A stretch of DNA of 64,000 bases from Deltaproteobacteria bacterium (GTDB lineage Bacteria; Myxococcota; Kuafuiibacteriia; Kuafuiibacteriales; Kuafuiibacteriaceae), in NCBI GenBank assembly GCA_040218735.1, contig JAVJQW010000067.1, forward strand, positions 128,001-192,000. Reading direction: 5' to 3'. Position numbers and translations under genes: made by a program. Below the pieces are notes generated by a model. It had not been told where the DNA came from. It made no database searches and saw only the letters and a list, made by a program, of their open reading frames with translations. Below are positions 1 to 64,000 of the stretch, one piece after another. The number at the start of each line of letters is the position of its first letter. Within the stretch, counting starts at the first letter, position 1.

Positions 1-1566
1 TTCGATGCCGAATGCGCCCGACACCCCCACCGCCGGCGGGGAAAATACGCGCGCGTCGTCGATCCGAACCTCGGGGCGGCGGGCGAGCGCGAGCACCCGA
101 AAGCGGGCCGTGAGCCACACGTCCGCGAAGATCCGGGCGCGGGGCCCGACCTCTGCGAAGTAGGCGCCGTAGAAGGCCCGCTGCGGGTCCTCGTTCGTGG
201 TGCCGAACGCGCGGGCGGTCATCCGTGCCCCTTCGCCGCCGGCGCAGAGCGCGAGCGACAACCGTCGGGGCCGCAACCCCACCGCCCCGAGCGTACCGAG
301 CGGTGCGTCGTAGCAGAGCGCGGCGTGCAGCCCGGTCGCGCTGACGTCGGCGCTCCCGACCGGCGGCACGCGGATCGTCTGCGTCGCGCGGAGATCGACG
401 CCGACCTCCAGCGTGAAGCGCCCGAGCGCCAGCCCCGCCCCGAGCTGGAGGCGCGCGCCAGAGGTCGGGAGCATGCCGGTCTCCCAGGCCCACTGCGCCG
501 CGACGTGCAACCCGAGCCGCGTGGGCGCGGTAGGCGGCGTGGTCTCCACGCCGGGCCGGACCACGGCCCTCCCGGTACCGGTACCGGGCCGGGTCCCGGA
601 ACCGGACGCGGTCGGCGAGTCGGGACCCGTCGCGGGACCGGAATCGGATTCGGGCCCGGACGTCGGGGCAGAGCCCGTCGCGGAGGCGAGCGCGCCGCTC
701 GCCTCGGAACGGGGCTCCGACCCGGAGGCGGACTCGGCGCGAGGCGCGGACCGGGCGCCGGGGCGTGGGCTCGCCTCGGACGCGGGAGCGGAGCCGGCCC
801 GGCGGGCCGGGCCGGACGGGGACGCGGTGCCGGTGCCGGACTCGGATGGGGACCCGGAATCGGATGCGGACCCGGATGCGGAGCCGGAATCGGAATCGGA
901 GCCGGACTCGGGTGCGGAGCCGGACTCGGATGCAGACCCGGACTCGGATGCGGACCCCGACTCGGATCTCCCGCCGGGCGCGGACTTCGCGCCGCCGCCG
1001 GATCCCGCCTCACCCTTGGACGGAGCGCCCGCCTTACGCTTCGCGCCGGCGCTCCGCTTGGGCGATGACTCGCCGCCGGGCTTCGGCTTCGCCGACCGCT
1101 TCTTCGCTGCCTTGGGCGCGGCCTTCTTCTTCGGGGCAGACGCCGATCCCGAGTCCGATCCCGAATCCGAATCCGAATCCGAATCCGATCCCGAATCCGA
1201 TCCCGAGTCCGATCCCCCGCCCGCCTTCGGCGCGTCCTTCGCCGCGGTGTCCACGGCGAGCGCCAGGATCACCGCCACCGCCTCCGCCACCGCGTCACAC
1301 TTCGGGTCCTCCAAGCGCCGCGTCGTCTCGCCTCCCGCCGTCGCGACGATCAGATCCGCGCGCCACTTCGAGCCCTCCGTCCGCGCCACGCGCACGTGCG
1401 CGCGCAGGCGGGTCTCGGCCTTTGCGTCGAGCGGTCGTCCGATGAGCTCGCCGATGCGCGCGACGACGCGGTCGCGCGGCGGGCAGGCGTCGGCCGGCGC
1501 GGTCCACGTAAGATCGACCTCCCCGGGCGCGCCGACGAGCGCGAGCAACAGCGCCGCCCCGATCAC
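1..1566 (-). CDS. Exported protein (3'-truncated by window edge): signal peptide, W-x-AP-x3-CP N-terminal domain, long Ser/Gly/Asp/Ala-rich linker, C-terminal region resembling an outer-membrane beta-barrel
   Basis: Not in the ORF track because no stop lies in the window. Manual translation from GTG at 1566 (GTGA overlap with the ATPase stop at 1563-1565) gives MIGAALLLALVGAPGEVDLTWTAPADACPPRDRVVARIGELIG... and stays open to base 1 (...GVSGAFGIE). The + strand ORF 413..1648 is its antisense shadow. Confidence 0.8.
   Translation of the reverse strand, partial: MIGAALLLALVGAPGEVDLTWTAPADACPPRDRVVARIGELIGRPLDAKAETRLRAHVRVARTEGSKWRADLIVATAGGETTRRLEDPKCDAVAEAVAVILALAVDTAAKDAPKAGGGSDSGSDSGSDSDSDSDSGSDSGSASAPKKKAAPKAAKKRSAKPKPGGESSPKRSAGAKRKAGAPSKGEAGSGGGAKSAPGGRSESGSASESGSASESGSAPESGSDSDSGSASGSASDSGSPSESGTGTASPSGPARRAGSAPASEASPRPGARSAPRAESASGSEPRSEASGALASATGSAPTSGPESDSGPATGPDSPTASGSGTRPGTGTGRAVVRPGVETTPPTAPTRLGLHVAAQWAWETGMLPTSGARLQLGAGLALGRFTLEVGVDLRATQTIRVPPVGSADVSATGLHAALCYDAPLGTLGAVGLRPRRLSLALCAGGEGARMTARAFGTTNEDPQRAFYGAYFAEVGPRARIFADVWLTARFRVLALARRPEVRIDDARVFSPPAVGVSGAFGIE
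820..1215. repeat. Coding low-complexity repeats (CCGAAT/CCGGAC-type hexamers and 18-mers; SGSDSDSD and SESGSA linkers)
   Basis: Direct repeats such as gaatccgaatccgaatccgaatcc (about 1163-1186) and ggactcggatgc(g/a)gacc (about 920-960) within the 1..1566 gene. Confidence 0.8.
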
Positions 1567-2312
1567 GGCGCCTCCAGATCGAACGCGAGCACGCCCTCCA
1601 CCCGCCGCGCCACCACGCCGAAGACCTCGCGGACGTTTTCGTCGGTGATCGTCTCGGTCGGGGTGCCCGCCGCGTGGACGCGTCCGCGGTTCAGCATCAC
1701 CACACCATCCGCGAAACGGTCGGCGAGGGAAAGGTCATGGAGCGCCGCGAGCACCGTGACGCCCTGATTCTTCACGAAACTCAGGATCTCCAACCGGTGA
1801 CGCACGTCGAGGTGGTTCGTCGGCTCGTCGAGGAGCAACACCCGCGGCCGCTGCGCGATCGCCCGCGCGAGCAGGACCCGCTGCTTCTCACCGCCCGACA
1901 ACGTCGCGAAGCTGCGGTCCGCGAGCTCGGTGGTGTCGGTCTCGGCGAGGGCCGCCGCGACGATCGCCTCGTCCTCGGGCCCGTCCGAGTCGAGCATCCG
2001 TTTGTACGGGCTGCGCCCCATCATCACGAGCTCCCGCACCAGGAAGTCGAACTCGGGCGCCCCCTCCTGCCGGAGCACCGCCACCGTCTGGGCGAGCGCG
2101 CGCCGGTCGTAGGATTCGAGCGGGCGATCGTCGATCCGCACCGTCCCCGCGCGCCGCGCGATCGCGCCGTAGAGCGTTCGGATCAACGTCGTCTTGCCGC
2201 TCCCGTTCGGCCCCACCACGGCGACGAACGCCCCTTCGGGCACCTCGAGCGAGACGCCGTCGAGGACGTCGCGATCCCCGAGGCGAACGACGAGCCCATC
2301 GACCGTGATCAT
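1563..2312 (-). CDS. ABC transporter ATP-binding protein, iron-siderophore/heme/cobalamin (FepC/FecE) type
   Basis: Walker A GPNGSGKTT, signature LSGGEKQR, Walker B LLLDEPTNHLD, H-loop ALHDL. ATG at 2312 overlaps the permease stop (ATGA). Confidence 0.93.
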   Translation of the reverse strand: MITVDGLVVRLGDRDVLDGVSLEVPEGAFVAVVGPNGSGKTTLIRTLYGAIARRAGTVRIDDRPLESYDRRALAQTVAVLRQEGAPEFDFLVRELVMMGRSPYKRMLDSDGPEDEAIVAAALAETDTTELADRSFATLSGGEKQRVLLARAIAQRPRVLLLDEPTNHLDVRHRLEILSFVKNQGVTVLAALHDLSLADRFADGVVMLNRGRVHAAGTPTETITDENVREVFGVVARRVEGVLAFDLEAP

Positions 2313-3337
2313 CGCAGGTCCCCCGACGCTCGCTTCAGTAGAAGCAGGAAGAACGGCGCCCCGAGCAGCCCGGTCAGGATGCCGACCGGGAGCTCCTCCG
2401 GCGCGAGCACGCTCCGCGCGATCCCGTCCATCACCACGAGCAACCAACCGCCGTACAGCGCCGCCGCGACGAGCAACCGCCGGTGGTCCGGCCCGGTGAA
2501 CGGTCGAAGCGCGTGCGGGACGATCAACCCCACGAACCCGATCGCCCCCGCGAACGCCACCAGCGCTCCGGTCGCGAGCGCGGCCCACGCGATGAGCCAC
2601 TGGCGCGCGCGCGCGGCGTCGAGGCCGAGCGCCAACGCGCTGTCGTCGCCGAGCAGCAGCAGCGTCTGCCAGCGTGCCCCCGCGAGCAGCACGACCGTCG
2701 CTGGGCCGACGACCGCCGCGAGCAACGTCAGCCCCGCCCAGTCCGCGCCCGACAGCCCGCCGAGGAGCCAGAAGATCACGCCGCGCACCGCCGTCGCCTC
2801 CGGCACGAGGTAGAGCAGGAAACTCGTCACCGCCTGCGCGAACGACGACAGCGCGACGCCCGCGAGGATCAGCCGCACCGGCGGCACCCGACCATCGACC
2901 ACCGCGACGCGGTACACCACCACGACGCTCACCACCGCGCCGACGAACGCGAGCATCGACGTCCCGATCCCGCCCAGCGCGAACCCGAGGAGCACCGAGG
3001 ACGCCGCACCGACAGAGGCCCCCGACGAGATACCCAGGATGTACGGCTCCGCGAGCGGGTTCTTCATCACGGCCTGGAGCGTGGCTCCGACGATCGCCAG
3101 CGCCCCGCCGACCAACGCCGCGCCCAGCACCCGCGGCAAACGCAGCTGCACCACGATCTGCGTCGTGACCGGATCCCCGCGCCCCAACAGCGCGTCGATC
3201 GTCGCCGCCGTGTCGATCGACGCCGACCCCAGCCGCAACCCCACCACCACGGACACCACCAGCCCGACGGCGCCGACGACCAGTAACGCCACGTACGAAG
3301 CACCGAAGAGGCGGAGCGTGCGATTCGAGTCCGGCAC
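2309..3337 (-). CDS. FecCD/BtuC family ABC transporter permease
   Basis: Motifs LRLPRVL, NPLAEPYILGISSGA, GAIGFVGLIVPH and ELPVGILTGLLGAPFFL. The start at GTG 3337 is inferred; the ORF track extends it into the antisense of the next gene. Confidence 0.92.
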   Translation of the reverse strand: MPDSNRTLRLFGASYVALLVVGAVGLVVSVVVGLRLGSASIDTAATIDALLGRGDPVTTQIVVQLRLPRVLGAALVGGALAIVGATLQAVMKNPLAEPYILGISSGASVGAASSVLLGFALGGIGTSMLAFVGAVVSVVVVYRVAVVDGRVPPVRLILAGVALSSFAQAVTSFLLYLVPEATAVRGVIFWLLGGLSGADWAGLTLLAAVVGPATVVLLAGARWQTLLLLGDDSALALGLDAARARQWLIAWAALATGALVAFAGAIGFVGLIVPHALRPFTGPDHRRLLVAAALYGGWLLVVMDGIARSVLAPEELPVGILTGLLGAPFFLLLLKRASGDLR

Positions 3338-3379
3338 TGCGCCGCGCCACCCTACCCGAAAATTGGTAAGGTCCGCGCG

Positions 3380-4540
3380 ATGATCGAGAACCCCGCGGGC
3401 GTGGTCGCCGTCCTGGCCGGAATCGCGACCCTGTTCTTCACGCTCGAGAAGCGGTTTCGCTGGAAGCTGTTCACGGTCTTCCCGCCCCTCCTGTTCATCT
3501 ACGCGATCCCCGTCATCACCACGAACCTCGGCCTCACGCCGGCCAAGAACCCCGCGTACGACGCCCTGAAGCTCTACGCCCTCCCCGCCTTCCTGGTGCT
3601 GATGTTGATCGACATCGACGTGAAGTCCGCCGTGCGCGTCATGGGCAAGGGCGTCATCGTCATGTTGATCGCGAGCGTCGGCGTGGTCGTCGGCGGCGTG
3701 GTCGCCTACGCCGCCGTCCACCGCTACATGGAGCCCGAAGCCTGGCGGACCTTCGGCACCCTCGCCGGCTCCTGGATCGGCGGGACCGGCAACATGGCCG
3801 CCGTCGCCGGCGCGCTGAAGGTCGACGAACAGGGCGCGGGCTTCGGCCTCGCCGTCCTCGCCGACAACCTCGTCTACGTGGTGTGGCTCCCGATCCTCCT
3901 CGGCTCGAAGGCCTACGCCAAAGCCTTCGCGCGTTTCACGAAGGTCGACCCCGAACGTGTCGCGCAGATGGAGAAGGCCGCCGCCGAGATCGAGACGAAG
4001 TCGTCCGACGTGAAGATGCTCGACCTCCTCACGCTGACCTTCATCGCCGCCGCGTGTGTCTGGATCGCCGGCGCCGTCTCCGAGGTGCTGCCGCCGCTGG
4101 AGCCTGTCGTGTCGCGCGGGACCTGGAAGGTCCTCCTCGTCACCACGCTCGGCATCGGGCTGTCGTTCACCCCGGTGCGCCGCATCCCAGGGACCCACGC
4201 CATCGCGATGGCGATCGTCTACGTCTTCGTCGCGGGCATGGGCGCACGCTCGTCGATCGACAACCTCGGCGACGCCCCCGCGTTCCTCGCCGGCGCGTAC
4301 CTGTGGATCTTCATCCACGGCGCGTTCTGCCTGGTCGCCGCGCGGATCTTCCGCGTCGACGTCGCGACCGCCGCGATCGCCTCCGCGGCGAACATCGGCG
4401 GCGCCGCGTCCGCACCGATCGTCGCGGCGCACCACAACGAAGCGCTTGTCCCCGTCTCGATCCTCATGGCGCTGATCGGCTACGCGATCGGCAACTTCCT
4501 CGCCGTCGGCATGGCCCAGCTGTGCCTGATGATCACCTGA
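3380..4540 (+). CDS. DUF819 family multi-pass membrane protein
   Basis: About 10-11 hydrophobic segments; motifs GSWIGGTGNM and ASAANIGGAASAPIVA are typical of DUF819. Confidence 0.8.
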   Translation: MIENPAGVVAVLAGIATLFFTLEKRFRWKLFTVFPPLLFIYAIPVITTNLGLTPAKNPAYDALKLYALPAFLVLMLIDIDVKSAVRVMGKGVIVMLIASVGVVVGGVVAYAAVHRYMEPEAWRTFGTLAGSWIGGTGNMAAVAGALKVDEQGAGFGLAVLADNLVYVVWLPILLGSKAYAKAFARFTKVDPERVAQMEKAAAEIETKSSDVKMLDLLTLTFIAAACVWIAGAVSEVLPPLEPVVSRGTWKVLLVTTLGIGLSFTPVRRIPGTHAIAMAIVYVFVAGMGARSSIDNLGDAPAFLAGAYLWIFIHGAFCLVAARIFRVDVATAAIASAANIGGAASAPIVAAHHNEALVPVSILMALIGYAIGNFLAVGMAQLCLMIT

Positions 4541-5579
4541 CGCCGAACACCACCGAGTCCGCGAGCGCCACGTACGACCACGTCGCGCCGGCCGGGATGT
4601 TCGCCGCCGACTCCGCGGGGACGATCCGGTCCGACTCCTCCCCGTCCTTCACGACGGTGAGCGCGATCTTCCCGCGCTCGACGAACAGATCGGCAGGCCC
4701 CTCCCCCCCGCTCGAGTCCCCGCGCGCGAGCACGTCGCGCGTCGCGGTGTAGCGCGACGTCCGCGCCCAGGTGTTGTCAGTGGGCTCCGACTCCGCCGCG
4801 ACGGGGGCCGGCGCCGGGCCTTCGAGCACCGCCCGCCAGGACGGCAGCGGTCCCTCCAGCATCTTGCCCAGCCGGTCGGCGCGCATCCCCGCGTTGGGCG
4901 CGAGGTGATCGTCTTGGCGGTGACGCACCGCCGTCGGCGCGACCCCGAGCGCCTCCGCTATCGACGTCCACAGCTCGTGCTCTCGCACCGGCGCCTCGTC
5001 CGCGGTCACGTGCACGACGCCCTTCGCCTTCGCGGCCAGCACCGCGCGGATCGACGTCGCGAGCGCGCCCACGGAGACCGGGCTCACGCGCCGCGAGGGC
5101 CCCGTCGACACCCCCGCCGCCAACGCCGAGCGCTCCACCGAGAGGTCGTCGCTCAGGAGCGGACCCACGCGCAGCACGACCGCGTGCGGCGCGGCGCGCA
5201 TCAGCAGCACCTCGCCCCGCCGCCGGCTCTCCGCCCACACCGAGCGCGGCGTGGGGTCGTCCGACTCGGCCCACGGACCGCCGCGTTGACCGAACAGCTC
5301 GGGCGTCGAGACCAGCACCGGGGTCGCGGAGAACTCCATCGTCGCGGCCGCGAGGCTGATCACCGCCTCGGAGTTCTCGAGGTACGCGCGGTTCTCGTCG
5401 CGCTCCGCGGCGGCGATGTCGTCCCAGAACCGCATCCACACCACGGCCGTCGGCTCGTGCTCCGCGACGACGCGACGCACGTCGCGCATCGACGTCGCGT
5501 CGAAGTCCGCCGCGTGTCGACCATCCAGCCGCCGGGCCAGCATCGCGGCCCGCGGGTCGCTCCCGAGGACGAGGATCAA
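4533..5579 (-). CDS. RmlD (dTDP-4-dehydrorhamnose reductase)-like SDR-fold protein with degenerate motifs and a small C-terminal cupin-like domain
   Basis: RmlD-like pattern D(F)DATS..VRRVV..EP..VV, AERDENRAYLEN, LVST..LFG, PWAESDDPTPRSVWAESRRRGE. TTG start at 5579 overlaps the upstream stop (TTGA). Confidence 0.7.
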   Translation of the reverse strand: MILVLGSDPRAAMLARRLDGRHAADFDATSMRDVRRVVAEHEPTAVVWMRFWDDIAAAERDENRAYLENSEAVISLAAATMEFSATPVLVSTPELFGQRGGPWAESDDPTPRSVWAESRRRGEVLLMRAAPHAVVLRVGPLLSDDLSVERSALAAGVSTGPSRRVSPVSVGALATSIRAVLAAKAKGVVHVTADEAPVREHELWTSIAEALGVAPTAVRHRQDDHLAPNAGMRADRLGKMLEGPLPSWRAVLEGPAPAPVAAESEPTDNTWARTSRYTATRDVLARGDSSGGEGPADLFVERGKIALTVVKDGEESDRIVPAESAANIPAGATWSYVALADSVVFGVR

Positions 5580-6352
5580 CGGTACTTCACCACGATCGAC
5601 GTCGATCGCAGCTCGTCGGTCATGTTCCGGCGCGCGCGTCGCGCGATGCGTTTGCTGTCGAAGTGCCCGACGCGCACGCGGTGCCACGTGCCCTTGCCCT
5701 TCACCTCGGTCGCGATCACGTGCACGCGACGATCGCCGAGCGCCGCCCCGTGCTCCCGAATGAACGCGACCGCCTCTTCGCGCGACTCGAACGCGCCGAG
5801 CTGAAGGCCGAAGCCGTCGTCCGGGACGTCGTCGCGGATCTGCACGTCGGCCGGCGCCGCGTCGTCGCCGCGCGCCCGGGCGTCAGCCCCAGGCGCCGCG
5901 TCGTCGTCTCGCGCCGCTGCGTTCCCGCGTGCCGCGTCGTCGCCGCGCGCCGGTGCGTTCCCGCGCGCCGCGTCGTCGCCGCGCGCCGATGCGTTCCCGC
6001 GCGCCGCTGCGTCACCGCGCGCCGCCGCTTCGTCTCGCGCCGCCGTCGGCGCCGCGCCCTTCACCTCGGCCGGGTCCCGTTCTCCGCCGACGCGCGCCAG
6101 CTCCATCTTCGGCGCCGCAGGCGCGGCGCGTCGAGTCGGCTCGCGCTCCTCCGGCGCGTCCACGGCCGACACGGCCATCACGCCCGGCTTCGCGGTGTTC
6201 TGCCCGAGCAGCAGGCCCCCCGCGAACGCGGCGCCCACCAACACGAACACTCCGCCGACGAGGAGCCGGAAGCGCCCGCGCCCCATCGTGAACGCGACGA
6301 CGTCCGCGCGCGGGCGGCGACGCATCGAGGCCTCCTCCAGCGACGAAGTCAT
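5576..6352 (-). CDS. SPOR domain-containing membrane-anchored protein (FtsN/DedD-like)
   Basis: N-terminal TM (LLVGGVFVLVGAAFAGGLLLG), repeat linker, C-terminal SPOR signature FGLQLGAFESREEA...WHRVRVGHF. Confidence 0.85.
   Translation of the reverse strand: MTSSLEEASMRRRPRADVVAFTMGRGRFRLLVGGVFVLVGAAFAGGLLLGQNTAKPGVMAVSAVDAPEEREPTRRAAPAAPKMELARVGGERDPAEVKGAAPTAARDEAAARGDAAARGNASARGDDAARGNAPARGDDAARGNAAARDDDAAPGADARARGDDAAPADVQIRDDVPDDGFGLQLGAFESREEAVAFIREHGAALGDRRVHVIATEVKGKGTWHRVRVGHFDSKRIARRARRNMTDELRSTSIVVKYR
5860..6040. repeat. Coding tandem repeat of about 18/36 bp (ARGDDA/ARGNAP units) in the SPOR linker
   Basis: gcgttcccgcg(c/t)gccg occurs three times with gtcgtcgccgcgcgcc spacers. 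Confidence 0.8.
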
Positions 6353-6356
6353 CGCG

Positions 6357-8732
6357 TCACCCTCGCGTGCGGATCAGGTAGACCGCGCCGGTGTTGCCGT
6401 TGAGCACGACGACGTCGTCGAGGTCGTCCGCGTCGAGGTCCCCGCAGGCGACCGGGCCGCCCGAGTCCCCCGGGAGCTCGACGGTCTCCGGCGGATCGAG
6501 GAGCCCGCCGTAGCCGTCGCCGGAGTAGATGTACAGCAGCCCCGAGTCGCGCGACGCGACGGCGATGTCGACGTGATCGTCGCCGTTGAAGTCACCCGCG
6601 CACATCCCGTGCGGCTCGTAGTCGAGGATGTGGCGGCGGCAGCCACCGGCGGTCGGCGTGCGGAGCTTGAACACCGACTCCTGGCCGTCCGTGAAGTACG
6701 CCCCGAGGCAGCCCCGCGCCTCCACGCCCTCTTCGATCGGGCGCCACACGCCGCAGCTCGCCTGGAAGTTGTCGCCGTCGAGGCACGGCTCGCGCGAGAT
6801 CCACACCACGTCCGGCGGCGGATCACCGGTGGTGCGCCGTTCGAACGTGTCGTCGAGCGGCACGATCACCGCGTCGTGGATCGGCGCGTTCACGATCGGC
6901 TCGGCGCTCCACACGAACGTCCCCGACGTCTCCTCGATCAGCTCGAGCCCACCGACCGACGGCACGACGATGTCCCAGTTCGCCGGGTCGCGAAGCCCGC
7001 CGGCGATGATCCCGTACGGCAGCACCGGCGCGTCGAGGGCGCCGACGTAGACGCGCGGCGGCACGCGGCAACCGCACGCGTCCATCGGCGTGCAACGGAG
7101 CAGCTCGTTGCCCTCGTCCTGGCACTCGCAGTACGACTCCTCGCCCGCACGGTTCGTGCAGTCGAGCACCGGCATCTGGCAGCCGTTTTTGTTGTAGAGC
7201 CGATCCACCTGCTGCACCGAGCGCGTCACGAGCACGTCGACGAGTTTGTCGCGCGCCATGCACACCCCGGCCTGGTTGGGACCCGAACACCCGATGCACT
7301 CGCAGCGCTCCTGCGGCGGGCACCCGCAGACCTCCGGGTTGGTGTCACACTCGCCGCCCTGCCACGGCAGGCACCGCGGCGTCGGGCTGCACACACGGTC
7401 GTTGATGCTGCGCCCCTGCGCGACCATCGCGATCCCGCGGTACGGGCCGTTGTCGGTGGACTCGAACGTCGTCAGCGCGACGGCGTTCGAGCCGGTCATC
7501 GTGTGCCGCGAGTCGAGCGTGAGGTTCGGGCCGTTCGCGCTGAACACCAGAATCTCCGCGCCCTCGCACCCGCGCTGCTCGCAGTCCGCGCGACGTGAGT
7601 TCAACAGCACGACCTCGCGCCGCCCGGGCGTCGGCGCGATGTCCTCGATGATGATGTCCGCCGGCAGGATCCCCGCCGACACCGGCGTCGTCAGCTGCTG
7701 CCGCGAGCTCAGCCCCGCCGACGTGTACACCGACAAACGCGTGCGGCCCGCCGGCAGCACCCCGTCGAGCCCCGGCGTGCAGTTCTCTCGGTTGCCCTCG
7801 CAGGTCACGACCGCGAGGTCCGCCGTGTTGTCCGCGTCGATGTCGCCGACCGACGCCGCGATCGGGATCGTCCCGTCGCCCACGCCGAGCACGTCCTTCG
7901 AAGGGAACGAGGGCACCGGCGTCACCGACACCGTGAACAGCGCCTCGTGTCGGCCCGGCGCCGTGTCGGTCTCGAGCGCCGCGGCGGTCGCGAGGATCTC
8001 CCCCGTCCCCGCCGAAGTGGGCAGGCGCACGCGCACCGACGCGCGCCCCTCGAGGTTCGTCGTGGTGCTGTACGACGCCGCCACGTCGCCATCGAGCAGC
8101 TCGTAGCCGGTGGTCTCCGCGGAGAAGACGATCGGCACGCCCGGGATGTCGTACGTGCCGCCGGTGCCGTCGGGGGAGTCGGCCTGAACGCGCACCTCGA
8201 GCGGGACCAACAGCTCCTCACCCGCGCGACCGATCTGACGGTCGCCGCCGCTCTTCACCATGCGCGCGTTGTCGGGGATGACGAGGCGCATCTCGATCGG
8301 GACCTCCTGCGACTCACCGGAGCCGCCGTCGGAGTCGAACTGGTCGGTGCAGCCCTCGAGGATCGGCGTGGCGGTGTCGAGCGTCGAGCTGAACGCGAGC
8401 GCGTAGATGATGCGTCGGCCGCGCGTGATGATGAGGTCGTCGCGACCGTCGAACCAGCCGCCGTTGCACTCGTTCTGCGCGGTGTCGACGCACTGGTAGT
8501 CGGCGCGGACCGGCGCCCCCAGCGGGTCGTCGCCGACGCGCGCCTTGCCGAGGAAGTCGGAGCAGTCGCGGAGGCTCGCGGGTGCTCCGCCTGCGTCGGG
8601 ATCGTAGGACTCGATGCGGAGGCGTCGGACCGCCTGTCGCGAGACGTCGTTCGGGAAGATGATCGAGACGGAGGCGTCGCCGGCGCCGCAGGCGGTCAGC
8701 GACCACAACAGGACCGAGCTCAGACGGCGCAT
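6357..8732 (-). CDS. Cys-rich lipoprotein with Ig-like domain and FG-GAP/VCBS-type repeats
   Basis: Lipobox LTAC after MRRLSSVLLWS (ATG 8732); repeats GDIDADNTADLAV, GDFNGDDHVDIAV, GDLDADDLDDVVV; GGDRQIGRAGEELLVPLEVRV Ig-like segment. Confidence 0.8.
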   Translation of the reverse strand: MRRLSSVLLWSLTACGAGDASVSIIFPNDVSRQAVRRLRIESYDPDAGGAPASLRDCSDFLGKARVGDDPLGAPVRADYQCVDTAQNECNGGWFDGRDDLIITRGRRIIYALAFSSTLDTATPILEGCTDQFDSDGGSGESQEVPIEMRLVIPDNARMVKSGGDRQIGRAGEELLVPLEVRVQADSPDGTGGTYDIPGVPIVFSAETTGYELLDGDVAASYSTTTNLEGRASVRVRLPTSAGTGEILATAAALETDTAPGRHEALFTVSVTPVPSFPSKDVLGVGDGTIPIAASVGDIDADNTADLAVVTCEGNRENCTPGLDGVLPAGRTRLSVYTSAGLSSRQQLTTPVSAGILPADIIIEDIAPTPGRREVVLLNSRRADCEQRGCEGAEILVFSANGPNLTLDSRHTMTGSNAVALTTFESTDNGPYRGIAMVAQGRSINDRVCSPTPRCLPWQGGECDTNPEVCGCPPQERCECIGCSGPNQAGVCMARDKLVDVLVTRSVQQVDRLYNKNGCQMPVLDCTNRAGEESYCECQDEGNELLRCTPMDACGCRVPPRVYVGALDAPVLPYGIIAGGLRDPANWDIVVPSVGGLELIEETSGTFVWSAEPIVNAPIHDAVIVPLDDTFERRTTGDPPPDVVWISREPCLDGDNFQASCGVWRPIEEGVEARGCLGAYFTDGQESVFKLRTPTAGGCRRHILDYEPHGMCAGDFNGDDHVDIAVASRDSGLLYIYSGDGYGGLLDPPETVELPGDSGGPVACGDLDADDLDDVVVLNGNTGAVYLIRTRG

Positions 8733-8734
8733 GA

Positions 8735-9592
8735 TCAACCGCCCCCCACGCCGCCGTCGTTCACGCGCAGCGAGATCTGATCGCCGCCGGAGTTGGTCGC
8801 GACCACCACCAGCGCGACGCCGCCGAGGACCGCGACGCCGATCGCGCTCCAGAACCACCACTTCGAGGTGATGGCGCCGCCCTCGCCGGACGACGGCGCG
8901 ACCGCGAACACCAGCGGCGACTTCGGGCTGCCCTCCTCCTCGAGCGTGCCTTCCCACCGGTCGACGGCGCGGATGAAGTACTCCATCCGATAGCCCTTCT
9001 CGTCGGGCGGCACGGACAGCGCGGGGATGACGACCGAGACGTTTTCGTCGGCACGCGCGGTAACGGTGGTGAAGATCTTCACGCCCTCGCGGCGGAAGTA
9101 GACCTGCACCTGGTCGACGAGACGCAGCGGATCCACGACGCGAACCGGCAGCGACACCGGCGCGTTCGGCTGGACCTCCTGCGGCGACGAGTGCACGAGC
9201 GACAGCTCGCGGCGCTCGGGGGCGACGCCCTTCGCGTCGTCGAAGCAGTTCTTGATCTTCGGCGGCACGTCCGCCGGCATCACGTAGTCGGGATCGAGCG
9301 CGAGGAGGATCTCGAACGCGCGCTGGCAGCGTTCACGCTCGGCGTTGACCGCGTCGACGAAGGCCTTGAGCCGGTAGATCTCTGCGAGGTCCCAGCGACA
9401 GTTCTTCGAATACTCGATCGCGCGCTGGAGCGTGCGCGCCGCGCGATCGAACTCCAGGCGATCGTATTCGTCCTTCGCGCGGGACAGGTGGGGGTTGGAC
9501 CGACACTCGGCCGCCGAGGACTGCGCCCAGGCGTCGAGGGGAGCCGAGAGCAGCACGCCGAGGGCGGCTCCGAACAGCAGACAAGGACGCAT
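8735..9592 (-). CDS. Exported protein with TPR-like N-terminus, Ig-like domain and C-terminal TM helix
   Basis: Signal peptide ending AWA-Q; helical segment LSRAKDEYDRLEFDRAARTL; C-terminal KWWFWSAIGVAVLGGVALVVV, a tail common in myxobacterial PEGA/TPR proteins. Confidence 0.7.
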   Translation of the reverse strand: MRPCLLFGAALGVLLSAPLDAWAQSSAAECRSNPHLSRAKDEYDRLEFDRAARTLQRAIEYSKNCRWDLAEIYRLKAFVDAVNAERERCQRAFEILLALDPDYVMPADVPPKIKNCFDDAKGVAPERRELSLVHSSPQEVQPNAPVSLPVRVVDPLRLVDQVQVYFRREGVKIFTTVTARADENVSVVIPALSVPPDEKGYRMEYFIRAVDRWEGTLEEEGSPKSPLVFAVAPSSGEGGAITSKWWFWSAIGVAVLGGVALVVVATNSGGDQISLRVNDGGVGGG

Positions 9593-9684
9593 CTGGCGGC
9601 GAGCGTACCCTCAACCCTCGTCGCGTTGAAGTCCTCGACCTCCATGCTGTCAACTCGCGTCCGCACGTACTAGAATACCGGGCA

Positions 9685-10971
9685 ATGTCCCGCGTGCCGG
9701 CCTGGCTCTTTCCTGCATCGAGCGCGTTCCTCGTCACCGCGATCGTCGTCCTGTTCGGCGTCCTCGCGAGCCCCGGGTGCCAAACCCGGTGCACGTCGAA
9801 CTTCGACTGCGGAGGATCGTTCTGCTCGCAGGGTCGCTGCGAGACCGAGTGTTTCGCGGACATCGACTGCCAGCGCCCGCCGGAGTGCCAGGACAACCCG
9901 ACGGCGTGTGTGCCGAAGGGCCTGCGCTGCAACGGCATCGGGCGCTGCGTCGGCGCCGTTCGGCTGCGTCCGCCGGTGGAAGGCACGCGTGACGTCTTCA
10001 CGCCGCCGAACGACGGCATCATCGACGGCTGGGACGACCGCCCCGGCTCGGGCCGCGCGTTCATCGTCAACCAGATCGCGATCGCGGGTGACGACCGCGG
10101 CTTCGACATCGACGGCGTCTGCACGGAAGACGGCTGCATCGACAACTACCTGCACCGCCTCGGCGACCTCGGGAACGACCAGATCCGCCAGGGCCTCCTC
10201 GGCGGCGAGTCCCTCCTGCTCCTCGAGCTGGCGGGCCTGGAGCAGAACTACCTCGGCGACGACTCGTCGATGACGGTGAAGATCTACGGCGCGCGCGACG
10301 CGGACGACCCCTTCTTCCCTGCGAACAACTTCAAGATCCCGCCGGGTCACTCCACCTGCTGTGAGTTCAAGATCAACCCGCAGTCGCTCGCGGGCATCCC
10401 GTCGCAGGCGCGCGCGCGAGCGCCGGCCCGCATCGAGCGCGGCCGCCTCCGTTCGCTGGCGCCGGTGCCGATTCAGTTCACGCTGACCGTCGGCGTGCCG
10501 CCGCACCCGGAGATTCGCCTGGAGCGCGTGCTGATCTCGGGTCGCCTCCCGTCGAACCTCGCGGAGTTCAGCGAGGGCCTGCTCGGCGGCGCGGTGCCGG
10601 TCAACACGCTCGCGCAGACCGAGAACCCGTACTGCCGCACGGTCTCGCCGCGGTGCCCGATCCCGTTCACGGACAGCACCCTGATCGACCTCGTCGCGAA
10701 CCTCCTCGGGCCGCAGCCGGACGTCGACCTCGACTTCGACGGCCTCGAGTGCGTGCGCGACATGAACGGCGACGGCGCGATCGACGTCTGCTGCGATGGC
10801 GCGGACGGCGCGGACACCTGCGGCGGCTCGTCCTGCCCGGGCAACGCGGTCGCCGCGGTCGACCCCGCCAAGCCGGCCTCCTGCGCCCTGCACCCGCAGG
10901 TCGCGGACGGCTACTCGGTGGGCATCACCTTCACGGCGGTCGCGGCCAAGATCGTCGGCGTCGGCCAGTAA
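9685..10971 (+). CDS. Cys-rich putative lipoprotein, function unknown
   Basis: Hydrophobic N-terminus then ASPGC; CTSNFDC..C..GRC repeats; DxDxDG Ca-binding-like motifs; GC3-biased codons. Confidence 0.75.
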   Translation: MSRVPAWLFPASSAFLVTAIVVLFGVLASPGCQTRCTSNFDCGGSFCSQGRCETECFADIDCQRPPECQDNPTACVPKGLRCNGIGRCVGAVRLRPPVEGTRDVFTPPNDGIIDGWDDRPGSGRAFIVNQIAIAGDDRGFDIDGVCTEDGCIDNYLHRLGDLGNDQIRQGLLGGESLLLLELAGLEQNYLGDDSSMTVKIYGARDADDPFFPANNFKIPPGHSTCCEFKINPQSLAGIPSQARARAPARIERGRLRSLAPVPIQFTLTVGVPPHPEIRLERVLISGRLPSNLAEFSEGLLGGAVPVNTLAQTENPYCRTVSPRCPIPFTDSTLIDLVANLLGPQPDVDLDFDGLECVRDMNGDGAIDVCCDGADGADTCGGSSCPGNAVAAVDPAKPASCALHPQVADGYSVGITFTAVAAKIVGVGQ

Positions 10972-11029
10972 AAGACCCCCGCCTCCGTCCTTGCGACGGG
11001 CCCCGCAGGTTGGGGTAGAGTTGTCGCCG

Positions 11030-12166
11030 ATGCGGCACAGCCTCGTACTGTTCACGCTCACGGCTACCTTCGCCGCCACCGCGTCCGCACGCGCGGACCA
11101 GCGCCTCCCGATCGCGGTGATGGAGCTGTCCGGTCAGGGCGTCGACGAGGCGGCGGCCAGCGCGCTGACGACGGAGGTGTCGAACACCCTGTCCCAGCTG
11201 CGTGTCTTCCAGGTCATCACGCGCGAGGACATCAAGCGGATGCTGCAGCTCGAGCAGACGAAGCAGCAGTGCACCGGCACGGTCGACGCGGCGTGTATGG
11301 CGGAGATCGGCGGCGCGCTCGGCGTCGACTACCTGATCTACGGCTCGGTCGCGAAGCTCGGGACGACGTACTCGCTGTCGCTCGTCCTCCTCGACATCTC
11401 CAAGGCCGAGGCGGCGAACCGCGCCAACAAGAAGATCGCGGACGTGGGTGCGCTGCTCGACGAGACGGCGACCGCCACGAAGCTGCTGATGCAGCCGCTC
11501 CTCGCGGACAAGAAGGGCTACCTGGTCCTCGACATGCGCGAGCCGGGGGCGAAGGTCACCGTCGACGGCCGCCTCATCGGCGTGTCGCCGCTGCCGGGGC
11601 GCCTCGAGCTCCCGATGGGCGCACACGAGGTGCTGATCGAGAAGAAGGGCTTCTTGACCTGGGCGAAGACGGTCGACGTGCCGCCGAACCAGGCCGCGGT
11701 GGAGCCCGTGTCGTTGGTGCCGAGCCAGGAGTTCATCGACGAGTACGTCTCGGGCGCACGCACCACGCGTACGGCCGCGTGGATCACCGCGGGCGCGGGC
11801 GCGACGCTGATCGCGACGGCGGTGGTGTTGCGGTTGGTCGCCAACGCGCGCTTCGACGACCTCTCGAACAAGGGTTACATCACGACCCAGGCGTCGATCT
11901 GCGCGGAGCAGAACCCGGGCTTCGCGGGGGGTGAGTTCTGCCCCACCTCGGAGGGCTACGCGAACGACGTGCTCGGCTCGGTGCGGAGCATCGAGACCAT
12001 GGACTCCTTCGCGCTCGGCGCGGTCATCACCGGCGGAGCGAGCGCAATCGTGTCGGCGGTCCTCTTCGCCATCGGCGAGGACCCGGGCCGCTACGAAGCC
12101 TACGGCGACACCAAGGTCGCGGTGTCGGCGGGGCAGAACGGTGGCGCCCTGACCTTCTCGTTCTGA
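11030..12166 (+). CDS. PEGA domain-containing exported protein with N-terminal TolB-N/CsgG-like alpha/beta domain
   Basis: Signal peptide MRHSLVLFTLTATFAATASARA (ATG 11030); CMAEIGGALGVDYLIYGSV; PEGA motif PGAKVTVDGRLIGVSPL...GAHEVLIEKKGF; ends in LTFSF. Confidence 0.82.
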   Translation: MRHSLVLFTLTATFAATASARADQRLPIAVMELSGQGVDEAAASALTTEVSNTLSQLRVFQVITREDIKRMLQLEQTKQQCTGTVDAACMAEIGGALGVDYLIYGSVAKLGTTYSLSLVLLDISKAEAANRANKKIADVGALLDETATATKLLMQPLLADKKGYLVLDMREPGAKVTVDGRLIGVSPLPGRLELPMGAHEVLIEKKGFLTWAKTVDVPPNQAAVEPVSLVPSQEFIDEYVSGARTTRTAAWITAGAGATLIATAVVLRLVANARFDDLSNKGYITTQASICAEQNPGFAGGEFCPTSEGYANDVLGSVRSIETMDSFALGAVITGGASAIVSAVLFAIGEDPGRYEAYGDTKVAVSAGQNGGALTFSF

Positions 12167-12192
12167 CCGCCCTGTCTTAGACTCTAGGCGCG

Positions 12193-12702
12193 ATGAAGAA
12201 GTGGTTCGCGCTCGCGTTTCTCGCGGCCGCCGCCTGCAGCGGCGGCGACGAAGACGACGGTCCGATGTTCGAGATGCCGCAGATCCTCCCGGTGCAGACG
12301 CCCGCGTGTGTCACGTCGACCGCGGCGGTCGTAGGTGATTCGCTCAAGTACGACTTCGCAGTGAACAACCGCGGTCGCGAGACGCTGCTCATCACGGGCG
12401 GGGAGCTCGTGGACGACGACGGCGGGCACTTCCGTTACTCCGAAATGCGTCTCTCCGTCGGCTCGGATCCCTGCACCGACGCGACGCCGTGCGCCCTCGA
12501 GTATCTCGACGACAGCGCCTTTGCCCGCTTCTTCTACGAGCCGACGGGACCTGGCTGGCACTCGGCGAACCTGCTGATCTACTCGAACGCCGAGAACTTC
12601 CCGATCCTTCAGACGTACGTCCTCGCGCGCGCGCGCCCGGAGGACGATCCCGACTACGTGTTCGGCGACAAACCGGCCGACGCCCAAGGGGCATGTGACT
12701 GA
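12193..12702 (+). CDS. Lipoprotein with Ig-like (ASH/choice-of-anchor D-like) domain
   Basis: Lipobox AAAC; VNNRGRETLLI...YEPTGPGWHSANLLIYSN pattern. Confidence 0.7.
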   Translation: MKKWFALAFLAAAACSGGDEDDGPMFEMPQILPVQTPACVTSTAAVVGDSLKYDFAVNNRGRETLLITGGELVDDDGGHFRYSEMRLSVGSDPCTDATPCALEYLDDSAFARFFYEPTGPGWHSANLLIYSNAENFPILQTYVLARARPEDDPDYVFGDKPADAQGACD

Positions 12703-12714
12703 CGATCTCCGGCG

Positions 12715-13455
12715 GTGGGTCTCTTCGACACAACAGCCACGACCCGCCTCGGAGCCTTGGCCGGGGTCCTCGCGATCGCTGGCCTCGCGTGCAGCCACAC
12801 CATCGACTACGACCCTCCGCGCACCGACCGCCGTGCGAGCACCTTCCCCTATCGACTCGGCATCGCGCCGTTTCGGATGCACGCCGAAACCAAGGCTGCC
12901 GATACCGTGCGAGGCAGAGCGCTCGAGTGCAACGAAGGGACCGGCTACAGCGGCGGCGCAGAAGCGATCCCGAGCCAGATCGCCCATCAGCTCGCTCGAC
13001 ACATCGCCACCACCGGGTTGGTCGAGGATGTCGTGGTGACCGACGACACCTCCGGCGTCGACTTGCTCCTCACCGGCGCCATCCGCAGCTTCGACGGGTG
13101 CATCTCGGACATGCCGACGCGAGCGCTGGGCGGCCTGGTCGGCAGCACGATCGAGGCCCACGTCGACAAGGACCGGTTCCGCGACGCCAACGCGCCCCGC
13201 AGCATCCACGCCGAAGTCGTCTTCTACGATCTGGAGGTCCGTCGCTCTGGGCGACGCGACAGCCTCCCCTCGATACGCGAAGGGGTGACCGCCAATATCC
13301 CTCGTAAGCGGAGCGATAGGACCCCGTACGAAGTGGCCGACCAAGCCCTCGCACGCGCAGGTAGCGCGCTCTTCAGAACGCTGGTTCGCTACCTCGACGG
13401 ATCGATGCGCGAGGACGACGCGAACCGGACGTTCGTTCCGAGGTCGACGGACTGA
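12715..13455 (+). CDS. Hypothetical lipoprotein
   Basis: Lipobox GLAC; fills the gap between flanking genes; codon usage appears less GC3-biased than its neighbours. Confidence 0.6.
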   Translation: MGLFDTTATTRLGALAGVLAIAGLACSHTIDYDPPRTDRRASTFPYRLGIAPFRMHAETKAADTVRGRALECNEGTGYSGGAEAIPSQIAHQLARHIATTGLVEDVVVTDDTSGVDLLLTGAIRSFDGCISDMPTRALGGLVGSTIEAHVDKDRFRDANAPRSIHAEVVFYDLEVRRSGRRDSLPSIREGVTANIPRKRSDRTPYEVADQALARAGSALFRTLVRYLDGSMREDDANRTFVPRSTD

Positions 13456-13464
13456 CTCCGCGAC

Positions 13465-15333
13465 CTACGGGCGGCCGCAGAGGTCCATGCCGTTCTGCTC
13501 GTAGATCCCTTCGCACTGCCCCGGCACCGCGCAGCCGGCGCGGGCCGTGATGCGGAACTGGTACCGGCCGCTCGCGCCGATGTCGTAGTCGTCGCGCTGC
13601 AGATCCGACATGCGGAAGTAGTGCGGCCCCGCGCGTGTGACTTCGCGGAAGACCACGAAACACTCGCTCGAACCGACGCCGCCGGTGTCGACGGACTGCG
13701 CGTTCTCAGCGACCGGGTACTGGCACGGCTCGGGATCCTGCTGCGTGATCATCCCGTCGTTGCGGCAGCGCTTGCCGTAACCCTGGTAGCGCTCACGCGG
13801 GCTGTCCTGCTCGCCGAAGAAGAACGCTTCGAGCTCCACCGCCGTCGGCGCCATCTGCAACTCGAATTGCAGCTCCCAGTCGCCGTTCTGGCCCGGTGAC
13901 GGCGCGGCGTCGCCCGGGATCTCGAACGCGAACCAGTCCGCGTCGCCCGCGTACGAGATGTACCCCTCGGTCCACGGCCACTGGATCGTCGTGCCGGCGG
14001 TGCTCGTCGACGGCTGCACCAACCGCGCCGACCCGCGCCCATCCGCGTAGTTCTCCGGTCCGTCGGGATCCGCGGGGAGATCGATCGTGAGCGTGTACGC
14101 GATCGCGTCGTCGTAGTCGTTGTCCTGAAGGTCGCGCACCTGCACGAAGTACAGCCCGTCCTCACGCGCCACGTGGGAGGTCGTCAGCGACGCGGCCCCC
14201 ATCGCGCCGTCGCGGTGGAAGCGCAAGGCCTGACACTCGTCGCCCAGCTCCTGCTCGCAGATGAGGAGGTTGCCGTCGTTCGCGAGCACGGAGATCGACA
14301 GATCGACCGCCGTCCCCATCGGCATCTGCGCCGTCGCCGTGATCAGCCGCGGCGCGCCCGTCACCTGAATCGCGTAGAAGTCGAAGTCCGAGACCGACGC
14401 GATGTACCCGGTGATCTGCTGCCCCGCGGTCACCATCGTCGGACGGTTCGCGGTGTCGTTCTGGCTCGCACGCTCGTTGGCGTCCGGCTCCTGGAGCAAC
14501 CGCACCGTCAACGTGTAGATCCGCGCGAGGTCGGCCTGCGCTCCGTCCATCGGGTCGTCGTCGACGCGGATGAGGTAGCGGCCCATCGCGTTGCCCACCG
14601 CGCGGTTCTCGGTGCGCCACGGGACGTCCGTCGTCGGTTCGCGCGACACCGCGATGTCCGTGTCCGCCGCGGGGTTGAGCAGCGTCCAACGCAGCCGCAC
14701 GTCCGACAGCCCCGGCGCCACCATATCGATCTGGATGAGCTCGTTCGCAGCAACGTCGATGTAGAACCAATCCTGGTCTCCCTGCGAACCGATCGCCCCG
14801 TTCACCGAAGTCCCCGGCGTCAATGCGATCGCCTCCGCCGCCGTGTCGTTCGGCTCGTTGCTGTCGGCCTCTTCGAGGATGTCGACCTGGATGTAGTAAG
14901 GCGCCTTGTCCTGACCGTCGCCGCCGACATCACGCACCACCACGGCGTGCGCGCCGCCCACATCGATCGCGCGCTGGATGACCACACGTTGCCGGCCGTT
15001 GTTCTGGAAGCGCTGGTTGTCGAGCGCCATGCCGTCCGGACCGAACAGCACGACCTCCAGACGAATCGGCGAGAACTCGATGTCGTTCTCCACCACGATG
15101 TTCACGATGCGCCCCGCCTGCACGTCGAACGTCCAGCGGTCGGAGTCGCCGACTGGGTACACGTAGTCCGTCGCGCGCGTCCCGGGCACGAGCGTGCACG
15201 CCATCGCGTCCGTACACTCGTCCGGGATCGTCGCGGCGTCCGTCGGCCCCGCGTCCCGCATCTCGGTCATCTTGTCGTCGCTGCACGCGACGAACGCGAG
15301 AGCGATCCAGCACCAGCGCATTGATCTCATCAT
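13465..15333 (-). CDS. Lipoprotein with tandem PPC-like (pre-peptidase C-terminal) domains; MtsF-like
   Basis: Lipobox FVAC; four repeats of the type EPND...G.I...GD.DWF (GDSDRWTF, GDQDWFY, SDFDFY, GDADWFAF); last gene of the mts-like operon. Confidence 0.75.
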   Translation of the reverse strand: MMRSMRWCWIALAFVACSDDKMTEMRDAGPTDAATIPDECTDAMACTLVPGTRATDYVYPVGDSDRWTFDVQAGRIVNIVVENDIEFSPIRLEVVLFGPDGMALDNQRFQNNGRQRVVIQRAIDVGGAHAVVVRDVGGDGQDKAPYYIQVDILEEADSNEPNDTAAEAIALTPGTSVNGAIGSQGDQDWFYIDVAANELIQIDMVAPGLSDVRLRWTLLNPAADTDIAVSREPTTDVPWRTENRAVGNAMGRYLIRVDDDPMDGAQADLARIYTLTVRLLQEPDANERASQNDTANRPTMVTAGQQITGYIASVSDFDFYAIQVTGAPRLITATAQMPMGTAVDLSISVLANDGNLLICEQELGDECQALRFHRDGAMGAASLTTSHVAREDGLYFVQVRDLQDNDYDDAIAYTLTIDLPADPDGPENYADGRGSARLVQPSTSTAGTTIQWPWTEGYISYAGDADWFAFEIPGDAAPSPGQNGDWELQFELQMAPTAVELEAFFFGEQDSPRERYQGYGKRCRNDGMITQQDPEPCQYPVAENAQSVDTGGVGSSECFVVFREVTRAGPHYFRMSDLQRDDYDIGASGRYQFRITARAGCAVPGQCEGIYEQNGMDLCGRP

Positions 15334-17091
15334 TCAGTCCTCCGAGCTCACCGCGGTCCCTTCGACACAGTGCACGTCCGGGTCGAAGTCCGTGGGCGCC
15401 ACGAACGCCGTTTCGTCGATGGCCACCTCCGGGAACGGCGGATCCCGGAAGTCGGGGAACAGAAATGTCTGCTGCACGCAGGCGATGCGGAAGACGCCGA
15501 AGTCCGACGGGTCGTCGAAGGGCGCCTGGTCCACGTAGATGTACACGCGATTGCGGCCACCCTGGGTGTCCGCGAGCGTGATGTTCTCCACGCGGAAGTC
15601 GTAACAAGCGCGGCCCTGCTGCAGGATGTCGATGCGCGGATCGCCGGCCGGCAGATCGTCGAGGCGACGCGACACGATGTCGTAGCGGTACGCGACCGAC
15701 GAGCGGTTCGCGGCGTCGTTCTCCACGGGGTCGGAATGACCGCGGATCTCGTCGGCGTTGCGCGCGGAGTCGAAGTCGAGATCCGCCTTGCTGTCGTCCG
15801 AGACCGGGTTCGTGCCGAAGCGGAGCTCGATGGTGTCGGGCAGCCCGTCGGCGTCGGTGTCGATGAAGTTGCGGTTCGATCCGACGAAGCGCTCCTCGCA
15901 GTCGAGCAAACCATCGCCGTCGGTGTCGATGCGATCGAGGCCCTCGGTGCAGTCGGCGTCCGAAGGATCGAGCGGATCGAACCCGGACGCGCCGAGCCGC
16001 ACCTCGAGGAAGTCGTGGAAGCCGTCGTCGTCGGTGTCCGGCGAGAGGATGTCCGTGCCGACGAGCGCCTCCTCTTCGTCGTCGAGCCCGTCACCGTCCG
16101 AGTCCGGGCTCGCACGACCCACACGATCCTCGGGCGTCACGAACCTCAGCCGCGGCCGTGTGTTGGTGTTCGACACCACGAGGTTCTTCAGCGTGAACAC
16201 TCGGCGGATCGAGGTGAAGTCGACCTTCAGGAAGTTGATCTCCTCGCCGTTCGGGAAGCTCCGGAACGTGCCCTCGCCGATGTCCGCCATCGCGGTGAGG
16301 AGCGACTCGGCCTCCTGCTCGACGCCGATCCACACGCAGCCGCCCTGCTGCGCGCACTGCGCCGCGCTGCTCGCCGCGGCGCACATCTGCGAGCCGCCCT
16401 CGAGCCCCGAGTCGGTGCATCGCGAGCCGGACCGCGTCGCAGACAACAGGAGCGCGGTGTGGAAGCGAATCTCGCCGGGGCGGTAGATGCGTTCGAGATC
16501 CTTGATCGCGTTGACGGCGTCGAGGATCGACGAGCGCGTGTTGTTCGGCGGGTCGACCGGGTTGGGGAGCCCGTCGGAGAGGAAGATGATCACGTACTTC
16601 GAGCGCGCGAGATCCTCCTCCGGCGTGATCATCATGTCGTCGGCGAGCACGCGCGAGACGAGCTGCACGGCGCCGTCGTAGTCGGTCGGCTGCGACGCGA
16701 TCCCGAGCTGCACGATCGCGGCCTGAAGATCCGCGACGTCCCGCGTGAAGCCGTCCATCCCCATCGCGTTCTGGGTGAGGATGTTCGACGCGCCGTTGAA
16801 CTGCACGATCGCGAACTCGACGCCCGGGTCCGCGATGTACGCGTCCACGACCTCCTGCACCGCGAGCACCCGCTGCCCGAGCGGATCCGTGCGCGCCATG
16901 GACTGGCTGGTGTCGACCGCGAAGAGGATCTTCACCGGGAACGCGACGGTCGTCGGATCCTGGGTGCAGAACGATCCCTCGACCGCGAGTTTGTTGTCGA
17001 TCGCGCCGTCGCCGAGGCCCGGCGCGCGATAGAGACCACGGTCGGTGCACGAGACCGCGAGGAACAACGAGACCGCGAGGACACGCCTCAT
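15334..17091 (-). CDS. VWA-domain lipoprotein with thrombospondin type-3-like Ca-binding repeats; MtsD/MtsE-like
   Basis: ATG 17091 overlaps the upstream stop; lipobox AVSC; MIDAS DTSQS and FLSDG; [27 protein letters not shown] repeats. Confidence 0.85.
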
Positions 17092-18917
17092 TGTGCGACC
17101 CCCGGCGGCGGCGTGAGCCCCACGCAGTCGCGCGAGACGTCCAGCTCGTCGGGCGCCCAGAAGTTCTCGGGCGTCAGCTGCACGACGCCCGTCGGTGGGT
17201 CCTTGAAGTCCGGCGCCACGTAGCGCGCGTTGATACACGCGACCTTGTAGGAGCCGAAGTCGTTGGGATCGTCGAACGGCGCCTGCGCCATGTAGACGAA
17301 CAGGTCGTTGCGCCCGAAGGATCCGCGCTCCCCGGTCCGTGCGAGCGGCGTCTCGAGCTGAACGTTGCGCACGCGGAACGAGTAACACTGTCCGCCCTCG
17401 TCGTTCGTTCCGAGCTCGTCGGTGCGGTAGCGGTACGCGAGCTGCGGGCGCCGCGACGCCTCGCCGAACCCGATGCCGGTGTGCACGCGGATCTCGTCGC
17501 CATTGCGCACGCCGTCGAGGTCGCTGTCCGCGAGCGCATCGGACAGCGCCGGATCGCTCCCCGCGATGAGCTCGAGCCCGTCCGGCACGCCGTCGGCGTC
17601 GGTGTCGAAGATGTCGGTCGACGTCCCCAGGATGACCTCCTCGCAGCGGAGCAACCCGTCGGCGTCGAGGTCGGTGCGATCGCTGTCGAGCTCACAGCCG
17701 GGGCTCGGCTGCTCGGGGTCGAAGCCGTTGCGGCGGAACTTCCACTCGAGGGTGTCGGAGAAGCCGTCGTCGTCGGTGTCGCGCGACAATCGGTTGAGCC
17801 CGTGCTCGAACTCGAGGTCGTCGGACAACCCGTCGCCGTCACTGTCGACCGCGAGCCCGTCCGGCGTGGGGATGACGTTCGAGTTGTGCACGATGAGGTT
17901 CTTCATCGCGTTCTCGCGTTTGATGTTCAGCAGGTCGAAGCCGAGGAAGTCGATCTCTTCGGCCGCCGAGAAGTCACGGAACACGCCGTCGCCGAGCGCG
18001 GCCATCATGCCGAGGAGCGAGCGCGCTTCGTCGGGGCACACGAGCGTGATGCCGCCGCCGAGTGAGTAACAACCGTTTGCGTCGAGCATCCCGACGAGCG
18101 ACGGATCGAAGAGGAAGGCGGTGTGCATCCGCAGCTCGCCGACGTTGAACGTCTCCGCGAGGTCCATGATGTCCTGCACCGCGGCGCGGATCTGGAACGG
18201 CTGGTTGTAGTCTTCACCCGCGACGAGCCACGGCAGCTGCGTCGGGTTCGCGCGGATCTGATCGGGGTCCTCGCAGAACGGGATGTTCGCGGCGCGCGTG
18301 CACAGGCCGCTCGCCTCCGACATGCGCGAGCAACAGTCTGGGAAGGGATCGCCGTCGGAGAGGAACAAGAGCACGTACTTGGTGCGGCCGAGCTCGGCCG
18401 GCGGGGCGTCGAGCATGTCCGACGCGAGGATCTGGAACGCAGTCGCGAGCGCGCCCTGGTAGTCGGTCACCGAGTCGGCGACGCGCAGGCCCTGCACGGC
18501 CTGCTGGAGGATCGCCGGGTCGCGCGTGAACGCTCCCGACAGATCCACGCCGAGCGGATCGTCAGCGGTGACGGACGCGCCGGGTTTCGTGAGCACGACG
18601 TCCGACTCGTTGAATCGAATCACGGAGAACGAGACGCTCGGGTTCGCGCGCAGGCGGAGGATGACCTCCTCCACCGCGAGCGCGCGACGCGTCGGGTTGT
18701 CGACGAACTGCATCGACCCCGAACCGTCGATCAAGAACATGATCTTGACCGGGAAGTCCGTGGCCTCCGGCGGGTCGGTGCAGACCTCGCCCTCGATCTC
18801 CAACAGGTTGTCGACGAGGTTGATCTCGACGTCGTCGATCGCCTGCAAGTCGGCGTTGGTGCAGCCGATGAGCGCGGCTGCGAGAACGAGCGGGAGGTGT
18901 CGAGAGCGTTGCGACAT
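17088..18917 (-). CDS. VWA-domain lipoprotein with thrombospondin type-3-like repeats; MtsD-like
   Basis: Lipobox LIGC; [15 protein letters not shown] (MIDAS); FLSDG; DSDGDGLSD repeats; clearly paralogous to 15334..17091. Confidence 0.85.
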
Positions 18918-18939
18918 GGGGCCTCCGAAAACGAGCGAA

Positions 18940-18967
18940 GGCGACGGTCACCGAAGTGACCGCCGCC
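18940..18967 (-). terminator. Stable intergenic stem-loop with C(UUCG)G tetraloop (attenuator/terminator or mRNA-stabilising hairpin)
   Basis: The minus strand reads GGCGGCGGTCAC-TTCG-GTGACCGTCGCC (12-bp stem, one G-U pair), followed by TTCGCTCGTTTT, between mtsC-like and mtsD-like genes. Confidence 0.6.
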
Positions 18968-18997
18968 CAAAACCGGAAATCCTATCGAAGCGGGAGC

Positions 18998-20341
18998 TTA
19001 GCGCCGACGGCGCCGGCGCGACACCAACAGCACCCCACCGAACAGACCGAACGCCGCCAGACCGGCCAGCGAGCGATCCTCGGCCGTGACGCAGGAGCAA
19101 CCACCGGCGCTGCCGTCGTCCTCGGCCGTCAGCGTGAACGTCGTCCGCGCCGTGTTGTTGTTCGGGTAGTCGGGGTCGGGGAAGACCAGCTCGGCCGACA
19201 GCTGCAGCTGGTACTCACCGGCCTTGTCCGGCGTGAAGCGCGCGACCTGGTCCTTCAGGTAGCGGTACTCGAACGCGCTGGAGTAGGTCACCGAGCCGCG
19301 CGGGTTCTGGACGCGAGCCGAGGAGCCGTCGGGCGCCTTCACGACGGTCCAGGTGTAGCGCATCGGGGTGTTCTCGCGGTTCGCGAAGATGTGCAGGTGG
19401 CGCGACTCGCCGACCAGACCGATCTCGTCTTCGAGCGAGAGGACTTCGAAGGTCGTCTCGGGGTCGAGGCAGTGCTCGGGGTTCGCGTCGTCGAGGAGGC
19501 GGTTACGGACCACGAAGCAGAAGCGCTCGTCGCAGGCGTCGCCGAGGCCGTCACGGTCGAGGTCCGCGAGGGACGCGTCCGCAACGCGGGGGCAGTTGTC
19601 GCCGATGTTCGCCACGCCGTCGCCGTCGGTGTCGCCGTCGCAGACGTCGCCGATGCCGTCGCCGTCCATGTCGCCCTGCTCGAAGTTCACCACCGCGAGG
19701 CAGTTGTCGATCGAGTCGTTGATGCCGTCGCTGTCGGAGTCGACGTCACACAGCGAGCTGTCCGTGATCGTCTCCTGCGAGGGGTTCGAGAACAGCGGGC
19801 AGTTGTCGATGTTGTCGTTGAAGCCGTCGTTGTCGTCGTCGGCGTCGCAGGCGTTACCGAAGAGGTCGCCATCCGAGTCGAGCTGCGCCGGGTTGGCGAT
19901 GAGCTCGCAGTTGTCCTGCGCGTTCAGGACGCCGTCGTTGTCCTTGTCGGGGTCGCAGACGTCGCCCACGCCGTCGCCGTCCGCGTCGAGCTGGAACTCG
20001 TCGGCCGCGGCCATGCAGTTGTCACAGACGTCGCCCACGAGGTCGCCGTCGGCGTCGAGCTGGTCGAGGTTCTTGGCGAAGGGGCAGTTGTCGAAGTCGT
20101 CTTCGATGCCGTCGCCGTCGTAGTCGTCCGCGTACTGGTAGGTGTCGCCGACGTCGGTGTTGTTGACGAGGATGGAACCGCCGCCGCAGCCGCAGCCGCC
20201 GCCGCCGGACTGGTTCGGCGTGCCGCAGAGGCCGCTGGCGCACTCGGCGTTCGCGTCGCCGCTCTGGGCGAATGCCATCGGCGCGAAGGCCATGGCCGCA
20301 AGGAAAGAAGTGGTGGTGAGGAGGACCCCGGTCGTGCTCAT
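18998..20341 (-). CDS. mtsC: Thrombospondin type-3 repeat, MYXO-CTERM cell-surface protein (cell-cell cohesion MtsC-like)
   Basis: Signal peptide from ATG 20341; N-terminal [27 protein letters not shown]; many DNCP..N.DQ.D.DGDG.GD.CD repeats; C-terminal GGCSC + TM + RRRRRR (MYXO-CTERM). Confidence 0.82.
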
Positions 20342-20353
20342 GCCCTCATCTTT

Positions 20354-20370
20354 AACAAGGTCCGTGCCAA
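20354..20370 (-). promoter_or_regulatory. Candidate sigma54 (-24/-12) promoter for the mts-like operon
   Basis: Minus strand TTGGCACGGACCTTGTT compared with consensus TGGCACG-N4-TTGC; the -12 element is TTGT. It would give a nearly leaderless transcript. Confidence 0.45.
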
Positions 20371-20401
20371 TCGAAAGGGGGTGCATCCGCGGGATTCGGG
20401 T

Positions 20402-20448
20402 GGGGGCGCTCGCCCCCTTTGGGTCGGAGCGAGGGGGCCGTCGCCCCC
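20402..20448. promoter_or_regulatory. Two GGGGG-N6-CCCCC palindromes 31 bp apart; possible regulator or enhancer binding sites
   Basis: GGGGGCGCTCGCCCCC (20402-20417) and GGGGGCCGTCGCCCCC (20433-20448) in the divergent intergenic region. Confidence 0.4.
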
Positions 20449-20540
20449 AACCTGGACCGCCAGGACTCGTTGTCATATTCGGTGGTTACGGCGCCCACAG
20501 GTTTGACAGCACCGCCGATCGACGCTACCGATCGTAGGTG

Positions 20541-20921
20541 ATGGCTCGCCTGTCTCGCTGGTACCTGGTCGCGACGCTCGCGTTGGCGGTCGGGGCGCCG
20601 GCCACGCTCTCGTTCGAGTCCGACGCCGTCGCCGCGCAAAAGAAGCGGCGCGGCAAGAAGCGCCGACGCGCCAAGGCCAAGCGTCCCACGAAGGCGCCTC
20701 CGCCTCCGCCGCCCGCGCCCGCGCCGGTCTCGGACGTCGTCCCGAACACCCAGTTCCGCGGGCCGACGCGCATCGACTTCGACGATCGCCTCATCCAAGG
20801 GCAGACCAACAAGAGCGGCGCGGTCTACCTGTTCGACCGCAAGGAGACAGGCATCTCCAGCATGGTCAAGCGCCGCAAGTCGTTCCGTCATCTGACGATC
20901 CGAACGGTCTACGACCGATGA
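20541..20921 (+). CDS. Small exported protein, GltF/CglF-like
   Basis: Signal peptide, basic/Pro-rich linker, C-terminal RIDFDDRLIQGQTNKSGAVYLFDRK...RKSF resembling the CglF motif. Alternative GTG start at 20538. Confidence 0.7.
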   Translation: MARLSRWYLVATLALAVGAPATLSFESDAVAAQKKRRGKKRRRAKAKRPTKAPPPPPPAPAPVSDVVPNTQFRGPTRIDFDDRLIQGQTNKSGAVYLFDRKETGISSMVKRRKSFRHLTIRTVYDR

Positions 20922-23383
20922 GCAGCGCCTCGGTTCTCCAGGTCTTCGTCTTCCGCGACGGCGAGTACGTCGGGAGCGAGGTCTTCGTCGAGCCGGAGAT
21001 CATGGTCGGTCGCGGCCAGGACGTCGACCTTTACCTCGACGACGAGATGGTGGCGCCGAGCCACGCGATCCTCACGCACGAAAACGAACAAGCGACGGTC
21101 CTGGACCTCGGCGCGCCCGGCGGCGTGCAGGTCAACCGCGCGCCCATCCAACACAGCTATGTGACGCCGCGCGACGAGATCCGCATCGGGCGCCACACGC
21201 TCAAGATCAAGTTCGCCGCAGCGAAGCGCTCGCTGCGCCCCGCGCCCGCGCCGCAACCCTCCGCGCCACCGTCGCAGCAACACTTCGCCGACGACCTGCA
21301 CACCGAGGTGTTCGACTCGCAGTCGCAGCGCTCGCCCGTGCAGCGCAACGTGCCGACGGACATCGTCCGCGACCGCGCGGCGGAGGCGTCGATCGACGCG
21401 TTGCTCGAGGACGAGCTGAAGGGTGACTTCGACGAGATCACCGCTTCGATCGCGATCTCCGGCTCGGACGTCGTCTCGGCGTCGAACCTGCGCACGCCCG
21501 ACGCGCCGGCGAAGCCGTACGAGGACCAAGAGACCGTCGCATTCGACAGCGGCGCGCCGCGCGGTCACACGCAGCCCCCGCGTCGGCAGCGCGCGGAGGC
21601 CGTGGAGGACGTCGCCGAGCTGAACAGCGCCCTCGACAGCGCGTTCGTCAGCGACGCCTTCGAGCGCCCCGCCTCGCGCGCCCCCTCGCCCGTCGCGCCG
21701 TCACGCTCTCAGCCGATCGCACGGATCACGTCGACGCCCGCGCCGTCGCGCCCCGAGGCGCGAGCGAGCTCTCACCCCGACCCCCTCGCGACGCGCTCGT
21801 CACGCCCCTCGCAACCCGAGCCGCAGGCGTCGCACCCCTCGCAGCCCGAGCCGCAGGCGACCGTGCCGTCGCGGCCCGAGCGTGTCGCGCAAGAGGATCC
21901 GGCGGCGGCGTTCTCGGGCCTCGGCGCCGGCCCAGCGCCCGACCCCGTCGACTACGACGGTGAGCTGGACGAAGACGATCTCGACGAGCTCACGCGTCCC
22001 GGTTTCTCGCTCGTGACCACCCTCGTGGAGTCGAGCGGCCAGGTCCCTCAGGGCGACCTCGCGGTGGAGGTCATCGCCTTCGCGCAAGACGAGGTCCGCC
22101 ACACGCGGCTGCTCGAGAAGTCCGGCGATCGCTACGTCCTCGGTAAGGGACGCGCGGGAGACTTCGCGCCGGCGGCCGGTCACACCGGCGTGAAGCTCGC
22201 GCGCAAGTCGGGCGAGCGCGAAGCGATCCTCGAGTTCCCGTCGGACGCCGAGGGCGCGATCGTCGAAGGCAGCCGACGCATCGATCTCGATCAACTCAAG
22301 GTCCCGAAGAACGCGGTCTCCAAGACCGGCAACCTCTTCCACATGGCGCTGCGCCCCGGGATGACCGCGACGTTCCGCATCGGGGACAACGGCTTCCACG
22401 TCCGCTTCGTGGCCCCACCGAAGCTCGCCGCGACCGTGGGCAAGATGCAGATGGACAAGAACGTCCTGTCCGCGATCGGGATGAGCGTCTTCGTCCACCT
22501 CTTCACGTTCATGGTGGTCGGCCTCCTCTCCCCCGGCGTCTCGTACAGCGAGGTGCCACGCGAGCAGTGGGCGGAGATCGAAAAGGACGACCTCCGCGAC
22601 GTCGAGCTCGAAAAACCTCCGGAGCCCGAACCAGAACCGGAGCCCGAGCCCGAGCCGGAGCCCGAACCGATCGACGAGGACTCCGAGCCGGAGCCCGACC
22701 CGGAGCCGGAGCCCAAGAAGGTCGTCAAACGCACCCGCGGCGTCCGCAAGGGGGTGTCGCGCAAAGAGGTCAAGAAGGCCGGCGTCCTCGGCGCGATGGG
22801 CAAGCTGAACCTCAAGGCGCCCGGGCGTAAGAGCATGGTGCAGGCCGTGTCGAACATCGACGCGGTGCGCGCGCCCGGTGGCTCCAACTATCGCGTCGGC
22901 GCGCTCGTCGGGAAGACACCCAGCTCGAAGGTGAGCGTCGGCGGCGGCGGCGGCGGCAAGATGCTCACGCGCGGCAGCGCCGCGCTGCTGAAGGGCGGCA
23001 AGGGCTTCGCGCGCATCGGCAAACGCAGCGGCACGAAGATCCGCGGCAAGGTCGCGAAGGCGCGCAAGTCGCGCCTCAAAGCGCAGGGCAGCATCTCGCG
23101 CGAGGAGGTCCTGAAGGTGATCAACAAACACCTGCGGGAGGTCCAGTACTGCTACGAGAAGACGCTCCTGAAGGACCCCGGCCTCAAAGGCAACCTCACC
23201 TTGGAGTGGGTGATCAAGACCAACGGTCGCGTCGGTCGCGTCAAACAGAAGACGTCCACGCTGCGAAACCCCGCCGTGTCCAGTTGCATCATCAGCAGCA
23301 TCAAGCGCTGGCAGTTCCCGAAGCCGCGCGGCGGTGTCGTCGTCGTGTCGTACCCCTTCATCTTCAGCTCGGTCGGTTACTAG
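20918..23383 (+). CDS. GltG/PglI-like protein: FHA domain, TM, PE-rich linker, AgmX/PglI (TonB-C-like) C-terminal domain
   Basis: FHA-like IMVGRG..D..LDD..V...HA; TM LSAIGMSVFVHLFTFMVVGLL with the TonB-like SxxxH motif; PEPEPE repeat; CYEKTLLKDPGLKG...CI...IKRWQFPKPRGGVVVVSYPFIF. Confidence 0.85.
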   Translation: MSSASVLQVFVFRDGEYVGSEVFVEPEIMVGRGQDVDLYLDDEMVAPSHAILTHENEQATVLDLGAPGGVQVNRAPIQHSYVTPRDEIRIGRHTLKIKFAAAKRSLRPAPAPQPSAPPSQQHFADDLHTEVFDSQSQRSPVQRNVPTDIVRDRAAEASIDALLEDELKGDFDEITASIAISGSDVVSASNLRTPDAPAKPYEDQETVAFDSGAPRGHTQPPRRQRAEAVEDVAELNSALDSAFVSDAFERPASRAPSPVAPSRSQPIARITSTPAPSRPEARASSHPDPLATRSSRPSQPEPQASHPSQPEPQATVPSRPERVAQEDPAAAFSGLGAGPAPDPVDYDGELDEDDLDELTRPGFSLVTTLVESSGQVPQGDLAVEVIAFAQDEVRHTRLLEKSGDRYVLGKGRAGDFAPAAGHTGVKLARKSGEREAILEFPSDAEGAIVEGSRRIDLDQLKVPKNAVSKTGNLFHMALRPGMTATFRIGDNGFHVRFVAPPKLAATVGKMQMDKNVLSAIGMSVFVHLFTFMVVGLLSPGVSYSEVPREQWAEIEKDDLRDVELEKPPEPEPEPEPEPEPEPEPIDEDSEPEPDPEPEPKKVVKRTRGVRKGVSRKEVKKAGVLGAMGKLNLKAPGRKSMVQAVSNIDAVRAPGGSNYRVGALVGKTPSSKVSVGGGGGGKMLTRGSAALLKGGKGFARIGKRSGTKIRGKVAKARKSRLKAQGSISREEVLKVINKHLREVQYCYEKTLLKDPGLKGNLTLEWVIKTNGRVGRVKQKTSTLRNPAVSSCIISSIKRWQFPKPRGGVVVVSYPFIFSSVGY

Positions 23384-23441
23384 TCACGGACTCGCCGCCA
23401 CCCCCTGTCGATTGGCTTGGTTCTCAAGTAGCCTCCGCCTC

Positions 23442-24113
23442 GTGAAGCACGCTCGAATGTTCGGCGTCGTGCTCGTGGCCGCGACCAGCCTGGGTTCGGT
23501 ACACGCGCACGCGGCGGAGGAGCCCGACGATCGTGTCGCGATCCAACGCCGAAAGTTCCTGATGGCGCACGAGCTGCGCTTGTCGTTGGGCAGCATGCCG
23601 CTCGACGCGTTCCAGAAGGGGTGGACCGCGTCGCTGTCGTACACGATGCATCTCAACGAGTACGTCGCGTGGGAGGTCGCGCACGCGACGGTCGCCCTGC
23701 TCTCTTCCACCAACCTGCGCGACACACTCATCGCGACGTTCGCCGTGCCGCCGGAGGACTTCGCCGCGCCGCGCTTCATGCTCACGTCCGGACTCGAGCT
23801 CACGCCGTTCTACGGCAAACAAGCGTTCCTCAACGACGAGATCACGCACCAGGGGCTGTTCATGGGCGCGTACGGCGGCGTGATGTTCGGCGATCGCGGG
23901 TCGTTCGGCGACACACTCGGCGACCTCCGCCCCGCCGCCGGCCTCGGGATCGGGTACCGCATGTTCCTGTCGAAGCTCGTATCGGTGCGCTTCGACGCAC
24001 GCGGGTTCGGCGCGCTCCGTCGCGCAGTTCGTACGAACGAACAGGTCGAGCTGGAGGCGGTGTTGTTCTTGTCGCTGTCCGGCTCCCTCAACCTCTGGAG
24101 GGATGACGCGTGA
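23442..24113 (+). CDS. Outer-membrane beta-barrel protein, GltA/GltB/GltH-like
   Basis: GTG 23442 gives a signal peptide; AIQRRKF...HEL....G.MP.DAF.K; TPFYGK. Confidence 0.8.
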   Translation: MKHARMFGVVLVAATSLGSVHAHAAEEPDDRVAIQRRKFLMAHELRLSLGSMPLDAFQKGWTASLSYTMHLNEYVAWEVAHATVALLSSTNLRDTLIATFAVPPEDFAAPRFMLTSGLELTPFYGKQAFLNDEITHQGLFMGAYGGVMFGDRGSFGDTLGDLRPAAGLGIGYRMFLSKLVSVRFDARGFGALRRAVRTNEQVELEAVLFLSLSGSLNLWRDDA

Positions 24114-24853
24114 GGCGTTCACCGTTGATCGCCACGTTCCTGATCGTCGCCGCGGGTGCTCCTGCGCTTGCGGAGGACGACGAGCTCAACAAGGGCCGGG
24201 TCATCGCCGTGCAGGACCGCGACTTCCGCATGGTGCACGAGTTCACGCTCTCGACGGGTGTGCTTCCGATGGACGCGTTCTACACCGGCTACTCGCTCGG
24301 CGGCTCGTACACGCTGCACTTCTCGGATCTGATCGCTTGGGAAGCGGTCAGCTTCCACTACTCGGCGAACGTCGGCTCCGGTTTGGAGAGCACGCTCGCG
24401 CAGCGCTGGGACGTCGCGCCCACGAACGATCCCGAGATTCAGTACCTGCTCGGCTCGAACCTCACGCTCACGCCGCTGTTCGGAAAGCTCACGTTCTTCA
24501 ACCGCGCAATCCTGCACGCGGGGACGTTCATCTCGGTCGGCGGCGGCGTGGTGCGTTTCACCGACGGCTTCCGCCCGCAGGTGAGCATCGGCCCCGGCGT
24601 CCGGCTGTTCTGGGGGAACGTCGTGTCGACGCGCCTCGAGCTGCGCAACATCATCGCGCCCGACTTCCCGGACGGGCTCGAGTACATCCTGCACGTCATG
24701 CTGTCCGTCTCGTTCAACTTCGGAAAGGTGCGCGCGATCGAGAGCGACGAGGACGTGGTGCGCGACGACGTCGACCCGTTCGCGGTGCTCGACGAGCTGT
24801 ACCCCCTGTCGAAACCCAAACCCACCGAGCAGCGCCGTGAGGAGGAGCCGTGA
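24110..24853 (+). CDS. Second outer-membrane beta-barrel protein, GltA/GltB/GltH-like
   Basis: AVQDRDFRMVHEF....GVLPMDAFY; TPLFGK; paralogous to the upstream gene; GTGA overlap. Confidence 0.8.
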   Translation: MRRSPLIATFLIVAAGAPALAEDDELNKGRVIAVQDRDFRMVHEFTLSTGVLPMDAFYTGYSLGGSYTLHFSDLIAWEAVSFHYSANVGSGLESTLAQRWDVAPTNDPEIQYLLGSNLTLTPLFGKLTFFNRAILHAGTFISVGGGVVRFTDGFRPQVSIGPGVRLFWGNVVSTRLELRNIIAPDFPDGLEYILHVMLSVSFNFGKVRAIESDEDVVRDDVDPFAVLDELYPLSKPKPTEQRREEEP

Positions 24854-26352
24854 TGAAACGTCTCGCGCTCTTGCTCTGGCTCCCCTTGCTCGTCGGCGCC
24901 GCCGCCGAGGACGACGCGTCGCCGCCGCCCGAGGAGGCGCCGCCCGAGGACACCGGGCCGCGCCGTCCGGCTGCGCCGCCGGAGGTCTTCGAAGACGGCC
25001 TCGGTGACTACTACTCGGACGACTTCGTCGGCTCGGCCGCGAAGATGTACGACTACGTGTCGACCAACGAGCCGACCGTCGAGAACTACGAGTGGGCCGA
25101 GTACTTCCTCGGCGTGTCGCTCGAAAACCTCGGCTTCAAACACGCCGCGGCGGAGTACCTGTTCAACGTCGCGAAGAACCGCAGCCGCCCGGAGATCCTC
25201 CCGGACGCGCTGACCCACATCGAGGCGCTCCTCGAAGATCCCCACGACGAACGTCTCCTCGACGACATGCTGATCGTCGAGGGCGACTTCGGCTACCTGC
25301 CGAGCTACGTCTCCGCGTTTGTCTTCTACCACCAGGGCCTCGCAGATCTCCGCGCCGGGCGCCTGCCGTGGGCGGAGCGTCTGTTCGACGAGATCGGCGA
25401 GGACAGCCGCTACTACGCGCGCGCGCTCTACGCGCTCGGCGTTCAGCGCCTGACGAAGAACCGCCTCACCGACGCGGTGAAGTACTTCCGCCGCGCCCTC
25501 GCGCACCCGGCGGCGGACCGCGTGTTGAGGAACGAAGCGCGCCTCGCCCTCGCGCGTGTGCTCTACGAGAAGGAGGCCTACAAGGCGGCGCTCGCGATGT
25601 ACGAGCAGGTCGAGGTCCCGGAGCTGTCGATCGCCGAGGCGTCGCTGTACCTGGAGAAGGCGTGGACGAGCTACTGGCTGCGCGACTACCGGCAGACGAT
25701 GGGCATCCTCTACGCGCTGGAGGCCCCGAGCTACCGCGACTACTTCGCGCCGGAGAAGTACCTGCTGCGCGCGCTCGTCTACAAGGACCTCTGCCACTAC
25801 ATCCCCGCGAAGCGTGAGATTCGGCGCTTCCGTTTCCGTCACGCGGAGACGCTCGAGAACATCCGCGAGCGCATCGACCTGCGCGAAGACGACGTCCTGC
25901 GCACCGCTGCGCTCGGGCGCGGGCAGCTCGGACGCATCGCGGCCTTCCGGCGTATGATCGCCGACGAAGCGGATCGCATCGACACGATCGGCGGCACGTG
26001 GGTGGAGGTCGACCTCGACGATCACCTCCGCGAGATCTACGCGCTGAAGGCCGAGCAGACGGACCTCAAGCTCGACGCCGCGCTCCGTCGCAAGACGCGC
26101 GACATCGCCGAGGAGCTCGTGGAGTTCGAGGAGCAGATGTACCTGCTCGACTACGAGGTCGGCCTCGCGATCTACCGCCGGCTCCGCAAGGAGGACGCGC
26201 GCCGCCCGACCGAGGAGGACGACCTCACGATCCCCCTCGCCGGCAACCAGGCGTTCTACGCGTTCGACGAGGAGTTCTGGAACGACGAGCTGCCCGACTA
26301 CGACTTCTTCGTCGAGAACCGCTGCTTCGACGAACGAGGAGGTGAGCTGTGA
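24850..26352 (+). CDS. GltC-like periplasmic TPR protein
   Basis: Signal peptide, TPR helices, LEKAW, C-terminal YAFDEEFWNDEL.DY.F..ENRC resembling the GltC end motif. GTG 24850 or ATG 24853. Confidence 0.75.
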   Translation: MMKRLALLLWLPLLVGAAAEDDASPPPEEAPPEDTGPRRPAAPPEVFEDGLGDYYSDDFVGSAAKMYDYVSTNEPTVENYEWAEYFLGVSLENLGFKHAAAEYLFNVAKNRSRPEILPDALTHIEALLEDPHDERLLDDMLIVEGDFGYLPSYVSAFVFYHQGLADLRAGRLPWAERLFDEIGEDSRYYARALYALGVQRLTKNRLTDAVKYFRRALAHPAADRVLRNEARLALARVLYEKEAYKAALAMYEQVEVPELSIAEASLYLEKAWTSYWLRDYRQTMGILYALEAPSYRDYFAPEKYLLRALVYKDLCHYIPAKREIRRFRFRHAETLENIRERIDLREDDVLRTAALGRGQLGRIAAFRRMIADEADRIDTIGGTWVEVDLDDHLREIYALKAEQTDLKLDAALRRKTRDIAEELVEFEEQMYLLDYEVGLAIYRRLRKEDARRPTEEDDLTIPLAGNQAFYAFDEEFWNDELPDYDFFVENRCFDERGGEL

Positions 26353-29300
26353 AGCGCCTGGTCGTCCTGTGTTCTCTGCTGCTCGCGTCGCCCGCGCTCG
26401 CGCAGGCGCCCGGCTCGGCCGGGTTCAAGACCGCGTCCGAGCAGCGCGAGGAGCTCATCCAGAAGCTGCGTCGCGACATCGCGAAGGTCGCGCACTCCGT
26501 GGAGGTCACGAAGGAGCTCATCGCCCGCTCGCGCGGCGCTCCGTTCCTCCCGGACATCTACCTGCGCCTCGCCGAGCTGTACGTCGAGCAGGCGCGCTAC
26601 GAGTTCTACCTCGTGCACGAGGAGCGCGGTGAGTCGTCGAAGGGCTCCGCCGTCGCGCCGACCGCAAAGTTGCTCAAGGAGAAGGCGGTCGAGACGTACC
26701 AGCGCATCCTCGCCGACTTCCCGGACTACGAGAACAACGACAAGGTCCTCTTCTTCATCGGCCACGAGTTCCGCGAGCTCGGTCAGTACGAGCGCATGAT
26801 CGCGCAGTACGAAAAGCTCGTGACGAAGTACCCCAAGAGCCCGCTCGTGCTCGACGCGTACCTCGTGCTCGGCGACTACCGCTTCGACAAGCAGGACCTC
26901 GTCGGCGCCAAGCGCTACTACCAGAAGATCCTCGACTCCCCGAACTCGTCCGCGCACGACATGGCGCACTTCAAGATGGCGTGGGTCTACCTCAACGAGG
27001 TCGACTACAAGGAGGCGCTCCGCCACTTCGAATCGGCGGTGAAGAGCGAGAACGATCCCGCGAAGGCCGCCACGCGCCGTGAGCGCGAGCGCCTCGGTAG
27101 CGTGAAGCGCGAGGCCCTCGTCGACCTCGCGTACGCGTACACCGAAGTGAAGAAGCCACAGGGCGCGCTCAAGTACTTCCGGCGCCTCGCGACGTCGCGG
27201 AACATGTACCTGCTCGCGCTCAAGAAGCTGTCGCGTCGCTACTTCGTGAAGCAGGAGTTCAACGCGGCGGCGATGGTGTACCGCGAGATCGCGCGCCTGT
27301 CCTACGCGGCCGAGGAGAACCTCGACTACACGACGCGCATCTACGAAGCCGACAAAAACGCGAAGAACTACCGGCTCGTGCACCGCGACGTCGACGCGAT
27401 GCTGGAGTCGCTCGACGACTACCGTTACGACTGGCGTGTCCCGAACGCGCAGCGAACGGCGGCGGCGACGGACTTCGAGGTGTTCACGCGCGACCTGTCG
27501 ACCAAGGCGCAGGCCTGGGTGCTCCGCGCGAAGAAGCCGCGCTACGGACCGCGCGTCGCGGTGGCGTACACGCGGTACCTGGAGAGCTTCCCGGACAGCG
27601 AGCACAAGAAGGACATCGTCGAGAACCTCGCGGACACCCTCTTCGAGGCGAAGATCTACCTGCGTGCGGGGGACCGTTTCGAGCAGGCGGCGCGCCTCGC
27701 GGAGGGGGATGAGAAGGCCCGGGAGGAGGCGCTGTACAACGCGTGTGTCGCCTTCCACGAGGCGCTCAAGAACGCGCAGAAGATGAAGCGCTTCGACCGC
27801 GTGTGGGCCCAGCAGGGGCTCATCCGCAACGGCGTCGCGTACGTCGAGTCGTTCCCGAGCTCGAAGAAGATCCCGCAGATCAAGCTCAACATCGGGCGCT
27901 CGCACTACGAGGCCGGAGACTTCGAGCGTGCGATCGGCGTCTTCGACGAGTTCATCGCGAGCTACCCGAACCACCCGAGCGCGGTGACGGTCGCCGATCT
28001 GATCCTCGACTCGTACGCCCAGACCCAGGACTTCGCGAAGCTCGCCGAGAAGGCACGCGCCCTCTCCCAGGTGAACGGGCTCGGCGACGGCGCGTTCAAG
28101 AACCGCATGCTCGTCACCGCGAAGCGCGCGGAGGAGCGGCAGATCGGCGAGGTCATCCTGACGGCGTCCGTCGACCGCCCCGCCGGCAGCAGCGCGGGTG
28201 AGCAGCTCAAGCAGTACTGGGAAGCGAACAAGAACTCCCCGGTCGCCGAGAAGACGCTCTACACCGCGTTCGTCCAGTACAAGGAGGCGCGCGACTTCAC
28301 GCGGACGTTCGAGACCGGTAACCAGTTCATCGGCGCGTACCCGCAGTCGCAGTACCTCGGCGACGTCTTCGGGACGCTCGCGAGCTTCACCACGCAGACG
28401 GGTGAGTACGAGCAGGCGTCGGTCTACCTCGAGGAGTTCTACAAGCGCTTCCCGAACGACACGTCGGCGCAGCGGATGCTCGCGCAGGGCGCGCAGATCA
28501 AGAAGCTCATCGGCGACCACCGCGCGGCGATCCAGGCGTACTCCGAGCTGCTCCGCTCGGTGCGCGACCCGGCGCTGCGCTCCGAGTACGCGTCCGAGAT
28601 GCTCGACTCCTACGAGCGGCTCGGCGACTGGGACGGCCTGCAGAAGGCCGCGCGCGACGTGCTCCGCACGGACGCCGACAACGTGAAGGCACACCTGATG
28701 CTCGGCCTCGTCGCGCAGAAGGCGGGCGACCTCGACACCGCGCTCGAAGGTTTCTCGAACGCCGTCCGGGCCGCCGGGCGCACGCCGAGCGAAGCCGTGC
28801 AGGACGACGCCGCGCGCTCGGCGTTCATGATCGGTGACGTCATCTACCGGCAGTTCACGCGCATCAGCGCCGACGGCGACCTGCAGGAGGTCGCGGCCGC
28901 GAAGGCGGAGCTGCTGTCGGAGCTGGAGTCCGCGCTCGTCGACGCCGTCGGTTACAACCAGGGTGAGTGGGCGGTCGCGGCGCTGCACCGCGCGGCGCTC
29001 GCGTACTCCGACTTTGCGTCGTTCCTCGAGAACGCGCCGGTGCCGCAGGGTCTGTCGCCGGACGAGGTCGAGCAGTACCGCCAGCTCCTCGCCGAGCAGG
29101 CCGCGCAGATCCGCGCGCGCGCGGACGAGTTCTTCGACACGTGTGTCACCAAGGCGCGCACGCTGTCGGTGTTCACCGGCGCGATGCTCGGGTGTGTGAA
29201 CCGGACCACCGAGCAGCCGATCCCCTCCGTCTCTCAGGCGGCGCCGCCGCCGCCGAAGCAGAAGAAGGAGGAGCTCAAGCAGGCGCTGACCCAGAACCCG

Positions 29301-29663
29301 AAGGACCTCGACGCGCTCGCCGACCTCGCGGACTACTTCCTCGCCTCGGGCGAGCCCGCCAAGGCCCGGCTGGTGTCCGGGCGCGCGCTCGACATCGACG
29401 AACGTGACGCCCGCTTCCACAACAAGATCGGCATGGCGGACCTCCTCCTCGGACAGCCGCAGGACGCCTTCTTCGGCTTCCAGCGGGCGCGCGACTTCGG
29501 TCACCCCTACGCCGCGGCGAACGAGATCGCGCTGCGCCTGAGCTTCGGGGACGAAAAGGGCGCGCAGCAGGTCGCGGACAAGTCGAACCTCGACGACGTC
29601 CCCGGGGCGGCGCCCGATCTGCACCCCGGCGTCGGTTCCGCGCTCCAGCGCGTCTCGCGGTAA
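26349..29663 (+). CDS. Large periplasmic TPR protein, GltD/AgmU-like, with a possible GltE-like C-terminal TPR module
   Basis: Signal peptide; LRLAELY.E; Y..IL.DFPDY...DKVLF; GDYRFD; FKMAWVYLN; strong RBS GGAGG. Confidence 0.8.
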   Translation: MKRLVVLCSLLLASPALAQAPGSAGFKTASEQREELIQKLRRDIAKVAHSVEVTKELIARSRGAPFLPDIYLRLAELYVEQARYEFYLVHEERGESSKGSAVAPTAKLLKEKAVETYQRILADFPDYENNDKVLFFIGHEFRELGQYERMIAQYEKLVTKYPKSPLVLDAYLVLGDYRFDKQDLVGAKRYYQKILDSPNSSAHDMAHFKMAWVYLNEVDYKEALRHFESAVKSENDPAKAATRRERERLGSVKREALVDLAYAYTEVKKPQGALKYFRRLATSRNMYLLALKKLSRRYFVKQEFNAAAMVYREIARLSYAAEENLDYTTRIYEADKNAKNYRLVHRDVDAMLESLDDYRYDWRVPNAQRTAAATDFEVFTRDLSTKAQAWVLRAKKPRYGPRVAVAYTRYLESFPDSEHKKDIVENLADTLFEAKIYLRAGDRFEQAARLAEGDEKAREEALYNACVAFHEALKNAQKMKRFDRVWAQQGLIRNGVAYVESFPSSKKIPQIKLNIGRSHYEAGDFERAIGVFDEFIASYPNHPSAVTVADLILDSYAQTQDFAKLAEKARALSQVNGLGDGAFKNRMLVTAKRAEERQIGEVILTASVDRPAGSSAGEQLKQYWEANKNSPVAEKTLYTAFVQYKEARDFTRTFETGNQFIGAYPQSQYLGDVFGTLASFTTQTGEYEQASVYLEEFYKRFPNDTSAQRMLAQGAQIKKLIGDHRAAIQAYSELLRSVRDPALRSEYASEMLDSYERLGDWDGLQKAARDVLRTDADNVKAHLMLGLVAQKAGDLDTALEGFSNAVRAAGRTPSEAVQDDAARSAFMIGDVIYRQFTRISADGDLQEVAAAKAELLSELESALVDAVGYNQGEWAVAALHRAALAYSDFASFLENAPVPQGLSPDEVEQYRQLLAEQAAQIRARADEFFDTCVTKARTLSVFTGAMLGCVNRTTEQPIPSVSQAAPPPPKQKKEELKQALTQNPKDLDALADLADYFLASGEPAKARLVSGRALDIDERDARFHNKIGMADLLLGQPQDAFFGFQRARDFGHPYAAANEIALRLSFGDEKGAQQVADKSNLDDVPGAAPDLHPGVGSALQRVSR

Positions 29664-29675
29664 GGTAGAGCGGTC

Positions 29676-31007
29676 ATGCGTTTTCGGATTCTCACCGCGG
29701 CGCTCGCGGCCTTCGCGGCGGCGTGCTCCGGGAGCTCCTCGGACGACGTCGTCGACGCGCGCGACGCCGGCGTCCGCGACCTCGGCCCCCGCCAGACGAC
29801 GATCGAGCAGCTCGACGTCGAGCCGGAGGAGATCGTCGACGGCCTGAACAGCGAGGCGATCTACGGCGACAACGCCGTGATGCGTCAGACCAGCGGCGGT
29901 GACTACGTGATCGCCTACGGCGTCGTGCCGGCCGCGGATCCGAAACAGGAGGTCCACTACGCGACGCGGACCGGCGCGAACACCTGGACGACGGAGCTCG
30001 TGGGTCGCCCGGCCGAGCTGGTGCAGGACGCGCCCGGGACCTTGGTGGGGCTCGGCTTCGATCTCGTGGGGGGCGTGCCGCACATCGTCTACGCGGGCGG
30101 CGACGACGACGACAACATGCTGTCGCCCTTCCCCACCGACCTCGAGCTGAGGACGAAGAACGGCGCGACGTGGTCCTCGCAGATCCTCGTCGACACCAGC
30201 GGCGAAGCGAACGGCACCTGCATCACCGGACAGAACTACTGCAACTTCGGGAACGTCGTCGGCACACACGCGGCGATCAAGGCCAACGGCGGGCAGTACG
30301 CGGTCGTGTACCGCGACACCCACGGCGGCTTCGCGGACCTCGACTTCGGGCAGGCCGACGTCGAGCTGTACATGTCGAACGGGGGGCCTTCGCAGGTCGA
30401 CTCCGAACGGAGCGGCGGGCCGTTCGCGGACGTCGCGTTCAAGAACGACGGCAGCGTGGTCATGGCCTACAACCTGACCCGGCCGGACGAGTTCGAGGAT
30501 CGCGTCGGCGTGTGGGTCGCGTACGGAACGCCCGGAAACTACGAGCTGCGGCGCGTCTCCTCCAGTGAGACCACGTCCCGCACCTCACTCGCGGTCGCGT
30601 CCGACGGGACGATCTACCTCGCGTTCTTCCACCTCGACGCACGCGACCTCGTCCTCGCGACGTCCACCGACGGCGGCGACACCTGGACGTCGGAGGCTAT
30701 CGACGAGAGCGGTGCGACCGGCCTGCACCCGAGCCTTCAGCTCGACGCGCAGGACGAGCCGGTCATCGCGTACACGTACTGCGGTCGAACGAGTAACCGC
30801 GACTGCCCCGGGGAGCTGGGGGGGGACTCCGAGGTCCGGCTCGCGCGCCGCGAGAATGGCGCCTGGCAGCTCTACACGGTCTATGACGGCGGCGGCGCCG
30901 GCGGCGTGGGGCTCTTCAACAGCCTGGTGATCGACGCGGACGGCAAGGTCGCTATCGCGTTCCAGGACGCCACGTTCCGCGACCTCGTCTTCGTGAAGGA
31001 GCGATGA
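29676..31007 (+). CDS. Lipoprotein with beta-propeller/BNR-like repeats
   Basis: Lipobox AAAC; repeats TSLAVASDGTIYLAF, PSLQLDAQDEPVIAY, NSLVIDADGKVAIAF; Asp-box STDGGDTW. Confidence 0.75.
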   Translation: MRFRILTAALAAFAAACSGSSSDDVVDARDAGVRDLGPRQTTIEQLDVEPEEIVDGLNSEAIYGDNAVMRQTSGGDYVIAYGVVPAADPKQEVHYATRTGANTWTTELVGRPAELVQDAPGTLVGLGFDLVGGVPHIVYAGGDDDDNMLSPFPTDLELRTKNGATWSSQILVDTSGEANGTCITGQNYCNFGNVVGTHAAIKANGGQYAVVYRDTHGGFADLDFGQADVELYMSNGGPSQVDSERSGGPFADVAFKNDGSVVMAYNLTRPDEFEDRVGVWVAYGTPGNYELRRVSSSETTSRTSLAVASDGTIYLAFFHLDARDLVLATSTDGGDTWTSEAIDESGATGLHPSLQLDAQDEPVIAYTYCGRTSNRDCPGELGGDSEVRLARRENGAWQLYTVYDGGGAGGVGLFNSLVIDADGKVAIAFQDATFRDLVFVKER

Positions 31008-31525
31008 AGATGCGATGGATGATGCTCGCGGTGATGGCGCTGTCGGTGTCGGCGTGCGGCGGCGGCGACGGTGGTGCGTGCGGCGGTGAGAAGGTCGGCG
31101 GCAACTCCCTCGATGGCAGCTACTGCGAGGGGCTCGACATGTTGTTCACCGGCGTGCGGCTCAAGGTGCAGGAGTCCGGCGACAGCAAGTTCGTGACGAT
31201 CGACTACCTCTACGCGGACGAGGCGACGACGACACCGCTCAAGACCCTCACGATCCTGTTCGACGCCGGCGCGGTCATGGTCGAGGAGAACAAACAGATC
31301 CCGATCCTCCAGGCGAGCGGCGTCGTGCGGCGCATCGATCGCGACATGACGATCAACCTCACGGACCAGCTCGAGAGCGACAGCCAGGTGACCTTCTCGG
31401 ACTACTCTGGCGACGTCGGCAGCGACACCGCCGGCTCGTTCGGCCTCCTCTTCAAGAACGGCCGCACGCTCCTCGGCACCTTCGAGGGGCCCCTCGTCGA
31501 CGCGCGCGACACGGTCGACGGCTGA
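31004..31525 (+). CDS. Hypothetical lipoprotein
   Basis: Lipobox VSAC; ATGA overlap with the upstream gene. Confidence 0.75.
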   Translation: MKMRWMMLAVMALSVSACGGGDGGACGGEKVGGNSLDGSYCEGLDMLFTGVRLKVQESGDSKFVTIDYLYADEATTTPLKTLTILFDAGAVMVEENKQIPILQASGVVRRIDRDMTINLTDQLESDSQVTFSDYSGDVGSDTAGSFGLLFKNGRTLLGTFEGPLVDARDTVDG

Positions 31526-31530
31526 GCCCC

Positions 31531-31552
31531 GAGCCGCGGACCGGTTTTTTTT
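31531..31552 (+). terminator. Possible weak intrinsic terminator ending the glt-like operon
   Basis: GAGCCG-CGGAC-CGG followed by a run of 8 T just after the stop at 31525; the stem is short and depends on G-U pairs. Confidence 0.35.
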
Positions 31553-31589
31553 CCGATATGCTCCCGGAGCACGCCCGTTCTGGGCGTGC

Positions 31590-32147
31590 GTGGAGACTGG
31601 CGCCATCAGCCCGGCCGAAGACACCTCCGTGGCCCCTCTGGCGCCGGACTGGGACGCGATCGTCGAGCGACACCAACACACGGTGCTCCTGTCGGTCCTC
31701 GCGCTGGGCCTGAGAATAGAGCGCGCGAAGGACGTCACGAACCAGGCCTTCGCCCGACTCTACGAACAGCACCGTGCGGGGAAGCTCGACCGGCTCTCCT
31801 TCCCCGGCCTGGCGATACGGCAGGCCCGCTTCCTCGCGCTCGACGCGCTCGAGAAGGACAAGGTCGCGGCCCGCGCGCAGCGGGCGCTCGCTTTGACGGT
31901 GGTCGACGAGGATCACGCCCCGAACCCGGAGCGGCGCCTCCTCGCCAAGCAGCAGCTCGCGATCGCGGTCGAGGCGCTGACGTACTGCTCGCCCGCGTCA
32001 CAGCGTGTGTTCCGCGCCGTGTACGAGGACCCGGGCGTGCCGCACGCGGTCGTCGCGGAGCAGCTCGGGCTGTCCGTTCAGCGCGTGAGGCAGATCTTGT
32101 GTGAAGTGCGACGTCGCGTCCGGGACGCGCTGGAGGAGGCGAAATGA
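31590..32147 (+). CDS. ECF-type RNA polymerase sigma-70 factor
   Basis: 185 aa; region 2 (DWDAIVERH...AKDVTNQAFARL) and region 4 HTH (VAEQLGLSVQRVRQIL); ATGA-coupled to a zinc-anti-sigma-domain gene. Confidence 0.85.
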   Translation: METGAISPAEDTSVAPLAPDWDAIVERHQHTVLLSVLALGLRIERAKDVTNQAFARLYEQHRAGKLDRLSFPGLAIRQARFLALDALEKDKVAARAQRALALTVVDEDHAPNPERRLLAKQQLAIAVEALTYCSPASQRVFRAVYEDPGVPHAVVAEQLGLSVQRVRQILCEVRRRVRDALEEAK

Positions 32148-33994
32148 GCGCCGACACCCACCACCCGTCCAACGGACACCCCTCGGACGAGCACCCTTCC
32201 AACGAGCAGATCGCGCTGTTCGTGATGCGCGCGTTCGATCAGGTCACGTTCGATGACATCGAGTCGCACCTCGACGGCTGCGACGCGTGCGCCGATCGAC
32301 TCGCCGCCGAGGCGCAGCTCGAGCTCGAGATGCAGGCCCTCGCGAGCACGACGCAGTGGTGCCCGCGGTGCGGCGTGGCCTCCGTCGCGACGTGCCTCAG
32401 GTGTGGCATCGCCCTGAAGCCGGGAGGCTACGAGGTCGAGGCCGTCCTCAGCGAGTACGGCCAGGGCCGCACCTACCGCGGACGCGCCCCCGACGGTTCG
32501 CGCGTTCGCATCAGCGAGCTCGAGTTCTCCCACGTGCGCGACCACGGCGTCATCGAGTCGTTCGTGAAGGACGCGACCCTCCTCGCGCAGCTGGACCACC
32601 CGAACATCCCGAAGCTCGTCGACAGCTTCCAGGAGGGCGACGACGAGCACCTCCGACTGTACGCCGTGGAGGCGTGGGTCGAGGGTGAGCCGCTCGACGA
32701 GGTGCTCGACAACCACCGCTTCGACGAAACCGAGGCTCGCCACATCGCCGAGCAGGTCCTCGACGTCCTCGTCTACCTGCAGGGCCTGTCGCCGGCGATC
32801 TTCCACCGGGACGTCCGCCCCCAGAACCTGCTGTTCGCGGAGGGCGGCACGGTGTACCTGCGCCAGTTCGCGAACGCGCGCGACATGAGCGTCACCGGCG
32901 CGTTCACCCTCGCGGGCCACACCGGTTACATCCCCGCGGAGCAACACCTCGGCGTGGTCGACGCGACGAGTGACCTCTACGGCCTCGGCGCCACCCTCGC
33001 GCACGTCCTCACACGGCGCGCGCCGCTCCCCGGCGATCCGGGGCTGGAGCGCGCGAACGTCTCCCCCGAGCTCGAGGCCTGGCTGAAGCGCCTCATGGCG
33101 ATGCGGCCCGAGGCGCGCTTCCCGTCGGCGGTCGCGGCGCGCGACGCCTTGTTCGAGCCTGCACCCCCGAAGCGACGACGCGTCACCGCGTTGTCCGTGG
33201 CCACGGCGATGATCCTCGCCGCCGCCGCCGCGTTGGCGGTCGCCGGCGTGACCTTCCTGACGTCCCCCACCGTTCCGCCTCCACCGCCGAAGCCGGCGGT
33301 GCCGAAGACCGGCGTGTTGCACTTGGAGTCGAACCCGAGCGGCGCGCGGATCTTCGTGGACGGCGTCCCGATGGGGACCACCACGACGCCCGCCGACCTC
33401 TCCGAGCTCACGTTCGGGCGCACCTACGCCATCCGTCTCGAGCTCGACGGGCACGCGCCGTACACCACCGCCAAGACGATGGACGAATCCCTGGACGGGG
33501 ACATCGTGCACCACACCTTCGTCGCGCTCGCCCCGCCCGAGGACACGCGCACGCCGCCGCGTCCCACCAAGACCCGTTCACGCCCGAAGCGCCCCCCGCC
33601 TCCCGCGGCGCCCGCACCGCCGGCGACGAACAGTCCGCCCGGCACCACGGGCGAGCCGCCGGTCGACGAGGTCGAAGCGCTGCGGTCCCGTCCGTTCGGC
33701 GACTACTCCGATCGTCCGTCGACGAAGCCCCCCATCCGCGACATCCCGGACGGACCGCCGGGGTGTCAGGTCGACCGGGACCGACCGCCGGGTTACGTCA
33801 CGCTCGCGACCAAGCCCTACGCGGAGGTCTTCTGGGGCAAGCGGCGCCTCGGACAGACGCCGCTCGCGCGCGTCCAGCTCCCGTCGGGCTGCATCGAGCT
33901 TCGCGCGATTGCGATCGACGGTTCGAAGCGACGCACGGTGCGCGTCGAAGTTCGACCGAGTGAAGTCGCGATCTATCGCTTCGCTCTCGAGTGA
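32144..33994 (+). CDS. zf-HC2 anti-sigma domain / zinc ribbon / degenerate Ser-Thr kinase / TM / PEGA fusion protein
   Basis: HLDGCDAC (HxxxCxxC); CPRC..CLRC; kinase fold LAQLDHPNIP, FHRDVRPQN, GYIPAEQ, SDLYGLGATL; TM; PEGA SNPSGARIFVDG. Confidence 0.85.
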   Translation: MSADTHHPSNGHPSDEHPSNEQIALFVMRAFDQVTFDDIESHLDGCDACADRLAAEAQLELEMQALASTTQWCPRCGVASVATCLRCGIALKPGGYEVEAVLSEYGQGRTYRGRAPDGSRVRISELEFSHVRDHGVIESFVKDATLLAQLDHPNIPKLVDSFQEGDDEHLRLYAVEAWVEGEPLDEVLDNHRFDETEARHIAEQVLDVLVYLQGLSPAIFHRDVRPQNLLFAEGGTVYLRQFANARDMSVTGAFTLAGHTGYIPAEQHLGVVDATSDLYGLGATLAHVLTRRAPLPGDPGLERANVSPELEAWLKRLMAMRPEARFPSAVAARDALFEPAPPKRRRVTALSVATAMILAAAAALAVAGVTFLTSPTVPPPPPKPAVPKTGVLHLESNPSGARIFVDGVPMGTTTTPADLSELTFGRTYAIRLELDGHAPYTTAKTMDESLDGDIVHHTFVALAPPEDTRTPPRPTKTRSRPKRPPPPAAPAPPATNSPPGTTGEPPVDEVEALRSRPFGDYSDRPSTKPPIRDIPDGPPGCQVDRDRPPGYVTLATKPYAEVFWGKRRLGQTPLARVQLPSGCIELRAIAIDGSKRRTVRVEVRPSEVAIYRFALE

Positions 33995-33997
33995 AGC

Positions 33998-34471
33998 TCA
34001 GCGCGCGGCCGCGTCGACCTCGACGGTGATCGCGTACTCGGCGATCGCGTCGGAGAAGACTTCGATCAGGTGGTCCCCCTCGAGGAAGACCTGCTTCGAC
34101 TGCTCGAAGACCTGATCGTTCCCCGCCGCGAGGAAGATGTCCGATCCCTCCGACAGGTACTGGTAGGTGTCGAAGCACCCGGGCTCGTGCCAGAGGATCT
34201 CGGTGTCGACGCCGGTCGCAACCTGGGTTGCAAAGAAGATCCGCACCGTGATGACGGCCTCCTCCGGCGCCGGCACGATGAACTGACGTGACCCGGGGAA
34301 GCGGCCCTCCAGGTACTTGTTGCTCCCCATGACACACCCGGCGGTGGTCTGGCAGATCGGGAAGGTGCCGTCGCAGCGGTCCTCGTCCAGACCGAGCGTG
34401 AAGTTGTCCTCGGCGCCGAGACCACACCCCGCGAGGAGCGACAACAGCACGACGGATGGGGCTCGCTTCAT
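33998..34471 (-). CDS. Hypothetical lipoprotein
   Basis: ATG 34471 (ATGA overlap); MKRAPSVVLLSLLAGC lipobox. Confidence 0.75.
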   Translation of the reverse strand: MKRAPSVVLLSLLAGCGLGAEDNFTLGLDEDRCDGTFPICQTTAGCVMGSNKYLEGRFPGSRQFIVPAPEEAVITVRIFFATQVATGVDTEILWHEPGCFDTYQYLSEGSDIFLAAGNDQVFEQSKQVFLEGDHLIEVFSDAIAEYAITVEVDAAAR

Positions 34472-35364
34472 TCGAACACTCCGTTCGCCAGATCCGTGGA
34501 CCACTCGGAGGCCGTACGCAAGACCGCGCGGGTCATCCCGTCGACCTCCTGGCCGACGGAGCGCACGCGGCTCAGCAGGAAGCCGTACTTCTCGGTGTTC
34601 GACGACAGCAGGAATGTCGTGGCCGCCGCCGGGACGTCGAAGCAGCCGTCGTCGACCACCTGGCAGATGACCTGGCCGCCGGACTCCACGCCGCCCATCG
34701 TCTGCTCGGGGTTGATGCGAATGACGATCGCGTCGCCGTTACCGGCGTTCCAGCGCACGCGCATCCCGGCGCGGTCGACCGTCCCCGTCCCGTCGGAGAC
34801 GGGTGATTCCACGACCACCGGCGCCGCGGGCGCGATCGACGCCGCAAAGCCCGGGAGCGCGCCGCTGGAGCTCACGGTCGCGGACACCTCGGTCGCGCCG
34901 GCGAGGAGCCCCGCGCCGACGTCGAGGTACAGCCCGGGCGTCGCGACGGCGTTGACTTCGATGTCGCCGCGCGCGGTGCCACCGACCACCAGGCGGTCGA
35001 TCGTCACGCCGGTCGGCGTCGCGTTCGTCGGTCGCGACACGATGCCGATGCATCGCTCGCCCAGCTCGAGCGCCTGGGCGGGGGTGCTAGTCCCCACCCC
35101 TTGCAGATCCGAGAACGATCCGGTGATTCGCCCGACGGTCGCTTCGGTGCGCGCGCCGGCGCTGTCCTCCGCGAACGTTCGGGTGTCGACCACGCTGATC
35201 GATGCCGTGAAGCGCGCGCCGGCCGTCGTGGGGCCGTCTTCCGGGGCTTCGAGCTCCATGCAAACGGGGTCGTCGGGGTCGGTCGGATCCTCCCCCGAAC
35301 ACGCGAACAGGAGCAGCCCCGTCAGCCCGAGCACGTGGACGCCACACCTACCCTTTATTCTCAC
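34468..35364 (-). CDS. Hypothetical lipoprotein
   Basis: Lipobox LFAC; C-terminal VRW..G.GD....CQVVDDGCFDVP motif. The exact start is uncertain. Confidence 0.7.
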   Translation of the reverse strand: MRIKGRCGVHVLGLTGLLLFACSGEDPTDPDDPVCMELEAPEDGPTTAGARFTASISVVDTRTFAEDSAGARTEATVGRITGSFSDLQGVGTSTPAQALELGERCIGIVSRPTNATPTGVTIDRLVVGGTARGDIEVNAVATPGLYLDVGAGLLAGATEVSATVSSSGALPGFAASIAPAAPVVVESPVSDGTGTVDRAGMRVRWNAGNGDAIVIRINPEQTMGGVESGGQVICQVVDDGCFDVPAAATTFLLSSNTEKYGFLLSRVRSVGQEVDGMTRAVLRTASEWSTDLANGVFE

Positions 35365-35387
35365 AGCGCTGATGATAGCCTTCGCCC

Positions 35388-36038
35388 GTGGGCATCAAAA
35401 GAGCCTGGGTCGTGGGGGTGGTCGCGCTGTCGTTCTGCAGCTGCCGATCCGCCCCTAGCCTACGCGTCGACGCGGACGTCCTCGACAAGATCACCATCGA
35501 GAACAAGCTCCTGCTGTTCGACGCGGAGAACGAGCTCAACATCGCGATCGATTCACGCGACCAGGTCGTGGACGAGATCGCGCAGATCAAAGACGACATC
35601 CGACGCGCCAGGAAGAAGCAGCAGGTCGCGGAGCGCGACTCCGAGGTCTTCGCGGACAAGGGAGACAACGAACGCGCCAAGTTTGCGGCGCTGCGGGCCG
35701 TCACCGAGGACTCGCGCATCGAGTACCTGGAGGCCTACCTCGCCTGGTCGCGCGAGCGCTTGGTGAAGGAGCGCGCGCGCCTGATCGTCGCCAAGGCCCA
35801 GTTCGAGCTCGCGAAGGCGCGCCTCGTGAAGAAGAACAACGTACCGGGTGCGTCGGACATCGAGCTCGCGGACTTCGAGGCCCAGGTCGAGGAGTACAAG
35901 GAAGACGTGAACGACACGGACGAGGACATCGCGGTCGCCGAGGCCGAGATGGCCACCAAGGAGGAGGCGTGGGTCGCCAAGTCGGAGCAGCTGGCGGCGG
36001 CGACCGGTGGCGCCCTCGGATCGCGATGGCTCGACTGA
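35388..36038 (+). CDS. Coiled-coil lipoprotein
   Basis: Lipobox FCSC; long heptad-rich helical region. Confidence 0.75.
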   Translation: MGIKRAWVVGVVALSFCSCRSAPSLRVDADVLDKITIENKLLLFDAENELNIAIDSRDQVVDEIAQIKDDIRRARKKQQVAERDSEVFADKGDNERAKFAALRAVTEDSRIEYLEAYLAWSRERLVKERARLIVAKAQFELAKARLVKKNNVPGASDIELADFEAQVEEYKEDVNDTDEDIAVAEAEMATKEEAWVAKSEQLAAATGGALGSRWLD

Positions 36039-38047
36039 CCGAGATTCGCGCGTTCCTCGCGGCCGTCACGCTCGGGGGGGCCCTGCTCGCCTTCGGCGCG
36101 CCGGTGTCGGCGCAGGAGCCGGACGACGCGCCGGACACCACCCTCGCGATCGACACGGAGAGCCACAAGGAGCAGTACGACCAGGCGGCGCTCAAAGAGG
36201 AGCGCACCAAGCTCAACGCGAAGCTGACCGAGACGCCGGACGATCCGGCGGCGAAGAAGCGGCTCGCGGCGGTGCTGTTCCACCTCGGGGAGACGGACCA
36301 GGCGCTGTCGATGCTCGCGCGGATCGTGTCGTCGAACCCGAAGGACGCCGACTCGCTCTACATGCTCGGCGCGGCGTACGAGCTGCGCGGCGAGCTGGAC
36401 CGCGCGATCTCCACGTACGAGTCCGCGGCCGAGCTCGCGCCCGACAACGCGCTGCTGATGCTCGACCTCGGCCTCGCGTACCGCAAACGCGGCGACCTCG
36501 ACCTCGCGGTCGAGCAGTACACGAAGGCCCACGCACAAGCGCCGGACCTCGCCGTGGCGCTCTTCAACCGCGGCGAAGCCTACGAGCGCCTCGACCGCCG
36601 CGAGGACGCGCTGCGGGACTACCGGGAGGCCGCGAAGATTGACGAGACCTACGCGCGTCCCCACGTCGCGCTCGGGAAGATCTACGCGGACCTCGGGCTC
36701 ATGGACCAGGCGATGCGGAGCCTCGCGCACGCGCTGCGGATCGATCCGCTCGAGCCGGACGCCCACTACGACCTCGGCGTGTTGTACTTCCGCCAGCGTC
36801 GTTACCGCGACGCGGTCGTGGAGTACGAGCTCGCGATCGAGGCCCGCCCGAAGTACGCGAAGGCGCATAACAACCTGGGCGTCGCGTTGGACCGCATCGG
36901 TGAGCGCGAGCGCGCGATCGACGCGTTCAAGCGCGCGACCGAGCTGCGACCGAAGTACGTCGACGCCGCGTTCAACCTCGGGCTCGGTTACTTCCGGCTC
37001 GGTCGCCTCAAGGAGGCGGGCGAGCAGTTCGAGCGCGTGCTCAAGATGAAGCCGGACCTCCCCGAGGCGCAGTTCCACCTCGGCGAGGTCTACTACCAGC
37101 GCGGCCGCTCCCGGAAGGCGCTGCAGCTGTACAAGAAGGCGCTCTACACCCGCCCGCAAGATGGGTTGACGTACCGGCGCATGGCGCGCGCGTACCTCGA
37201 TCAGGGCGAGCCGAAGAAGGCGATCGAGTACCTGGAGAAGCTCGTCGAGCTGACGCCGGACGACGCCACCGCACACGAGCAGCTCGGCCTGGCCTACGCC
37301 GTCCTCGACACCCGCGACGACCTCGCGCGCGCCGCCGAGGAGCTGGAGCAAGCGCGCACCCTGGATCCGGAGTCGGCGCAGATCCTCGTGAGCCTCGCGA
37401 AGGTGCAGTACCAGCAGAAGAAGGGGGATCAGGCGGAGGCGACGTTGAAGGCGGCACTCGAGCTCGACCCCGGGCACCGCACCGCGACGTTGGCGCTCGC
37501 CGACATCTACGAGGCGCTCAAGGACGACGCCAACGCGAAGAAGATCCTCGAACAGGCGCTGGAGCGACGCCCCACGTTCGCGGAGGCCCACTACCGCATC
37601 GCGCTCATCGCGCGCCGCGCGGGCAACACCGAGGAGGAGCGCGCGCACTACAAGAAGGCGCTCGTGCTCAACCCCGCGCACGCGAAGGCGCGCGCGGAGC
37701 TCGGTGCTTCGTACTACGAGGCGAAGGAGTACGAGGAAGCGGGCCAGATGCTTGCGCGTGCGATCGAGAGCGACCCGTCGTTGCCGCGCGCGCACGCGTA
37801 CCTCGCGGCCGCGTACGCCGCACTGGGCCGCGACGCGGACGCGCTCGAGTCGGCGCGGCGCGCGGTGCAGCTCGACGCGAAGAACGCGGGTGCGTTCAAG
37901 GTGCTCGGCGGCATCGAGAAGCGGCTCGGCAACCTCCCTGAAGCGAAGTCGGCCTACGAGAAGGCGTTGGCGCTCGACCCCAAGAACAGCGACTTGGCGT
38001 TCAAGATCAGTGACATCGAGAAGCTGATCGCCGAGAAGTCGCCCTGA
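36026..38047 (+). CDS. Exported multi-TPR protein
   Basis: ATG 36026 with signal peptide; more than 15 consecutive TPR-like units (A..NLG.A......EA...F.RA..L.P). Confidence 0.9.
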   Translation: MARLTEIRAFLAAVTLGGALLAFGAPVSAQEPDDAPDTTLAIDTESHKEQYDQAALKEERTKLNAKLTETPDDPAAKKRLAAVLFHLGETDQALSMLARIVSSNPKDADSLYMLGAAYELRGELDRAISTYESAAELAPDNALLMLDLGLAYRKRGDLDLAVEQYTKAHAQAPDLAVALFNRGEAYERLDRREDALRDYREAAKIDETYARPHVALGKIYADLGLMDQAMRSLAHALRIDPLEPDAHYDLGVLYFRQRRYRDAVVEYELAIEARPKYAKAHNNLGVALDRIGERERAIDAFKRATELRPKYVDAAFNLGLGYFRLGRLKEAGEQFERVLKMKPDLPEAQFHLGEVYYQRGRSRKALQLYKKALYTRPQDGLTYRRMARAYLDQGEPKKAIEYLEKLVELTPDDATAHEQLGLAYAVLDTRDDLARAAEELEQARTLDPESAQILVSLAKVQYQQKKGDQAEATLKAALELDPGHRTATLALADIYEALKDDANAKKILEQALERRPTFAEAHYRIALIARRAGNTEEERAHYKKALVLNPAHAKARAELGASYYEAKEYEEAGQMLARAIESDPSLPRAHAYLAAAYAALGRDADALESARRAVQLDAKNAGAFKVLGGIEKRLGNLPEAKSAYEKALALDPKNSDLAFKISDIEKLIAEKSP

Positions 38048-38060
38048 CCTCTCCCCCGAG

Positions 38061-38993
38061 ATGATGCGTCGGCAGTTGTTCTTCTTGGCGGTGTGGGCGA
38101 CGGCCTGCGACCCCGGTGGCTTCAAGGTCACGCCGAGCGGCTCCGACTTCACGCTGCGCTCCGTGTACGTCAGCTCCGACGCATCCGCGCTGATCGCCGG
38201 TCAGTTCGGTGCGGTGTTCGACTGGGACGGTGAGACGTTCGTGGACACGTCGACCGACGCGGACCCCGGGCCGCGCGTCCCGAGCTTCTTCGCCGCGGCG
38301 CGCGTAACGGGGCGGAGCTTCATCGCCGGCGACGACGGGACGATGCTGGTCCGCGTCGGCGCGGGTGAGTTCGTCCTCGATGACTTCGACGGCAACAGCC
38401 GCGTGCTGACGATGCTCGCCCCGACGCCGAGTGTCCTCTACGCCGGGAGCGAGAATGGCCGCCTGTACCGTCGCGTCGCCGCCGACGGTGAGCGCTGGGG
38501 GCGCGTCGATCTCCCCGTCCCGGGCGGCACGAAGATCACCGGGGGTTGGGCGATCCGCGAAGACGACATGGTGCTCACGACCGACGCAGGGCTCGTGTTG
38601 GACCGCGTCGACGGAGACTGGGTCGCGCAGACGGTCGCGACCGAGACGTCCACGACCCCCCTCCCCCTGTTTGGCGTGTGGTCCTCGACGGTCGGCGCCG
38701 ATCTGTTTGCGGTGGGGCTCGGGGGCGCGATCTACCGGCGCTCGCCGCCGGACTTCGAGTGGGTCTCCGAAGTGTCGCCGACGACGCAGGACCTCTACGG
38801 GATCTACGGTCTCGCGGCCGACGAGATCTTCGCCGTCGGTGCAAACGGAACGCTGCTGGAATACGACGGCGCGTCCTGGCGCGCGATACCGTCCGGCACG
38901 TCCGAGGATCTCTACGCAGTTCACGCGCATGCGGGATCGCGGTGGGTCGTGGCGGTGGGCTCGAGCGGCATCGTCGTCAGTCGGCGGGATTAG
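38061..38993 (+). CDS. Beta-propeller (WD40/YVTN/BNR-like repeat) lipoprotein
   Basis: Lipobox ATAC; repeats DLYGIYG...DEIFAVGANGTLLEYDGASW. Confidence 0.8.
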   Translation: MMRRQLFFLAVWATACDPGGFKVTPSGSDFTLRSVYVSSDASALIAGQFGAVFDWDGETFVDTSTDADPGPRVPSFFAAARVTGRSFIAGDDGTMLVRVGAGEFVLDDFDGNSRVLTMLAPTPSVLYAGSENGRLYRRVAADGERWGRVDLPVPGGTKITGGWAIREDDMVLTTDAGLVLDRVDGDWVAQTVATETSTTPLPLFGVWSSTVGADLFAVGLGGAIYRRSPPDFEWVSEVSPTTQDLYGIYGLAADEIFAVGANGTLLEYDGASWRAIPSGTSEDLYAVHAHAGSRWVVAVGSSGIVVSRRD

Positions 38994-39026
38994 ACACGAC
39001 CCCGAGGGCCGGCGTATGCAGTCGGC

Positions 39027-39722
39027 ATGAAACGCCTGCTCCCCCTGGCGCTCTGCAGCGCCGCACTGTTCACGGCGGACGTCAGCTCTGCCCAACCCGA
39101 GGTCCCGTCCAAGGCCGACCGCGCAAAGGTCAAGGGCAAGATGAAGGGCTTCGAGGCGGAGCTGAGGAAGGCCGAGCGTCAGGTCCTCGAAGAGGACATG
39201 AAGGCGCAAAAGCGCGCGCGTGCCGAGGACGCCAAGAACGCCGCCAAGAAACCCAAGACGGACAAGATGCTGAAGAAGGCCAAGGCCGAGATGTCGAAGG
39301 GGATGGCAAAAGGAAAGGCGAAGGCGCGTGCCGACAACGCCGGTCCCAAGACGGACGAAGAGCGGGAGGCGCGCCGTGCGCAGATCCTCGCGACGGCGAA
39401 GGCACGGAAGGGCACGCGTGACGCGCGCAAGAAGGAGCTGAGGCAGCGCGGCAAGGCGCGCCTCGCCGGCGTAAAGGGCGACGCCAAGGCGAAGGCGGCC
39501 CAGGAGCTGCGTCACCACGCACGCCGCGTCGCGCGGCTGGAGCGCATCGCCGTGCTCGCCGCCGAGGCGAAGGACGAGAAGGCCGCGGATCGCGTGGTCG
39601 CACTGATGACCAAGGAGAACCAACGCCACCAGGCGAAGATGGCGCGTCTCACCGAGGCGCCCGCTGCGGCGGACGCGACGGAAGAAGCCGACGAGGCCAC
39701 CGAAGAGGAGACGAAGGAATGA
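39027..39722 (+). CDS. Exported Lys/Ala/Arg-rich helical protein
   Basis: Signal peptide; ELRHHARRVARLERI..LA...KDEK...RV..L..KE..RH motif. Confidence 0.75.
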   Translation: MKRLLPLALCSAALFTADVSSAQPEVPSKADRAKVKGKMKGFEAELRKAERQVLEEDMKAQKRARAEDAKNAAKKPKTDKMLKKAKAEMSKGMAKGKAKARADNAGPKTDEEREARRAQILATAKARKGTRDARKKELRQRGKARLAGVKGDAKAKAAQELRHHARRVARLERIAVLAAEAKDEKAADRVVALMTKENQRHQAKMARLTEAPAAADATEEADEATEEETKE

Positions 39723-39970
39723 ACCGCTGGATCGTCATGGGCCTGATGGCCGCGGGCCTGCTCGCGTGTGAATCGAAGCCGAAGGAGGCGCCCGCGCCGA
39801 AGGCCGCCGAGGCCGCCGCACCGGTGATGGAGAAGAAGGCCGCCGACGCGCCCGAGGTGGAGGTCGCGACGTCCGTCGACTTCGAGGCCGAGGCGGAGCA
39901 GGAGATCACCGCGGACAACTACACCGCGCAGCTCGACGCGATCGCGGCGGAGATCGAGAGCGAGAACTGA
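39719..39970 (+). CDS. Small acidic lipoprotein
   Basis: Lipobox LLAC; ATGA overlap; DFEAEAEQEITADN. Confidence 0.75.
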   Translation: MNRWIVMGLMAAGLLACESKPKEAPAPKAAEAAAPVMEKKAADAPEVEVATSVDFEAEAEQEITADNYTAQLDAIAAEIESEN

Positions 39971-40126
39971 GGTGCCGCGAGCGTGGGTCCAGCGCCTCAC
40001 GACGACGAAGTCGCGTAGCGCGCGTGTGATCCGTTGATGCTCGTCTCTGCAACGTAGCCTGCGGCGTCTGACTTTGTTGGCCGGGCGCCCTACCGGCGCG
40101 CCCGCGGTCCGTCTACCGTTTCGTCG

Positions 40127-41290
40127 ATGGACGAGATCACGGACTATCCGCGGCTCGCGAGTTTCTGCGACGGCGCGAACCCAGCGGGGATGAGCCGCGA
40201 GCAGATCTACGAAAACTGCGTAGATCTCTGGCAGGCGTTCTACCCGACGACCTCGATCCTGGTCGGACTCGGAATCCTCGCCGCCGTCTCACTGATCTAC
40301 ATGATCATCTTCCGCGTCGCGCGCGGCGACGCGACGGGGACGACGGTCGCGACGTGCTTCGAAGTCATCTTCTACGTCCCGGGCGCGGCCTACGCCGGAG
40401 CGTCGGGTGGGTTGTTGCTCGCCCAGCTCCTCCATCCCTTCGCGGCGGCCAGCCTCATCTTCCTCGCCGTCGCGGTCGCGCTGTTCATCATGGTGAAGGG
40501 TTTGATCGACGCCGCCTCGTCTTCGACCAGCGTCGGCGGCGGGTGGATCTTCCTCGGTATCGTGGAGATCGTCCTGGTCGCCGGAGCCCTGGCGGTCACG
40601 GCGGCCTTCGCGGCGGCGGTGAACGAGACCAACGCGGCCGCTGAGTACGAAACGTACTACCAGTGGATGTATTACACGTTCGGGGGCATCGCGGCGATCC
40701 ACGCGCTGTACATCACGAGTTACCGTTCGTTCCACGCCGGCATCGCGTGGCTACTCATCCCGCTGGGCGCGACTTGGGGGCTCATCGGGACACTCCTCGG
40801 GACGTTCCACCACATCGCTTCGAGCCGCTTCAAACCGAACCACGGACAGCCGGCCCATGGGTTGCGCAGCCTCTATACGAAGTACACCAGTGGGTTCAAT
40901 CTCAAGGGTTCGTTCGGCTTCACGCTGGGTTCGACGATGTTTCCCGGCGGCGTCGAAAAACACGAATCGATTCACGTCCTGCAGCACTTCGTGTTCGGGC
41001 CGAGCTTCGAGCTGACCTACATGCTGTGGGCGATCGTGTTCTTCATCCCCGCGCTGATCGCCTCCCCCATCGTTGGGTACGACGTCGGCAAGGGCATCGA
41101 GGCCTACTGCTACTACAACAACCCCTGGGAGACGATGGCCTACGCCGTCGACGGCGCCGGGAAACCGGTCTCGCGCAAGAAGATGATCTTCAACGATCAC
41201 CTGCGTTGGGCATTGGCGGTCATCTGGTGGCAAGCCGGTGCCATCGGGTTGGTCATCTTCGCACTGTTCCGCGCGAAAGCGTTCGGCTGA
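40127..41290 (+). CDS. Multi-pass membrane protein with HExxH zinc-metallopeptidase-like motif
   Basis: About 8 hydrophobic segments; KHESIHVLQH with downstream YYNNPWETMAY (candidate third-ligand Glu). Confidence 0.75.
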   Translation: MDEITDYPRLASFCDGANPAGMSREQIYENCVDLWQAFYPTTSILVGLGILAAVSLIYMIIFRVARGDATGTTVATCFEVIFYVPGAAYAGASGGLLLAQLLHPFAAASLIFLAVAVALFIMVKGLIDAASSSTSVGGGWIFLGIVEIVLVAGALAVTAAFAAAVNETNAAAEYETYYQWMYYTFGGIAAIHALYITSYRSFHAGIAWLLIPLGATWGLIGTLLGTFHHIASSRFKPNHGQPAHGLRSLYTKYTSGFNLKGSFGFTLGSTMFPGGVEKHESIHVLQHFVFGPSFELTYMLWAIVFFIPALIASPIVGYDVGKGIEAYCYYNNPWETMAYAVDGAGKPVSRKKMIFNDHLRWALAVIWWQAGAIGLVIFALFRAKAFG

Positions 41291-41333
41291 GCCCGTTGCG
41301 AGGGGTTTCGGCAGCGGGTAGAACGAGCGCGAA

Positions 41334-42542
41334 ATGACCGCGAAGACCGTCGACGTCACCGTCGTTCCGGAGTCCATCGAAGTCGAAGTCGGATCGGCGC
41401 CCACCAAGGTCGCCTTCTCGGTCACCTACCAACACGACGAGCCGCTCGAGGCCCTCGTGAAGGTGCTCGGGAGTGACGGCTCGGTCGAATCGTGGGTCGA
41501 GCTCGAAGGCGCTCGCGAGCGCACGTTCACCAAGGACAGCACCACGCAAATCCTCGCGAACGTCTCCGTGCCGAGCAGCGCGAGCTCGGGTGAGTACAGC
41601 TTCAAGCTCGCGTTCGTCGGCGTGCGCAACCCAGACGAGGACTACACCGAGTCACCGTCGGTGCGCGTGAAAGCGCGGCAGCCCGCCGAGCGCCCGAGCA
41701 AACCGTTCCCGATCTGGATCCTCGCGCTCGTCGCGGTGCTCGTCATCGTGGTGGGTGTCGTCATCTTCTTCGTCGTGCGCGACACACGCGCCGGCATCCG
41801 CGAGTCCTGCGCCGACGGCGTGCAGTGCGCGGACGGCCTGACCTGCAACGACGAACAGATATGTCTGTTCGCCAACGGCGGGACCTGCGCCGACGGCAAC
41901 GACTGCCTCACCGGCTACTGCGGCGCCGAGGATCACGTCTGCGCCGACGAACCCGGACCGCCCGGCCTCGGCGAGGCGTGTGAATCGGAGTGCGCCGAGG
42001 GCCTCACGTGCGCGGACAAGAAGTGCCTCGGGACGCTCGGCTTCGCCTGCACGGCCAGCGAGGACTGCCACGAGATGGTTTGTGACAACAGCCAGTGCAG
42101 TCGCCTCGGGCAGAAGTGCACCAACGACGCGAGCTGCGGCGAGGCGCGCCTGATGTGCTCGTCACTCGGCACCGAGCGGCGCTGTCTCCTGAAGGAAGGC
42201 CAGCCCTGCCACGAGCTCGGCGCCGCCCTCTGCGACTCCCAACAGTGCAGCGGCGACAAGTGCGTCGCGCCGACGCGGTGCCGCAACAACACCCACTGCG
42301 AGAGCGACGAGAGCTGCGTCTCGGGCTTCTGTTACACGAAGCCGAACATGAGCTGCAGCGGCAACGACGTCTGCCTCCGCTTCATGTGCGTGGAAGGGAA
42401 GTGCCCGACCTATACGTGCACGACGGCCCGCAAGTGCCCGGCGACCTACGGCTGCTCCAACGGTCGCTGCGTCCGCCGCCGCGCGGTCAAGACGGACCTC
42501 CTCGAACGCCTGAAGCTGAAGAACTGGAAGGGCTCGCTCTGA
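41334..42542 (+). CDS. Bitopic membrane protein: N-terminal Ig-like domain, single TM, C-terminal Cys-rich repeat region
   Basis: No signal peptide; beta-rich N-terminal ~115 aa (VSVPSSASSGEYSFKL..V...NPDEDYTESPSV); KPFPIW + TM; many C-x(3-5)-C repeats. Confidence 0.8.
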   Translation: MTAKTVDVTVVPESIEVEVGSAPTKVAFSVTYQHDEPLEALVKVLGSDGSVESWVELEGARERTFTKDSTTQILANVSVPSSASSGEYSFKLAFVGVRNPDEDYTESPSVRVKARQPAERPSKPFPIWILALVAVLVIVVGVVIFFVVRDTRAGIRESCADGVQCADGLTCNDEQICLFANGGTCADGNDCLTGYCGAEDHVCADEPGPPGLGEACESECAEGLTCADKKCLGTLGFACTASEDCHEMVCDNSQCSRLGQKCTNDASCGEARLMCSSLGTERRCLLKEGQPCHELGAALCDSQQCSGDKCVAPTRCRNNTHCESDESCVSGFCYTKPNMSCSGNDVCLRFMCVEGKCPTYTCTTARKCPATYGCSNGRCVRRRAVKTDLLERLKLKNWKGSL

Positions 42543-43342
42543 GCGGCGCGGCCGACCGGCTGCGTACGCCGTTCTACATCGCCGCGCTGGTGATCTTCGC
42601 CTTTGCGTGGCTCCTCGAGAGCGGCTCGGCCGCCGGCCTCTCTGCCTCCCCGCCCCAGGGCGGCGCGCTCTACACCTCACTGAAGGGGAGCGTGCAGAAG
42701 TACGCCGACGACCTCGACGAAGACGAGGTCGAGGAGGAGACGAAGAACGCCATCGCCACGCTCCGCGCCGCGGACCCGCCGCCGGGGTTGGCGATCAGCT
42801 ACCTCGGCGTGTTGGACCTGATGGTCCTCGCGACGATCTTCTTCATGGGCGCGGGGATGCTCTTCCGCTTCCGGTCGTGGGGCCGCGTGCAGGCGCTCGC
42901 GTCGCTGATCCTCGGCGTGTTGGTCCTGCTCGCGGGAATCGCCCTGCTCTTCAAGGCGATCGGGCTGCTATTCCTGATGGTCGGGCTGTTTCTCGCGACG
43001 CCCTTCGGGACCATCGCGTACATCGCGACCTACGGCTTCTTCCCCACCGGCACGGCCAAGGCGATCCTCGGCTCGGCGCTGTTCCTGAAGGTGATCGCGG
43101 GCGTCTGCCTCGTGCTCGCGCAGCAGCGGATGTTGAAGGCAAAGGCCCTCGTCGCGATCATCCTCTCGTCGCTGCTGGGTTCGGTCATCATCAGCTTCTT
43201 ACACGGCATCGTGCCGGGCTTCCTCGTGAGCATCACGGACGCGATCGCGGCGATCGTCGTCATCATCATCGCGCTGATCTGGGCGGTCCTCCTGATCGTC
43301 TTTGCGATCATCGGACTGGTGAAGGGCCTCTCTAGGGATTGA
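42539..43342 (+). CDS. Multi-pass membrane protein (6-7 TM), CIS-locus associated
   Basis: Hydrophobic C-terminal part of ORF 42095..43342 (PPGLAISYL, PFGTIAY, SFLHGIVPGFLVSITDAIAAIV). Proposed start is CTG at 42539 overlapping the upstream TGA; the alternative is GTG at about 42588. Confidence 0.75.
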   Translation: MSGAADRLRTPFYIAALVIFAFAWLLESGSAAGLSASPPQGGALYTSLKGSVQKYADDLDEDEVEEETKNAIATLRAADPPPGLAISYLGVLDLMVLATIFFMGAGMLFRFRSWGRVQALASLILGVLVLLAGIALLFKAIGLLFLMVGLFLATPFGTIAYIATYGFFPTGTAKAILGSALFLKVIAGVCLVLAQQRMLKAKALVAIILSSLLGSVIISFLHGIVPGFLVSITDAIAAIVVIIIALIWAVLLIVFAIIGLVKGLSRD

Positions 43343-43724
43343 TGCGGATCTGGCAGGTGCCCGCCGGCGGCTTCAGCGTGAGCGTCGCCCCGGCCTCGGA
43401 CACGTAGACGTCCTTCGGTTTGGCGTCGAGCCGCACATCGTACGCGGTGCTCCCGTCGCTCGGTGCGAATCGGACGCGCTTCTTCTTGCAGGCCTTGTTG
43501 CCCACGAGCGTCGCGCGCGCGTAGCCGTCGCCCTTGGCGATGCGGCACACGGTCACCAGCGGATCACACCCGGAGCCGAGGCGACCTTCGTCGACGGGCG
43601 ACGACATCAGCGCCAGCAGGCGATCGCGCATCGCGGTCTCGTCGTCGTCGTCCGTGGGCCACGCCATGCCCACCACGAACAGCGCGACGAGCAGTACGAC
43701 CACCCCGAGCAGGACCCACTTCAC
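43332..43724 (-). CDS. Small membrane-anchored/exported protein, last gene of the CIS operon
   Basis: N-terminal hydrophobic helix MKWVLLGVVVLLVALFVVGMAW, 4 Cys; GTGA overlap with the tail gene. Confidence 0.7.
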   Translation of the reverse strand: MKWVLLGVVVLLVALFVVGMAWPTDDDDETAMRDRLLALMSSPVDEGRLGSGCDPLVTVCRIAKGDGYARATLVGNKACKKKRVRFAPSDGSTAYDVRLDAKPKDVYVSEAGATLTLKPPAGTCQIRINP

Positions 43725-44203
43725 CGTTCGACCTCCACGACCTCGAACGTAGCGTACGCCGGCTTCTCGCGCGCGACGATGCGACGCACGCGCTCGACCT
43801 GTCCCGCCGCGGCGGTCGGCACCTCGACGACCAGGTGGAACGGCTGGTCCTCAGGCTCACGGACCACGAAGCCGCGGACGTCGGTCGCGACTTCGAGGTG
43901 CTGGACCAACGCCCACGCGGTGCCGCGGTAGCGCGACAACACCGCGGCGCGCGCGACGAGCGCACGGGTGGCCGCGGTGGACACACCGTCGTTCGGATCC
44001 ACGCCGACCCAGTACGCCAGCATGCGAACGAGGTCTTCGTCGGCGCGCTGCGGATCGAAGGCTTCGTCGAGGCGGTCGAGGGTCTCGACGGTCGGCGTGT
44101 GCATCGCGGACATCACGCCGACGAGGGTGTCGAGCGGGTCGTCACGCGAGGCTGCGCGACGAATGACGTCCGGCAGCAGCCGAAAGATCTCAGTCGGCGT
44201 CAT
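43721..44203 (-). CDS. CIS baseplate wedge / phage tail protein (P2 gpI / Tail_P2_I-like)
   Basis: FDPQRA..D.V..LA.WVG, YRGT...L...LE, VRRIV.REKPA motifs; follows baseplate J. Confidence 0.85.
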   Translation of the reverse strand: MTPTEIFRLLPDVIRRAASRDDPLDTLVGVMSAMHTPTVETLDRLDEAFDPQRADEDLVRMLAYWVGVDPNDGVSTAATRALVARAAVLSRYRGTAWALVQHLEVATDVRGFVVREPEDQPFHLVVEVPTAAAGQVERVRRIVAREKPAYATFEVVEVER

Positions 44204-46775
44204 CGCGGCTCACCACGTCGATCTGATGTTCACCCGAGCAGAACAGCCACGTCGGCGGGAGGTGCACGATGTCAGCGTCCTCCAGGCTCGACGTCCACAC
44301 GAACGAGGTCCCCTCGTCGCGGCTTCGGTACACCCCGCGCTGCGCGCCCGCGAGGATCGTGCGACCACCCGCGGCCACCGCGTAGATCGGCTCGAAGAGG
44401 CGGTCCGCCGTCTCGAGCGCCAGCCCCGACTCCAGGCTCGGCGACTGCCACGCGACGTCGCGCCGACGTGCGTTCAGGCGGAGCACGCCGCCGCGGTACG
44501 TCCCGGCGACGACGGTCGCGGTCTCGGCGTCCTCACCGAGGAACGCGAGGGAGAGGCAGCTCCCGCCCGTCCACCCCGCGCCGAAGTGCACCCACCCCTC
44601 GGGGGCCATGCCTTCGCCGGTGAGCTCCCAGGCGTAGCAGCCCTCGCCGTCGTCGCGGCGACCGTGCGCGGCGAGGCCCGCCCACAGGAACGAGCGAGGA
44701 CCGTCGCGCTGGACGGCGAGCACCCGCACGTCCTTGTTCGCGAGGCCGATGTTGGTGAACGTCCCGGGGCGACCGGCGCGCACCGAGAGCAGCACGCCGC
44801 CAAGCTCGGTGCTCGCGACCGCGACCTTCACGTCCCCGCGGGTGTCCGTCACGCTCGAGACGGCCCAGAAGCCGGCGTCCGGTTGGCCCTCGACGACGAG
44901 CACCTGCAGCGGGACGGCGTCGCGCTCGGTGGTCACCTCGTACAGGCCCTCGTCGGTCGCGATGAGGAGCACCGGATCCCCGCCGCGCAGCGTCCACGCG
45001 AGATCGTTGGCGCGCGGCATCACCTGTCGTGATTCGCTGAACGTCTCACCCGCGTCGTGCGAGAAGCGAATCGTCGTCTGCTCGCCCTCGCGTACGCCGA
45101 CCGCGAGGAGGCCCGGCACCGTCTCGTGCCGAACGACGTGTTCGATCTTGGCGCCCTCGACGCGCTGGACGACCTCCCAGCTCGACGCGTCGTTCATCGT
45201 CCGGAACAGCGACACCCCGTCCGCCGCGAACCAAGTCCGCGGTTGCGCGGGATCACGCTCCACGACCTCCGTGTGCACCGGCGCCTCGTCGATCGCGAAC
45301 CGCACGTTGTCGACGTAGCTGACGCCCGGCTCCGCCAACACGATGCGCCACACGTGCGCGAGTCGGAGCGGCTCTCCGAACGCCCAGCCCGAGCCCTCAC
45401 CGTACGGGAGCGGGTTGATCGTCTCGTGCAGGCGCTGCGTCACACGGCGCTGCAGCGCGACGAGATCTTCGCCCGGGTGCGCGACCACGCGGGCCTGCAC
45501 CGCGACGCGTTTGTGCGGGGCCCACTTCACGTCGACGTGCGTCGCGAGCGGGCGGCGTGCGTCGAGCGCTTGTTTCACACGCACCCGGAGCTCTTCGCTC
45601 TGCTCCGCGAGCAGCGCGTCGTGGGTGACGGCCGACGGCGGCTGCGGCGGATCGCGTTCCTCGAGGTCCGGGACGAGCAAGACCTCCACCGTCCCCGCGC
45701 GGGCGTGTCGCCAGACCTCCGCGGCGGTCATCGCCTTGGCCCGCCGGATGTCGCGTGAGGTGCGGCGGACGATCGTCTCGAAGTCACCCGCCGTCACGGC
45801 GCGGTCGAGCGACCGCAGCTCGAGGGGGCCTCGCAGCAACGCGTTCTCGACGGGCTCACGCGTCCGTCCGCCGCGCGCGCGGGTTCGGTTGGTGACCTTC
45901 ACCGCAGCACCGCCGGGGAGCGGGTCCAGGAGGTCCGTCAGGACCCCCTCGGTCACGTTGCCGTCCGAGCCTCCGCCTCTCCAGTACCAGGCGCGTATCT
46001 CGCGCTCGAGCGGCGGGACGGCGGCGACGGGGTCTTCGCGGATCGCACCGTCCGCGGCGCGGCGCCCGACCGCCGGGGCGAACGTGACAAGGCCCGAGGC
46101 GCGGTCGAGGAGGAAGACGCGGTCCGTCGGTTCGACGTTCGCGAACGACCCCACCTCTCGGTAGAGCAGGAACGCCTTGTCGGAGAACTCACGCGCCGGG
46201 GCGCCGTCGAGGATCTCGGAGGGATCCGTCTCGACGCCGATGACGAACGGGAGCGCGTCGCTGCGTCCGACGATCGCGTCGTCGGCCACGCGCACCGCCT
46301 GGCCGGCTCGCCCCGTCCCCATCCCGACGAGGCGCCCGACCTCGTAGCTCGCGTGGTACGCGACGACATCGACGGCCAGCTCCCCCGCGGCGATGCGCGC
46401 GTCCTTCGCGACGGTGAAGATCAGCGGCTCTCCGCTCGATCCCCCCTCGGCCGTGATGCGTGTGCCGAGCGGAATGTCGACGGGGGTCTCCTGGGCGGCT
46501 TCGAGCGTGAAACGAACGAGCGTGTGCGCGGGCGTCGCGGCCCACCGCTGCACGCCGATGAGGTTGAGGAGCGCGACGTAGACCTTCTCGGGGATGCGGT
46601 TGAGTCGGTAGAGCGTCGTCTCCGTGAGGTGCGCGAACACCTCGACGAGGATCATCCCCGGGTCGTGCACCGAGAGGTCGGTCCACTCCGGGCAGCGCCG
46701 TTGAATCAGCGCGCGCGCCTCGCGGACGAGCTGCTCGAAGTCCCGGTCGTCGAGGTTGGGGGACGGGAGCGCCAT
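44190..46775 (-). CDS. CIS baseplate J-like assembly protein (Afp11/Pvc11-like) with inserted beta-propeller
   Basis: MALPSPNLDDRDFEQLV..A...I..RCPEWTD.S.HDPG..LVE.FA; GGG..GNV; RAVTAGDFE; INPL....GWAFG; terminal LFCSGEHQI. ATG at 46775. Confidence 0.92.
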   Translation of the reverse strand: MALPSPNLDDRDFEQLVREARALIQRRCPEWTDLSVHDPGMILVEVFAHLTETTLYRLNRIPEKVYVALLNLIGVQRWAATPAHTLVRFTLEAAQETPVDIPLGTRITAEGGSSGEPLIFTVAKDARIAAGELAVDVVAYHASYEVGRLVGMGTGRAGQAVRVADDAIVGRSDALPFVIGVETDPSEILDGAPAREFSDKAFLLYREVGSFANVEPTDRVFLLDRASGLVTFAPAVGRRAADGAIREDPVAAVPPLEREIRAWYWRGGGSDGNVTEGVLTDLLDPLPGGAAVKVTNRTRARGGRTREPVENALLRGPLELRSLDRAVTAGDFETIVRRTSRDIRRAKAMTAAEVWRHARAGTVEVLLVPDLEERDPPQPPSAVTHDALLAEQSEELRVRVKQALDARRPLATHVDVKWAPHKRVAVQARVVAHPGEDLVALQRRVTQRLHETINPLPYGEGSGWAFGEPLRLAHVWRIVLAEPGVSYVDNVRFAIDEAPVHTEVVERDPAQPRTWFAADGVSLFRTMNDASSWEVVQRVEGAKIEHVVRHETVPGLLAVGVREGEQTTIRFSHDAGETFSESRQVMPRANDLAWTLRGGDPVLLIATDEGLYEVTTERDAVPLQVLVVEGQPDAGFWAVSSVTDTRGDVKVAVASTELGGVLLSVRAGRPGTFTNIGLANKDVRVLAVQRDGPRSFLWAGLAAHGRRDDGEGCYAWELTGEGMAPEGWVHFGAGWTGGSCLSLAFLGEDAETATVVAGTYRGGVLRLNARRRDVAWQSPSLESGLALETADRLFEPIYAVAAGGRTILAGAQRGVYRSRDEGTSFVWTSSLEDADIVHLPPTWLFCSGEHQIDVVSRDDAD

Positions 46776-47233
46776 CAGCGTCGTTCTCCGAATAGAGCGA
46801 GCGTGTACATGAGCGTGTCGGTCTCCTGCGTGGGGCGGACGCGGTAGTCGAGGATGACGTGGAGCTCGCCGAGATCCTCCTGCGCGCCGCCGGCGTTCGT
46901 GGCGAGCGGGTCGGAGCGCGTCGCGTCGAGGCGGAGGATCTCCACCCGCGGCTCCCACCGCGTGATCGCCTCGCGCACGTAGTGCATCGCGAGCCCGGCG
47001 GTCGTGTCGTCGTTCGGCGCGTAGACGAGGCGCGACAAGTAGCAGCCGTAATGGGGTCGCATGACGCGCTCGCCGGGGAGCGTAGTGAGGAGGATCAGAA
47101 GGGCCTGGCGCACCGAGGCCTTGTCATCGACGAAGCGCAGCCGCCCGGTGCGATCCGCCGACAGCCCCATCTCCTGACGGCCCCGTGCGAAGTCGGGGTG
47201 CACGAGCTCGAGCGCGCGGAAGCGACGTTTCAT
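46775..47233 (-). CDS. GPW/gp25 family baseplate protein (Afp9-like)
   Basis: SVRQAL.ILL.T.PGERVMRP.YGC.L; AITRWEPRVEI. ATG 47233 with ATGA overlap. Confidence 0.92.
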   Translation of the reverse strand: MKRRFRALELVHPDFARGRQEMGLSADRTGRLRFVDDKASVRQALLILLTTLPGERVMRPHYGCYLSRLVYAPNDDTTAGLAMHYVREAITRWEPRVEILRLDATRSDPLATNAGGAQEDLGELHVILDYRVRPTQETDTLMYTLALFGERR

Positions 47234-47565
47234 GCGTCCGACCCCACGAAGTTCTGGCCGGGTGCCTCGACGAGGTACTCGGCCGGGAACAGGGTGCCGT
47301 CGGTGGAGCCGCGTAGGTTGTCGAGCACGATCGGCCGGCCGTCGATACGCACGAACGCGGAGTATCCGCGGCGCGCGACCAGGGTGAGCGTGCACGGTTT
47401 GTTCGGGGTCGCGACGGGGCAGCGCGAGATCGGGCGCTGCTCCGGGTCGGACCGTACGAGGACGCTGCGCCCCTCGATCGTCACCCAAGATTGGTGCGGA
47501 TCGATCCCCACCTCCCCGGTCGCGTGGGTGCAACGAATCGTGGCGTCTTCGGTGATGACCTTCAT
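47230..47565 (-). CDS. PAAR-like spike tip protein
   Basis: 111 aa between VgrG-like and gp25 genes; CTH..G, V.IEGR.VL, CP..PC, VRIDGRPIVL pattern. Confidence 0.72.
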   Translation of the reverse strand: MKVITEDATIRCTHATGEVGIDPHQSWVTIEGRSVLVRSDPEQRPISRCPVATPNKPCTLTLVARRGYSAFVRIDGRPIVLDNLRGSTDGTLFPAEYLVEAPGQNFVGSDA

Positions 47566-47567
47566 GC

Positions 47568-49010
47568 TCAGCCTTGCTCGAAGTCGATCGCGTCCGCGAG
47601 CAGCACCATGCGGCGGCCCGGTGCGGCAATGCGGAGGTCGGTGGAGGAGTGGAGGAGCGTTTCGTCCTCGTTCATCTCGAGGTGCGTACCGCGACCGTCG
47701 TCCACGCGGACGACGCCGCGGTCTGCGTCGAGCTCGACGACCTGCCCCGCGTGCGTCGTCCACGCGTAGCGGTGGTTCTTGCCGCCGGAGGTCCCGGAGG
47801 ACGGCGCTTCGTTTCGACCGTAGAGGCCGCCGAGCACCACCGCGTTGGCGAGGTCACCGCGCGGCGCGAGGATGAGCACGACATCCTCCTCGTCGGGCAT
47901 CGTAACGAACCCCTTGCGCGCGCCGCCGCCCGGCAGACAAACCGGGAGCCACGGCGTCTGGACGTCGGCGGTCGCGGTGAGGCGCACGCGCACCCGGCGG
48001 CGCGCCTCGGGATCTTCGACGTCACAGACGACGCCGCTGGCGAGGGTCGTCGCGCGGTCGAGCTCGAAGGTCGGAGGCGGGCTCGAGTCGATCTCGGTGA
48101 CGAAGCCGAGGTGATGATCGACCCGGTGGACGACCGCGGTCATCACGAAGGTCTCGTCGTCCCCGACCCCTTCGACGTCGACGGCGTCGCCGGGTACGAG
48201 CTCTGGATCACCTTCGACCACGGCCTTCAACACCCGCGCGCCGAGACGCGAACGCGCTCGTGCCGCGACCGCCATCGCGCGGACCTCGCCCTCCGCGCGG
48301 GCGAGGCCGTCGACGTGGTGCTGTGTGCCCTCCGGGAGCGTGGTGTCCCGCGCCGAAGCGTGGTGCGCGGAGGCGTCGTCGAGCGACGCGCCCCAGGCGA
48401 CGTGCTCCCCGAAGACCTCGTGGACGTTCGTCTCGACCGACGCTTCCAGGAGGTTGTCACCCGCCCGCAAGGTGGCTTGCACGATGTGTTCGTCGAGGTC
48501 GATGAGCTCGACCTCCCGACCGTCGGCCCGCAGGTAACGGCCGACGCGCGCGGCCTCGTGTACGAGGAGGGTCAGATCGTCGACGTCGTGCTGGACGATC
48601 GACGCGCGCACCGGCGCGCGGCCCGAAGTCGCGAGGGTGCAGCCGGCGGCCGACAGGAGCCCCTCGGCGAGACGGAACAGATCCGTCTCGGTAAACAGGC
48701 GCACCGGGCGGTGACGGCGGAGGCGGTGCAGGCGGTCGTACGCGCGCACCACGAAGCGGCGTTGTCCACCGGGGCCGAGCTCGACGCGAGTCGCGGTGAC
48801 TTCGCCGACGAAGAGCGACGCCGCGTGCCCTTCGACGCGCACCTCGACGGGGCCGGCGGTCACCGAGGGGAGCGGTGCGTGCGGCGCGATCGCGTAGGTC
48901 AGCTCGAGCTGCGCCGGAACGGAGAGCGCGCGCCGCACGTAGACGTCGACCAGGGCGCCGTCGATGTCGAGGTCGACGGTGACCTTCGGAATCACGCGCG
49001 AGGTCGTCAC
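47568..49010 (-). CDS. VgrG-like spike / phage baseplate assembly protein V (Afp8-like)
   Basis: gp27-like hub region (RAYDRLHRL; Q...DDL.LL...A), OB-fold GVV.DVEDPE...RVRV, W.P....GG....G....P....VL, VVLGGLY. GTG at 49010. Confidence 0.9.
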   Translation of the reverse strand: MTTSRVIPKVTVDLDIDGALVDVYVRRALSVPAQLELTYAIAPHAPLPSVTAGPVEVRVEGHAASLFVGEVTATRVELGPGGQRRFVVRAYDRLHRLRRHRPVRLFTETDLFRLAEGLLSAAGCTLATSGRAPVRASIVQHDVDDLTLLVHEAARVGRYLRADGREVELIDLDEHIVQATLRAGDNLLEASVETNVHEVFGEHVAWGASLDDASAHHASARDTTLPEGTQHHVDGLARAEGEVRAMAVAARARSRLGARVLKAVVEGDPELVPGDAVDVEGVGDDETFVMTAVVHRVDHHLGFVTEIDSSPPPTFELDRATTLASGVVCDVEDPEARRRVRVRLTATADVQTPWLPVCLPGGGARKGFVTMPDEEDVVLILAPRGDLANAVVLGGLYGRNEAPSSGTSGGKNHRYAWTTHAGQVVELDADRGVVRVDDGRGTHLEMNEDETLLHSSTDLRIAAPGRRMVLLADAIDFEQG

Positions 49011-49729
49011 GACTCGGACTCCCGAATCTCTTCGGCCGGCGGGACGACGATCTGGTAGCCCGCCTCCAGCGCGCCGGGATCGTCGAGGTCGTTGAGCGTC
49101 GCGAGGACGCGCCACCAGGACGGGTCACCGTAGTAGCGCGCGGCGATCTCGTCGAGGCGCTCGCCGGAGCCGTCGCCGGCGTCCTGGATCTCGTGGATGC
49201 GGACTTCACTCGAGGTGAGCGCCTCGGTGGAGGGGTTCGCTGGCGGTCGCGGCGTCGGTGCCTCGACGAGCTGCGGGACGTCGCGGACGAAGCGCATCGT
49301 CACCCACGACCGCGTCGGCACGCCCTCCGGGGTGAAGCGCTCCAGCCGCTCTGCGATCTCGACGATCACCCCCGGCACGTTCCACGCCTTGCCCCACACG
49401 AAGCGAACGAGCGGCGGTCGCCCGCGGCCCTGCTCGATGTCGATGTTCTCCGTGAGCGCCCACAGCGGCGCGGTGAGCGCGCGGACGTCCGGGCTGTCGA
49501 CGTTCGAACCTTCGATGCCGACGTCGAAGAGCAGCTCGAGGCGCAGCTCGGTGACGCCGCCGCCGGTGAAAAGGAGCGGGTCGTCGTTGCCGTCGGGGCG
49601 CGTGAGGTCGCCGCCGATCGAAGCGCGCTGCTTCACGCCCGCCCGGCGCCGGAACTCGACGGAGCTCGGGTTGAGGAGGCACGCGATGCGCCGATCGTTC
49701 TTGTCGATCAGGAAGCTCACCCGCTCCAT
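49007..49729 (-). CDS. CIS tube-initiator protein with C-terminal LysM-like domain (Afp7/Pvc7-like)
   Basis: CLLNPSS, LELLFD, PPLVRFVWG, ERF..EG.P.R; LysM-like GERLDEIAARYYGDPSWWR.LA..N.LDDP. Confidence 0.88.
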   Translation of the reverse strand: MERVSFLIDKNDRRIACLLNPSSVEFRRRAGVKQRASIGGDLTRPDGNDDPLLFTGGGVTELRLELLFDVGIEGSNVDSPDVRALTAPLWALTENIDIEQGRGRPPLVRFVWGKAWNVPGVIVEIAERLERFTPEGVPTRSWVTMRFVRDVPQLVEAPTPRPPANPSTEALTSSEVRIHEIQDAGDGSGERLDEIAARYYGDPSWWRVLATLNDLDDPGALEAGYQIVVPPAEEIRESES

Positions 49730-51222
49730 GCGCGGCCCTCCTGTTCACGGCGTCGCGCGGCGTCGGTGGTGCGGGCCTCGAGCCGGGTGAGCGCGGCGTC
49801 GGGCTCGGGCGGGGCTTCGCGCAACGGGAGCCAGCCGTCGTTTGTGTCGTCACGCGCGCCCTCGGAGGGGAGCGCCGGCCACGGGGAGGCGGCGCCGCTG
49901 AGGTCGAGGGGCGCGTAGGACGGTCGGTCGGCGGACGGAGGCCCGTGGTCTTTCGGGTGGCGCGAAGCGTCGGACTGCGGCGTTGCGTCCGAGCCCGAAG
50001 CGTCGGCCCACGGGGCGCGGGCGACCGCGGTCGTCTTCACGCGCCGCGCCGACGCCTGGGACGCGGACGTCCCCGCTGCGTCGCGTTCGTCCGATCGCGG
50101 CTGGTCTCGTTCCCGCAGATATCGCGCCCGCTGGTCTCGTGCCCGCTGGTCTCGTCCGAGTCCGTCGCGTTCACGCCGTGCCGTCTCGGCGACCCGCGGA
50201 GATGTCACGCCGTCGTCGGCTCCGGGCCGGACGCGAGCGCCGAAGTCTCCGCGCGCGCTGCCGATCGGCTTCGCGTCGTCATCGCCGACAACCCGAGCGA
50301 GCGCCTCGTTCCGTGGCGGGCCCTCGATCGAGTCGCCGCGCGCGACGGGACGAGCCGTCGGACGCGACGCCAACGGCCCGTCGTCCGCAGCCACCGTGTC
50401 GCGCGACTCGGCCGGGGGAGCTTCGGTCGCCGGCGCGCCCGATTCAGCTCCACCGAGGGGCGACGCGTCGGTCCGGCGTTCTCGCCGCGCGCTCGGCGCG
50501 ATGGCCTCACCCGTCGGCGCGCCGCGGATGGGAGCTCGTGGTTCGGGGGCCACCTCGTCAGCGCGTGACGCCGCGCCCGAGCCCGGCGCGCGGCGCGGAA
50601 AACCGCGCAGCTCCGCCGGTGCGCCACCCGAACGGGCGTCGCCAAGGCCACCCCCGATGCCGACCCGTTCGGCACGCGACCCACGAGCCTTCACTTGTCC
50701 CGAGGTGACGCGGCCCGCCGCACCCGCGTCCTGCGGACCGTCCACCGCTGCGGACGTCCCAGGCCGCGCTTCGCCGCTCCCACGGCGCGATGCACCGCGC
50801 TCGCCGACGCGCGGAGCCTTCACACCACGGTCCGACACCAGCGGGTCTTCGGGTTCGAGCCCCCGCGCGACGCCCAGCACCAGCGCGACGGCCCGCGCCA
50901 ACACGCCGTCCGACGCGATGTTCGGCGCGAGGTCCGCGATGCGTTGCGCAACGCCGTCGGGCCCGTCGTCGGGCGCCGCTTCGACCCCGTCCGGCGCCGC
51001 CGGCATCCACTCCGTCGGGTCGAGCCCCGCCCGTTCGATCCGCGCGAGCCAATCCGCGGGCGGACCGGTCCGCGCCGCGACGTGCGCCGCCCAGTCCTCG
51101 GGCGTCGCGGGTCGCGGTGGCGGTGGGGGCGGCGCGGGTTCGCGGACGGCGCGCTCGGCGAGATCCGCCGTGCGGCGCGCGGCGCGCGCAACCCAACGCA
51201 GGGCTCGATCGCGACGGCTCAT
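49717..51222 (-). CDS. Low-complexity Pro/Ala/Arg-rich protein in the CIS operon (tape-measure position)
   Basis: ATGA-coupled to the tube gene and overlapping the next gene by 13 nt; ordered-looking ends (PPADWLARI; PWPALP...RREQEGRAW) flank a disordered core. Confidence 0.6.
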   Translation of the reverse strand: MSRRDRALRWVARAARRTADLAERAVREPAPPPPPPRPATPEDWAAHVAARTGPPADWLARIERAGLDPTEWMPAAPDGVEAAPDDGPDGVAQRIADLAPNIASDGVLARAVALVLGVARGLEPEDPLVSDRGVKAPRVGERGASRRGSGEARPGTSAAVDGPQDAGAAGRVTSGQVKARGSRAERVGIGGGLGDARSGGAPAELRGFPRRAPGSGAASRADEVAPEPRAPIRGAPTGEAIAPSARRERRTDASPLGGAESGAPATEAPPAESRDTVAADDGPLASRPTARPVARGDSIEGPPRNEALARVVGDDDAKPIGSARGDFGARVRPGADDGVTSPRVAETARRERDGLGRDQRARDQRARYLRERDQPRSDERDAAGTSASQASARRVKTTAVARAPWADASGSDATPQSDASRHPKDHGPPSADRPSYAPLDLSGAASPWPALPSEGARDDTNDGWLPLREAPPEPDAALTRLEARTTDAARRREQEGRAWSG

Positions 51223-51725
51223 CCGCGCACGAGTCGGTCACACACCAACGTGATCGATTCGATCGCGAGCTCGCTGCCGGTCGCGTCGAGCGGCGTCCCG
51301 CGCCACTCACGCGGCCACGCCGCGATCAGATCCCAGCGCATCACTTCGCCGGTGCCCGCCGTGTCGAGCAACACGATCGACACGTTGCGCTGGTACTCCG
51401 CCTTCGGTTTGCCGCTGACGACGTCCTGCAGCCAGGTCCACAGCGCCTGGTCGTCGGTCAGGCCGTACCGCAGCGTGACGTCGGAGTACGAGACCTGCCC
51501 CGCGAGGCGCGTGACGTCGGTCGTCCCGCCCTCCCGGAACTCGATCGCCTCCACGCTCACGCCGAGCCCCGCGCACTGGGTGAAGTGCCCGAGGACCTGC
51601 GTCGACTCCTGCTGCGTCAGCTTGAAGTTGTACGCGCGATAAGGATCGACCCAGGCGCCGGTGCCCCCGTCCTGTCCTTCTTCCGCGTTGCCTTCGGTGT
51701 TCGCTTCGTCGGCTCCACTGCTCAT
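51219..51725 (-). CDS. CIS inner tube protein (T4 gp19 family, Afp1/5-like)
   Basis: DPYRAYNFKL, F.QC.GL......EFREGG, YSDVTLRYG, W.W, R...SIVLLD, W....AWP..W.G..LDA...E.AIESITL. Confidence 0.95.
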   Translation of the reverse strand: MSSGADEANTEGNAEEGQDGGTGAWVDPYRAYNFKLTQQESTQVLGHFTQCAGLGVSVEAIEFREGGTTDVTRLAGQVSYSDVTLRYGLTDDQALWTWLQDVVSGKPKAEYQRNVSIVLLDTAGTGEVMRWDLIAAWPREWRGTPLDATGSELAIESITLVCDRLVRG

Positions 51726-51737
51726 ATCGCTGACTCC

Positions 51738-52934
51738 TTACCCCTCGCCGCCCGCGTCTTCGACCTCGGCGCCCGCCGCGGTCTGACCGATCCGGAAGAT
51801 GATGAACTCTGCCGGCTTCACCGGCGCCAGGCCGATCACCGTTACGACCTGCCCCGCGTCGATCACCTCGGGCGGGTTCGTCTCCTCGTCGCACTGCACG
51901 AAGAACGCTTGCTCCGGCGTCGCCCCGCGCAGCGCACCGTCGCGCCACAGCCGCATCAAGAACGCGGTAACGTCGCGGCGGATGCTCTTCCACAGCGACT
52001 GGTCGTTCGGCTCGAAGACCACCCACCGCGTGCTCTCGGCGATCGACTCTTCGATCATGTTGAAGAGGCGCCGCACGTTGATGTAGCGCCACTCACTCGC
52101 CGCCGGCGCGAGCGTCCGGCCGCCCCACACGCGAATGCCCTCGCGCGTGAAGAACCGAATGCAGTTCACGCCGTTGTCGTTGAGGATGCCCTGCTCTTCG
52201 CGCGACACGCGGTACGACAGCGACAACGCACCGCGTACGCCCTCGTTCGCCGGCGCCTTGTGCACGCCGCGCTCGCCGTCGCTGCGCGCGTAGATGCCGG
52301 CGACGTGACCGGACGGCGGCGTGAACACCACCTGCCGCGTCGTCGCGAGCGGGTCCCGCACGCCGACCCACGGGAAGTAGAACGCGCCGAAGCCCCGGTC
52401 GGAGTTGCGCGGTCGCAGGCCCCCCGCGGGCACAATCTCCGCGTCGTCGTCCGCCGGCGGAGCGCCTTCCGTGGCGACCTCGGTGAGCGCCCGCAGGTCC
52501 GGCACGTCGAGCGGCGCGTCGAGGATCGCCACACGATCCTCCAGGCGCTCGCAGTGCCCGAGGAGCGATTCGTAGGCCGCCGCCCCGGTCGCGCCCGGCG
52601 CCGCGACGATCGCGATCTCGTCGATCCGACCGAGCGCTTCGAGGCCGGCGTCGAGCCGATCGATCGCCCCGACGTTCACCACGTACAGGTTCTTGCCGCC
52701 GTTGAGGAAGAAGCCCCAGACCGCGCGCGACAGGTCCGTCCCGGTGCTCGACTCGGAGCAGAACAGCCGCTTGAAGTGCTGCCAGTTGTTGACGCGCACC
52801 GCTTCGTCCAAGCGGCGCCGCGGCTCGGGGGCCACGCCGACGAAGCCGGCGGTGCTCGTCCCGACCGCGACGATCGGACGTGAGCCGCCGGAGATCTCTT
52901 CGACGTAGACGCCGGGGGTCGAGTAGTTCAGCAC
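51738..52934 (-). CDS. CIS contractile sheath protein (Afp2/3/4-like)
   Basis: YSTPGVYVEE, FFLNGG, R.AILD.P, YFPW, PPSGHVAGIYARSD..RGVHKAPANE, WGGRTL, YINVRRL, W.VFEPND, APVKPAEFIIFRI. Confidence 0.97.
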   Translation of the reverse strand: MLNYSTPGVYVEEISGGSRPIVAVGTSTAGFVGVAPEPRRRLDEAVRVNNWQHFKRLFCSESSTGTDLSRAVWGFFLNGGKNLYVVNVGAIDRLDAGLEALGRIDEIAIVAAPGATGAAAYESLLGHCERLEDRVAILDAPLDVPDLRALTEVATEGAPPADDDAEIVPAGGLRPRNSDRGFGAFYFPWVGVRDPLATTRQVVFTPPSGHVAGIYARSDGERGVHKAPANEGVRGALSLSYRVSREEQGILNDNGVNCIRFFTREGIRVWGGRTLAPAASEWRYINVRRLFNMIEESIAESTRWVVFEPNDQSLWKSIRRDVTAFLMRLWRDGALRGATPEQAFFVQCDEETNPPEVIDAGQVVTVIGLAPVKPAEFIIFRIGQTAAGAEVEDAGGEG

Positions 52935-52935
52935 G

Positions 52936-53613
52936 TCATTCCTCCAGTTCGAACTGCACCCGCACCGGCTCGCGGCCGTCTGCGGGGGTCAAGGCGAGCT
53001 TCTGCGTGCGGCCCTTCGCCGTCACGACCAGCTCGAAGGATTGGTCGGCGGGCACCGCGTCGAAGCGGAACCGCCCTCTCGGATCGGCGCGGGCCGTCAG
53101 GTTCAGCGTCGGGATCGACGCGACCGCCCCGGCCAGCGGAATCGACTCGGGCCCCTGCACGACGCCGCGCAACACTCGCGTCGTCGTCAACGCGACGCGC
53201 AGCGGCGTGCGCACGAGCTTCGCCGGGTGAATCGCGCGCGCCTTCGTCGCGAGGAGCGACAGGCTGAACGCGGGACGCGGACGACAGCCGAACGCCGACC
53301 ACTGATCGAGCGCGATCGGATCGTAGTCGATCGTCGCGTCTTCGTGATCGAGCGCGGCCTCCAACACCTGCGACAGCAGCTCGTGCGCGCGGCGGGTCTG
53401 CTCCGCCCAGGTCGTCACGAGGTACCGGCCCCTAAACGCGACCGGCGGGCGGTTCGGGCCCCGCATCGGCTTCTGCTCGTCGAACCCGAGCAGCGCGAGC
53501 GAGACGCCCTCCCCGGCCAGGTCGTCCGACGGGGCGTCGAGCGTCACGGCGACATTGCCGCGCACGACCTCCTGCACCCACGCGACGATCTGGTCGTCGA
53601 GCTCGACGATCAT
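52936..53613 (-). CDS. Pvc16/Afp16 (DUF4255)-like cap protein with C-terminal carboxypeptidase-regulatory-like domain
   Basis: ATG 53613 (ATGA overlap); LD..I..W...., VSL.LL, RYLVTTWA, W.AFG..PRP; C-terminal LRGVVQGP...PLAGA...D.RGRFRF; directly upstream of the sheath. Confidence 0.78.
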   Translation of the reverse strand: MIVELDDQIVAWVQEVVRGNVAVTLDAPSDDLAGEGVSLALLGFDEQKPMRGPNRPPVAFRGRYLVTTWAEQTRRAHELLSQVLEAALDHEDATIDYDPIALDQWSAFGCRPRPAFSLSLLATKARAIHPAKLVRTPLRVALTTTRVLRGVVQGPESIPLAGAVASIPTLNLTARADPRGRFRFDAVPADQSFELVVTAKGRTQKLALTPADGREPVRVQFELEE

Positions 53614-54791
53614 CGACGCCTCCAGGCGAGCAGCCCGAGCACCAGCCAGGCGACTCCGCTCCCGCTCCCCGTCCGCGACGTCGAGCAACCACAGCCGTCG
53701 TCCTTCGGCGCCTCCGTCGAGCCCGTCGAACCGGTGGGACCGCGCGCCGCGGTCTGCGTGCCGGCGTCCCGGTTCTCGATGCTGGCCTCCACGTCCGGCT
53801 CCTCGAACAGCTCCAGCTTCAGGCGATACGGCCCCGAGCGCTCGACGTCGGAGCGATCCGTCCACGTGTCGGTGACGAGGTAGTAGGTCCCGGCGTCGAG
53901 CACGACGTTCAGCGACTTGTCCGCGCGCTTCACACACGCCTCCGCCTTCGGGGCGGAGAGGACGTGGAGGTCCACGTCGACGAACTTCGGGACCTCGACC
54001 GAAGCGAGCAGCCGGCTCTTCTTCGGGACCGCGAACCGATACACGTACTCCTTACCACTCTCGTCCGCGTGCGCTTTGCAGCTGTAGCTGTCGAAGGTGT
54101 CGCTGCACGCGAGGAACATCGAGCGCTGCTCTTCGAACGGGAACGACGACACCACGATCGGCTTCGCGACCGTCCCCTCACACGCCGGCGGCCCCGCCTG
54201 GATGTGTTTGTAACGCACGGGCCGGTAGCCGTTCAGGTACGACCAGCTCGCGTGGTGATGCAGCCGTACGCGCCCCGGCCCTCCGGCCGCTTCGTAGAAG
54301 ATCGGCACGCCGTCGTTTCGCGTCCCGGCGAACAGGACGACGTGGTTGCCCGCCTTGTTGAGCGCGTCCCCCGCCTCGAGGTCCTCGAAGTCGATCGTCT
54401 CGGTCACCTGGTGCAGCGTCGATGTGGAGTATTTCTTCGACGTCCCCCACGCGAGCGACACGAGCCCCGAGCAGTCCACGCCCGCGACGCACTTCAGGAC
54501 GCCGTGTTTCTTGTGCGAGCCCGCGCCGTGTCCGCGGCCGATCTTGTCGACGAAAGCCTCGACCTCGTCGTAGCCGCCCCACTTGTACGGCATCCCGCGG
54601 TGGCTGCCGGGTTGGTAGTCACTCTTGTACGACGACGGGCACGTGCAGCCGGTGCAGTCGCTCGATTCGAGGTCCCACTCCAGGTCGACGAACCGATCGA
54701 CACGCTCCAGGACCTGCTTGCGCGACAGCGGCTCCGCGTTTGCGACGCACGGGACCGCGAGCAGCACGGCGAGGACCTCAAGGCGCCGCAT
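53610..54791 (-). CDS. Secreted NlpC/P60-like cysteine hydrolase with PPC-like domain and MYXO-CTERM anchor
   Basis: Signal peptide; GMPYKWGG, GVDCSGLVS, LEAGDALN..GNHVVLF (catalytic Cys/His); DVDLHVL...AGTYYLV.D; C-terminal GCGC + TM + RRR. Confidence 0.85.
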   Translation of the reverse strand: MRRLEVLAVLLAVPCVANAEPLSRKQVLERVDRFVDLEWDLESSDCTGCTCPSSYKSDYQPGSHRGMPYKWGGYDEVEAFVDKIGRGHGAGSHKKHGVLKCVAGVDCSGLVSLAWGTSKKYSTSTLHQVTETIDFEDLEAGDALNKAGNHVVLFAGTRNDGVPIFYEAAGGPGRVRLHHHASWSYLNGYRPVRYKHIQAGPPACEGTVAKPIVVSSFPFEEQRSMFLACSDTFDSYSCKAHADESGKEYVYRFAVPKKSRLLASVEVPKFVDVDLHVLSAPKAEACVKRADKSLNVVLDAGTYYLVTDTWTDRSDVERSGPYRLKLELFEEPDVEASIENRDAGTQTAARGPTGSTGSTEAPKDDGCGCSTSRTGSGSGVAWLVLGLLAWRRR

Positions 54792-55797
54792 ACTTCAGCA
54801 CCTTCACGCGATCGACGTACGGCAACATGACGAACACGTTGCCGTCCTCGTCGATGTCGATGTCCTTGTCCGGGATGAGCACGTCGTCGACCGGGAGCTC
54901 GAACGTGCGCAGCGGTTTCAGATCCTTGTCGAGCACGCGCACGAAGCGCCGCACCGCGATCGCGCCGTCCTTCATCGACACCATCTCGATGCGCACGAAC
55001 GTGCGCTTCTTCTTGTCGGTCGACAGGTGCGTCACGGACGCCAGCTTCCCGGGCGCGGGCGGGCTGATCTCGATCTCCTTCGTCGGCTGGTTCCGTGCGC
55101 CGGCGAAGCTCCTCAGAGACGCCGTGCCGCGCTTCATCACGACTTCGGTCGACCCGGAGCGCGTCGCCGTGCGGCGGTGCGCCATCCGCGTCAGCTTGAG
55201 CCGCTGCGGCGGCGGAGGCGGCGGCGCGACGTGGGTCATCGGCCCGATCAGCGATCGCGCACGTCGGGGCAGCGTGCGTTTGTCGATCTCGTAGCTTCCG
55301 TCCTGCTCCTCGACGACGACCCGCCCGCTCGCGATCCGGCGCAGCCCCTTGAATCGCTTCAGCCGGTTCGCGAGCAAGCGCTCCACGCCGCCACGGTCAT
55401 CGACCATCCACAGCTGCGCGTCCTTCGCGTCGAACAGGACCACGCGCCCGTCACCGACGTGCGCCGCGTCCGAGACAGTGCGCGCGATCGGCAGCTTCGA
55501 ACGGCGCACGATGCGTTTGTTGTTCAGGACGACGGCGCGGTCCTTTTCACCGTCGACGATCAGCACCTCGCCCTTCGGCATCGCGATGATCGCCGAAGGC
55601 CCGCGCGCCCGCTCTTCGTTGCGTCCGGCGTGCACCCCGAGCGCGTCGTCGGCGTTACCGGTCGGAATCTCGGCGACGACCTGCTGCCGCCACGGCGCGC
55701 GAATCAGGCGCATGTTGGTGGGCGGTATCTGCGCCCACGCCTGGCCGCCGAGCATCACGCCCAGCAGCGCGACACACCCCGTCCTCACCCAACCCAC
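54778..55797 (-). CDS. Exported protein, possible NHL/beta-propeller-like fold
   Basis: Signal peptide ending AWA-Q; GPSAIIA..KGEVLIVD; DIDIDEDGNVFVM; overlaps the downstream gene by 14 nt. Confidence 0.7.
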   Translation of the reverse strand: MGWVRTGCVALLGVMLGGQAWAQIPPTNMRLIRAPWRQQVVAEIPTGNADDALGVHAGRNEERARGPSAIIAMPKGEVLIVDGEKDRAVVLNNKRIVRRSKLPIARTVSDAAHVGDGRVVLFDAKDAQLWMVDDRGGVERLLANRLKRFKGLRRIASGRVVVEEQDGSYEIDKRTLPRRARSLIGPMTHVAPPPPPPQRLKLTRMAHRRTATRSGSTEVVMKRGTASLRSFAGARNQPTKEIEISPPAPGKLASVTHLSTDKKKRTFVRIEMVSMKDGAIAVRRFVRVLDKDLKPLRTFELPVDDVLIPDKDIDIDEDGNVFVMLPYVDRVKVLKYAAP

Positions 55798-55889
55798 CGC
55801 GGGGAGTTCGTAACACGGGGCCTGAATCTGACAAAGATGGCCGGGCCCGATCGCGCGCCCGTGTCATCGGCCGCGACGAACGTGAACGA

Positions 55890-57812
55890 CTACTGTTCGA
55901 ACGTGGCGAAGTCCGTCTCTTGGAGCTGCACCGCGGCCACGTCCGGGATGCGCACGTCCGGCGGCAGGTACTGAATTCGGAGCTGCGCGACGTGGAAGAT
56001 GCCGTAGCCCTCCAGGTCGCCGTCGGGGACCTGGCCGAAGTAGACGTCGATGTCGTTGTTCCCAGGCCCGAAACCTCGGTCGAGGGTGTCGACCAGCGTG
56101 ATGTTGCTGACCCGCATGTCGTAGCAGGAGCGCAGGTCCATCGTCGGGCCGAGGTCCGTCGTGCGGTACCGGTAGGCGAGCTCGGCGCGCACCGTCGCGT
56201 CGTTCGAAGCCGCGTCGGTGTGCGCGCGGATCTCGCGGCCGTTGTTGACGCCGTCGATGTCGAGGTCGTCGAGGTTGTCGTTGAAGATGATGTTGGTCCC
56301 GGCGCGGAACTCGATGCCGTCCGGGAAGCCGTCCGCGTCGGTGTCGAACAGGGTGCGGTCGGAGGCGAGCAACCGCTCCTCGCAGTCGCGCAGGCCGTCG
56401 CCGTCCGTGTCGAGCGTGGGGTCCTCGCAGTCGTCGAGGACGTTGGGCGCCACCGGATCCATCCCGAGCGGGCGCAGCAGGTGCTCGAGCTTGTCGTTGA
56501 AGAAGTCGAAGTCCGTGTCCGCGTTGAGCGGATCGAGCCCCGCGATCAGCGCTTCCTCCGCGTCGGAGAGGCCATCCGCGTCGCTGTCCGGCTCGAACCC
56601 GTTCAGCGTGGGGATCGCGTTGCGGTTGTAGACGAGGAACTCCTTCAGCACGAACAGCCGCTGCGTGCTGCGGAAGTCGATGTGCGCGAAGTTGATCTGG
56701 TCCGCCGAGGCGAAGCGCTCGTAGCGCCCGCCCGCCGCGAGGGACATCGAGAGGCCGAGCGTCTCCGCCCGACACGACGAACGGCACGAGGTCTCACACA
56801 TCCCGTTGTTGCAGTTGTACGGGTACGCAGGGTCGGCGCAGTCCATCACGGTCCCGTCGCGGTCGTTGTCGACGCCGTCGAAGCAGTCGAGCTCGTCGCG
56901 CGCGCAGAAGTTGATCGTCGTGCCGTCGGGCAGGTCCGTGATCGCACACGTGGTGCGCAGCGGATCCGTCACACACGCCGGCGCGTTCGGGTCACACAGC
57001 TCGACGCAGCGCCCGACGTCCGCGCGTCCGCCGGACTGCACACACACCGTCCCGGCCATGCACGTCGGCATCGGATCACGCGGATCGCAGGGGGCCCCTT
57101 CGACGTGCGCCTGCTCGAGGTGCACGGTGTGGAACGCGAACTCTGCCGCGCCGAGATCGAGGACGGTGTCGCGGATGTCGCGCACCGCCTTCGTGAAGAA
57201 CGCGACCTCGCAGTTCGGCGGCTGCACGTCGAACAGATCGCGGCAGCGGTCGGGCGTGATGGGCGGCGCCGGGGAGCCGTTCGTGATGTGCACGACGACG
57301 TACTTGGTGCGCGACAGCGGGCCGAGCTCCGCCTGGAAGGCGTCGCCGGTGATGATGCTCTCGGCGAGGGACATCGCCGACGCGAGGTCGCGCGCGCCCG
57401 CGGCGTTTCGGAGCGCGGCGACGGCGCCGTCGATCAGCGCGTCGTCGCGCGAGAAGCCCGAGGTGATGCGACCCATCTGCTCGCTGATCAGCGACGTCGC
57501 GTTGGTGTCGTAGCGGATGACGCCGACGAAGACGTTGTTGATCGGGAGGAACTGACTGATCGTCTGCTCGATCGCGGTGACGTGCTCCGCGAGCGGCGCG
57601 GCCTCCGCCATCGGACCGCTGCCGTCGACGATGAAGAGAATCTTCACCGGGAACTTGCGCGTCGCCGGGTTGTCCGTGCACAGCACGCCGGTGACGGTGA
57701 GCTTGTCCGCGAGGAGCGGCTCCTGCCCGAGCTTGCCGTACAGCGATCGGTCCGTGCAGGACACGAGCGACAGCGCGGCGCCGAGGAGACAGACGTGAGC
57801 CAGGCGGGCCAC
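55890..57812 (-). CDS. Third VWA / thrombospondin type-3-like lipoprotein (MtsD/E paralogue) with Cys-rich insertion
   Basis: Lipobox LVSC; FPVKILFIVDGSGPM; TKYVV; INF..IDF.S..R.F.LK; DSDADGLSD repeats; shares LAYRYRT/CYD.RV.NITL with the 15-19 kb paralogues. Confidence 0.85.
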   Translation of the reverse strand: MARLAHVCLLGAALSLVSCTDRSLYGKLGQEPLLADKLTVTGVLCTDNPATRKFPVKILFIVDGSGPMAEAAPLAEHVTAIEQTISQFLPINNVFVGVIRYDTNATSLISEQMGRITSGFSRDDALIDGAVAALRNAAGARDLASAMSLAESIITGDAFQAELGPLSRTKYVVVHITNGSPAPPITPDRCRDLFDVQPPNCEVAFFTKAVRDIRDTVLDLGAAEFAFHTVHLEQAHVEGAPCDPRDPMPTCMAGTVCVQSGGRADVGRCVELCDPNAPACVTDPLRTTCAITDLPDGTTINFCARDELDCFDGVDNDRDGTVMDCADPAYPYNCNNGMCETSCRSSCRAETLGLSMSLAAGGRYERFASADQINFAHIDFRSTQRLFVLKEFLVYNRNAIPTLNGFEPDSDADGLSDAEEALIAGLDPLNADTDFDFFNDKLEHLLRPLGMDPVAPNVLDDCEDPTLDTDGDGLRDCEERLLASDRTLFDTDADGFPDGIEFRAGTNIIFNDNLDDLDIDGVNNGREIRAHTDAASNDATVRAELAYRYRTTDLGPTMDLRSCYDMRVSNITLVDTLDRGFGPGNNDIDVYFGQVPDGDLEGYGIFHVAQLRIQYLPPDVRIPDVAAVQLQETDFATFEQ

Positions 57813-57961
57813 GACGTCACGATAACAAAGGTCGAGCGCGTTCCAACCCTCACACCGCGATTACGACGTGCGCCCGGGGCTTTGGGCCCCCACCCTTGCA
57901 TTCGTCCTCTCGTTCGCGCCGTGCTTTCGCCCCTCGCGGCGGATGAGTATGCTCGACGCCG

Positions 57962-59023
57962 ATGAGGGCGTGGGTCTTGATCGTCGCGTTCGCGCTGGGG
58001 CTCGCGGGGTGCAGCGACGACGTCTCCGGGCTCGACGACGACACGCTCCTCGACGGCGCGGCCCCGCCGGTGTGGTCGGTCGAGACCGACGTCCCGACCG
58101 AAGCCGACCTCCTCGGCGTGTGGGGGCGCGCAGCCGACGACGTGTACGCCGTCGGGTGGGACGGGACCATCGTGCACTGGGACGGCACCGCGTGGTCGCT
58201 GGAGACGACGTCGTCGACGGTGGTGATCACCGCCGTGCACGGCATCCCGGCGCCGCCGCCGATGGATCCGCCGGATCCGAACCCGCCACCCCCCGGCCCG
58301 ATCTTCGCGTCCGGTTGGGGCGGTACGATCCTCGAGCGTGTCGACGGCAACTGGCAGACCGTCGCGCCGACGAGCACGCACACCGAGGACCTCTTCGACA
58401 TCTTCATCGGCGGCGAGGACTCGGGCCTCGCGGTCGGCGACGGCGGTCGCGTCCTCGCGTGGGACGGCACGGCGTGGACGAAGATCACGATGTTCGTCCC
58501 GGGTGAGTTCTCCGGTTCGCTCATCGAACCGAAGAGCACGCTGCAGGCGGTGTGGTCCGGGAACGGCCGCCGCTATTACATCGCCGGCTCCGGCGGCGCC
58601 GCGTACCGCTCCACCGGCGGAACGCAGAACTTCGAAGCGCTCGACACGCGCGTCTTCGAGCCGCTCCGCGACCTGTGGGGTCCCGCGACGAACGACGTCT
58701 TCGCCGTCGGCCTCGGCACCTTGATCCTCCGCTACGGCGGGCAGTGGCGCCGCGTTCGCAACGACGGTGCCGACGAGCTGCCGAACACGTTCCTCTTCGG
58801 CGTCAGCGGCACCGCGGGCGACGACGTCACCGTCGTGGGCTGGAAGGGCATCGTCGCGCGCTACGACGGCACGGCGTGGTTCGTCGAGGAGACCGGCGTC
58901 GAACAAGACCTGCGCGGCGTCTGGGTCGACCCGGTGACCGAGGTCGCCTACGCGGTCGGCGCGCGCGGGCTGATCATCCGACGGGACCCGCCGCCGCCCG
59001 ATCCGGAGATGCTGATGGAGTAG
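57962..59023 (+). CDS. Beta-propeller (WD40/YVTN/BNR-like repeat) lipoprotein
   Basis: Lipobox LAGC; repeats DLLGVWG...DDVYAVG..GTIVHWDGTAW; similar to 38061..38993. Confidence 0.85.
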   Translation: MRAWVLIVAFALGLAGCSDDVSGLDDDTLLDGAAPPVWSVETDVPTEADLLGVWGRAADDVYAVGWDGTIVHWDGTAWSLETTSSTVVITAVHGIPAPPPMDPPDPNPPPPGPIFASGWGGTILERVDGNWQTVAPTSTHTEDLFDIFIGGEDSGLAVGDGGRVLAWDGTAWTKITMFVPGEFSGSLIEPKSTLQAVWSGNGRRYYIAGSGGAAYRSTGGTQNFEALDTRVFEPLRDLWGPATNDVFAVGLGTLILRYGGQWRRVRNDGADELPNTFLFGVSGTAGDDVTVVGWKGIVARYDGTAWFVEETGVEQDLRGVWVDPVTEVAYAVGARGLIIRRDPPPPDPEMLME

Positions 59024-59088
59024 CCGGCGCGTCGAGCGTCCGCGGTCACAGCGCGAATCCCCGCGCGCCGAGCCGCGTCGATCGATCC

Positions 59089-59703
59089 GTGCGGCCTGTG
59101 ATTATCTTCAGCGCGCTCCTGGCGAGCGCGTGCGCGGCGTCGCGACCGGGCGTCGCTCCGGTCGTGAAACACCAGGCGCCCCCGGCGTTCGACCGCGGCG
59201 CCGCGATCGCGAACATCGCAAGAGGCTACGTCGGGACGAGGCGGACGTTGCGGCGTGACGACTGCTCGGGGTTCGTCGAGACGGTGCTCGCGTCGGTCGG
59301 CACGGACCTGAAGTCGAGCACGCGGATGTTCTGGGAGGCCGCGGTCCGCGACGCGCGCCTCGTCGACGGACGTCCGCGCCCCGGAGACCTCGCGTTCTTC
59401 GACTTCAGCTACGACGCCAACAAGAACGGCCGCCGCGACGATCGGCTCACGCACATCGCGATCGTCACGCGGGTGTACGCCGACGGCCGAATCGAGATGA
59501 CCCACCGCGGCGGCAGCGGCGTGACGTTCCTCCGTGCGCACCTCTTCCGCCGTTCGGAGCACAGGGACGGGTCGCTCGTCCTGAACGACTTCCTCGCGCA
59601 CAAGAGCTACGCGAAGGCCCGCCCGCGCCTGACCGGCGCGCTGCTGCGCGGCTTCGCGCGCCCGCCCCCGGAGCGCTTCACGATCCACAGCCCCGTGGCC
59701 TGA
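59089..59703 (+). CDS. NlpC/P60/CHAP-like lipoprotein
   Basis: GTG 59089 gives lipobox ASAC; DDCSGFV, PRPGDLAFFD, THIAIV. Confidence 0.8.
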   Translation: MRPVIIFSALLASACAASRPGVAPVVKHQAPPAFDRGAAIANIARGYVGTRRTLRRDDCSGFVETVLASVGTDLKSSTRMFWEAAVRDARLVDGRPRPGDLAFFDFSYDANKNGRRDDRLTHIAIVTRVYADGRIEMTHRGGSGVTFLRAHLFRRSEHRDGSLVLNDFLAHKSYAKARPRLTGALLRGFARPPPERFTIHSPVA

Positions 59704-59953
59704 CGCGGGTGATCGCGCGCTGTGCGCCGACCTGATCCATGAGGACCACCGTCACGAACGCGACGAGCCCCACGAGCCCGACGCCTCTCGCTCCGCTCGC
59801 ACCGGCGATCATCGTCGCGAGCGCGAGGGCGTACAACACGACCAGCACGACCGCGCGCCGTGTCTGGCCGGTGTAGAAGTGCCCGCCGCCGGGGACCACG
59901 AGGCTGGCCCCTACGGCGATCAGACGGCGGCGTTTGCGATACGTGTCGGGCAC
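59678..59953 (-). CDS. Small membrane protein (TM2-like)
   Basis: ASLVVPGGGHFYTGQ..RA motif and further hydrophobic helices; its 3' end overlaps the convergent gene by 26 nt. Confidence 0.6.
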   Translation of the reverse strand: MPDTYRKRRRLIAVGASLVVPGGGHFYTGQTRRAVVLVVLYALALATMIAGASGARGVGLVGLVAFVTVVLMDQVGAQRAITRVRPRGCGS

Positions 59954-59985
59954 AGGAATCGAAGTACGTCCGCCTCGACCCGAAT

Positions 59986-61323
59986 CTACCCACCGTGCTT
60001 CTTGATCAACTTATGTAAGTACTTCCTATCCATGCGGGCCGCGCGCGCGGCGGCCGAGACGTTGCCGTCGTGGCCGTCGAGCAGCCAGTGCACGTACGCC
60101 TGCTCTCGCGCGTCGACCCAGCGCTCCTTGCTCTGCGTGAAGGACAAGGTGGGATCGAAGGACGGCGCCGGAGCCGCCGGACGCGGCGCCTCCGGTTTGG
60201 TGCGGTTCGTCGTCGCGAGCTGACCGATCTCCAGGCCCTGCCCCGGCCGCACCGCAGCCAGGAGCACGGCGCGCTCGACGACGTTCCGCAGCTCACGCAC
60301 GTTGCCCGGCCAGTCGTGCGCGGTGAGGCGGTCCACGGTTCTCCCGTCGAGCCGCGGCGCGGTGACGCCGCGCGACTCGGCGATGGCCTCGAGGAAATGC
60401 TCGGCGAGCAGCGGGATGTCCTCCGGACGATCGCGCAGCGGTGGGATCTCCAGCGTGACGACGGAGAGGCGGAAGTAGAGGTCCTCGCGGAAGGCGCCGC
60501 GCGCGACCTCGCGCTCGAGATCGCGACGTGAGGCCGCGATGACGCGGATGTCGACCGGCGTCGGACCGCCACCGCCGACGCGACGCACCTCGCGCGCGTC
60601 GAGCACGCGCAACAGCTTGGGTTGGAGATCCAGCCCCAGCTCGCCGAGCTCGTCGATGAAGACGGTGCCGCTGTTCGCGAGCTCGAAGGCGCCGAGGCGA
60701 CGGTCGTAGGCTCCGGTGAACGCGCCCTTTTCGTGACCGAACAGCTCCGACTCCACGAGCTGGCGCTGCACCGCGCCACAGTCGACCACGACGTAGGGGC
60801 CCTTCGACCGGGCCGACGCCTGCTGGAGCGCGCGGGCGACGAGCCCCTTGCCGCACCCGGTCTCGCCTTCGATCAGCACGGTCGCGTCGGTGCCTGCGAT
60901 GCGGGACATCATCCCGAACAGCCGCCGCATGGGCGCCGACCGCCCAAGCACCGGCCCGAAGCGATCGTGGGGCCACGGGGGGACGACGACGTCCTGGCGC
61001 TCCGGGACGAACGCAATCTCGACCTTGCCCGCGACGACGACCGCGCCCGCTTCGATCGGTGCGTCGGTGACCCGCGCGCCCGCGACGAACGTCCCGTTGG
61101 TCGATCCGAGATCGACGAGACGCCAGCGGTCCTCGCTCTCGCGCGTGATGCGGAAGTGGCGCCGAGACACGCTCGGATCCTCCAGCACGAGATCACAGTC
61201 GGGCATCTTCCCGACGGTGACGACGTCGCGATCCACGACGCAGCCCTTGCCTGCGTCGGGACCGTTCTTGACGGTGAGTCGCAGCGAAAATAGGGCCGCG
61301 CCGCGATCACTTCCCGAGGCCAC
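59986..61323 (-). CDS. FHA-domain sigma54-dependent enhancer-binding protein (Fis-type HTH)
   Basis: FHA VG....[13 protein letters not shown]...DLGSTNGT; Walker A GETGCGKG; [15 protein letters not shown]; FREDLYFRL; WPGNVREL.N; [14 protein letters not shown]. Confidence 0.95.
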
Positions 61324-61440
61324 GTGCGGCGGAGCCTAACAAAAAGCCGCCGCAAAGTACGCGACGCCGGGGCCGGCCGAGAAACGGTTTGACTTCGCGC
61401 GCACGGGGATTTGAAACGGCGCCGCGGAGGACAGTCCCTC

Positions 61441-62376
61441 ATGGCAATCATCGAAGTCGAAAATCTAACCAAGAACTACGGAAATGTACGGGCGCTCAAC
61501 GGGGTGTCGTTCGCCGTGGAGCGCGGAGAGATCATCGGTCTCCTCGGCCCCAACGGCGCGGGTAAGACCACGACCATCAAGATCCTCGCTGGGTACCTCC
61601 AACCCTCGGAGGGGACGGCGATGGTCGCCGGCCACGACGTCGTCGAGGCCCCCCTCGCGGTCCAGGCGAGCCTGGGTTACCTGCCGGAGAACGCACCGCT
61701 GTACCTGGACATGGCCGTCCAGGAGTACCTGCTCATGATGGCGGAGCTTCGGGAGATTCCCGCCGACAAGCAGCGCGGGCTCCTCTCCCAGGCCATCTAC
61801 GCGGCCGGGATCGACGGGGTGCTCACGCGGACGATCGGGACGTTGTCGAAGGGCTACCGGCAGCGCGTGGGGCTCGCCCAGGCGATCCTCCATCAGCCGG
61901 AGATCCTGATCCTCGACGAGCCGACCAACGGCCTCGACCCGAACCAGATCGTCGGGATGCGCGCGTTGATCAAACGCCTCGCCGAGACCGCGACGGTCAT
62001 CGTGTCGACGCACATCCTGTCGGAGGTCGAGGCGACCTGCGACCGGGCGATCATCATCATGGAGGGCGAGCTGCGCGCGAACGCGAAGCTCGACGAGCTC
62101 ACGCACACCTCCGGCGCGGTGGTCGCGGTGGAGTCCTCGGTGTCGGACGTCGAGTCGACGCTCACCGGGACGAACGGCATCCAATCCGTGAAGAAGCTGC
62201 CGAACGCCAACGGCTTCGCGCATTACCGCGTCACCGGCGACAAAGACCTGAAGTTGTGCCCGCTGATCTTCGACGTCGCGCGCGAGAAGAACTGGCGCCT
62301 GGCGGAGCTGCGGCCCGATACACGGACGCTCGAAGCGGTGTTCCGTGAGCTGGGGCAGAAGGGAGCCAACCGATGA
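61441..62376 (+). CDS. ABC transporter ATP-binding protein (GldA-like, ABC-2 type)
   Basis: GPNGAGKTT, LSKGYRQRVGLAQA, ILDEPTNGLDP, STHIL. ATG at 61441. Confidence 0.92.
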   Translation: MAIIEVENLTKNYGNVRALNGVSFAVERGEIIGLLGPNGAGKTTTIKILAGYLQPSEGTAMVAGHDVVEAPLAVQASLGYLPENAPLYLDMAVQEYLLMMAELREIPADKQRGLLSQAIYAAGIDGVLTRTIGTLSKGYRQRVGLAQAILHQPEILILDEPTNGLDPNQIVGMRALIKRLAETATVIVSTHILSEVEATCDRAIIIMEGELRANAKLDELTHTSGAVVAVESSVSDVESTLTGTNGIQSVKKLPNANGFAHYRVTGDKDLKLCPLIFDVAREKNWRLAELRPDTRTLEAVFRELGQKGANR

Positions 62377-64000
62377 GCCACATCCTATCCATCGCGAAGA
62401 AGGAGCTACGCGGGTACTTCCTGTCGCCCGTCGCGCTGATCTTCCTCGGCCTGTTCCTGCTGACGACGCTCGGTCGCCTCTTCAACGGCGGCTTCTTCGC
62501 GCGGGGCATCGCGGACATCCGGCCGCTCTTCGAGCTGCTGCCGGTGTCGCTGATCTACCTGTGCTCGGCGCTGACGATGCGCCTGTGGAGCGAAGAGGAG
62601 AAGCTCGGCACGCTGGAGGTGCTTCTGACGATGCCGGTCGAGAAACACCGGCTGGTGCTCGGCAAGTTCCTCGCGGCGATCGCGCTGACGGCGATCGCGC
62701 TGGTGCTGACGTTCTCGGTGCCGGTGACGGTGGCGATGCTCGGGCCGCTCGACTGGGGTCCGGTGATCGGAGGCTACGTCGGCGCGGTGCTGATGGCGGG
62801 GGCGTACCTGGCCATCGGGATGTTCTTCTCGTCGATCACGTCGAACCAGATCGTCGCGCTCACGGTGAGCACGTTCGTCTGCTCGATGCTATTCATCGTG
62901 GGTGAGCCGATCGTCGTCGACAACGTCGGCAACAACACGGCGGAGATCCTCACGGCGGTCGGTACGGGGTCGCGGTTCCGCAGCATCCTGCGCGGCGTCC
63001 TCGATATCCGTGACCTCGTCTACTACGTCGGGATCGTCGTCGTGTTCCTCGGCCTGAACACGCTGCTCCTCCGCGCGAAGGGCTGGAGCGAGGGGGCGCG
63101 CACGGCGTCGCGTCGCCACAACGCGATCGCGACGGTGCTGCTCCTGGTGCTCAACGTCCTCGCGATCAACGTGGTGCTCTCGAACGCCACGGGCATCCGC
63201 GTCGACATGACGGAGCGCGGTGAGTACAGCATCTCGAAGGTGACCAAGGACCTCGTCCGGTCGCTCGACGAGCCGCTCCTCATCCGCGGGTACTTCTCCG
63301 AGAAGACCCACCCGCTGCTCGCGCCGATGGTGCCGCGTATCCGCGACATGATCGAAGAGTACGGCGAGATCTCCGGCGGCAAGGTCGTCACGGAGTACGT
63401 CGACCCGCGCGAGGACGTGGAGATGGAGAAGGAGGCGAACCAGCTGTACGGGATCAAGAGCTTCCCGTTCCAGGTCGCGGACCGGCTCGACACGTCGGTC
63501 GTGAACTCCTACTTCAGCATCCTCATCAAGTACGGCGACCAGTTCCAGGTGCTGACGTTCCAGGATCTCATCGAGGTCTCCGGGCGCGACCCGCGGAACA
63601 TCGAGGTGAAGCTGCGCAACCTCGAGTACGACCTCACACGCGCCATCAAGAAGGTCGCGTACGGGTTCCAGACGCTCGAGGCCGTGCTCGCGGAGCTCGC
63701 CAAACCCGCGAAGCTGTCGATGTACGTCACCGCGGCGTCGCTCCCCGAGAACTTCCAGGAGACCCCCGGCAAGATCGAAGGGGTCCTGAAGAAGATGTCG
63801 ACCGAGGCGAACGGGAAGTTCGAGTACGTGAAGGTCGATCCGGACGCGCCGGGGTCGGCGGTCACCCGCGACGACCTCGCGAAGCTCGGCCTGCGGCCCT
63901 ACGCGACGCTCTTCTCGCAGACCTCGTTCTACCTGCACCTCGTGCTCGACGTGGACGGGAAGCTCGAGCTCATCCCGTTGCCGGAGCCGTTCTCCGCGGC
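62373..64000 (+). CDS. GldF-like ABC-2 permease fused to a GldG-like periplasmic domain (3'-truncated by window edge)
   Basis: Not in the ORF track. ATG 62373 (ATGA overlap) gives MSHILSIAKKELRGYFLSPVA..LTMRLWSEEEKLGTLEVLLT.P..GKF, continuing in frame into RVDMTERGEYSIS..TK..VRSLDEPL.IRGYFS and NLEYDLTRAIKKV. Confidence 0.88.
   Translation, partial: MSHILSIAKKELRGYFLSPVALIFLGLFLLTTLGRLFNGGFFARGIADIRPLFELLPVSLIYLCSALTMRLWSEEEKLGTLEVLLTMPVEKHRLVLGKFLAAIALTAIALVLTFSVPVTVAMLGPLDWGPVIGGYVGAVLMAGAYLAIGMFFSSITSNQIVALTVSTFVCSMLFIVGEPIVVDNVGNNTAEILTAVGTGSRFRSILRGVLDIRDLVYYVGIVVVFLGLNTLLLRAKGWSEGARTASRRHNAIATVLLLVLNVLAINVVLSNATGIRVDMTERGEYSISKVTKDLVRSLDEPLLIRGYFSEKTHPLLAPMVPRIRDMIEEYGEISGGKVVTEYVDPREDVEMEKEANQLYGIKSFPFQVADRLDTSVVNSYFSILIKYGDQFQVLTFQDLIEVSGRDPRNIEVKLRNLEYDLTRAIKKVAYGFQTLEAVLAELAKPAKLSMYVTAASLPENFQETPGKIEGVLKKMSTEANGKFEYVKVDPDAPGSAVTRDDLAKLGLRPYATLFSQTSFYLHLVLDVDGKLELIPLPEPFSA

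Follow-up and report, generated by a model that had tools for sequence, protein, structure and literature searches.

A Compact Contractile Injection System and Its Co-occurring Membrane Proteins in a Myxococcota Genome: A Candidate Membrane-Docked Relative of the Streptomyces-Type Systems

Gene Content and Extent of the CIS Operon

The window (the whole stretch of 64,000 nucleotides that was analyzed) contains a complete contractile injection system (CIS) of 11 tightly packed genes on the minus strand (43332–53613). The frames of all 11 are open with coding-type third-position GC content (GC3), and the genes are joined by overlaps of 1–14 nt or separated by gaps of 1–12 nt. The operon given in the first-pass annotation is therefore real, with every listed gene present, and so is its tail-to-tail meeting, by an 11-nt overlap (43332–43342), with three plus-strand genes which encode membrane proteins as had been proposed. 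The features are the following:

40127–41290, plus strand: memA, multi-TM protein with an invariant HExxHxxQ motif
41334–42542, plus strand: memB, bitopic protein with an Ig-like N-domain (aa 1–118), a TM helix (about aa 124–146) and a Cys-rich ectodomain
42539–43342, plus strand: memC, six-helix membrane protein of about 250 aa from its probable start at residue 18 (recognized by co-occurrence and motifs)
43332–43724, minus strand: small protein, 130 aa, with an N-terminal hydrophobic helix (anchored or secreted) and conserved Cys
43721–44203, minus strand: gpI/Cis12-like small wedge, 160 aa (Pfam Tail_P2_I, E 7.5e-13)
44190–46775, minus strand: baseplate J/Cis11-like wedge, 861 aa (Pfam Baseplate_J, E 3e-18; TIGR02243, E 2e-61)
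46775–47233, minus strand: gp25-like baseplate wedge, 152 aa (Pfam GPW_gp25, E 4.5e-22)
47230–47565, minus strand: PAAR-like spike-tip candidate, 111 aa (name based only on its place between the genes for spike and gp25)
47568–49010, minus strand: VgrG-like hub and spike in a single contiguous ORF, 480 aa (Pfam Phage_base_V, E 4.4e-17; Phage_GPD, E 1.3e-4)
49007–49729, minus strand: tube-initiator-type protein, 240 aa (Pfam CIS_tube, E 2.5e-13)
49717–51222, minus strand: disordered protein with conserved ends, 501 aa (gene position and end motifs)
51219–51725, minus strand: inner tube, 168 aa (Pfam Phage_T4_gp19, E 3.3e-32)
51738–52934, minus strand: contractile sheath, compact form, 398 aa (Pfam Phage_sheath_1C, E 8e-22; Phage_sheath_1, E 1e-13)
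52936–53613, minus strand: cap or tail-terminator-like protein, 225 aa, with a C-terminal carboxypeptidase-regulatory-like domain (Pfam Pvc16_N and CarboxypepD_reg)
53610–55797, co-directional: two secreted-protein genes, 393 aa (with a MYXO-CTERM tail) and 339 aa, unrelated to the CIS

Eight core parts are matched by Pfam, namely cap, sheath, tube, tube initiator, spike, gp25, baseplate J, and gpI, and for these the earlier names hold; the LysM domain assigned to the tube initiator is not reported by Pfam. The PAAR-like ORF has no match in Pfam, NCBIfam, or the PDB and is kept in 53 of the best 80 memC loci from all phyla, the set on which the counts of core genes, memA, memB, and the small protein are based; CIS_tube homologs are found in 50 of them. 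The cap matches CarboxypepD_reg at E 8e-7 and Pvc16_N at E 2.8e-5 (24.3 bits, under the 27-bit gathering cut-off), and its top PDB match is 9gts_0A, a "Pvc16 N-terminal domain-containing protein" (E 0.013). Its orthologs head the conserved block in eight genomes, including G004 and G401–G404. The latter four contain loci labeled Actinomycetota, Chloroflexota, and Acidobacteriota, and their sheaths are 64–65% identical to that of the window over the full length (58–65% across phyla).

The 501-aa disordered protein has no Pfam or NCBIfam match. An ORF of 190–665 aa lies between the tube and CIS_tube genes in all 39 related loci examined, with an N-terminal "PPxHW...AP.LL", a C-terminal "WPxLP...REQxG" and a low-complexity middle, and it is probably a tape-measure-like or tube-lumen protein.

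The system had been thought to extend up to 55797. However, the two secreted proteins show no CIS family match and have counterparts in 0 of the 80 related loci, and hence the CIS proper ends at 53613. As annotated previously, no capsid, terminase, TssJLM/K, ClpV, holin, or fiber family was found with Pfam among the neighbors scanned, nor any endolysin family in or beside the block (Pfam/NCBIfam). AAA+ ATPase and fiber genes are absent from the conserved block and the genes adjoining it. The only Walker-A ORFs of the window are two ABC ATPases (1563–3350 and 61411–62376), and upstream of the cap gene no Walker-A ORF is located in four genomes of three phyla. In the genome of the window itself, relatives of the Streptomyces-type AAA+ ATPase are restricted to a single contig (C9), beside other CIS loci.

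A Beta-Propeller at the End of Baseplate J

The C-terminal 367 residues of baseplate J (44193–45293) form a lineage-specific beta-propeller. The sole PDB match of the protein, 9gtp_1K (652 aa, E 3e-61), aligns to residues 1–491 only, and the Cis11-like proteins of two Streptomyces-type loci (652 and 646 aa) are matched by blastp over the N-terminal 125–178 residues only. The AF2 model of the extension is all-beta (pLDDT 87.8, pTM 0.87) and resembles GH74, BNR, and WD40 propellers in Foldseek (best E 1.4e-10, TM 0.59–0.68). The extension is kept in 61 loci, in 47 of them at full length. Four Myxococcota genomes have a gpJ–gpI remnant only, with no compact sheath nearby.

Membrane Proteins Associated with the CIS

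memC is the signature accessory gene of the compact CIS lineage. It is present in 37 of 401 Myxococcota genomes, all of which also carry a propeller-bearing baseplate J ortholog, and no match was found in the remaining 364; conversely, 37 of the 41 genomes with such an ortholog have memC. In 32 of the 37 the two genes share a contig at a spacing of 0.85–10.3 kb. A sample of 401 Actinomycetota genomes contains memC only in the two that have a compact sheath; the other 30 with a sheath match lack it. CIS core genes lie in the fetched flanks of 63 of the best 80 memC loci, and the four loci with ample flanks devoid of a CIS belong to genomes with a full-length gpJ ortholog elsewhere. Thus, the neighborhood survey suggested in the first-pass annotation revealed an association of the membrane-gene homologs with CIS genes: the memB, small N-anchored, and memC families co-occur with the compact CIS across phyla, and the CIS with its membrane partners is found in at least six of them. 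Hosts labeled as monoderm and diderm groups share this module. In loci of Myxococcaceae and Chloroflexota, memC converges on the CIS genes; in those of Actinomycetota and Acidobacteriota, it is co-directional with them.

Relatives of memC number 549 (539 cluster representatives at E ≤ 1e-3 among 1.84 billion), with the invariant motifs PFGT and HG..P..LVSITD. The protein has no Pfam or NCBIfam family and its AF2 model (pLDDT 84) matches no PDB fold (best E 0.055); given this absence of a recognizable fold or family, any role assigned to it is a guess. The small N-anchored family (seeded from locus L045) always adjoins memC, carries four near-invariant Cys, and is found in 75 of the 80 loci. 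The 130-aa protein of the window enters the iterated family profile at E 3e-15 as a divergent member, and it is unrelated to the CisA-like C-terminal domain (hhalign probability 1%). memA, on the other hand, is a sporadic companion (8 of the 80 loci), placed directly after gpI in two of them (L072 and L077). It has no Pfam family, and residues H279, E280, H283, and Q286 are invariant. A relation of memA to eCIS_core was considered and rejected, as the Atlas lead scored only 0.83 and HMMER gave no support.

The memB N-domain family is encoded in 70 of the 80 loci, in one to five copies per locus, and in every case a TM helix comes after the domain, at about aa 125–135. Since this hydrophobic helix follows a folded domain of 115 aa and there is no signal peptide, memB is predicted to be a resident membrane protein. 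Among 96 ectodomains examined, the modules were PASTA (45/96), PD40 (9), ConA-like (3), F5/8-C (2), CBM96 (2), and ricin (1), and no toxin or enzyme family is included in the 25 families listed of the 43 matched. In most loci the memB-type genes are located directly after gpI, that is, in the fiber slot. For instance, G004 has two copies there in the orientation of the CIS genes, the first overlapping by 4 nt, whereas in the window memB lies on the strand opposite to the operon. Profile comparison with the N-terminal domain of the bitopic proteins encoded at Streptomyces-type CIS loci (hhalign probability 95%, E 3.9e-8; hmmsearch 15–19 bits) suggests that the memB N-domain is a remote homolog of proteins resembling Sco4256-58.

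Modeling of the baseplate with the membrane proteins, also proposed earlier, placed the cytoplasmic memB N-domain on the baseplate J propeller with a score of 0.82, against 0.47 for the best of three controls. Of solved complexes, 58 of 80 attain the mark applied to this score, as do 2 of 110 mismatched pairs, a calibration which holds only roughly for a model built from our own unpaired alignments. At least 96% of contacts recur between runs, the partner has a pLDDT of at least 87, and the score falls to 0.00 once the propeller is replaced. As a set, the predicted interface residues show no higher conservation than the remainder of their respective domains (P 0.44 and 0.67); single positions within it are conserved, that is, P100 and E102 (90%), D188 (88%), and G244 (100%).

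Comparison with Known Systems

The PDB entries 8bky and 9gtp (sheath, Cis11, and Cis12 chains) represent what we take to be the Streptomyces cytoplasmic type IId CIS. They provide the best or only matches for the sheath (8bky_A, E 3.6e-103), baseplate J, and gpI (9gtp_E, E 6e-8; the pyocin Tri2 PA0619 follows at E 0.15). The locus represents a distinct compact CIS sub-lineage, which by these similarities is nearest to the Streptomyces type (CIS-Sc, dbeCIS subtype IId). Its marks are the 398-aa sheath, the baseplate J propeller, and the lack of AAA+ ATPase and fiber genes. Both share a single baseplate J gene with a small gpI/Cis12-like wedge, a contiguous VgrG, the absence of a fiber gene, a gene for a membrane protein downstream of the baseplate genes, and bitopic proteins with an Ig-like N-domain, one helix and lectin-type C-termini. 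On the contrary, the Streptomyces sheaths are of 520–534 aa, Cis11 has no propeller, and the AAA+ ATPase gene is present in both Streptomyces-type loci examined and is termed invariable there (PMC10020575). A CisA homolog is missing here, whereas the small N-anchored protein occurs together with memC, which had no match in the 30 further Actinomycetota genomes that have a sheath; memB has one Ig domain before its helix (about aa 125) instead of about 220 residues; and the hosts of the compact lineage include groups labeled Myxococcota and Acidobacteriota. Without a propeller in Streptomyces-type Cis11, docking at the proposed site cannot be a general feature of that family.

The thylakoid-anchored tCIS of Anabaena and the T6SS-iv of Amoebophilus belong to the same phage-tail-like superfamily and act attached to the producer's membrane. 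For the tCIS, an extended baseplate protein is described as taking part in the anchoring through its extension (as cited in PMC12237407 and PMC10020575). In the present locus, with the anchoring parts compared by sequence search, the extra baseplate domain is a soluble propeller, and separate proteins span the membrane; the sheath matches that of the tCIS (7b5h) far more weakly (E 3.9e-51), and no 7b5h chain matched baseplate J in the PDB sequence search. With Afp, PVC, and AlgoCIS the locus shares the gp19-type tube, Pvc16-like cap, CIS_tube initiator, VgrG, gp25, and baseplate J. It differs from them in having a single short sheath gene where these have two or three, much weaker sheath matches (Pvc2, E 4.9e-52; Afp2, E 9e-46), a small gpI-type wedge instead of the large Afp12 type, and no Afp13-type fiber, Afp14-type tape measure, or Afp15 ATPase. 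A compact ten-gene CIS has been modeled from a Haliangiales MAG (bioRxiv 10.1101/2024.12.19.629468). It is likewise a short Myxococcota gene set, in which truncated spike and baseplate proteins were overlooked by standard profiles, but by its description, the basis of this comparison, that region has an AAA+ ATPase; the words "transmembrane", "membrane protein", and "anchor" do not occur in the preprint text searched.

Function of the Compact CIS

We consider it probable (roughly 0.6) that the compact CIS works at the cytoplasmic membrane of its producer and not as a free, fiber-guided particle. Docking through dedicated proteins, as the first-pass annotation had envisaged, is supported by the co-occurrence and by the predicted memB–propeller complex, while docking and firing from within are inferred. 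Particles would assemble in the cytoplasm, and the one to five memB-type proteins, encoded in the usual tail-fiber slot, would act as inside-out fibers. The cytoplasmic Ig-like N-domain may clip onto the propeller via a loop with a conserved P-D-E motif, the single helix would span the membrane, and the variable ectodomain (PASTA, lectin-like, propeller, or Cys-rich) would bind or sense cell-wall material. The platform in the membrane may be completed by memC and the small Cys-containing protein. Upon binding, or upon a change of the envelope, the baseplate would be positioned or triggered, and the sheath would contract against the membrane. In Streptomyces, CisA is bitopic, encoded after the baseplate genes and required for firing (PMC12237407).

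The memB-type proteins could instead be cargo, with the N-domain as loading handle, the helix and lectin-like C-terminus acting on a membrane after delivery, and memC and the small protein as immunity or handling factors. This is unlikely in our judgment, yet it draws on the remote homology of the N-domain to the Streptomyces-type bitopic proteins: Sco4256-58 are reported to be toxic in Escherichia coli and were read as effectors (PMC10066040; PMC10020575), Sco4256 is present in purified particles (PMC10020575), and the triple mutant is reported to phenocopy CIS loss and to have 85% empty tubes against 3% in the wild type (PMC10066040). Several copies with variable C-termini would also suit polymorphic toxins. 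The ectodomains, however, are binding modules with no enzymatic toxin among the families listed, the hydrophobic helix without a signal peptide predicts residence in the membrane, the genes mostly occupy the fiber slot, and the model places the N-domain on the outer propeller of the baseplate and not on tube or spike. A glycoproteome table moreover counts SCO4256 among the membrane proteins (PMC6593405). The anchor and cargo readings of memB are mutually compatible.

Most characterized relatives in the superfamily act outside the cell, and an ordinary extracellular CIS released by lysis, its membrane genes being a holin-like release module or neighbors independent of the baseplate, would agree with the convergent, not co-transcribed memC of Myxococcaceae and Chloroflexota. 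Strict co-occurrence by itself is also compatible with a release module. We regard this as quite improbable, given the missing fiber, endolysin, and holin families, the co-directional memC of Actinomycetota and Acidobacteriota, the predicted binding of memB to the baseplate, and the use of one module in both monoderm- and diderm-labeled hosts; memC itself, with about 250 aa, six helices, and invariant motifs, is unlike small holins. A decayed prophage tail or R-type tailocin remnant devoid of present function is very improbable: the P2-type gpI, gp25, and baseplate J families and the four remnant-bearing Myxococcota genomes would fit it, but the 11 coding-type frames, the gp19-type tube with Pvc16_N and CIS_tube partners, the sheath conservation across phyla, and the absence of capsid, terminase, and lysis genes do not.

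Among the purposes put forward earlier for a membrane-docked CIS, that is, predation, kin interaction, or self-killing, the data do not discriminate. A shot fired at the membrane may kill the producer, as reported for Streptomyces, or may reach a neighbor.

Gene Content of the Locus

The window belongs to contig C20 (G+C 70%) of an 11.6-Mb genome in 70 contigs, and its reading frames were picked via third-position G+C. Eleven genes of a contractile injection system (CIS) run on the minus strand from 53613 to 43332, and their junctions are either overlaps of 1-14 nt or gaps of 1-12 nt. They meet three plus-strand membrane-protein genes, named here memA, memB, and memC, tail to tail with an 11-nt overlap.

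Table. Genes of the CIS operon and of the convergent membrane-protein genes, with coordinates for the genes discussed by position
52936-53613, minus: gene 1, cap, weak Pvc16_N plus carboxypeptidase-regulatory-like domain
minus: gene 2, sheath, 398 aa
minus: gene 3, tube, gp19-type
minus: gene 4, disordered protein, 501 aa
minus: gene 5, CIS_tube protein
minus: gene 6, VgrG-like spike, contiguous
minus: gene 7, PAAR-like ORF, 111 aa
minus: gene 8, gp25
44190-46775, minus: gene 9, baseplate J (gpJ), 861 aa
43721-44203, minus: gene 10, gpI-type protein, 160 aa
43332-43724, minus: gene 11, small protein, 130 aa, N-terminal hydrophobic helix
40127-41290, plus: memA, membrane protein
41334-42542, plus: memB, membrane protein
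42539-43342, plus: memC, membrane protein

The sheath, gp19-type tube, VgrG-type spike, gp25, and baseplate J lie in one cluster with Pfam E values of at most 4.4e-17 each. The cap is matched weakly by Pvc16_N (E 2.8e-5; 24.3 bits, under the 27-bit cut-off) and by the PDB chain 9gts_0A (E 0.013), and its gene heads the operon, a position fitting a tail terminator. The disordered protein has ends that are conserved in all 39 related loci examined, and its position might suit a candidate length-determining or lumen protein. A look-up of RNA datasets listed none covering 44190-53613.

Related loci were collected in a memC scan of one genome per species (20-row alignment), which gave 444 confirmed stretches, and the best 80 loci of these are considered below. 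The gene list of the first-pass annotation, both for the operon and for the three plus-strand genes, proved right. Its extension of the CIS to 55797 was revised to an end at 53613, because the genes at 53610-55797, tried as CIS parts, match no family and have no relatives among the 80 best memC loci. These two minus-strand genes (53610-54791 and 54778-55797) encode secreted proteins and abut the cap gene without a gap. One product, of 393 aa, carries a MYXO-CTERM tail and a Cys/His motif that by eye, without a family match, recalls cell-wall peptidases; the other has 339 aa, and neither has a counterpart in any related locus.

Other genes of the region were also recorded. The operon has an FHA-domain sigma-54 activator (59986-61323, minus) 4 kb upstream of it, and farther off there is another FHA protein (20918-23383, plus); in other genomes neither accompanies the CIS. 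Flanking genes at 15334-20476 and 55890-57812 encode several secreted proteins that have von Willebrand A domains and thrombospondin type 3 repeats.

Relation to Known Contractile Injection Systems

In phmmer searches against all solved PDB chains, the best matches of the sheath were 8bky/9gtp (E 3.6e-103) and 8bl4/9gts (E 2e-100), entries which we take to be the Streptomyces CIS structures. Pvc2, the Anabaena tCIS sheath, AlgoCIS, and Afp followed at E-52 to E-46, and the pyocin sheath matched weakly (E 6.7e-14). Baseplate J had only one PDB match, the 652-aa chain 9gtp_1K (E 3e-61), and gpI matched 9gtp_E (E 6e-8) and then, weakly, pyocin Tri2. Judged from these scores, the sheath, baseplate J, and gpI appear closest to Cis2, Cis11, and Cis12 of subtype IId (Streptomyces CIS-Sc), PDB bit scores serving in the subtype placement of the sheath as a proxy for a tree with labelled dbeCIS subtypes.

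There are defined differences from the Streptomyces system. Its sheath has ~520-540 aa and an extra domain, whereas the window sheath, at 398 aa, shows two stretches of alignment to 8bky, the best one pairing residues 97-389 with 247-529. Cis11, with ~650 aa, has no C-terminal extension; in the 861-aa baseplate J the alignment with the 652-aa chain is confined to residues 1-491, and 367 residues are extra. Two actinobacterial comparison loci (G711 and G722), whose contents agree with the published S. coelicolor cluster, have sheaths of 532 and 520 aa and baseplate J proteins of 652 and 646 aa. Their baseplate genes are followed by one for a bitopic protein whose helix lies late in the chain, which is how CisA has been described. 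Also encoded are a Walker-A protein and, upstream, further bitopic proteins, among them one that ends in a ricin-like part. In contrast, the window CIS has no AAA+ gene. No window protein matched the CisA-like (Sco4242-type) ORFs of these two loci by blastp. Kinship of the small-protein family with the C-terminal domain of CisA was considered and rejected (hhalign probability 1%).

The first-pass annotation had reported the absence of TssJLM, TssK, and ClpV and of a tail-fibre gene, and both absences were borne out. None of the former families (T6SS i-iii) was matched by Pfam in the 35 window proteins scanned. Unlike in systems with Afp13-type tail fibres, the position behind gpI is taken up by bitopic membrane proteins, and Pfam gave no fibre family. 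The locus also differs from R-type tailocins and P2-like tails in its gp19-type, not P2-type, tube, and Pfam found no lysis family either.

In the case of the ATPase, the only Walker-A ORFs of the window are two ABC ATPases, and apart from the sigma-54 activator Pfam found no other AAA family there. No Walker-A ORF and nothing conserved was found upstream of the cap in four compact-sheath genomes of three phyla. In four Myxococcota loci the conserved block spans the cap gene to memC, with no conserved flanking gene. Since the window's own genome has relatives of the Streptomyces-type ATPase on contig C9 only, beside other sheath loci, supply in trans from that contig is possible. Contig C9 carries at least two further sheath-bearing loci at about 517-604 kb (sheath ORFs of 637-1112 aa), with the AAA+ relatives at 517-525 kb and 583-584 kb.

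Co-occurrence of memC and the CIS

Relatives of memC number 549 in a set of 5.8 billion proteins, with named records that include Myxococcaceae, Anaerolineales, Ardenticatenales, and Actinomycetota, and 539 cluster representatives were found among 1.84 billion. The 80 best loci bear titles of Myxococcota, Chloroflexota, Acidobacteriota, Actinomycetota, Planctomycetota, Verrucomicrobia, and one Gammaproteobacteria MAG. With the window proteins as tblastn queries against the fetched flanks, at least one CIS core gene was found in 63 of them: gpI in 62, gpJ in 61, gp25, the PAAR-like ORF, and VgrG in 53 each, CIS_tube in 50, the tube in 35, and the sheath in 32. Thirteen of the 17 core-less loci reach a contig or flank end on the CIS side. 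The other four (L022, L023, L088, and L093) have ample flanks, and each of their genomes encodes elsewhere a full-length gpJ orthologue of 44-49% identity.

Among 401 Myxococcota genomes, a propeller-bearing gpJ orthologue (full-length or contig-split) was found in 41 and memC in 37, all of them within the gpJ genomes; the tally gave no memC match in the other 364. Both genes share a contig in 32 of the 37, 0.85-10.3 kb apart, and fall on separate contigs in five fragmented assemblies. In a sample of 401 Actinomycetota genomes, the sheath was matched at E ≤ 1e-40 in 32 (a count that alone includes G493 and G553, flagged unpublished) and its full-length compact form in two, which are exactly the two with memC. 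All these figures are counts, not statistics, because kin are not independent. The association of memC with CIS loci expected from the first-pass annotation is seen both at the best loci and across the Myxococcota genomes.

The four Myxococcota genomes with gpJ and no memC belong to one Myxococcaceae genus (G172:C1:1736-1742 kb and G182:C1:7539-7544 kb; also G050 and G163). They have just a tube-like ORF, an intact propeller-bearing gpJ, gpI, and, after gpI, a soluble 473-aa protein, and lack the compact sheath, memB, the small protein, and memC. In two of them the only sheath matches are distant, partial, and over 70 kb away from gpJ; the other two gave none. These are probably remnant loci.

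Two doublings were observed. In a Dactylosporangium genome, another compact sheath gene (G402:C1:5595683-5596807; 388-aa frame, full-length identity 47%) is found 35 kb upstream of the CIS that is linked to memC. In Catellatospora tritici, the whole CIS-memC locus occurs twice, on two scaffolds (L030 and L031) with the same tblastn coordinates and identities, either as a true duplication or as an assembly duplicate.

The Conserved Membrane Proteins

In almost every locus, the interval between gpI and memC holds one to five genes whose products, 250-700 aa long, have a single helix near residue 125-135, and one gene for a smaller protein (130-190 aa) that has four or five Cys and its helix at the N-terminus. 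The latter family, seeded from L045, one of the 80 best loci, is present in 75 of the 80, always adjoining memC. As a single jackhmmer query, the window small protein matched nothing in the 80 loci; the iterated profile shows that it is a divergent member (E 3e-15). The expected link of the other membrane genes to the CIS stood for this family and for memB (70 of 80 loci) and held only sporadically for memA, whose family occurs in eight of the 80, directly after gpI in two.

The memA proteins share an invariant HExxHxxQ motif and have no known family. An assignment to eCIS_core (DUF4157) was dropped, as it came only from an Atlas lead (0.83), and Pfam found no match in 11 members even at E 5. 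The largest arrays, in two Pyrinomonadaceae MAGs (L072 and L077), have in the gpI-memC interval four to five tandem memB-type genes with differing C-termini and two memA-type genes.

Modelling of memC gave a helical bundle (pLDDT 84). No PDB fold was found by Foldseek at E ≤ 0.001, the best being zinc transporters (E 0.055, TM 0.3-0.48), and the family had no entry in Atlas, Pfam, or NCBIfam. From the distribution of basic residues, memC may have six helices, with its N- and C-termini both on the cytoplasmic side, as well as two cytoplasmic loops that are basic and conserved.

The N-terminal 128 residues of memB retrieved 75 ORFs directly and 100 after iteration, and the family is present in all Actinomycetota loci among the 80. 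This N-domain is beta-rich (~115 residues) with near-invariant V30, N32, W54, G86, P100, and E102; there is no signal peptide, and a basic K/R-P-F-P-W-W stretch precedes the helix. The C-termini are variable. Pfam on 96 members assigned PASTA in 45, PD40-type propellers in nine, ConA-like lectin in three, F5/8 type C in two, CBM96 in two, ricin in one, and DUF7107 in three, including the window's; no toxin or enzyme family was among the matches listed (25 of 43 families). In a large protein set the N-domain profile returned mostly PASTA-bearing proteins. The C-terminal parts thus seem to be extracytoplasmic binding modules, and therefore the N-domain should be cytoplasmic.

In G004, the nearest locus-bearing relative, which belongs to a different genus of the family, gpI is followed on the CIS strand by two memB genes, of which the first shares 4 nt with it; the small protein comes next and memC is convergent. 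The plus-strand position of memB in the window is for this reason a local rearrangement.

The N-domain profile also detected bitopic proteins of G711 and G722 at 15-19 bits, with the next ORF at 3 bits, and hhalign of the two N-domain alignments gave 95% probability (E 3.9e-8, 95 columns). By architecture and position these proteins correspond to Sco4256-58. According to the sections available of Casu et al. (PMC10066040), Sco4256-58 have one helix, a similar N-terminus, and in two cases a ricin domain, are toxic in E. coli, and are needed for a filled tube lumen. The corresponding sections of Vladimirov et al. (PMC10020575) place Sco4256 in purified particles and describe a pilus-chaperone-like first domain followed by a helix and then a third domain that varies; relatives are noted for IId loci of other phyla. 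The plan of a conserved Ig-like N-domain, one helix, and a variable C-terminus is common to memB, as set through the G711 and G722 proteins that match the published description. On sequence grounds, memB would be a member of a family already linked to CIS and so far taken for cargo.

The Baseplate-J Propeller and the Docking Model

The last 367 residues of baseplate J are kept in 61 of the 80 best loci, full-length in 47. Their AlphaFold2 model (26-row alignment) is all-beta (pLDDT 87.8, pTM 0.87) and resembles GH74, BNR, and WD40 propellers in Foldseek (best E 1.4e-10, TM 0.59-0.68). The extension is thus predicted to be a generic propeller, that is, a binding platform, and probably sits at the baseplate periphery, since it is placed at the end of the wedge protein.

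The window baseplate J is 47-50% identical to Myxococcaceae orthologues versus 41% to that of its own-family relative G004, and the window sheath is 64-65% identical across phyla, a pattern that suggests horizontal transfer.

A complex of the propeller (26 rows), gpI (30 rows), and, as partner, memB N-domain residues 1-118 (31 rows) was modelled from our own alignments. It scored 0.82 (runs 0.77, 0.82, and 0.82); the best of three controls reached 0.47, and the score with the propeller swapped out was 0.00. Contact agreement among runs was at least 96% and partner pLDDT at least 87. Of 80 solved complexes, 58 reach the mark for such scores, and of 110 mismatched pairs, 2 do so, a calibration that is only rough because own alignments were used.

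The modelled contact comprises memB residues 41, 43, 60-62, 93, 95, 97, and 100-104 and propeller residues 162-164, 188, 208-212, 214, 244-245, and 266-267 (+494 for baseplate-J numbering). It contains the conserved P100, D101, and E102 of memB and D188 (88%) and G244 (100%) of the propeller; as sets, the residues of the interface show no higher conservation than the remainder of either domain (P 0.44 and 0.67). The model supports a predicted binding of the memB N-domain to the baseplate-J propeller, in agreement with the first-pass annotation, which had proposed that the CIS docks on the producer's inner membrane through its own membrane proteins.

Discussion

CIS that act from inside the cell with the aid of membrane proteins are already known, and CisA (PMC12237407, in its accessible sections) is the precedent that the favoured reading extends. 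We consider it probable, at roughly 60%, that this CIS is assembled in the cytoplasm and that memB-type adaptors hold or trigger it at the cytoplasmic membrane, on a platform to which memC and the small protein would also belong.

The main rival is that memB is cargo, as published for its Streptomyces relatives, and is compatible with a membrane platform; beside the binding-type C-termini of memB and the modelled contact with the propeller, we rate it as rather unlikely. The conserved membrane genes might also form a release module. Co-occurrence alone fits such a module too, and we hold it improbable. That the locus is a dead remnant is very improbable. For a membrane-held CIS, self-killing and attack on neighbours fit the data alike.

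A further-reaching form of the membrane platform is possible, with the odds against it as a whole, namely that the memB/Sco4256 family represents tail fibres turned inside out, with ligand-gated contraction. An extracytoplasmic sensor (PASTA, lectin-like, propeller, or Cys-rich) would be connected through the helix and the Ig-like domain to the wedge propeller, so that a change in the cell wall would mechanically lead to sheath contraction from within, and the port in the membrane would consist of memC and the small protein with its Cys residues. The natural swaps of ectodomains point to cell-wall sensing.

In the literature on myxobacterial, eCIS, and PASTA-linked CIS we found no description of an ATPase-less compact sub-lineage, of a propeller-bearing wedge, of the memC and small-protein pair, or of PASTA-type ectodomains; the dbeCIS and Streptomyces supplements may list such loci under IId. 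A preprint on a Haliangiales MAG (bioRxiv 10.1101/2024.12.19.629468), which can be compared with this lineage by description only, models a compact ten-gene CIS and, in its accessible text, reports an ATPase and names no membrane partners.

How fibre-less cytoplasmic CIS find the membrane and decide on firing has been studied so far in Streptomyces only. The present lineage is a leaner system, with 11 structural genes, no ATPase, and a defined conserved membrane module, and it offers a predicted contact that can be mutated, between the memB P-D-E loop and the baseplate propeller. If the inside-out arrangement were true, a ligand-gated contractile machine would be common to hosts labelled monoderm and diderm, and the Streptomyces “effectors” would be recast as triggers. 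The locus is found in records labelled with cultivable genera (Archangium, Corallococcus, Myxococcus, Pyxidicoccus, Catellatospora, and Dactylosporangium); the model is therefore directly testable, and a role in myxobacterial predation or programmed death can be examined.

Follow-up and report, generated by a model that had tools for sequence, protein, structure and literature searches.

Our data suggest that the window, the whole 64,000-nucleotide stretch of DNA analysed here, encodes a fibre-less contractile injection system (CIS) of subtype IId, in which a beta-propeller inserted in the baseplate J subunit docks the cytoplasmic needle on a dedicated membrane receptor of the producing cell itself. 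We assign this reading a probability of about 0.6; such membrane docking would be analogous to that of Streptomyces CisA, with binding predicted, triggering hypothetical and either the producer or a neighbour as possible target. The features are as follows.

40127..41290 (+) polytopic HExxH protein, accessory, found in 5/12 propeller loci
41334..42542 (+) bitopic Ig-TM protein, 402 aa: predicted cytoplasmic Ig-like domain 1-122, TM 129-147, external Cys-rich repeats; predicted propeller partner
42539..43342 (+) polytopic protein of CDF/ZnT-like fold, ~260 aa (start uncertain); conserved E20, D86, D227
43332..43724 (-) sTM, small protein of 130 aa with an N-terminal membrane anchor (one hydrophobic helix)
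43721..44203 (-) short Tail_P2_I / Cis12 wedge subunit, 160 aa, without fibre extension (PF09684, TIGR02242)
44190..46775 (-) baseplate J / Cis11-Afp11 homologue, 861 aa: core bundle, trifurcation region, propeller-bearing C-terminal domain
44214..44279 (-) resumed C-terminal strands of the baseplate protein (LPPTWLFCSGEHQIDV), which align with the termini of plain relatives
44280..45287 (-) seven-bladed beta-propeller insert (residues ~497-832), of which blades 1, 2, 4 and 7 bear Asp-box-like loops
44493..44810 (-) predicted Ig-binding patch, top-face loops of blades 4-6: residues 656-658, 682, 702-706, 708, 738-739, 760-761
46775..47230 (-) gp25 sheath initiator, Afp9 (PF04965)
47230..47565 (-) small Cys-containing protein, candidate spike tip (PAAR position), from position and conservation in related loci
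47568..49010 (-) VgrG-like spike, Afp8, single ORF (PF04717, PF05954; NF033848 below cut-off)
49007..49729 (-) tube initiator Cis7/Afp7 (PF19266)
49717..51222 (-) protein of 501 aa, mostly of low complexity but conserved at both ends; candidate tape measure or cargo
51219..51725 (-) single inner-tube gene (PF06841, TIGR02241)
51738..52934 (-) short sheath protein, 398 aa (PF04984, PF17482)
52936..53613 (-) cap (Pvc16-like) with a C-terminal carboxypeptidase-regulatory-like domain (weak PF14065, PF13620, both below cut-off)

The absence of a tail-fibre gene, noted already in the first-pass annotation, holds for all cluster genes when searched with Pfam, NCBIfam, PHROGs and a two-sequence CIS13-N profile, and Tail_P2_I is about 165-190 aa long in propeller loci. 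Fibre-bearing eCISs (eBAP1-5) would have, behind Tail_P2_I, a fibre gene that includes a baseplate-anchor domain. Neither the cluster nor the membrane genes matched TssJ/L/M, TssK or ClpV of the classical T6SS. The product of 47230..47565 had no Pfam or PHROG match and probably has a PAAR-like role. A sigma-70 promoter scan gave 0 sites, and the number of terminator-like sites (9 vs 4.9 +/- 2.2 in shuffles) was uninformative.

The propeller inside the baseplate J subunit

The baseplate J protein (ORF 46775-44190(-), N-terminus MALPSPNLDD) scored 208.2 bits against TIGR02243, above the curated cut-off of 155.8, and matched PF04865. Its closest structure was S. coelicolor Cis11 (PDB 9GTP; E 3e-61, Foldseek rank 1), with which its core aligns, and Anabaena Cis11 (7b5h) was a remote sequence match (E 8e-7 by profile). 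All six motifs quoted in the first-pass annotation fall in this one ORF: EPGV...DEAP (482-499), FRTMNDASSWE (524-534), FSHDAGETFSE (571-581), LLIATDEGLY (603-612), ILAG...GTSF (807-825) and LPPTW...QIDV (839-854). The annotation had proposed an inserted propeller of about 330 aa, and its boundaries agree with those found here (residues ~497-832, window 45287-44280). The fold was equally confirmed: the AlphaFold2 model (mean pLDDT 91.1, pTM 0.74; 110-sequence alignment) contains seven blade-like strand groups over residues 504-826, with four DSSP strands of 3+ residues in each of blades 1-5 and three in each of blades 6-7.

Comparison by VIA-align gave Z scores of about 27 both with GH74 6p2l (Z 27.6, rmsd 3.1, 307 aligned) and with WD40 3ow8 (Z 27.4, rmsd 2.8, 281 aligned). 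The insert shares the seven-bladed fold and the Asp-box loops with the GH74 xyloglucanase and BNR/Asp-box propellers, and its best sequence matches among solved structures are of BNR/GH74 type (6p2k, E 3e-8; 3b7f, E 5e-7). However, WD40 propellers score as high as GH74 and the fold therefore gives no function. GH74 xyloglucanases are built of two tandem seven-bladed propellers, which fits the 685-770 residues of the targets, whereas baseplate J has only one. The GH74 catalytic Asp presumably lies in blade 1, and the residues that may correspond to it, 518-521, are mostly G/S/G, with Asp in at most 17/110 homologues. No family of Pfam, NCBIfam or PHROGs names the insert, the matches being limited to sub-threshold ones with BNR, Sortilin and F510_1955.

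That the propeller is an insertion, as had been claimed, follows from the comparison with plain baseplates: the shared anchors are separated by 331-351 residues in 14/14 propeller-type proteins and by 13-46 residues in 11/11 plain relatives. The propeller stands in place of the 13-46-residue stretch in the C-terminal domain of plain baseplates, and the usual end (hydrophobic-P...S-x-x-H-x-V/I) follows, aligning in propeller-type and plain proteins and weakly in Rhodococcus. A tail fusion was rejected, since the baseplate end resumes past the propeller. The insert is not recent either, as GC3 is the same in the core (0.91) and the insert (0.92) and the family is conserved.

A point absent from the first-pass annotation is the loss of the wing domain. 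This domain (150-255 residues, between residues ~125 and ~150) is present in 11/11 plain relatives and absent here; the mid-protein extra-domain site comprises 26-27 residues in the propeller type vs 175-282 in plain relatives.

Membrane genes and the predicted propeller-Ig contact

We compared 12 propeller loci with 12 plain-baseplate loci; the counts leave aside one locus with a partial J match only (L008), two whose contigs end before the insert (L009, L010) and one with no baseplate (L027). The association with membrane genes considered in the first-pass annotation is clear: Ig-TM was found in 12/12 propeller loci (3 of them held out of the profile), the CDF-like protein in 10/10 with enough flank and sTM homologues in 9/12, all vs 0/12 plain loci. 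The propeller type is one clade in the tree (support 100/100; frameshifts in the baseplate gene kept L002 and L007 out of it, and L021 and L026 are also outside). Therefore, the co-occurrence represents a single origin, passed on as a cassette, rather than repeated independent gains.

The Ig domain of Ig-TM is probably cytoplasmic, judging from the sequences of its family: a TM segment stands directly behind the Ig domain in 148/150 top family proteins and an N-terminal signal in none of these 150. The Ig domain is conserved and the external adhesin/PASTA domains are variable, PASTA being carried by 46/120 proteins. The family comprises 1,478 clusters at 50% identity (E<=1e-10), with the genomic context seen in the 12 loci only. 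By sequence the Ig domain matched no solved structure (matches fell on the PASTA and TM parts), and Atlas leads were Ig/NEW3-like (0.83-0.90). As a lead only, we record a weak likeness of the Ig domain to the 'hydrolase' of the Streptomyces CIS cluster (pairwise E 2e-4).

The model of the polytopic protein resembles SLC30A10 (Z 16.2, rmsd 2.4, 171 aligned) and ZnT3 (Z 14.6), and its acidic residues are conserved (E20 in 111/118, D86 in 116/118, D227 in 118/118). Foldseek matches had E 0.1 or worse, the Atlas gave nothing at 0.9 or above and Pfam had no match; a transport role is putative.

Modelling predicts that the propeller binds the Ig domain of this co-encoded membrane protein. The complex prediction scored 0.83 (0.82-0.85) vs 0.53 for the best control, an unrelated protein that also docked with 38 confident contacts; the score mark was reached by 116/157 solved pairs and 2/215 mismatched ones, a calibration that is only roughly valid for our own alignments. 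The prediction runs share >=96% of contacts, with partner pLDDT >=87. In the predicted complex the conserved N-P-D-E loop of the Ig domain sits on the propeller face which we assign as the top from blade topology. The contact would involve P100 (120/120), D101 (107/120) and E102 (99/120) on the Ig side and D682 (106/110), G738 (109/110), S739 (101/110) and H/Y/F760 (108/110) on the propeller side. Averaged over all predicted contact residues, conservation is 0.61 in the propeller patch vs 0.62 in the rest of the propeller, and 0.62 vs 0.56 in the Ig domain. The earlier suggestion of a membrane-binding module thus survives indirectly, with the cytoplasmic Ig domain of a membrane protein as the partner predicted for the propeller.

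Distribution and alternative roles of the propeller

The propeller-type baseplate forms a conserved, horizontally spread clade, with 364 homologues in Myxococcota, Acidobacteriota, Chloroflexota, Actinomycetota, Deinococcus and Rhodovulum. A search of 72,556 plasmids found the propeller in 5 records (10 of the 53 records without a full-length match were inspected) and the CDF-like protein in 6, namely the propeller's 5 and a syntenic plasmid that lost the CIS core. Cultured carriers are Rhodovulum sulfidophilum DSM 1374 (plasmid; A6W98_RS19450, RS19440), Deinococcus sp. AJ005 and Paracoccus sp. MC1862; the D. grandis CIS baseplate is without propeller.

One would argue that the particle is a released extracellular CIS, whose propeller replaces the fibres as a GH74-like, glycan-binding domain that recognises receptors of the target cell, with the membrane genes serving release, regulation or immunity. 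The BNR/GH74-type matches, the place of GH74 at the top of the fold list (tied with WD40) and the lack of a fibre gene are in line with this idea, and eCIS fibres are described that can bear beta-propeller lectins (PMC12923769). However, the propeller is nearly as conserved across phyla as the core (mean pairwise identity among the 110 top homologues 51% vs 58%, the former inflated because these homologues were selected for likeness to the propeller), the variable adhesin-like domains are found on Ig-TM and the Ig domain is predicted to occupy the top face. Additionally, the insert has 0 matches in 50,697 phages, which leaves a recent phage receptor-binding origin without support. Thus we consider this explanation unlikely, and the earlier proposal of target-cell receptor binding is weakened.

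Slightly less probable still is a structural role, in which the propellers take over from the wing by stiffening the baseplate ring or covering the spike, and have no partner outside the particle. Such a role would account for the pairing of propeller gain with wing loss (14/14 vs 11/11 proteins) and suits the even conservation of top and bottom loops (0.61 each), but it leaves unexplained why three membrane genes travel with the propeller and why the complex scores above the controls. The least probable reading takes the propeller-Ig contact for a safety lock or storage tether, with the unfired particle kept at the membrane and released only by a signal: this reading draws on the same co-occurrence and predicted contact, on the position of the insert in a domain that moves on firing (PMC11329794) and on the HExxH protein, which could cut the tether, yet S. 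coelicolor particles are reported to stay unfired without CisA (PMC12237407), so that this membrane partner promotes firing.

Known injection systems and the proposed docking

Subtype IId of eCIS is defined by a single afp11 and a single contiguous afp8 (PMC6899500), and the cluster, having exactly these, probably belongs to it. The supplement of dbeCIS lists two homologous Rhodovulum plasmid loci as IId (A0092, A0095; PMC6899500), and the Rhodovulum members of the 100/100 propeller clade carry this listing, which supports the grouping by Afp11. The IId description, in the portion of that paper available to us, mentions neither propeller nor membrane module, and our literature search found no description of either in relatives filed as IId, or of this kind of anchoring for such needles. 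The afp15 AAA+ ATPase, expected in an IId locus, was found in 0/12 propeller loci (some flanks short) vs 6/12 plain loci (4 of these 6 built the profile). In eCIStem a Lysobacter eCIS also carries a PASTA gene, but its layout differs (770-aa afp11, long tail I, afp15) and it was rejected as a member of this type.

The closest parallel is CIS-Sc of S. coelicolor, which likewise has a single J gene, a short Tail_P2_I, no fibres and, just downstream, a bitopic membrane gene with its N-terminus in the cytoplasm (PMC12237407). According to the same source, CisA is bitopic, encoded downstream of the baseplate and needed for firing; its predicted partner is Cis11, and the predicted contact involves a disordered region not amenable to testing. 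CisA is unstructured on its cytoplasmic side and conserved in its external domain, whereas Ig-TM has a conserved cytoplasmic Ig domain and a variable outside. Cis11 of CIS-Sc (652 aa) has no propeller, and its mid-protein domain of ~135-150 residues is lacking here. Neither the CisA C-terminal part nor Afp15 had a match in the 12 propeller loci; the two-sequence CisA C-terminal profile matched 4/12 plain loci (2 held out). Propeller loci have one tube gene and Streptomycetaceae loci two or three; the sheath measures 384-411 aa in the former and 511-535 aa in the latter. The propeller type, unlike Streptomyces CIS, is also present in diderms.

Haloarchaeal CIS/T6SS (PMC11566945) and Anabaena tCIS (PMC8894136) are machines of eCIS type that are fixed to the membrane of the producing cell from its inner side, and in haloarchaea this anchoring correlates with a conserved polytopic membrane gene (PMC11566945). 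Both anchor via cage, Cis12 and fibre-like Cis13, whereas here the propeller is the predicted anchor; the word 'propeller' has 0 occurrences in the main texts of the two papers. AlgoCIS also has extra domains grafted on its J subunit, Alg11, which are reported to take part in triggering (PMC13314943). However, these form a cage of CBM-like domains that surrounds the spike and works with tail fibres (PMC13314943), while baseplate J has lost the extra domain of its middle part and carries the graft in the C-terminal domain. The baseplate cage envisaged in the first-pass annotation is therefore not sustained in its known sense.

Returning to docking on the producer's membrane, we propose that baseplate J lost its wing domain and gained the propeller in what would be the iris-forming domain, as the iris of diffocin and pyocin is described to consist of the C-terminal domains of J-type subunits (PMC11329794). 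The particle would assemble in the cytoplasm, as its gene content suggests; against docking, related IId particles were reported as free-floating there (PMC12998442). It would carry 12 propellers, given a wedge of 2 J : 1 I like that of S. coelicolor, and these would bind the cytoplasmic Ig domain of Ig-TM, by which the needle would be attached to the producer's cytoplasmic membrane. On the outside of Ig-TM, the variable domains (PASTA, lectin, Cys-rich) may sense the cell wall or contact, docking or a pull on the ring may license firing through the membrane, and sTM and the CDF-like protein may complete the membrane complex. More tentatively, this could be an undescribed membrane-anchored mode of CIS in monoderms and diderms, without TssJLM, ClpV or fibres, where the propellers plug into a three-protein membrane complex and recognition has moved from tail fibres to swappable outer receptor domains; contact or wall signals, possibly gated by the CDF-like protein as an ion sensor, would reach the baseplate ring through the membrane and make the needle fire outward, against a neighbour.

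With two folded soluble domains, a residue-level predicted interface and cultured, non-pathogenic carriers, this clade makes it directly testable how a fibre-less cytoplasmic CIS gets to a membrane and fires there. It represents a minimal 13-14-gene CIS that is spread over at least 7 phyla and is of a kind set aside as fibre-less in fibre catalogues. These findings suggest that the targeting variability of propeller-type systems sits on the membrane protein.

The propeller insertion in the baseplate J subunit

All motifs quoted in the first-pass annotation lie in a single gene of a contractile injection system (CIS), which encodes the baseplate J subunit (Cis11/Afp11). The genes considered here, with their window positions, are:

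46775-44190 (-): baseplate J with inserted propeller, 861 aa
43332-43724 (-): sTM, a small membrane-anchored protein
42539-43342 (+): polytopic protein, about 260 aa
41334-42542 (+): Ig-TM, a bitopic protein of 402 aa with an Ig-like domain (1-122)
40127-41290 (+): polytopic HExxH protein

Residues ~1-495 of baseplate J belong to the TIGR02243 type, with 208 bits against a cut-off of 155.8, and among solved structures S. coelicolor Cis11 (9GTP, E 3e-61) is the closest. In the AlphaFold2 model (110-sequence alignment, mean pLDDT 91.1) residues 504-826 form seven blade-like strand groups, and in structure comparison the seven-bladed propellers of GH74 (6p2l: Z 27.6, rmsd 3.1, 307 aligned) and WD40 type (3ow8: Z 27.4, rmsd 2.8, 281 aligned) tie as matches, which bears out the beta-propeller proposed from the sequence. 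The claim that it is inserted and not fused to the tail holds as well: the alignment span between common anchors is 331-351 residues in propeller-type subunits (n=14) compared with 13-46 in plain baseplates (n=11), and the terminal strands of the two types align again beyond it. Therefore, the propeller is a true insertion, occupying residues ~497-832 (window 45287-44280). The wing, a mid-protein domain (150-255 residues, between residues ~125 and ~150), is present in 11/11 plain baseplates and absent from 14/14 of the propeller type.

A 701-aa Tail_P2_I/CIS12 protein of Paenibacillus (locus L011, 8515-10620, +) has weak, sub-cut-off BamB/PQQ propeller matches near its N-terminus; propellers may have been added independently to this other wedge subunit.

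The gene cluster and its spread

In order, the cluster consists of cap, 398-aa sheath, one tube, low-complexity 501-aa protein, Cis7, VgrG, small tip protein, gp25, baseplate J, 160-aa Tail_P2_I (Cis12) and sTM, and is faced on the opposite strand by the HExxH protein, Ig-TM and the polytopic protein. Neither an outer-membrane component nor a toxin was identified in the cluster. Purpose-built profiles were run against 27 fetched loci and the window, with four unclassifiable loci (L008, L009, L010, L027) excluded from the counts. The suggested co-occurrence with membrane genes was confirmed: Ig-TM is encoded in 12/12 propeller loci (9 built the profile, 3 were held out), the polytopic protein in 10/12 (the remaining two contigs stop within Ig-TM), sTM in 9/12 and the HExxH protein in 5/12 (all 5 built its profile), and the scan found none of the four in the 12 plain loci. 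Matches to the CisA C-terminus, the Afp15 AAA+ ATPase and the CIS13 fibre N-terminus were absent from the 12 propeller loci, the last in agreement with the annotated lack of a tail-fibre gene; plain loci contain them in 4/12, 6/12 and 4/12 cases, profile-building loci counted in.

Residues 495-861 retrieved 364 matching proteins among 8,000 candidates. The 120 matches listed, mostly of 850-875 aa and 41-52% identical except for one near-copy, bear names from Terriglobia, Myxococcota, Anaerolineae, Chloroflexota, Actinobacteria and one cyanobacterium; searches of genomes and plasmids extended the set to Thioalkalivibrio, Dankookia, Deinococcus sp. AJ005, Paracoccus sp. MC1862 and Rhodovulum. 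None of 50,697 phages matched the propeller. Among 72,556 plasmids, 58 records have some baseplate match, 5 match the propeller and 6 the polytopic protein, namely the same 5 and one syntenic R. sulfidophilum plasmid without a CIS core. In a core-only tree (midpoint root only) the propeller type forms a single clade (100/100) in which phyla are mixed, which points to a single origin and later horizontal transfer. Because it is one clade, the co-occurrence shows inheritance of a cassette, not repeated co-evolution.

Several neighbouring features deserve mention. The propeller loci represent an unusually minimal CIS: they have a single tube gene and a short sheath of 384-411 aa (in the window the two lie at 51219-52934, -), and Afp15 gave no match in them. 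The low-complexity protein between tube and Cis7 (49717-51222, -; 300-500 aa) has conserved ends in nine loci of the same layout, a basic amphipathic start with a PPxxW motif and an end reading WPxLP...RxxxEQxG, and is a tape-measure or cargo candidate. The HExxH protein, possibly a membrane protease acting on the system, has homologues in loci L005, L006, L007 and L014, and L006 also encodes another HExxH membrane protein (14916-15779, -). On the R. sulfidophilum DSM 2351 plasmid that has lost the CIS core (L027, AP014802.1, 14500-18700), sTM and polytopic-gene remnants persist next to a toxin-antitoxin pair and an Rhs/VgrG-like gene; the strain offers a natural comparison with DSM 1374. In locus L021, tssI and PAAR genes lie directly upstream of an intact cluster. 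Immediately upstream of the cap gene is a 393-aa secreted protein (53610-54791, -) with a weak MYXO-CTERM tail, no Pfam match and no counterpart in 12 genome-contig loci, which we take by motif to look NlpC/P60-like. Pfam matches at 20918-38047 (+) mark a series of genes for FHA, TPR and kinase domains, together with an ECF-like sigma factor, resembling myxobacterial gliding-motility and signalling clusters. A weak MYXO-CTERM match nearby and a 99%-identical counterpart of a neighbouring protein, labelled Deltaproteobacteria, suggest a myxobacterial host.

Membrane partners and the predicted contact

The Ig-domain profile matched 1,478 clusters at E<=1e-10. In the best 150 matches a TM helix directly follows the Ig domain in 148 (2 were too short), no N-terminal signal was found, and positive charge is higher before the helix in 86/148 and equal in 30/148; the Ig domain is therefore probably cytoplasmic. 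The external part is variable, with PASTA in 46/120 and also lectin, peptidoglycan-binding, Ig, PAN, PD40 and Cys-rich modules. A Streptomyces CIS-cluster 'hydrolase' (locus L022, 1-1510, -) likewise has a TM helix and a variable tail in addition to Ig-like N-terminal domain(s); its likeness to Ig-TM is weak (E 2e-4), and it is possibly an overlooked membrane partner.

The polytopic protein belongs to an unnamed family (272 matches) lacking a cytoplasmic C-terminal domain and restricted, in the loci examined, to propeller-type CIS. Its confident model (pLDDT 93) is similar in fold to the membrane domain of CDF/ZnT proteins (Z 16.2, rmsd 2.4, 171 aligned) and its membrane acids are conserved (E20 111/118, D86 116/118, D227 118/118); Foldseek returned no match below E 0.1, and we treat the CDF/ZnT likeness as a lead only.

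Complex prediction with baseplate residues 420-861 and Ig residues 1-122 scored 0.83 (runs 0.82-0.85) against 0.00, 0.53 and 0.00 for controls; runs share at least 96% of contacts, with partner pLDDT of at least 87. The score mark was reached by 116/157 solved complexes and 2/215 mismatched pairs, a calibration that is approximate here since our own alignments were used. Loop 93-104 of the Ig domain, centred on P100 (120/120), D101 and E102, is placed against propeller loops 656-658, 682, 702-708, 738-739 and 760-761, centred on D682 (106/110), G738 (109/110) and S739 (101/110), by blade topology the predicted top face of blades 4-6. Recall of a similar known complex is unlikely, because the sequence search found no solved structure related to the Ig domain. 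Against the contact, conservation of the whole patch is no higher than the propeller average (0.61 and 0.62), and one unrelated control docked too, with 38 confident contacts. The prediction thus supports propeller-Ig binding but does not show it.

Relation to known systems and a docking role

Two Rhodovulum members are entered in the eCIS database dbeCIS as subtype IId (PMC6899500). A catalogue of fibres mentions propellers, in its accessible text, on fibres only and sets fibre-less loci aside (PMC12923769). The word 'propeller' has 0 occurrences in the main texts of PMC12998442, PMC8213781 (12 of 15 supplements searched as well), PMC11566945 and PMC8894136. Our literature search, which covered the text of mainly open papers, found neither a CIS baseplate with a propeller nor this gene set described; the clade may already be on display in an Afp11 tree or figure of some supplement. 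We regard the propeller-type CIS as a variant within the IId CIS.

Diffocin and pyocin have an iris in which adjacent wedges are joined by the C-terminal domains of the two J-type subunits; during firing this iris shifts or breaks (PMC11329794). The fibre-less S. coelicolor CIS has a wedge of 2 Cis11 and 1 Cis12, and its firing requires the bitopic CisA, for which Cis11 is a predicted, unconfirmed partner (PMC12237407). The propeller type would work similarly but falls outside that family, because CisA and Afp15 are missing from its loci and the wing from its baseplate J. The baseplate cage proposed in the first-pass annotation was not upheld in the known sense of the term, the AlgoCIS cage being a different graft (PMC13314943). 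Its other proposal, a receptor- or membrane-binding module, keeps its membrane half through the predicted Ig contact; as a receptor, in contrast, the propeller is unlike a fast-changing domain, its mean pairwise identity being 51% and that of the core 58% (110 aligned matches, a set picked by propeller similarity). A target-binding lectin of a released particle is unlikely, a purely structural brace somewhat more so, and a propeller-Ig contact acting as a safety tether is the least probable.

We favour, at a probability of roughly 0.6, docking of the particle on the producer's own cytoplasmic membrane: propellers standing on the iris of the baseplate would bind Ig-TM there. With less confidence, we suggest that the outer Ig-TM domains may read a wall or contact signal and thereby license firing.
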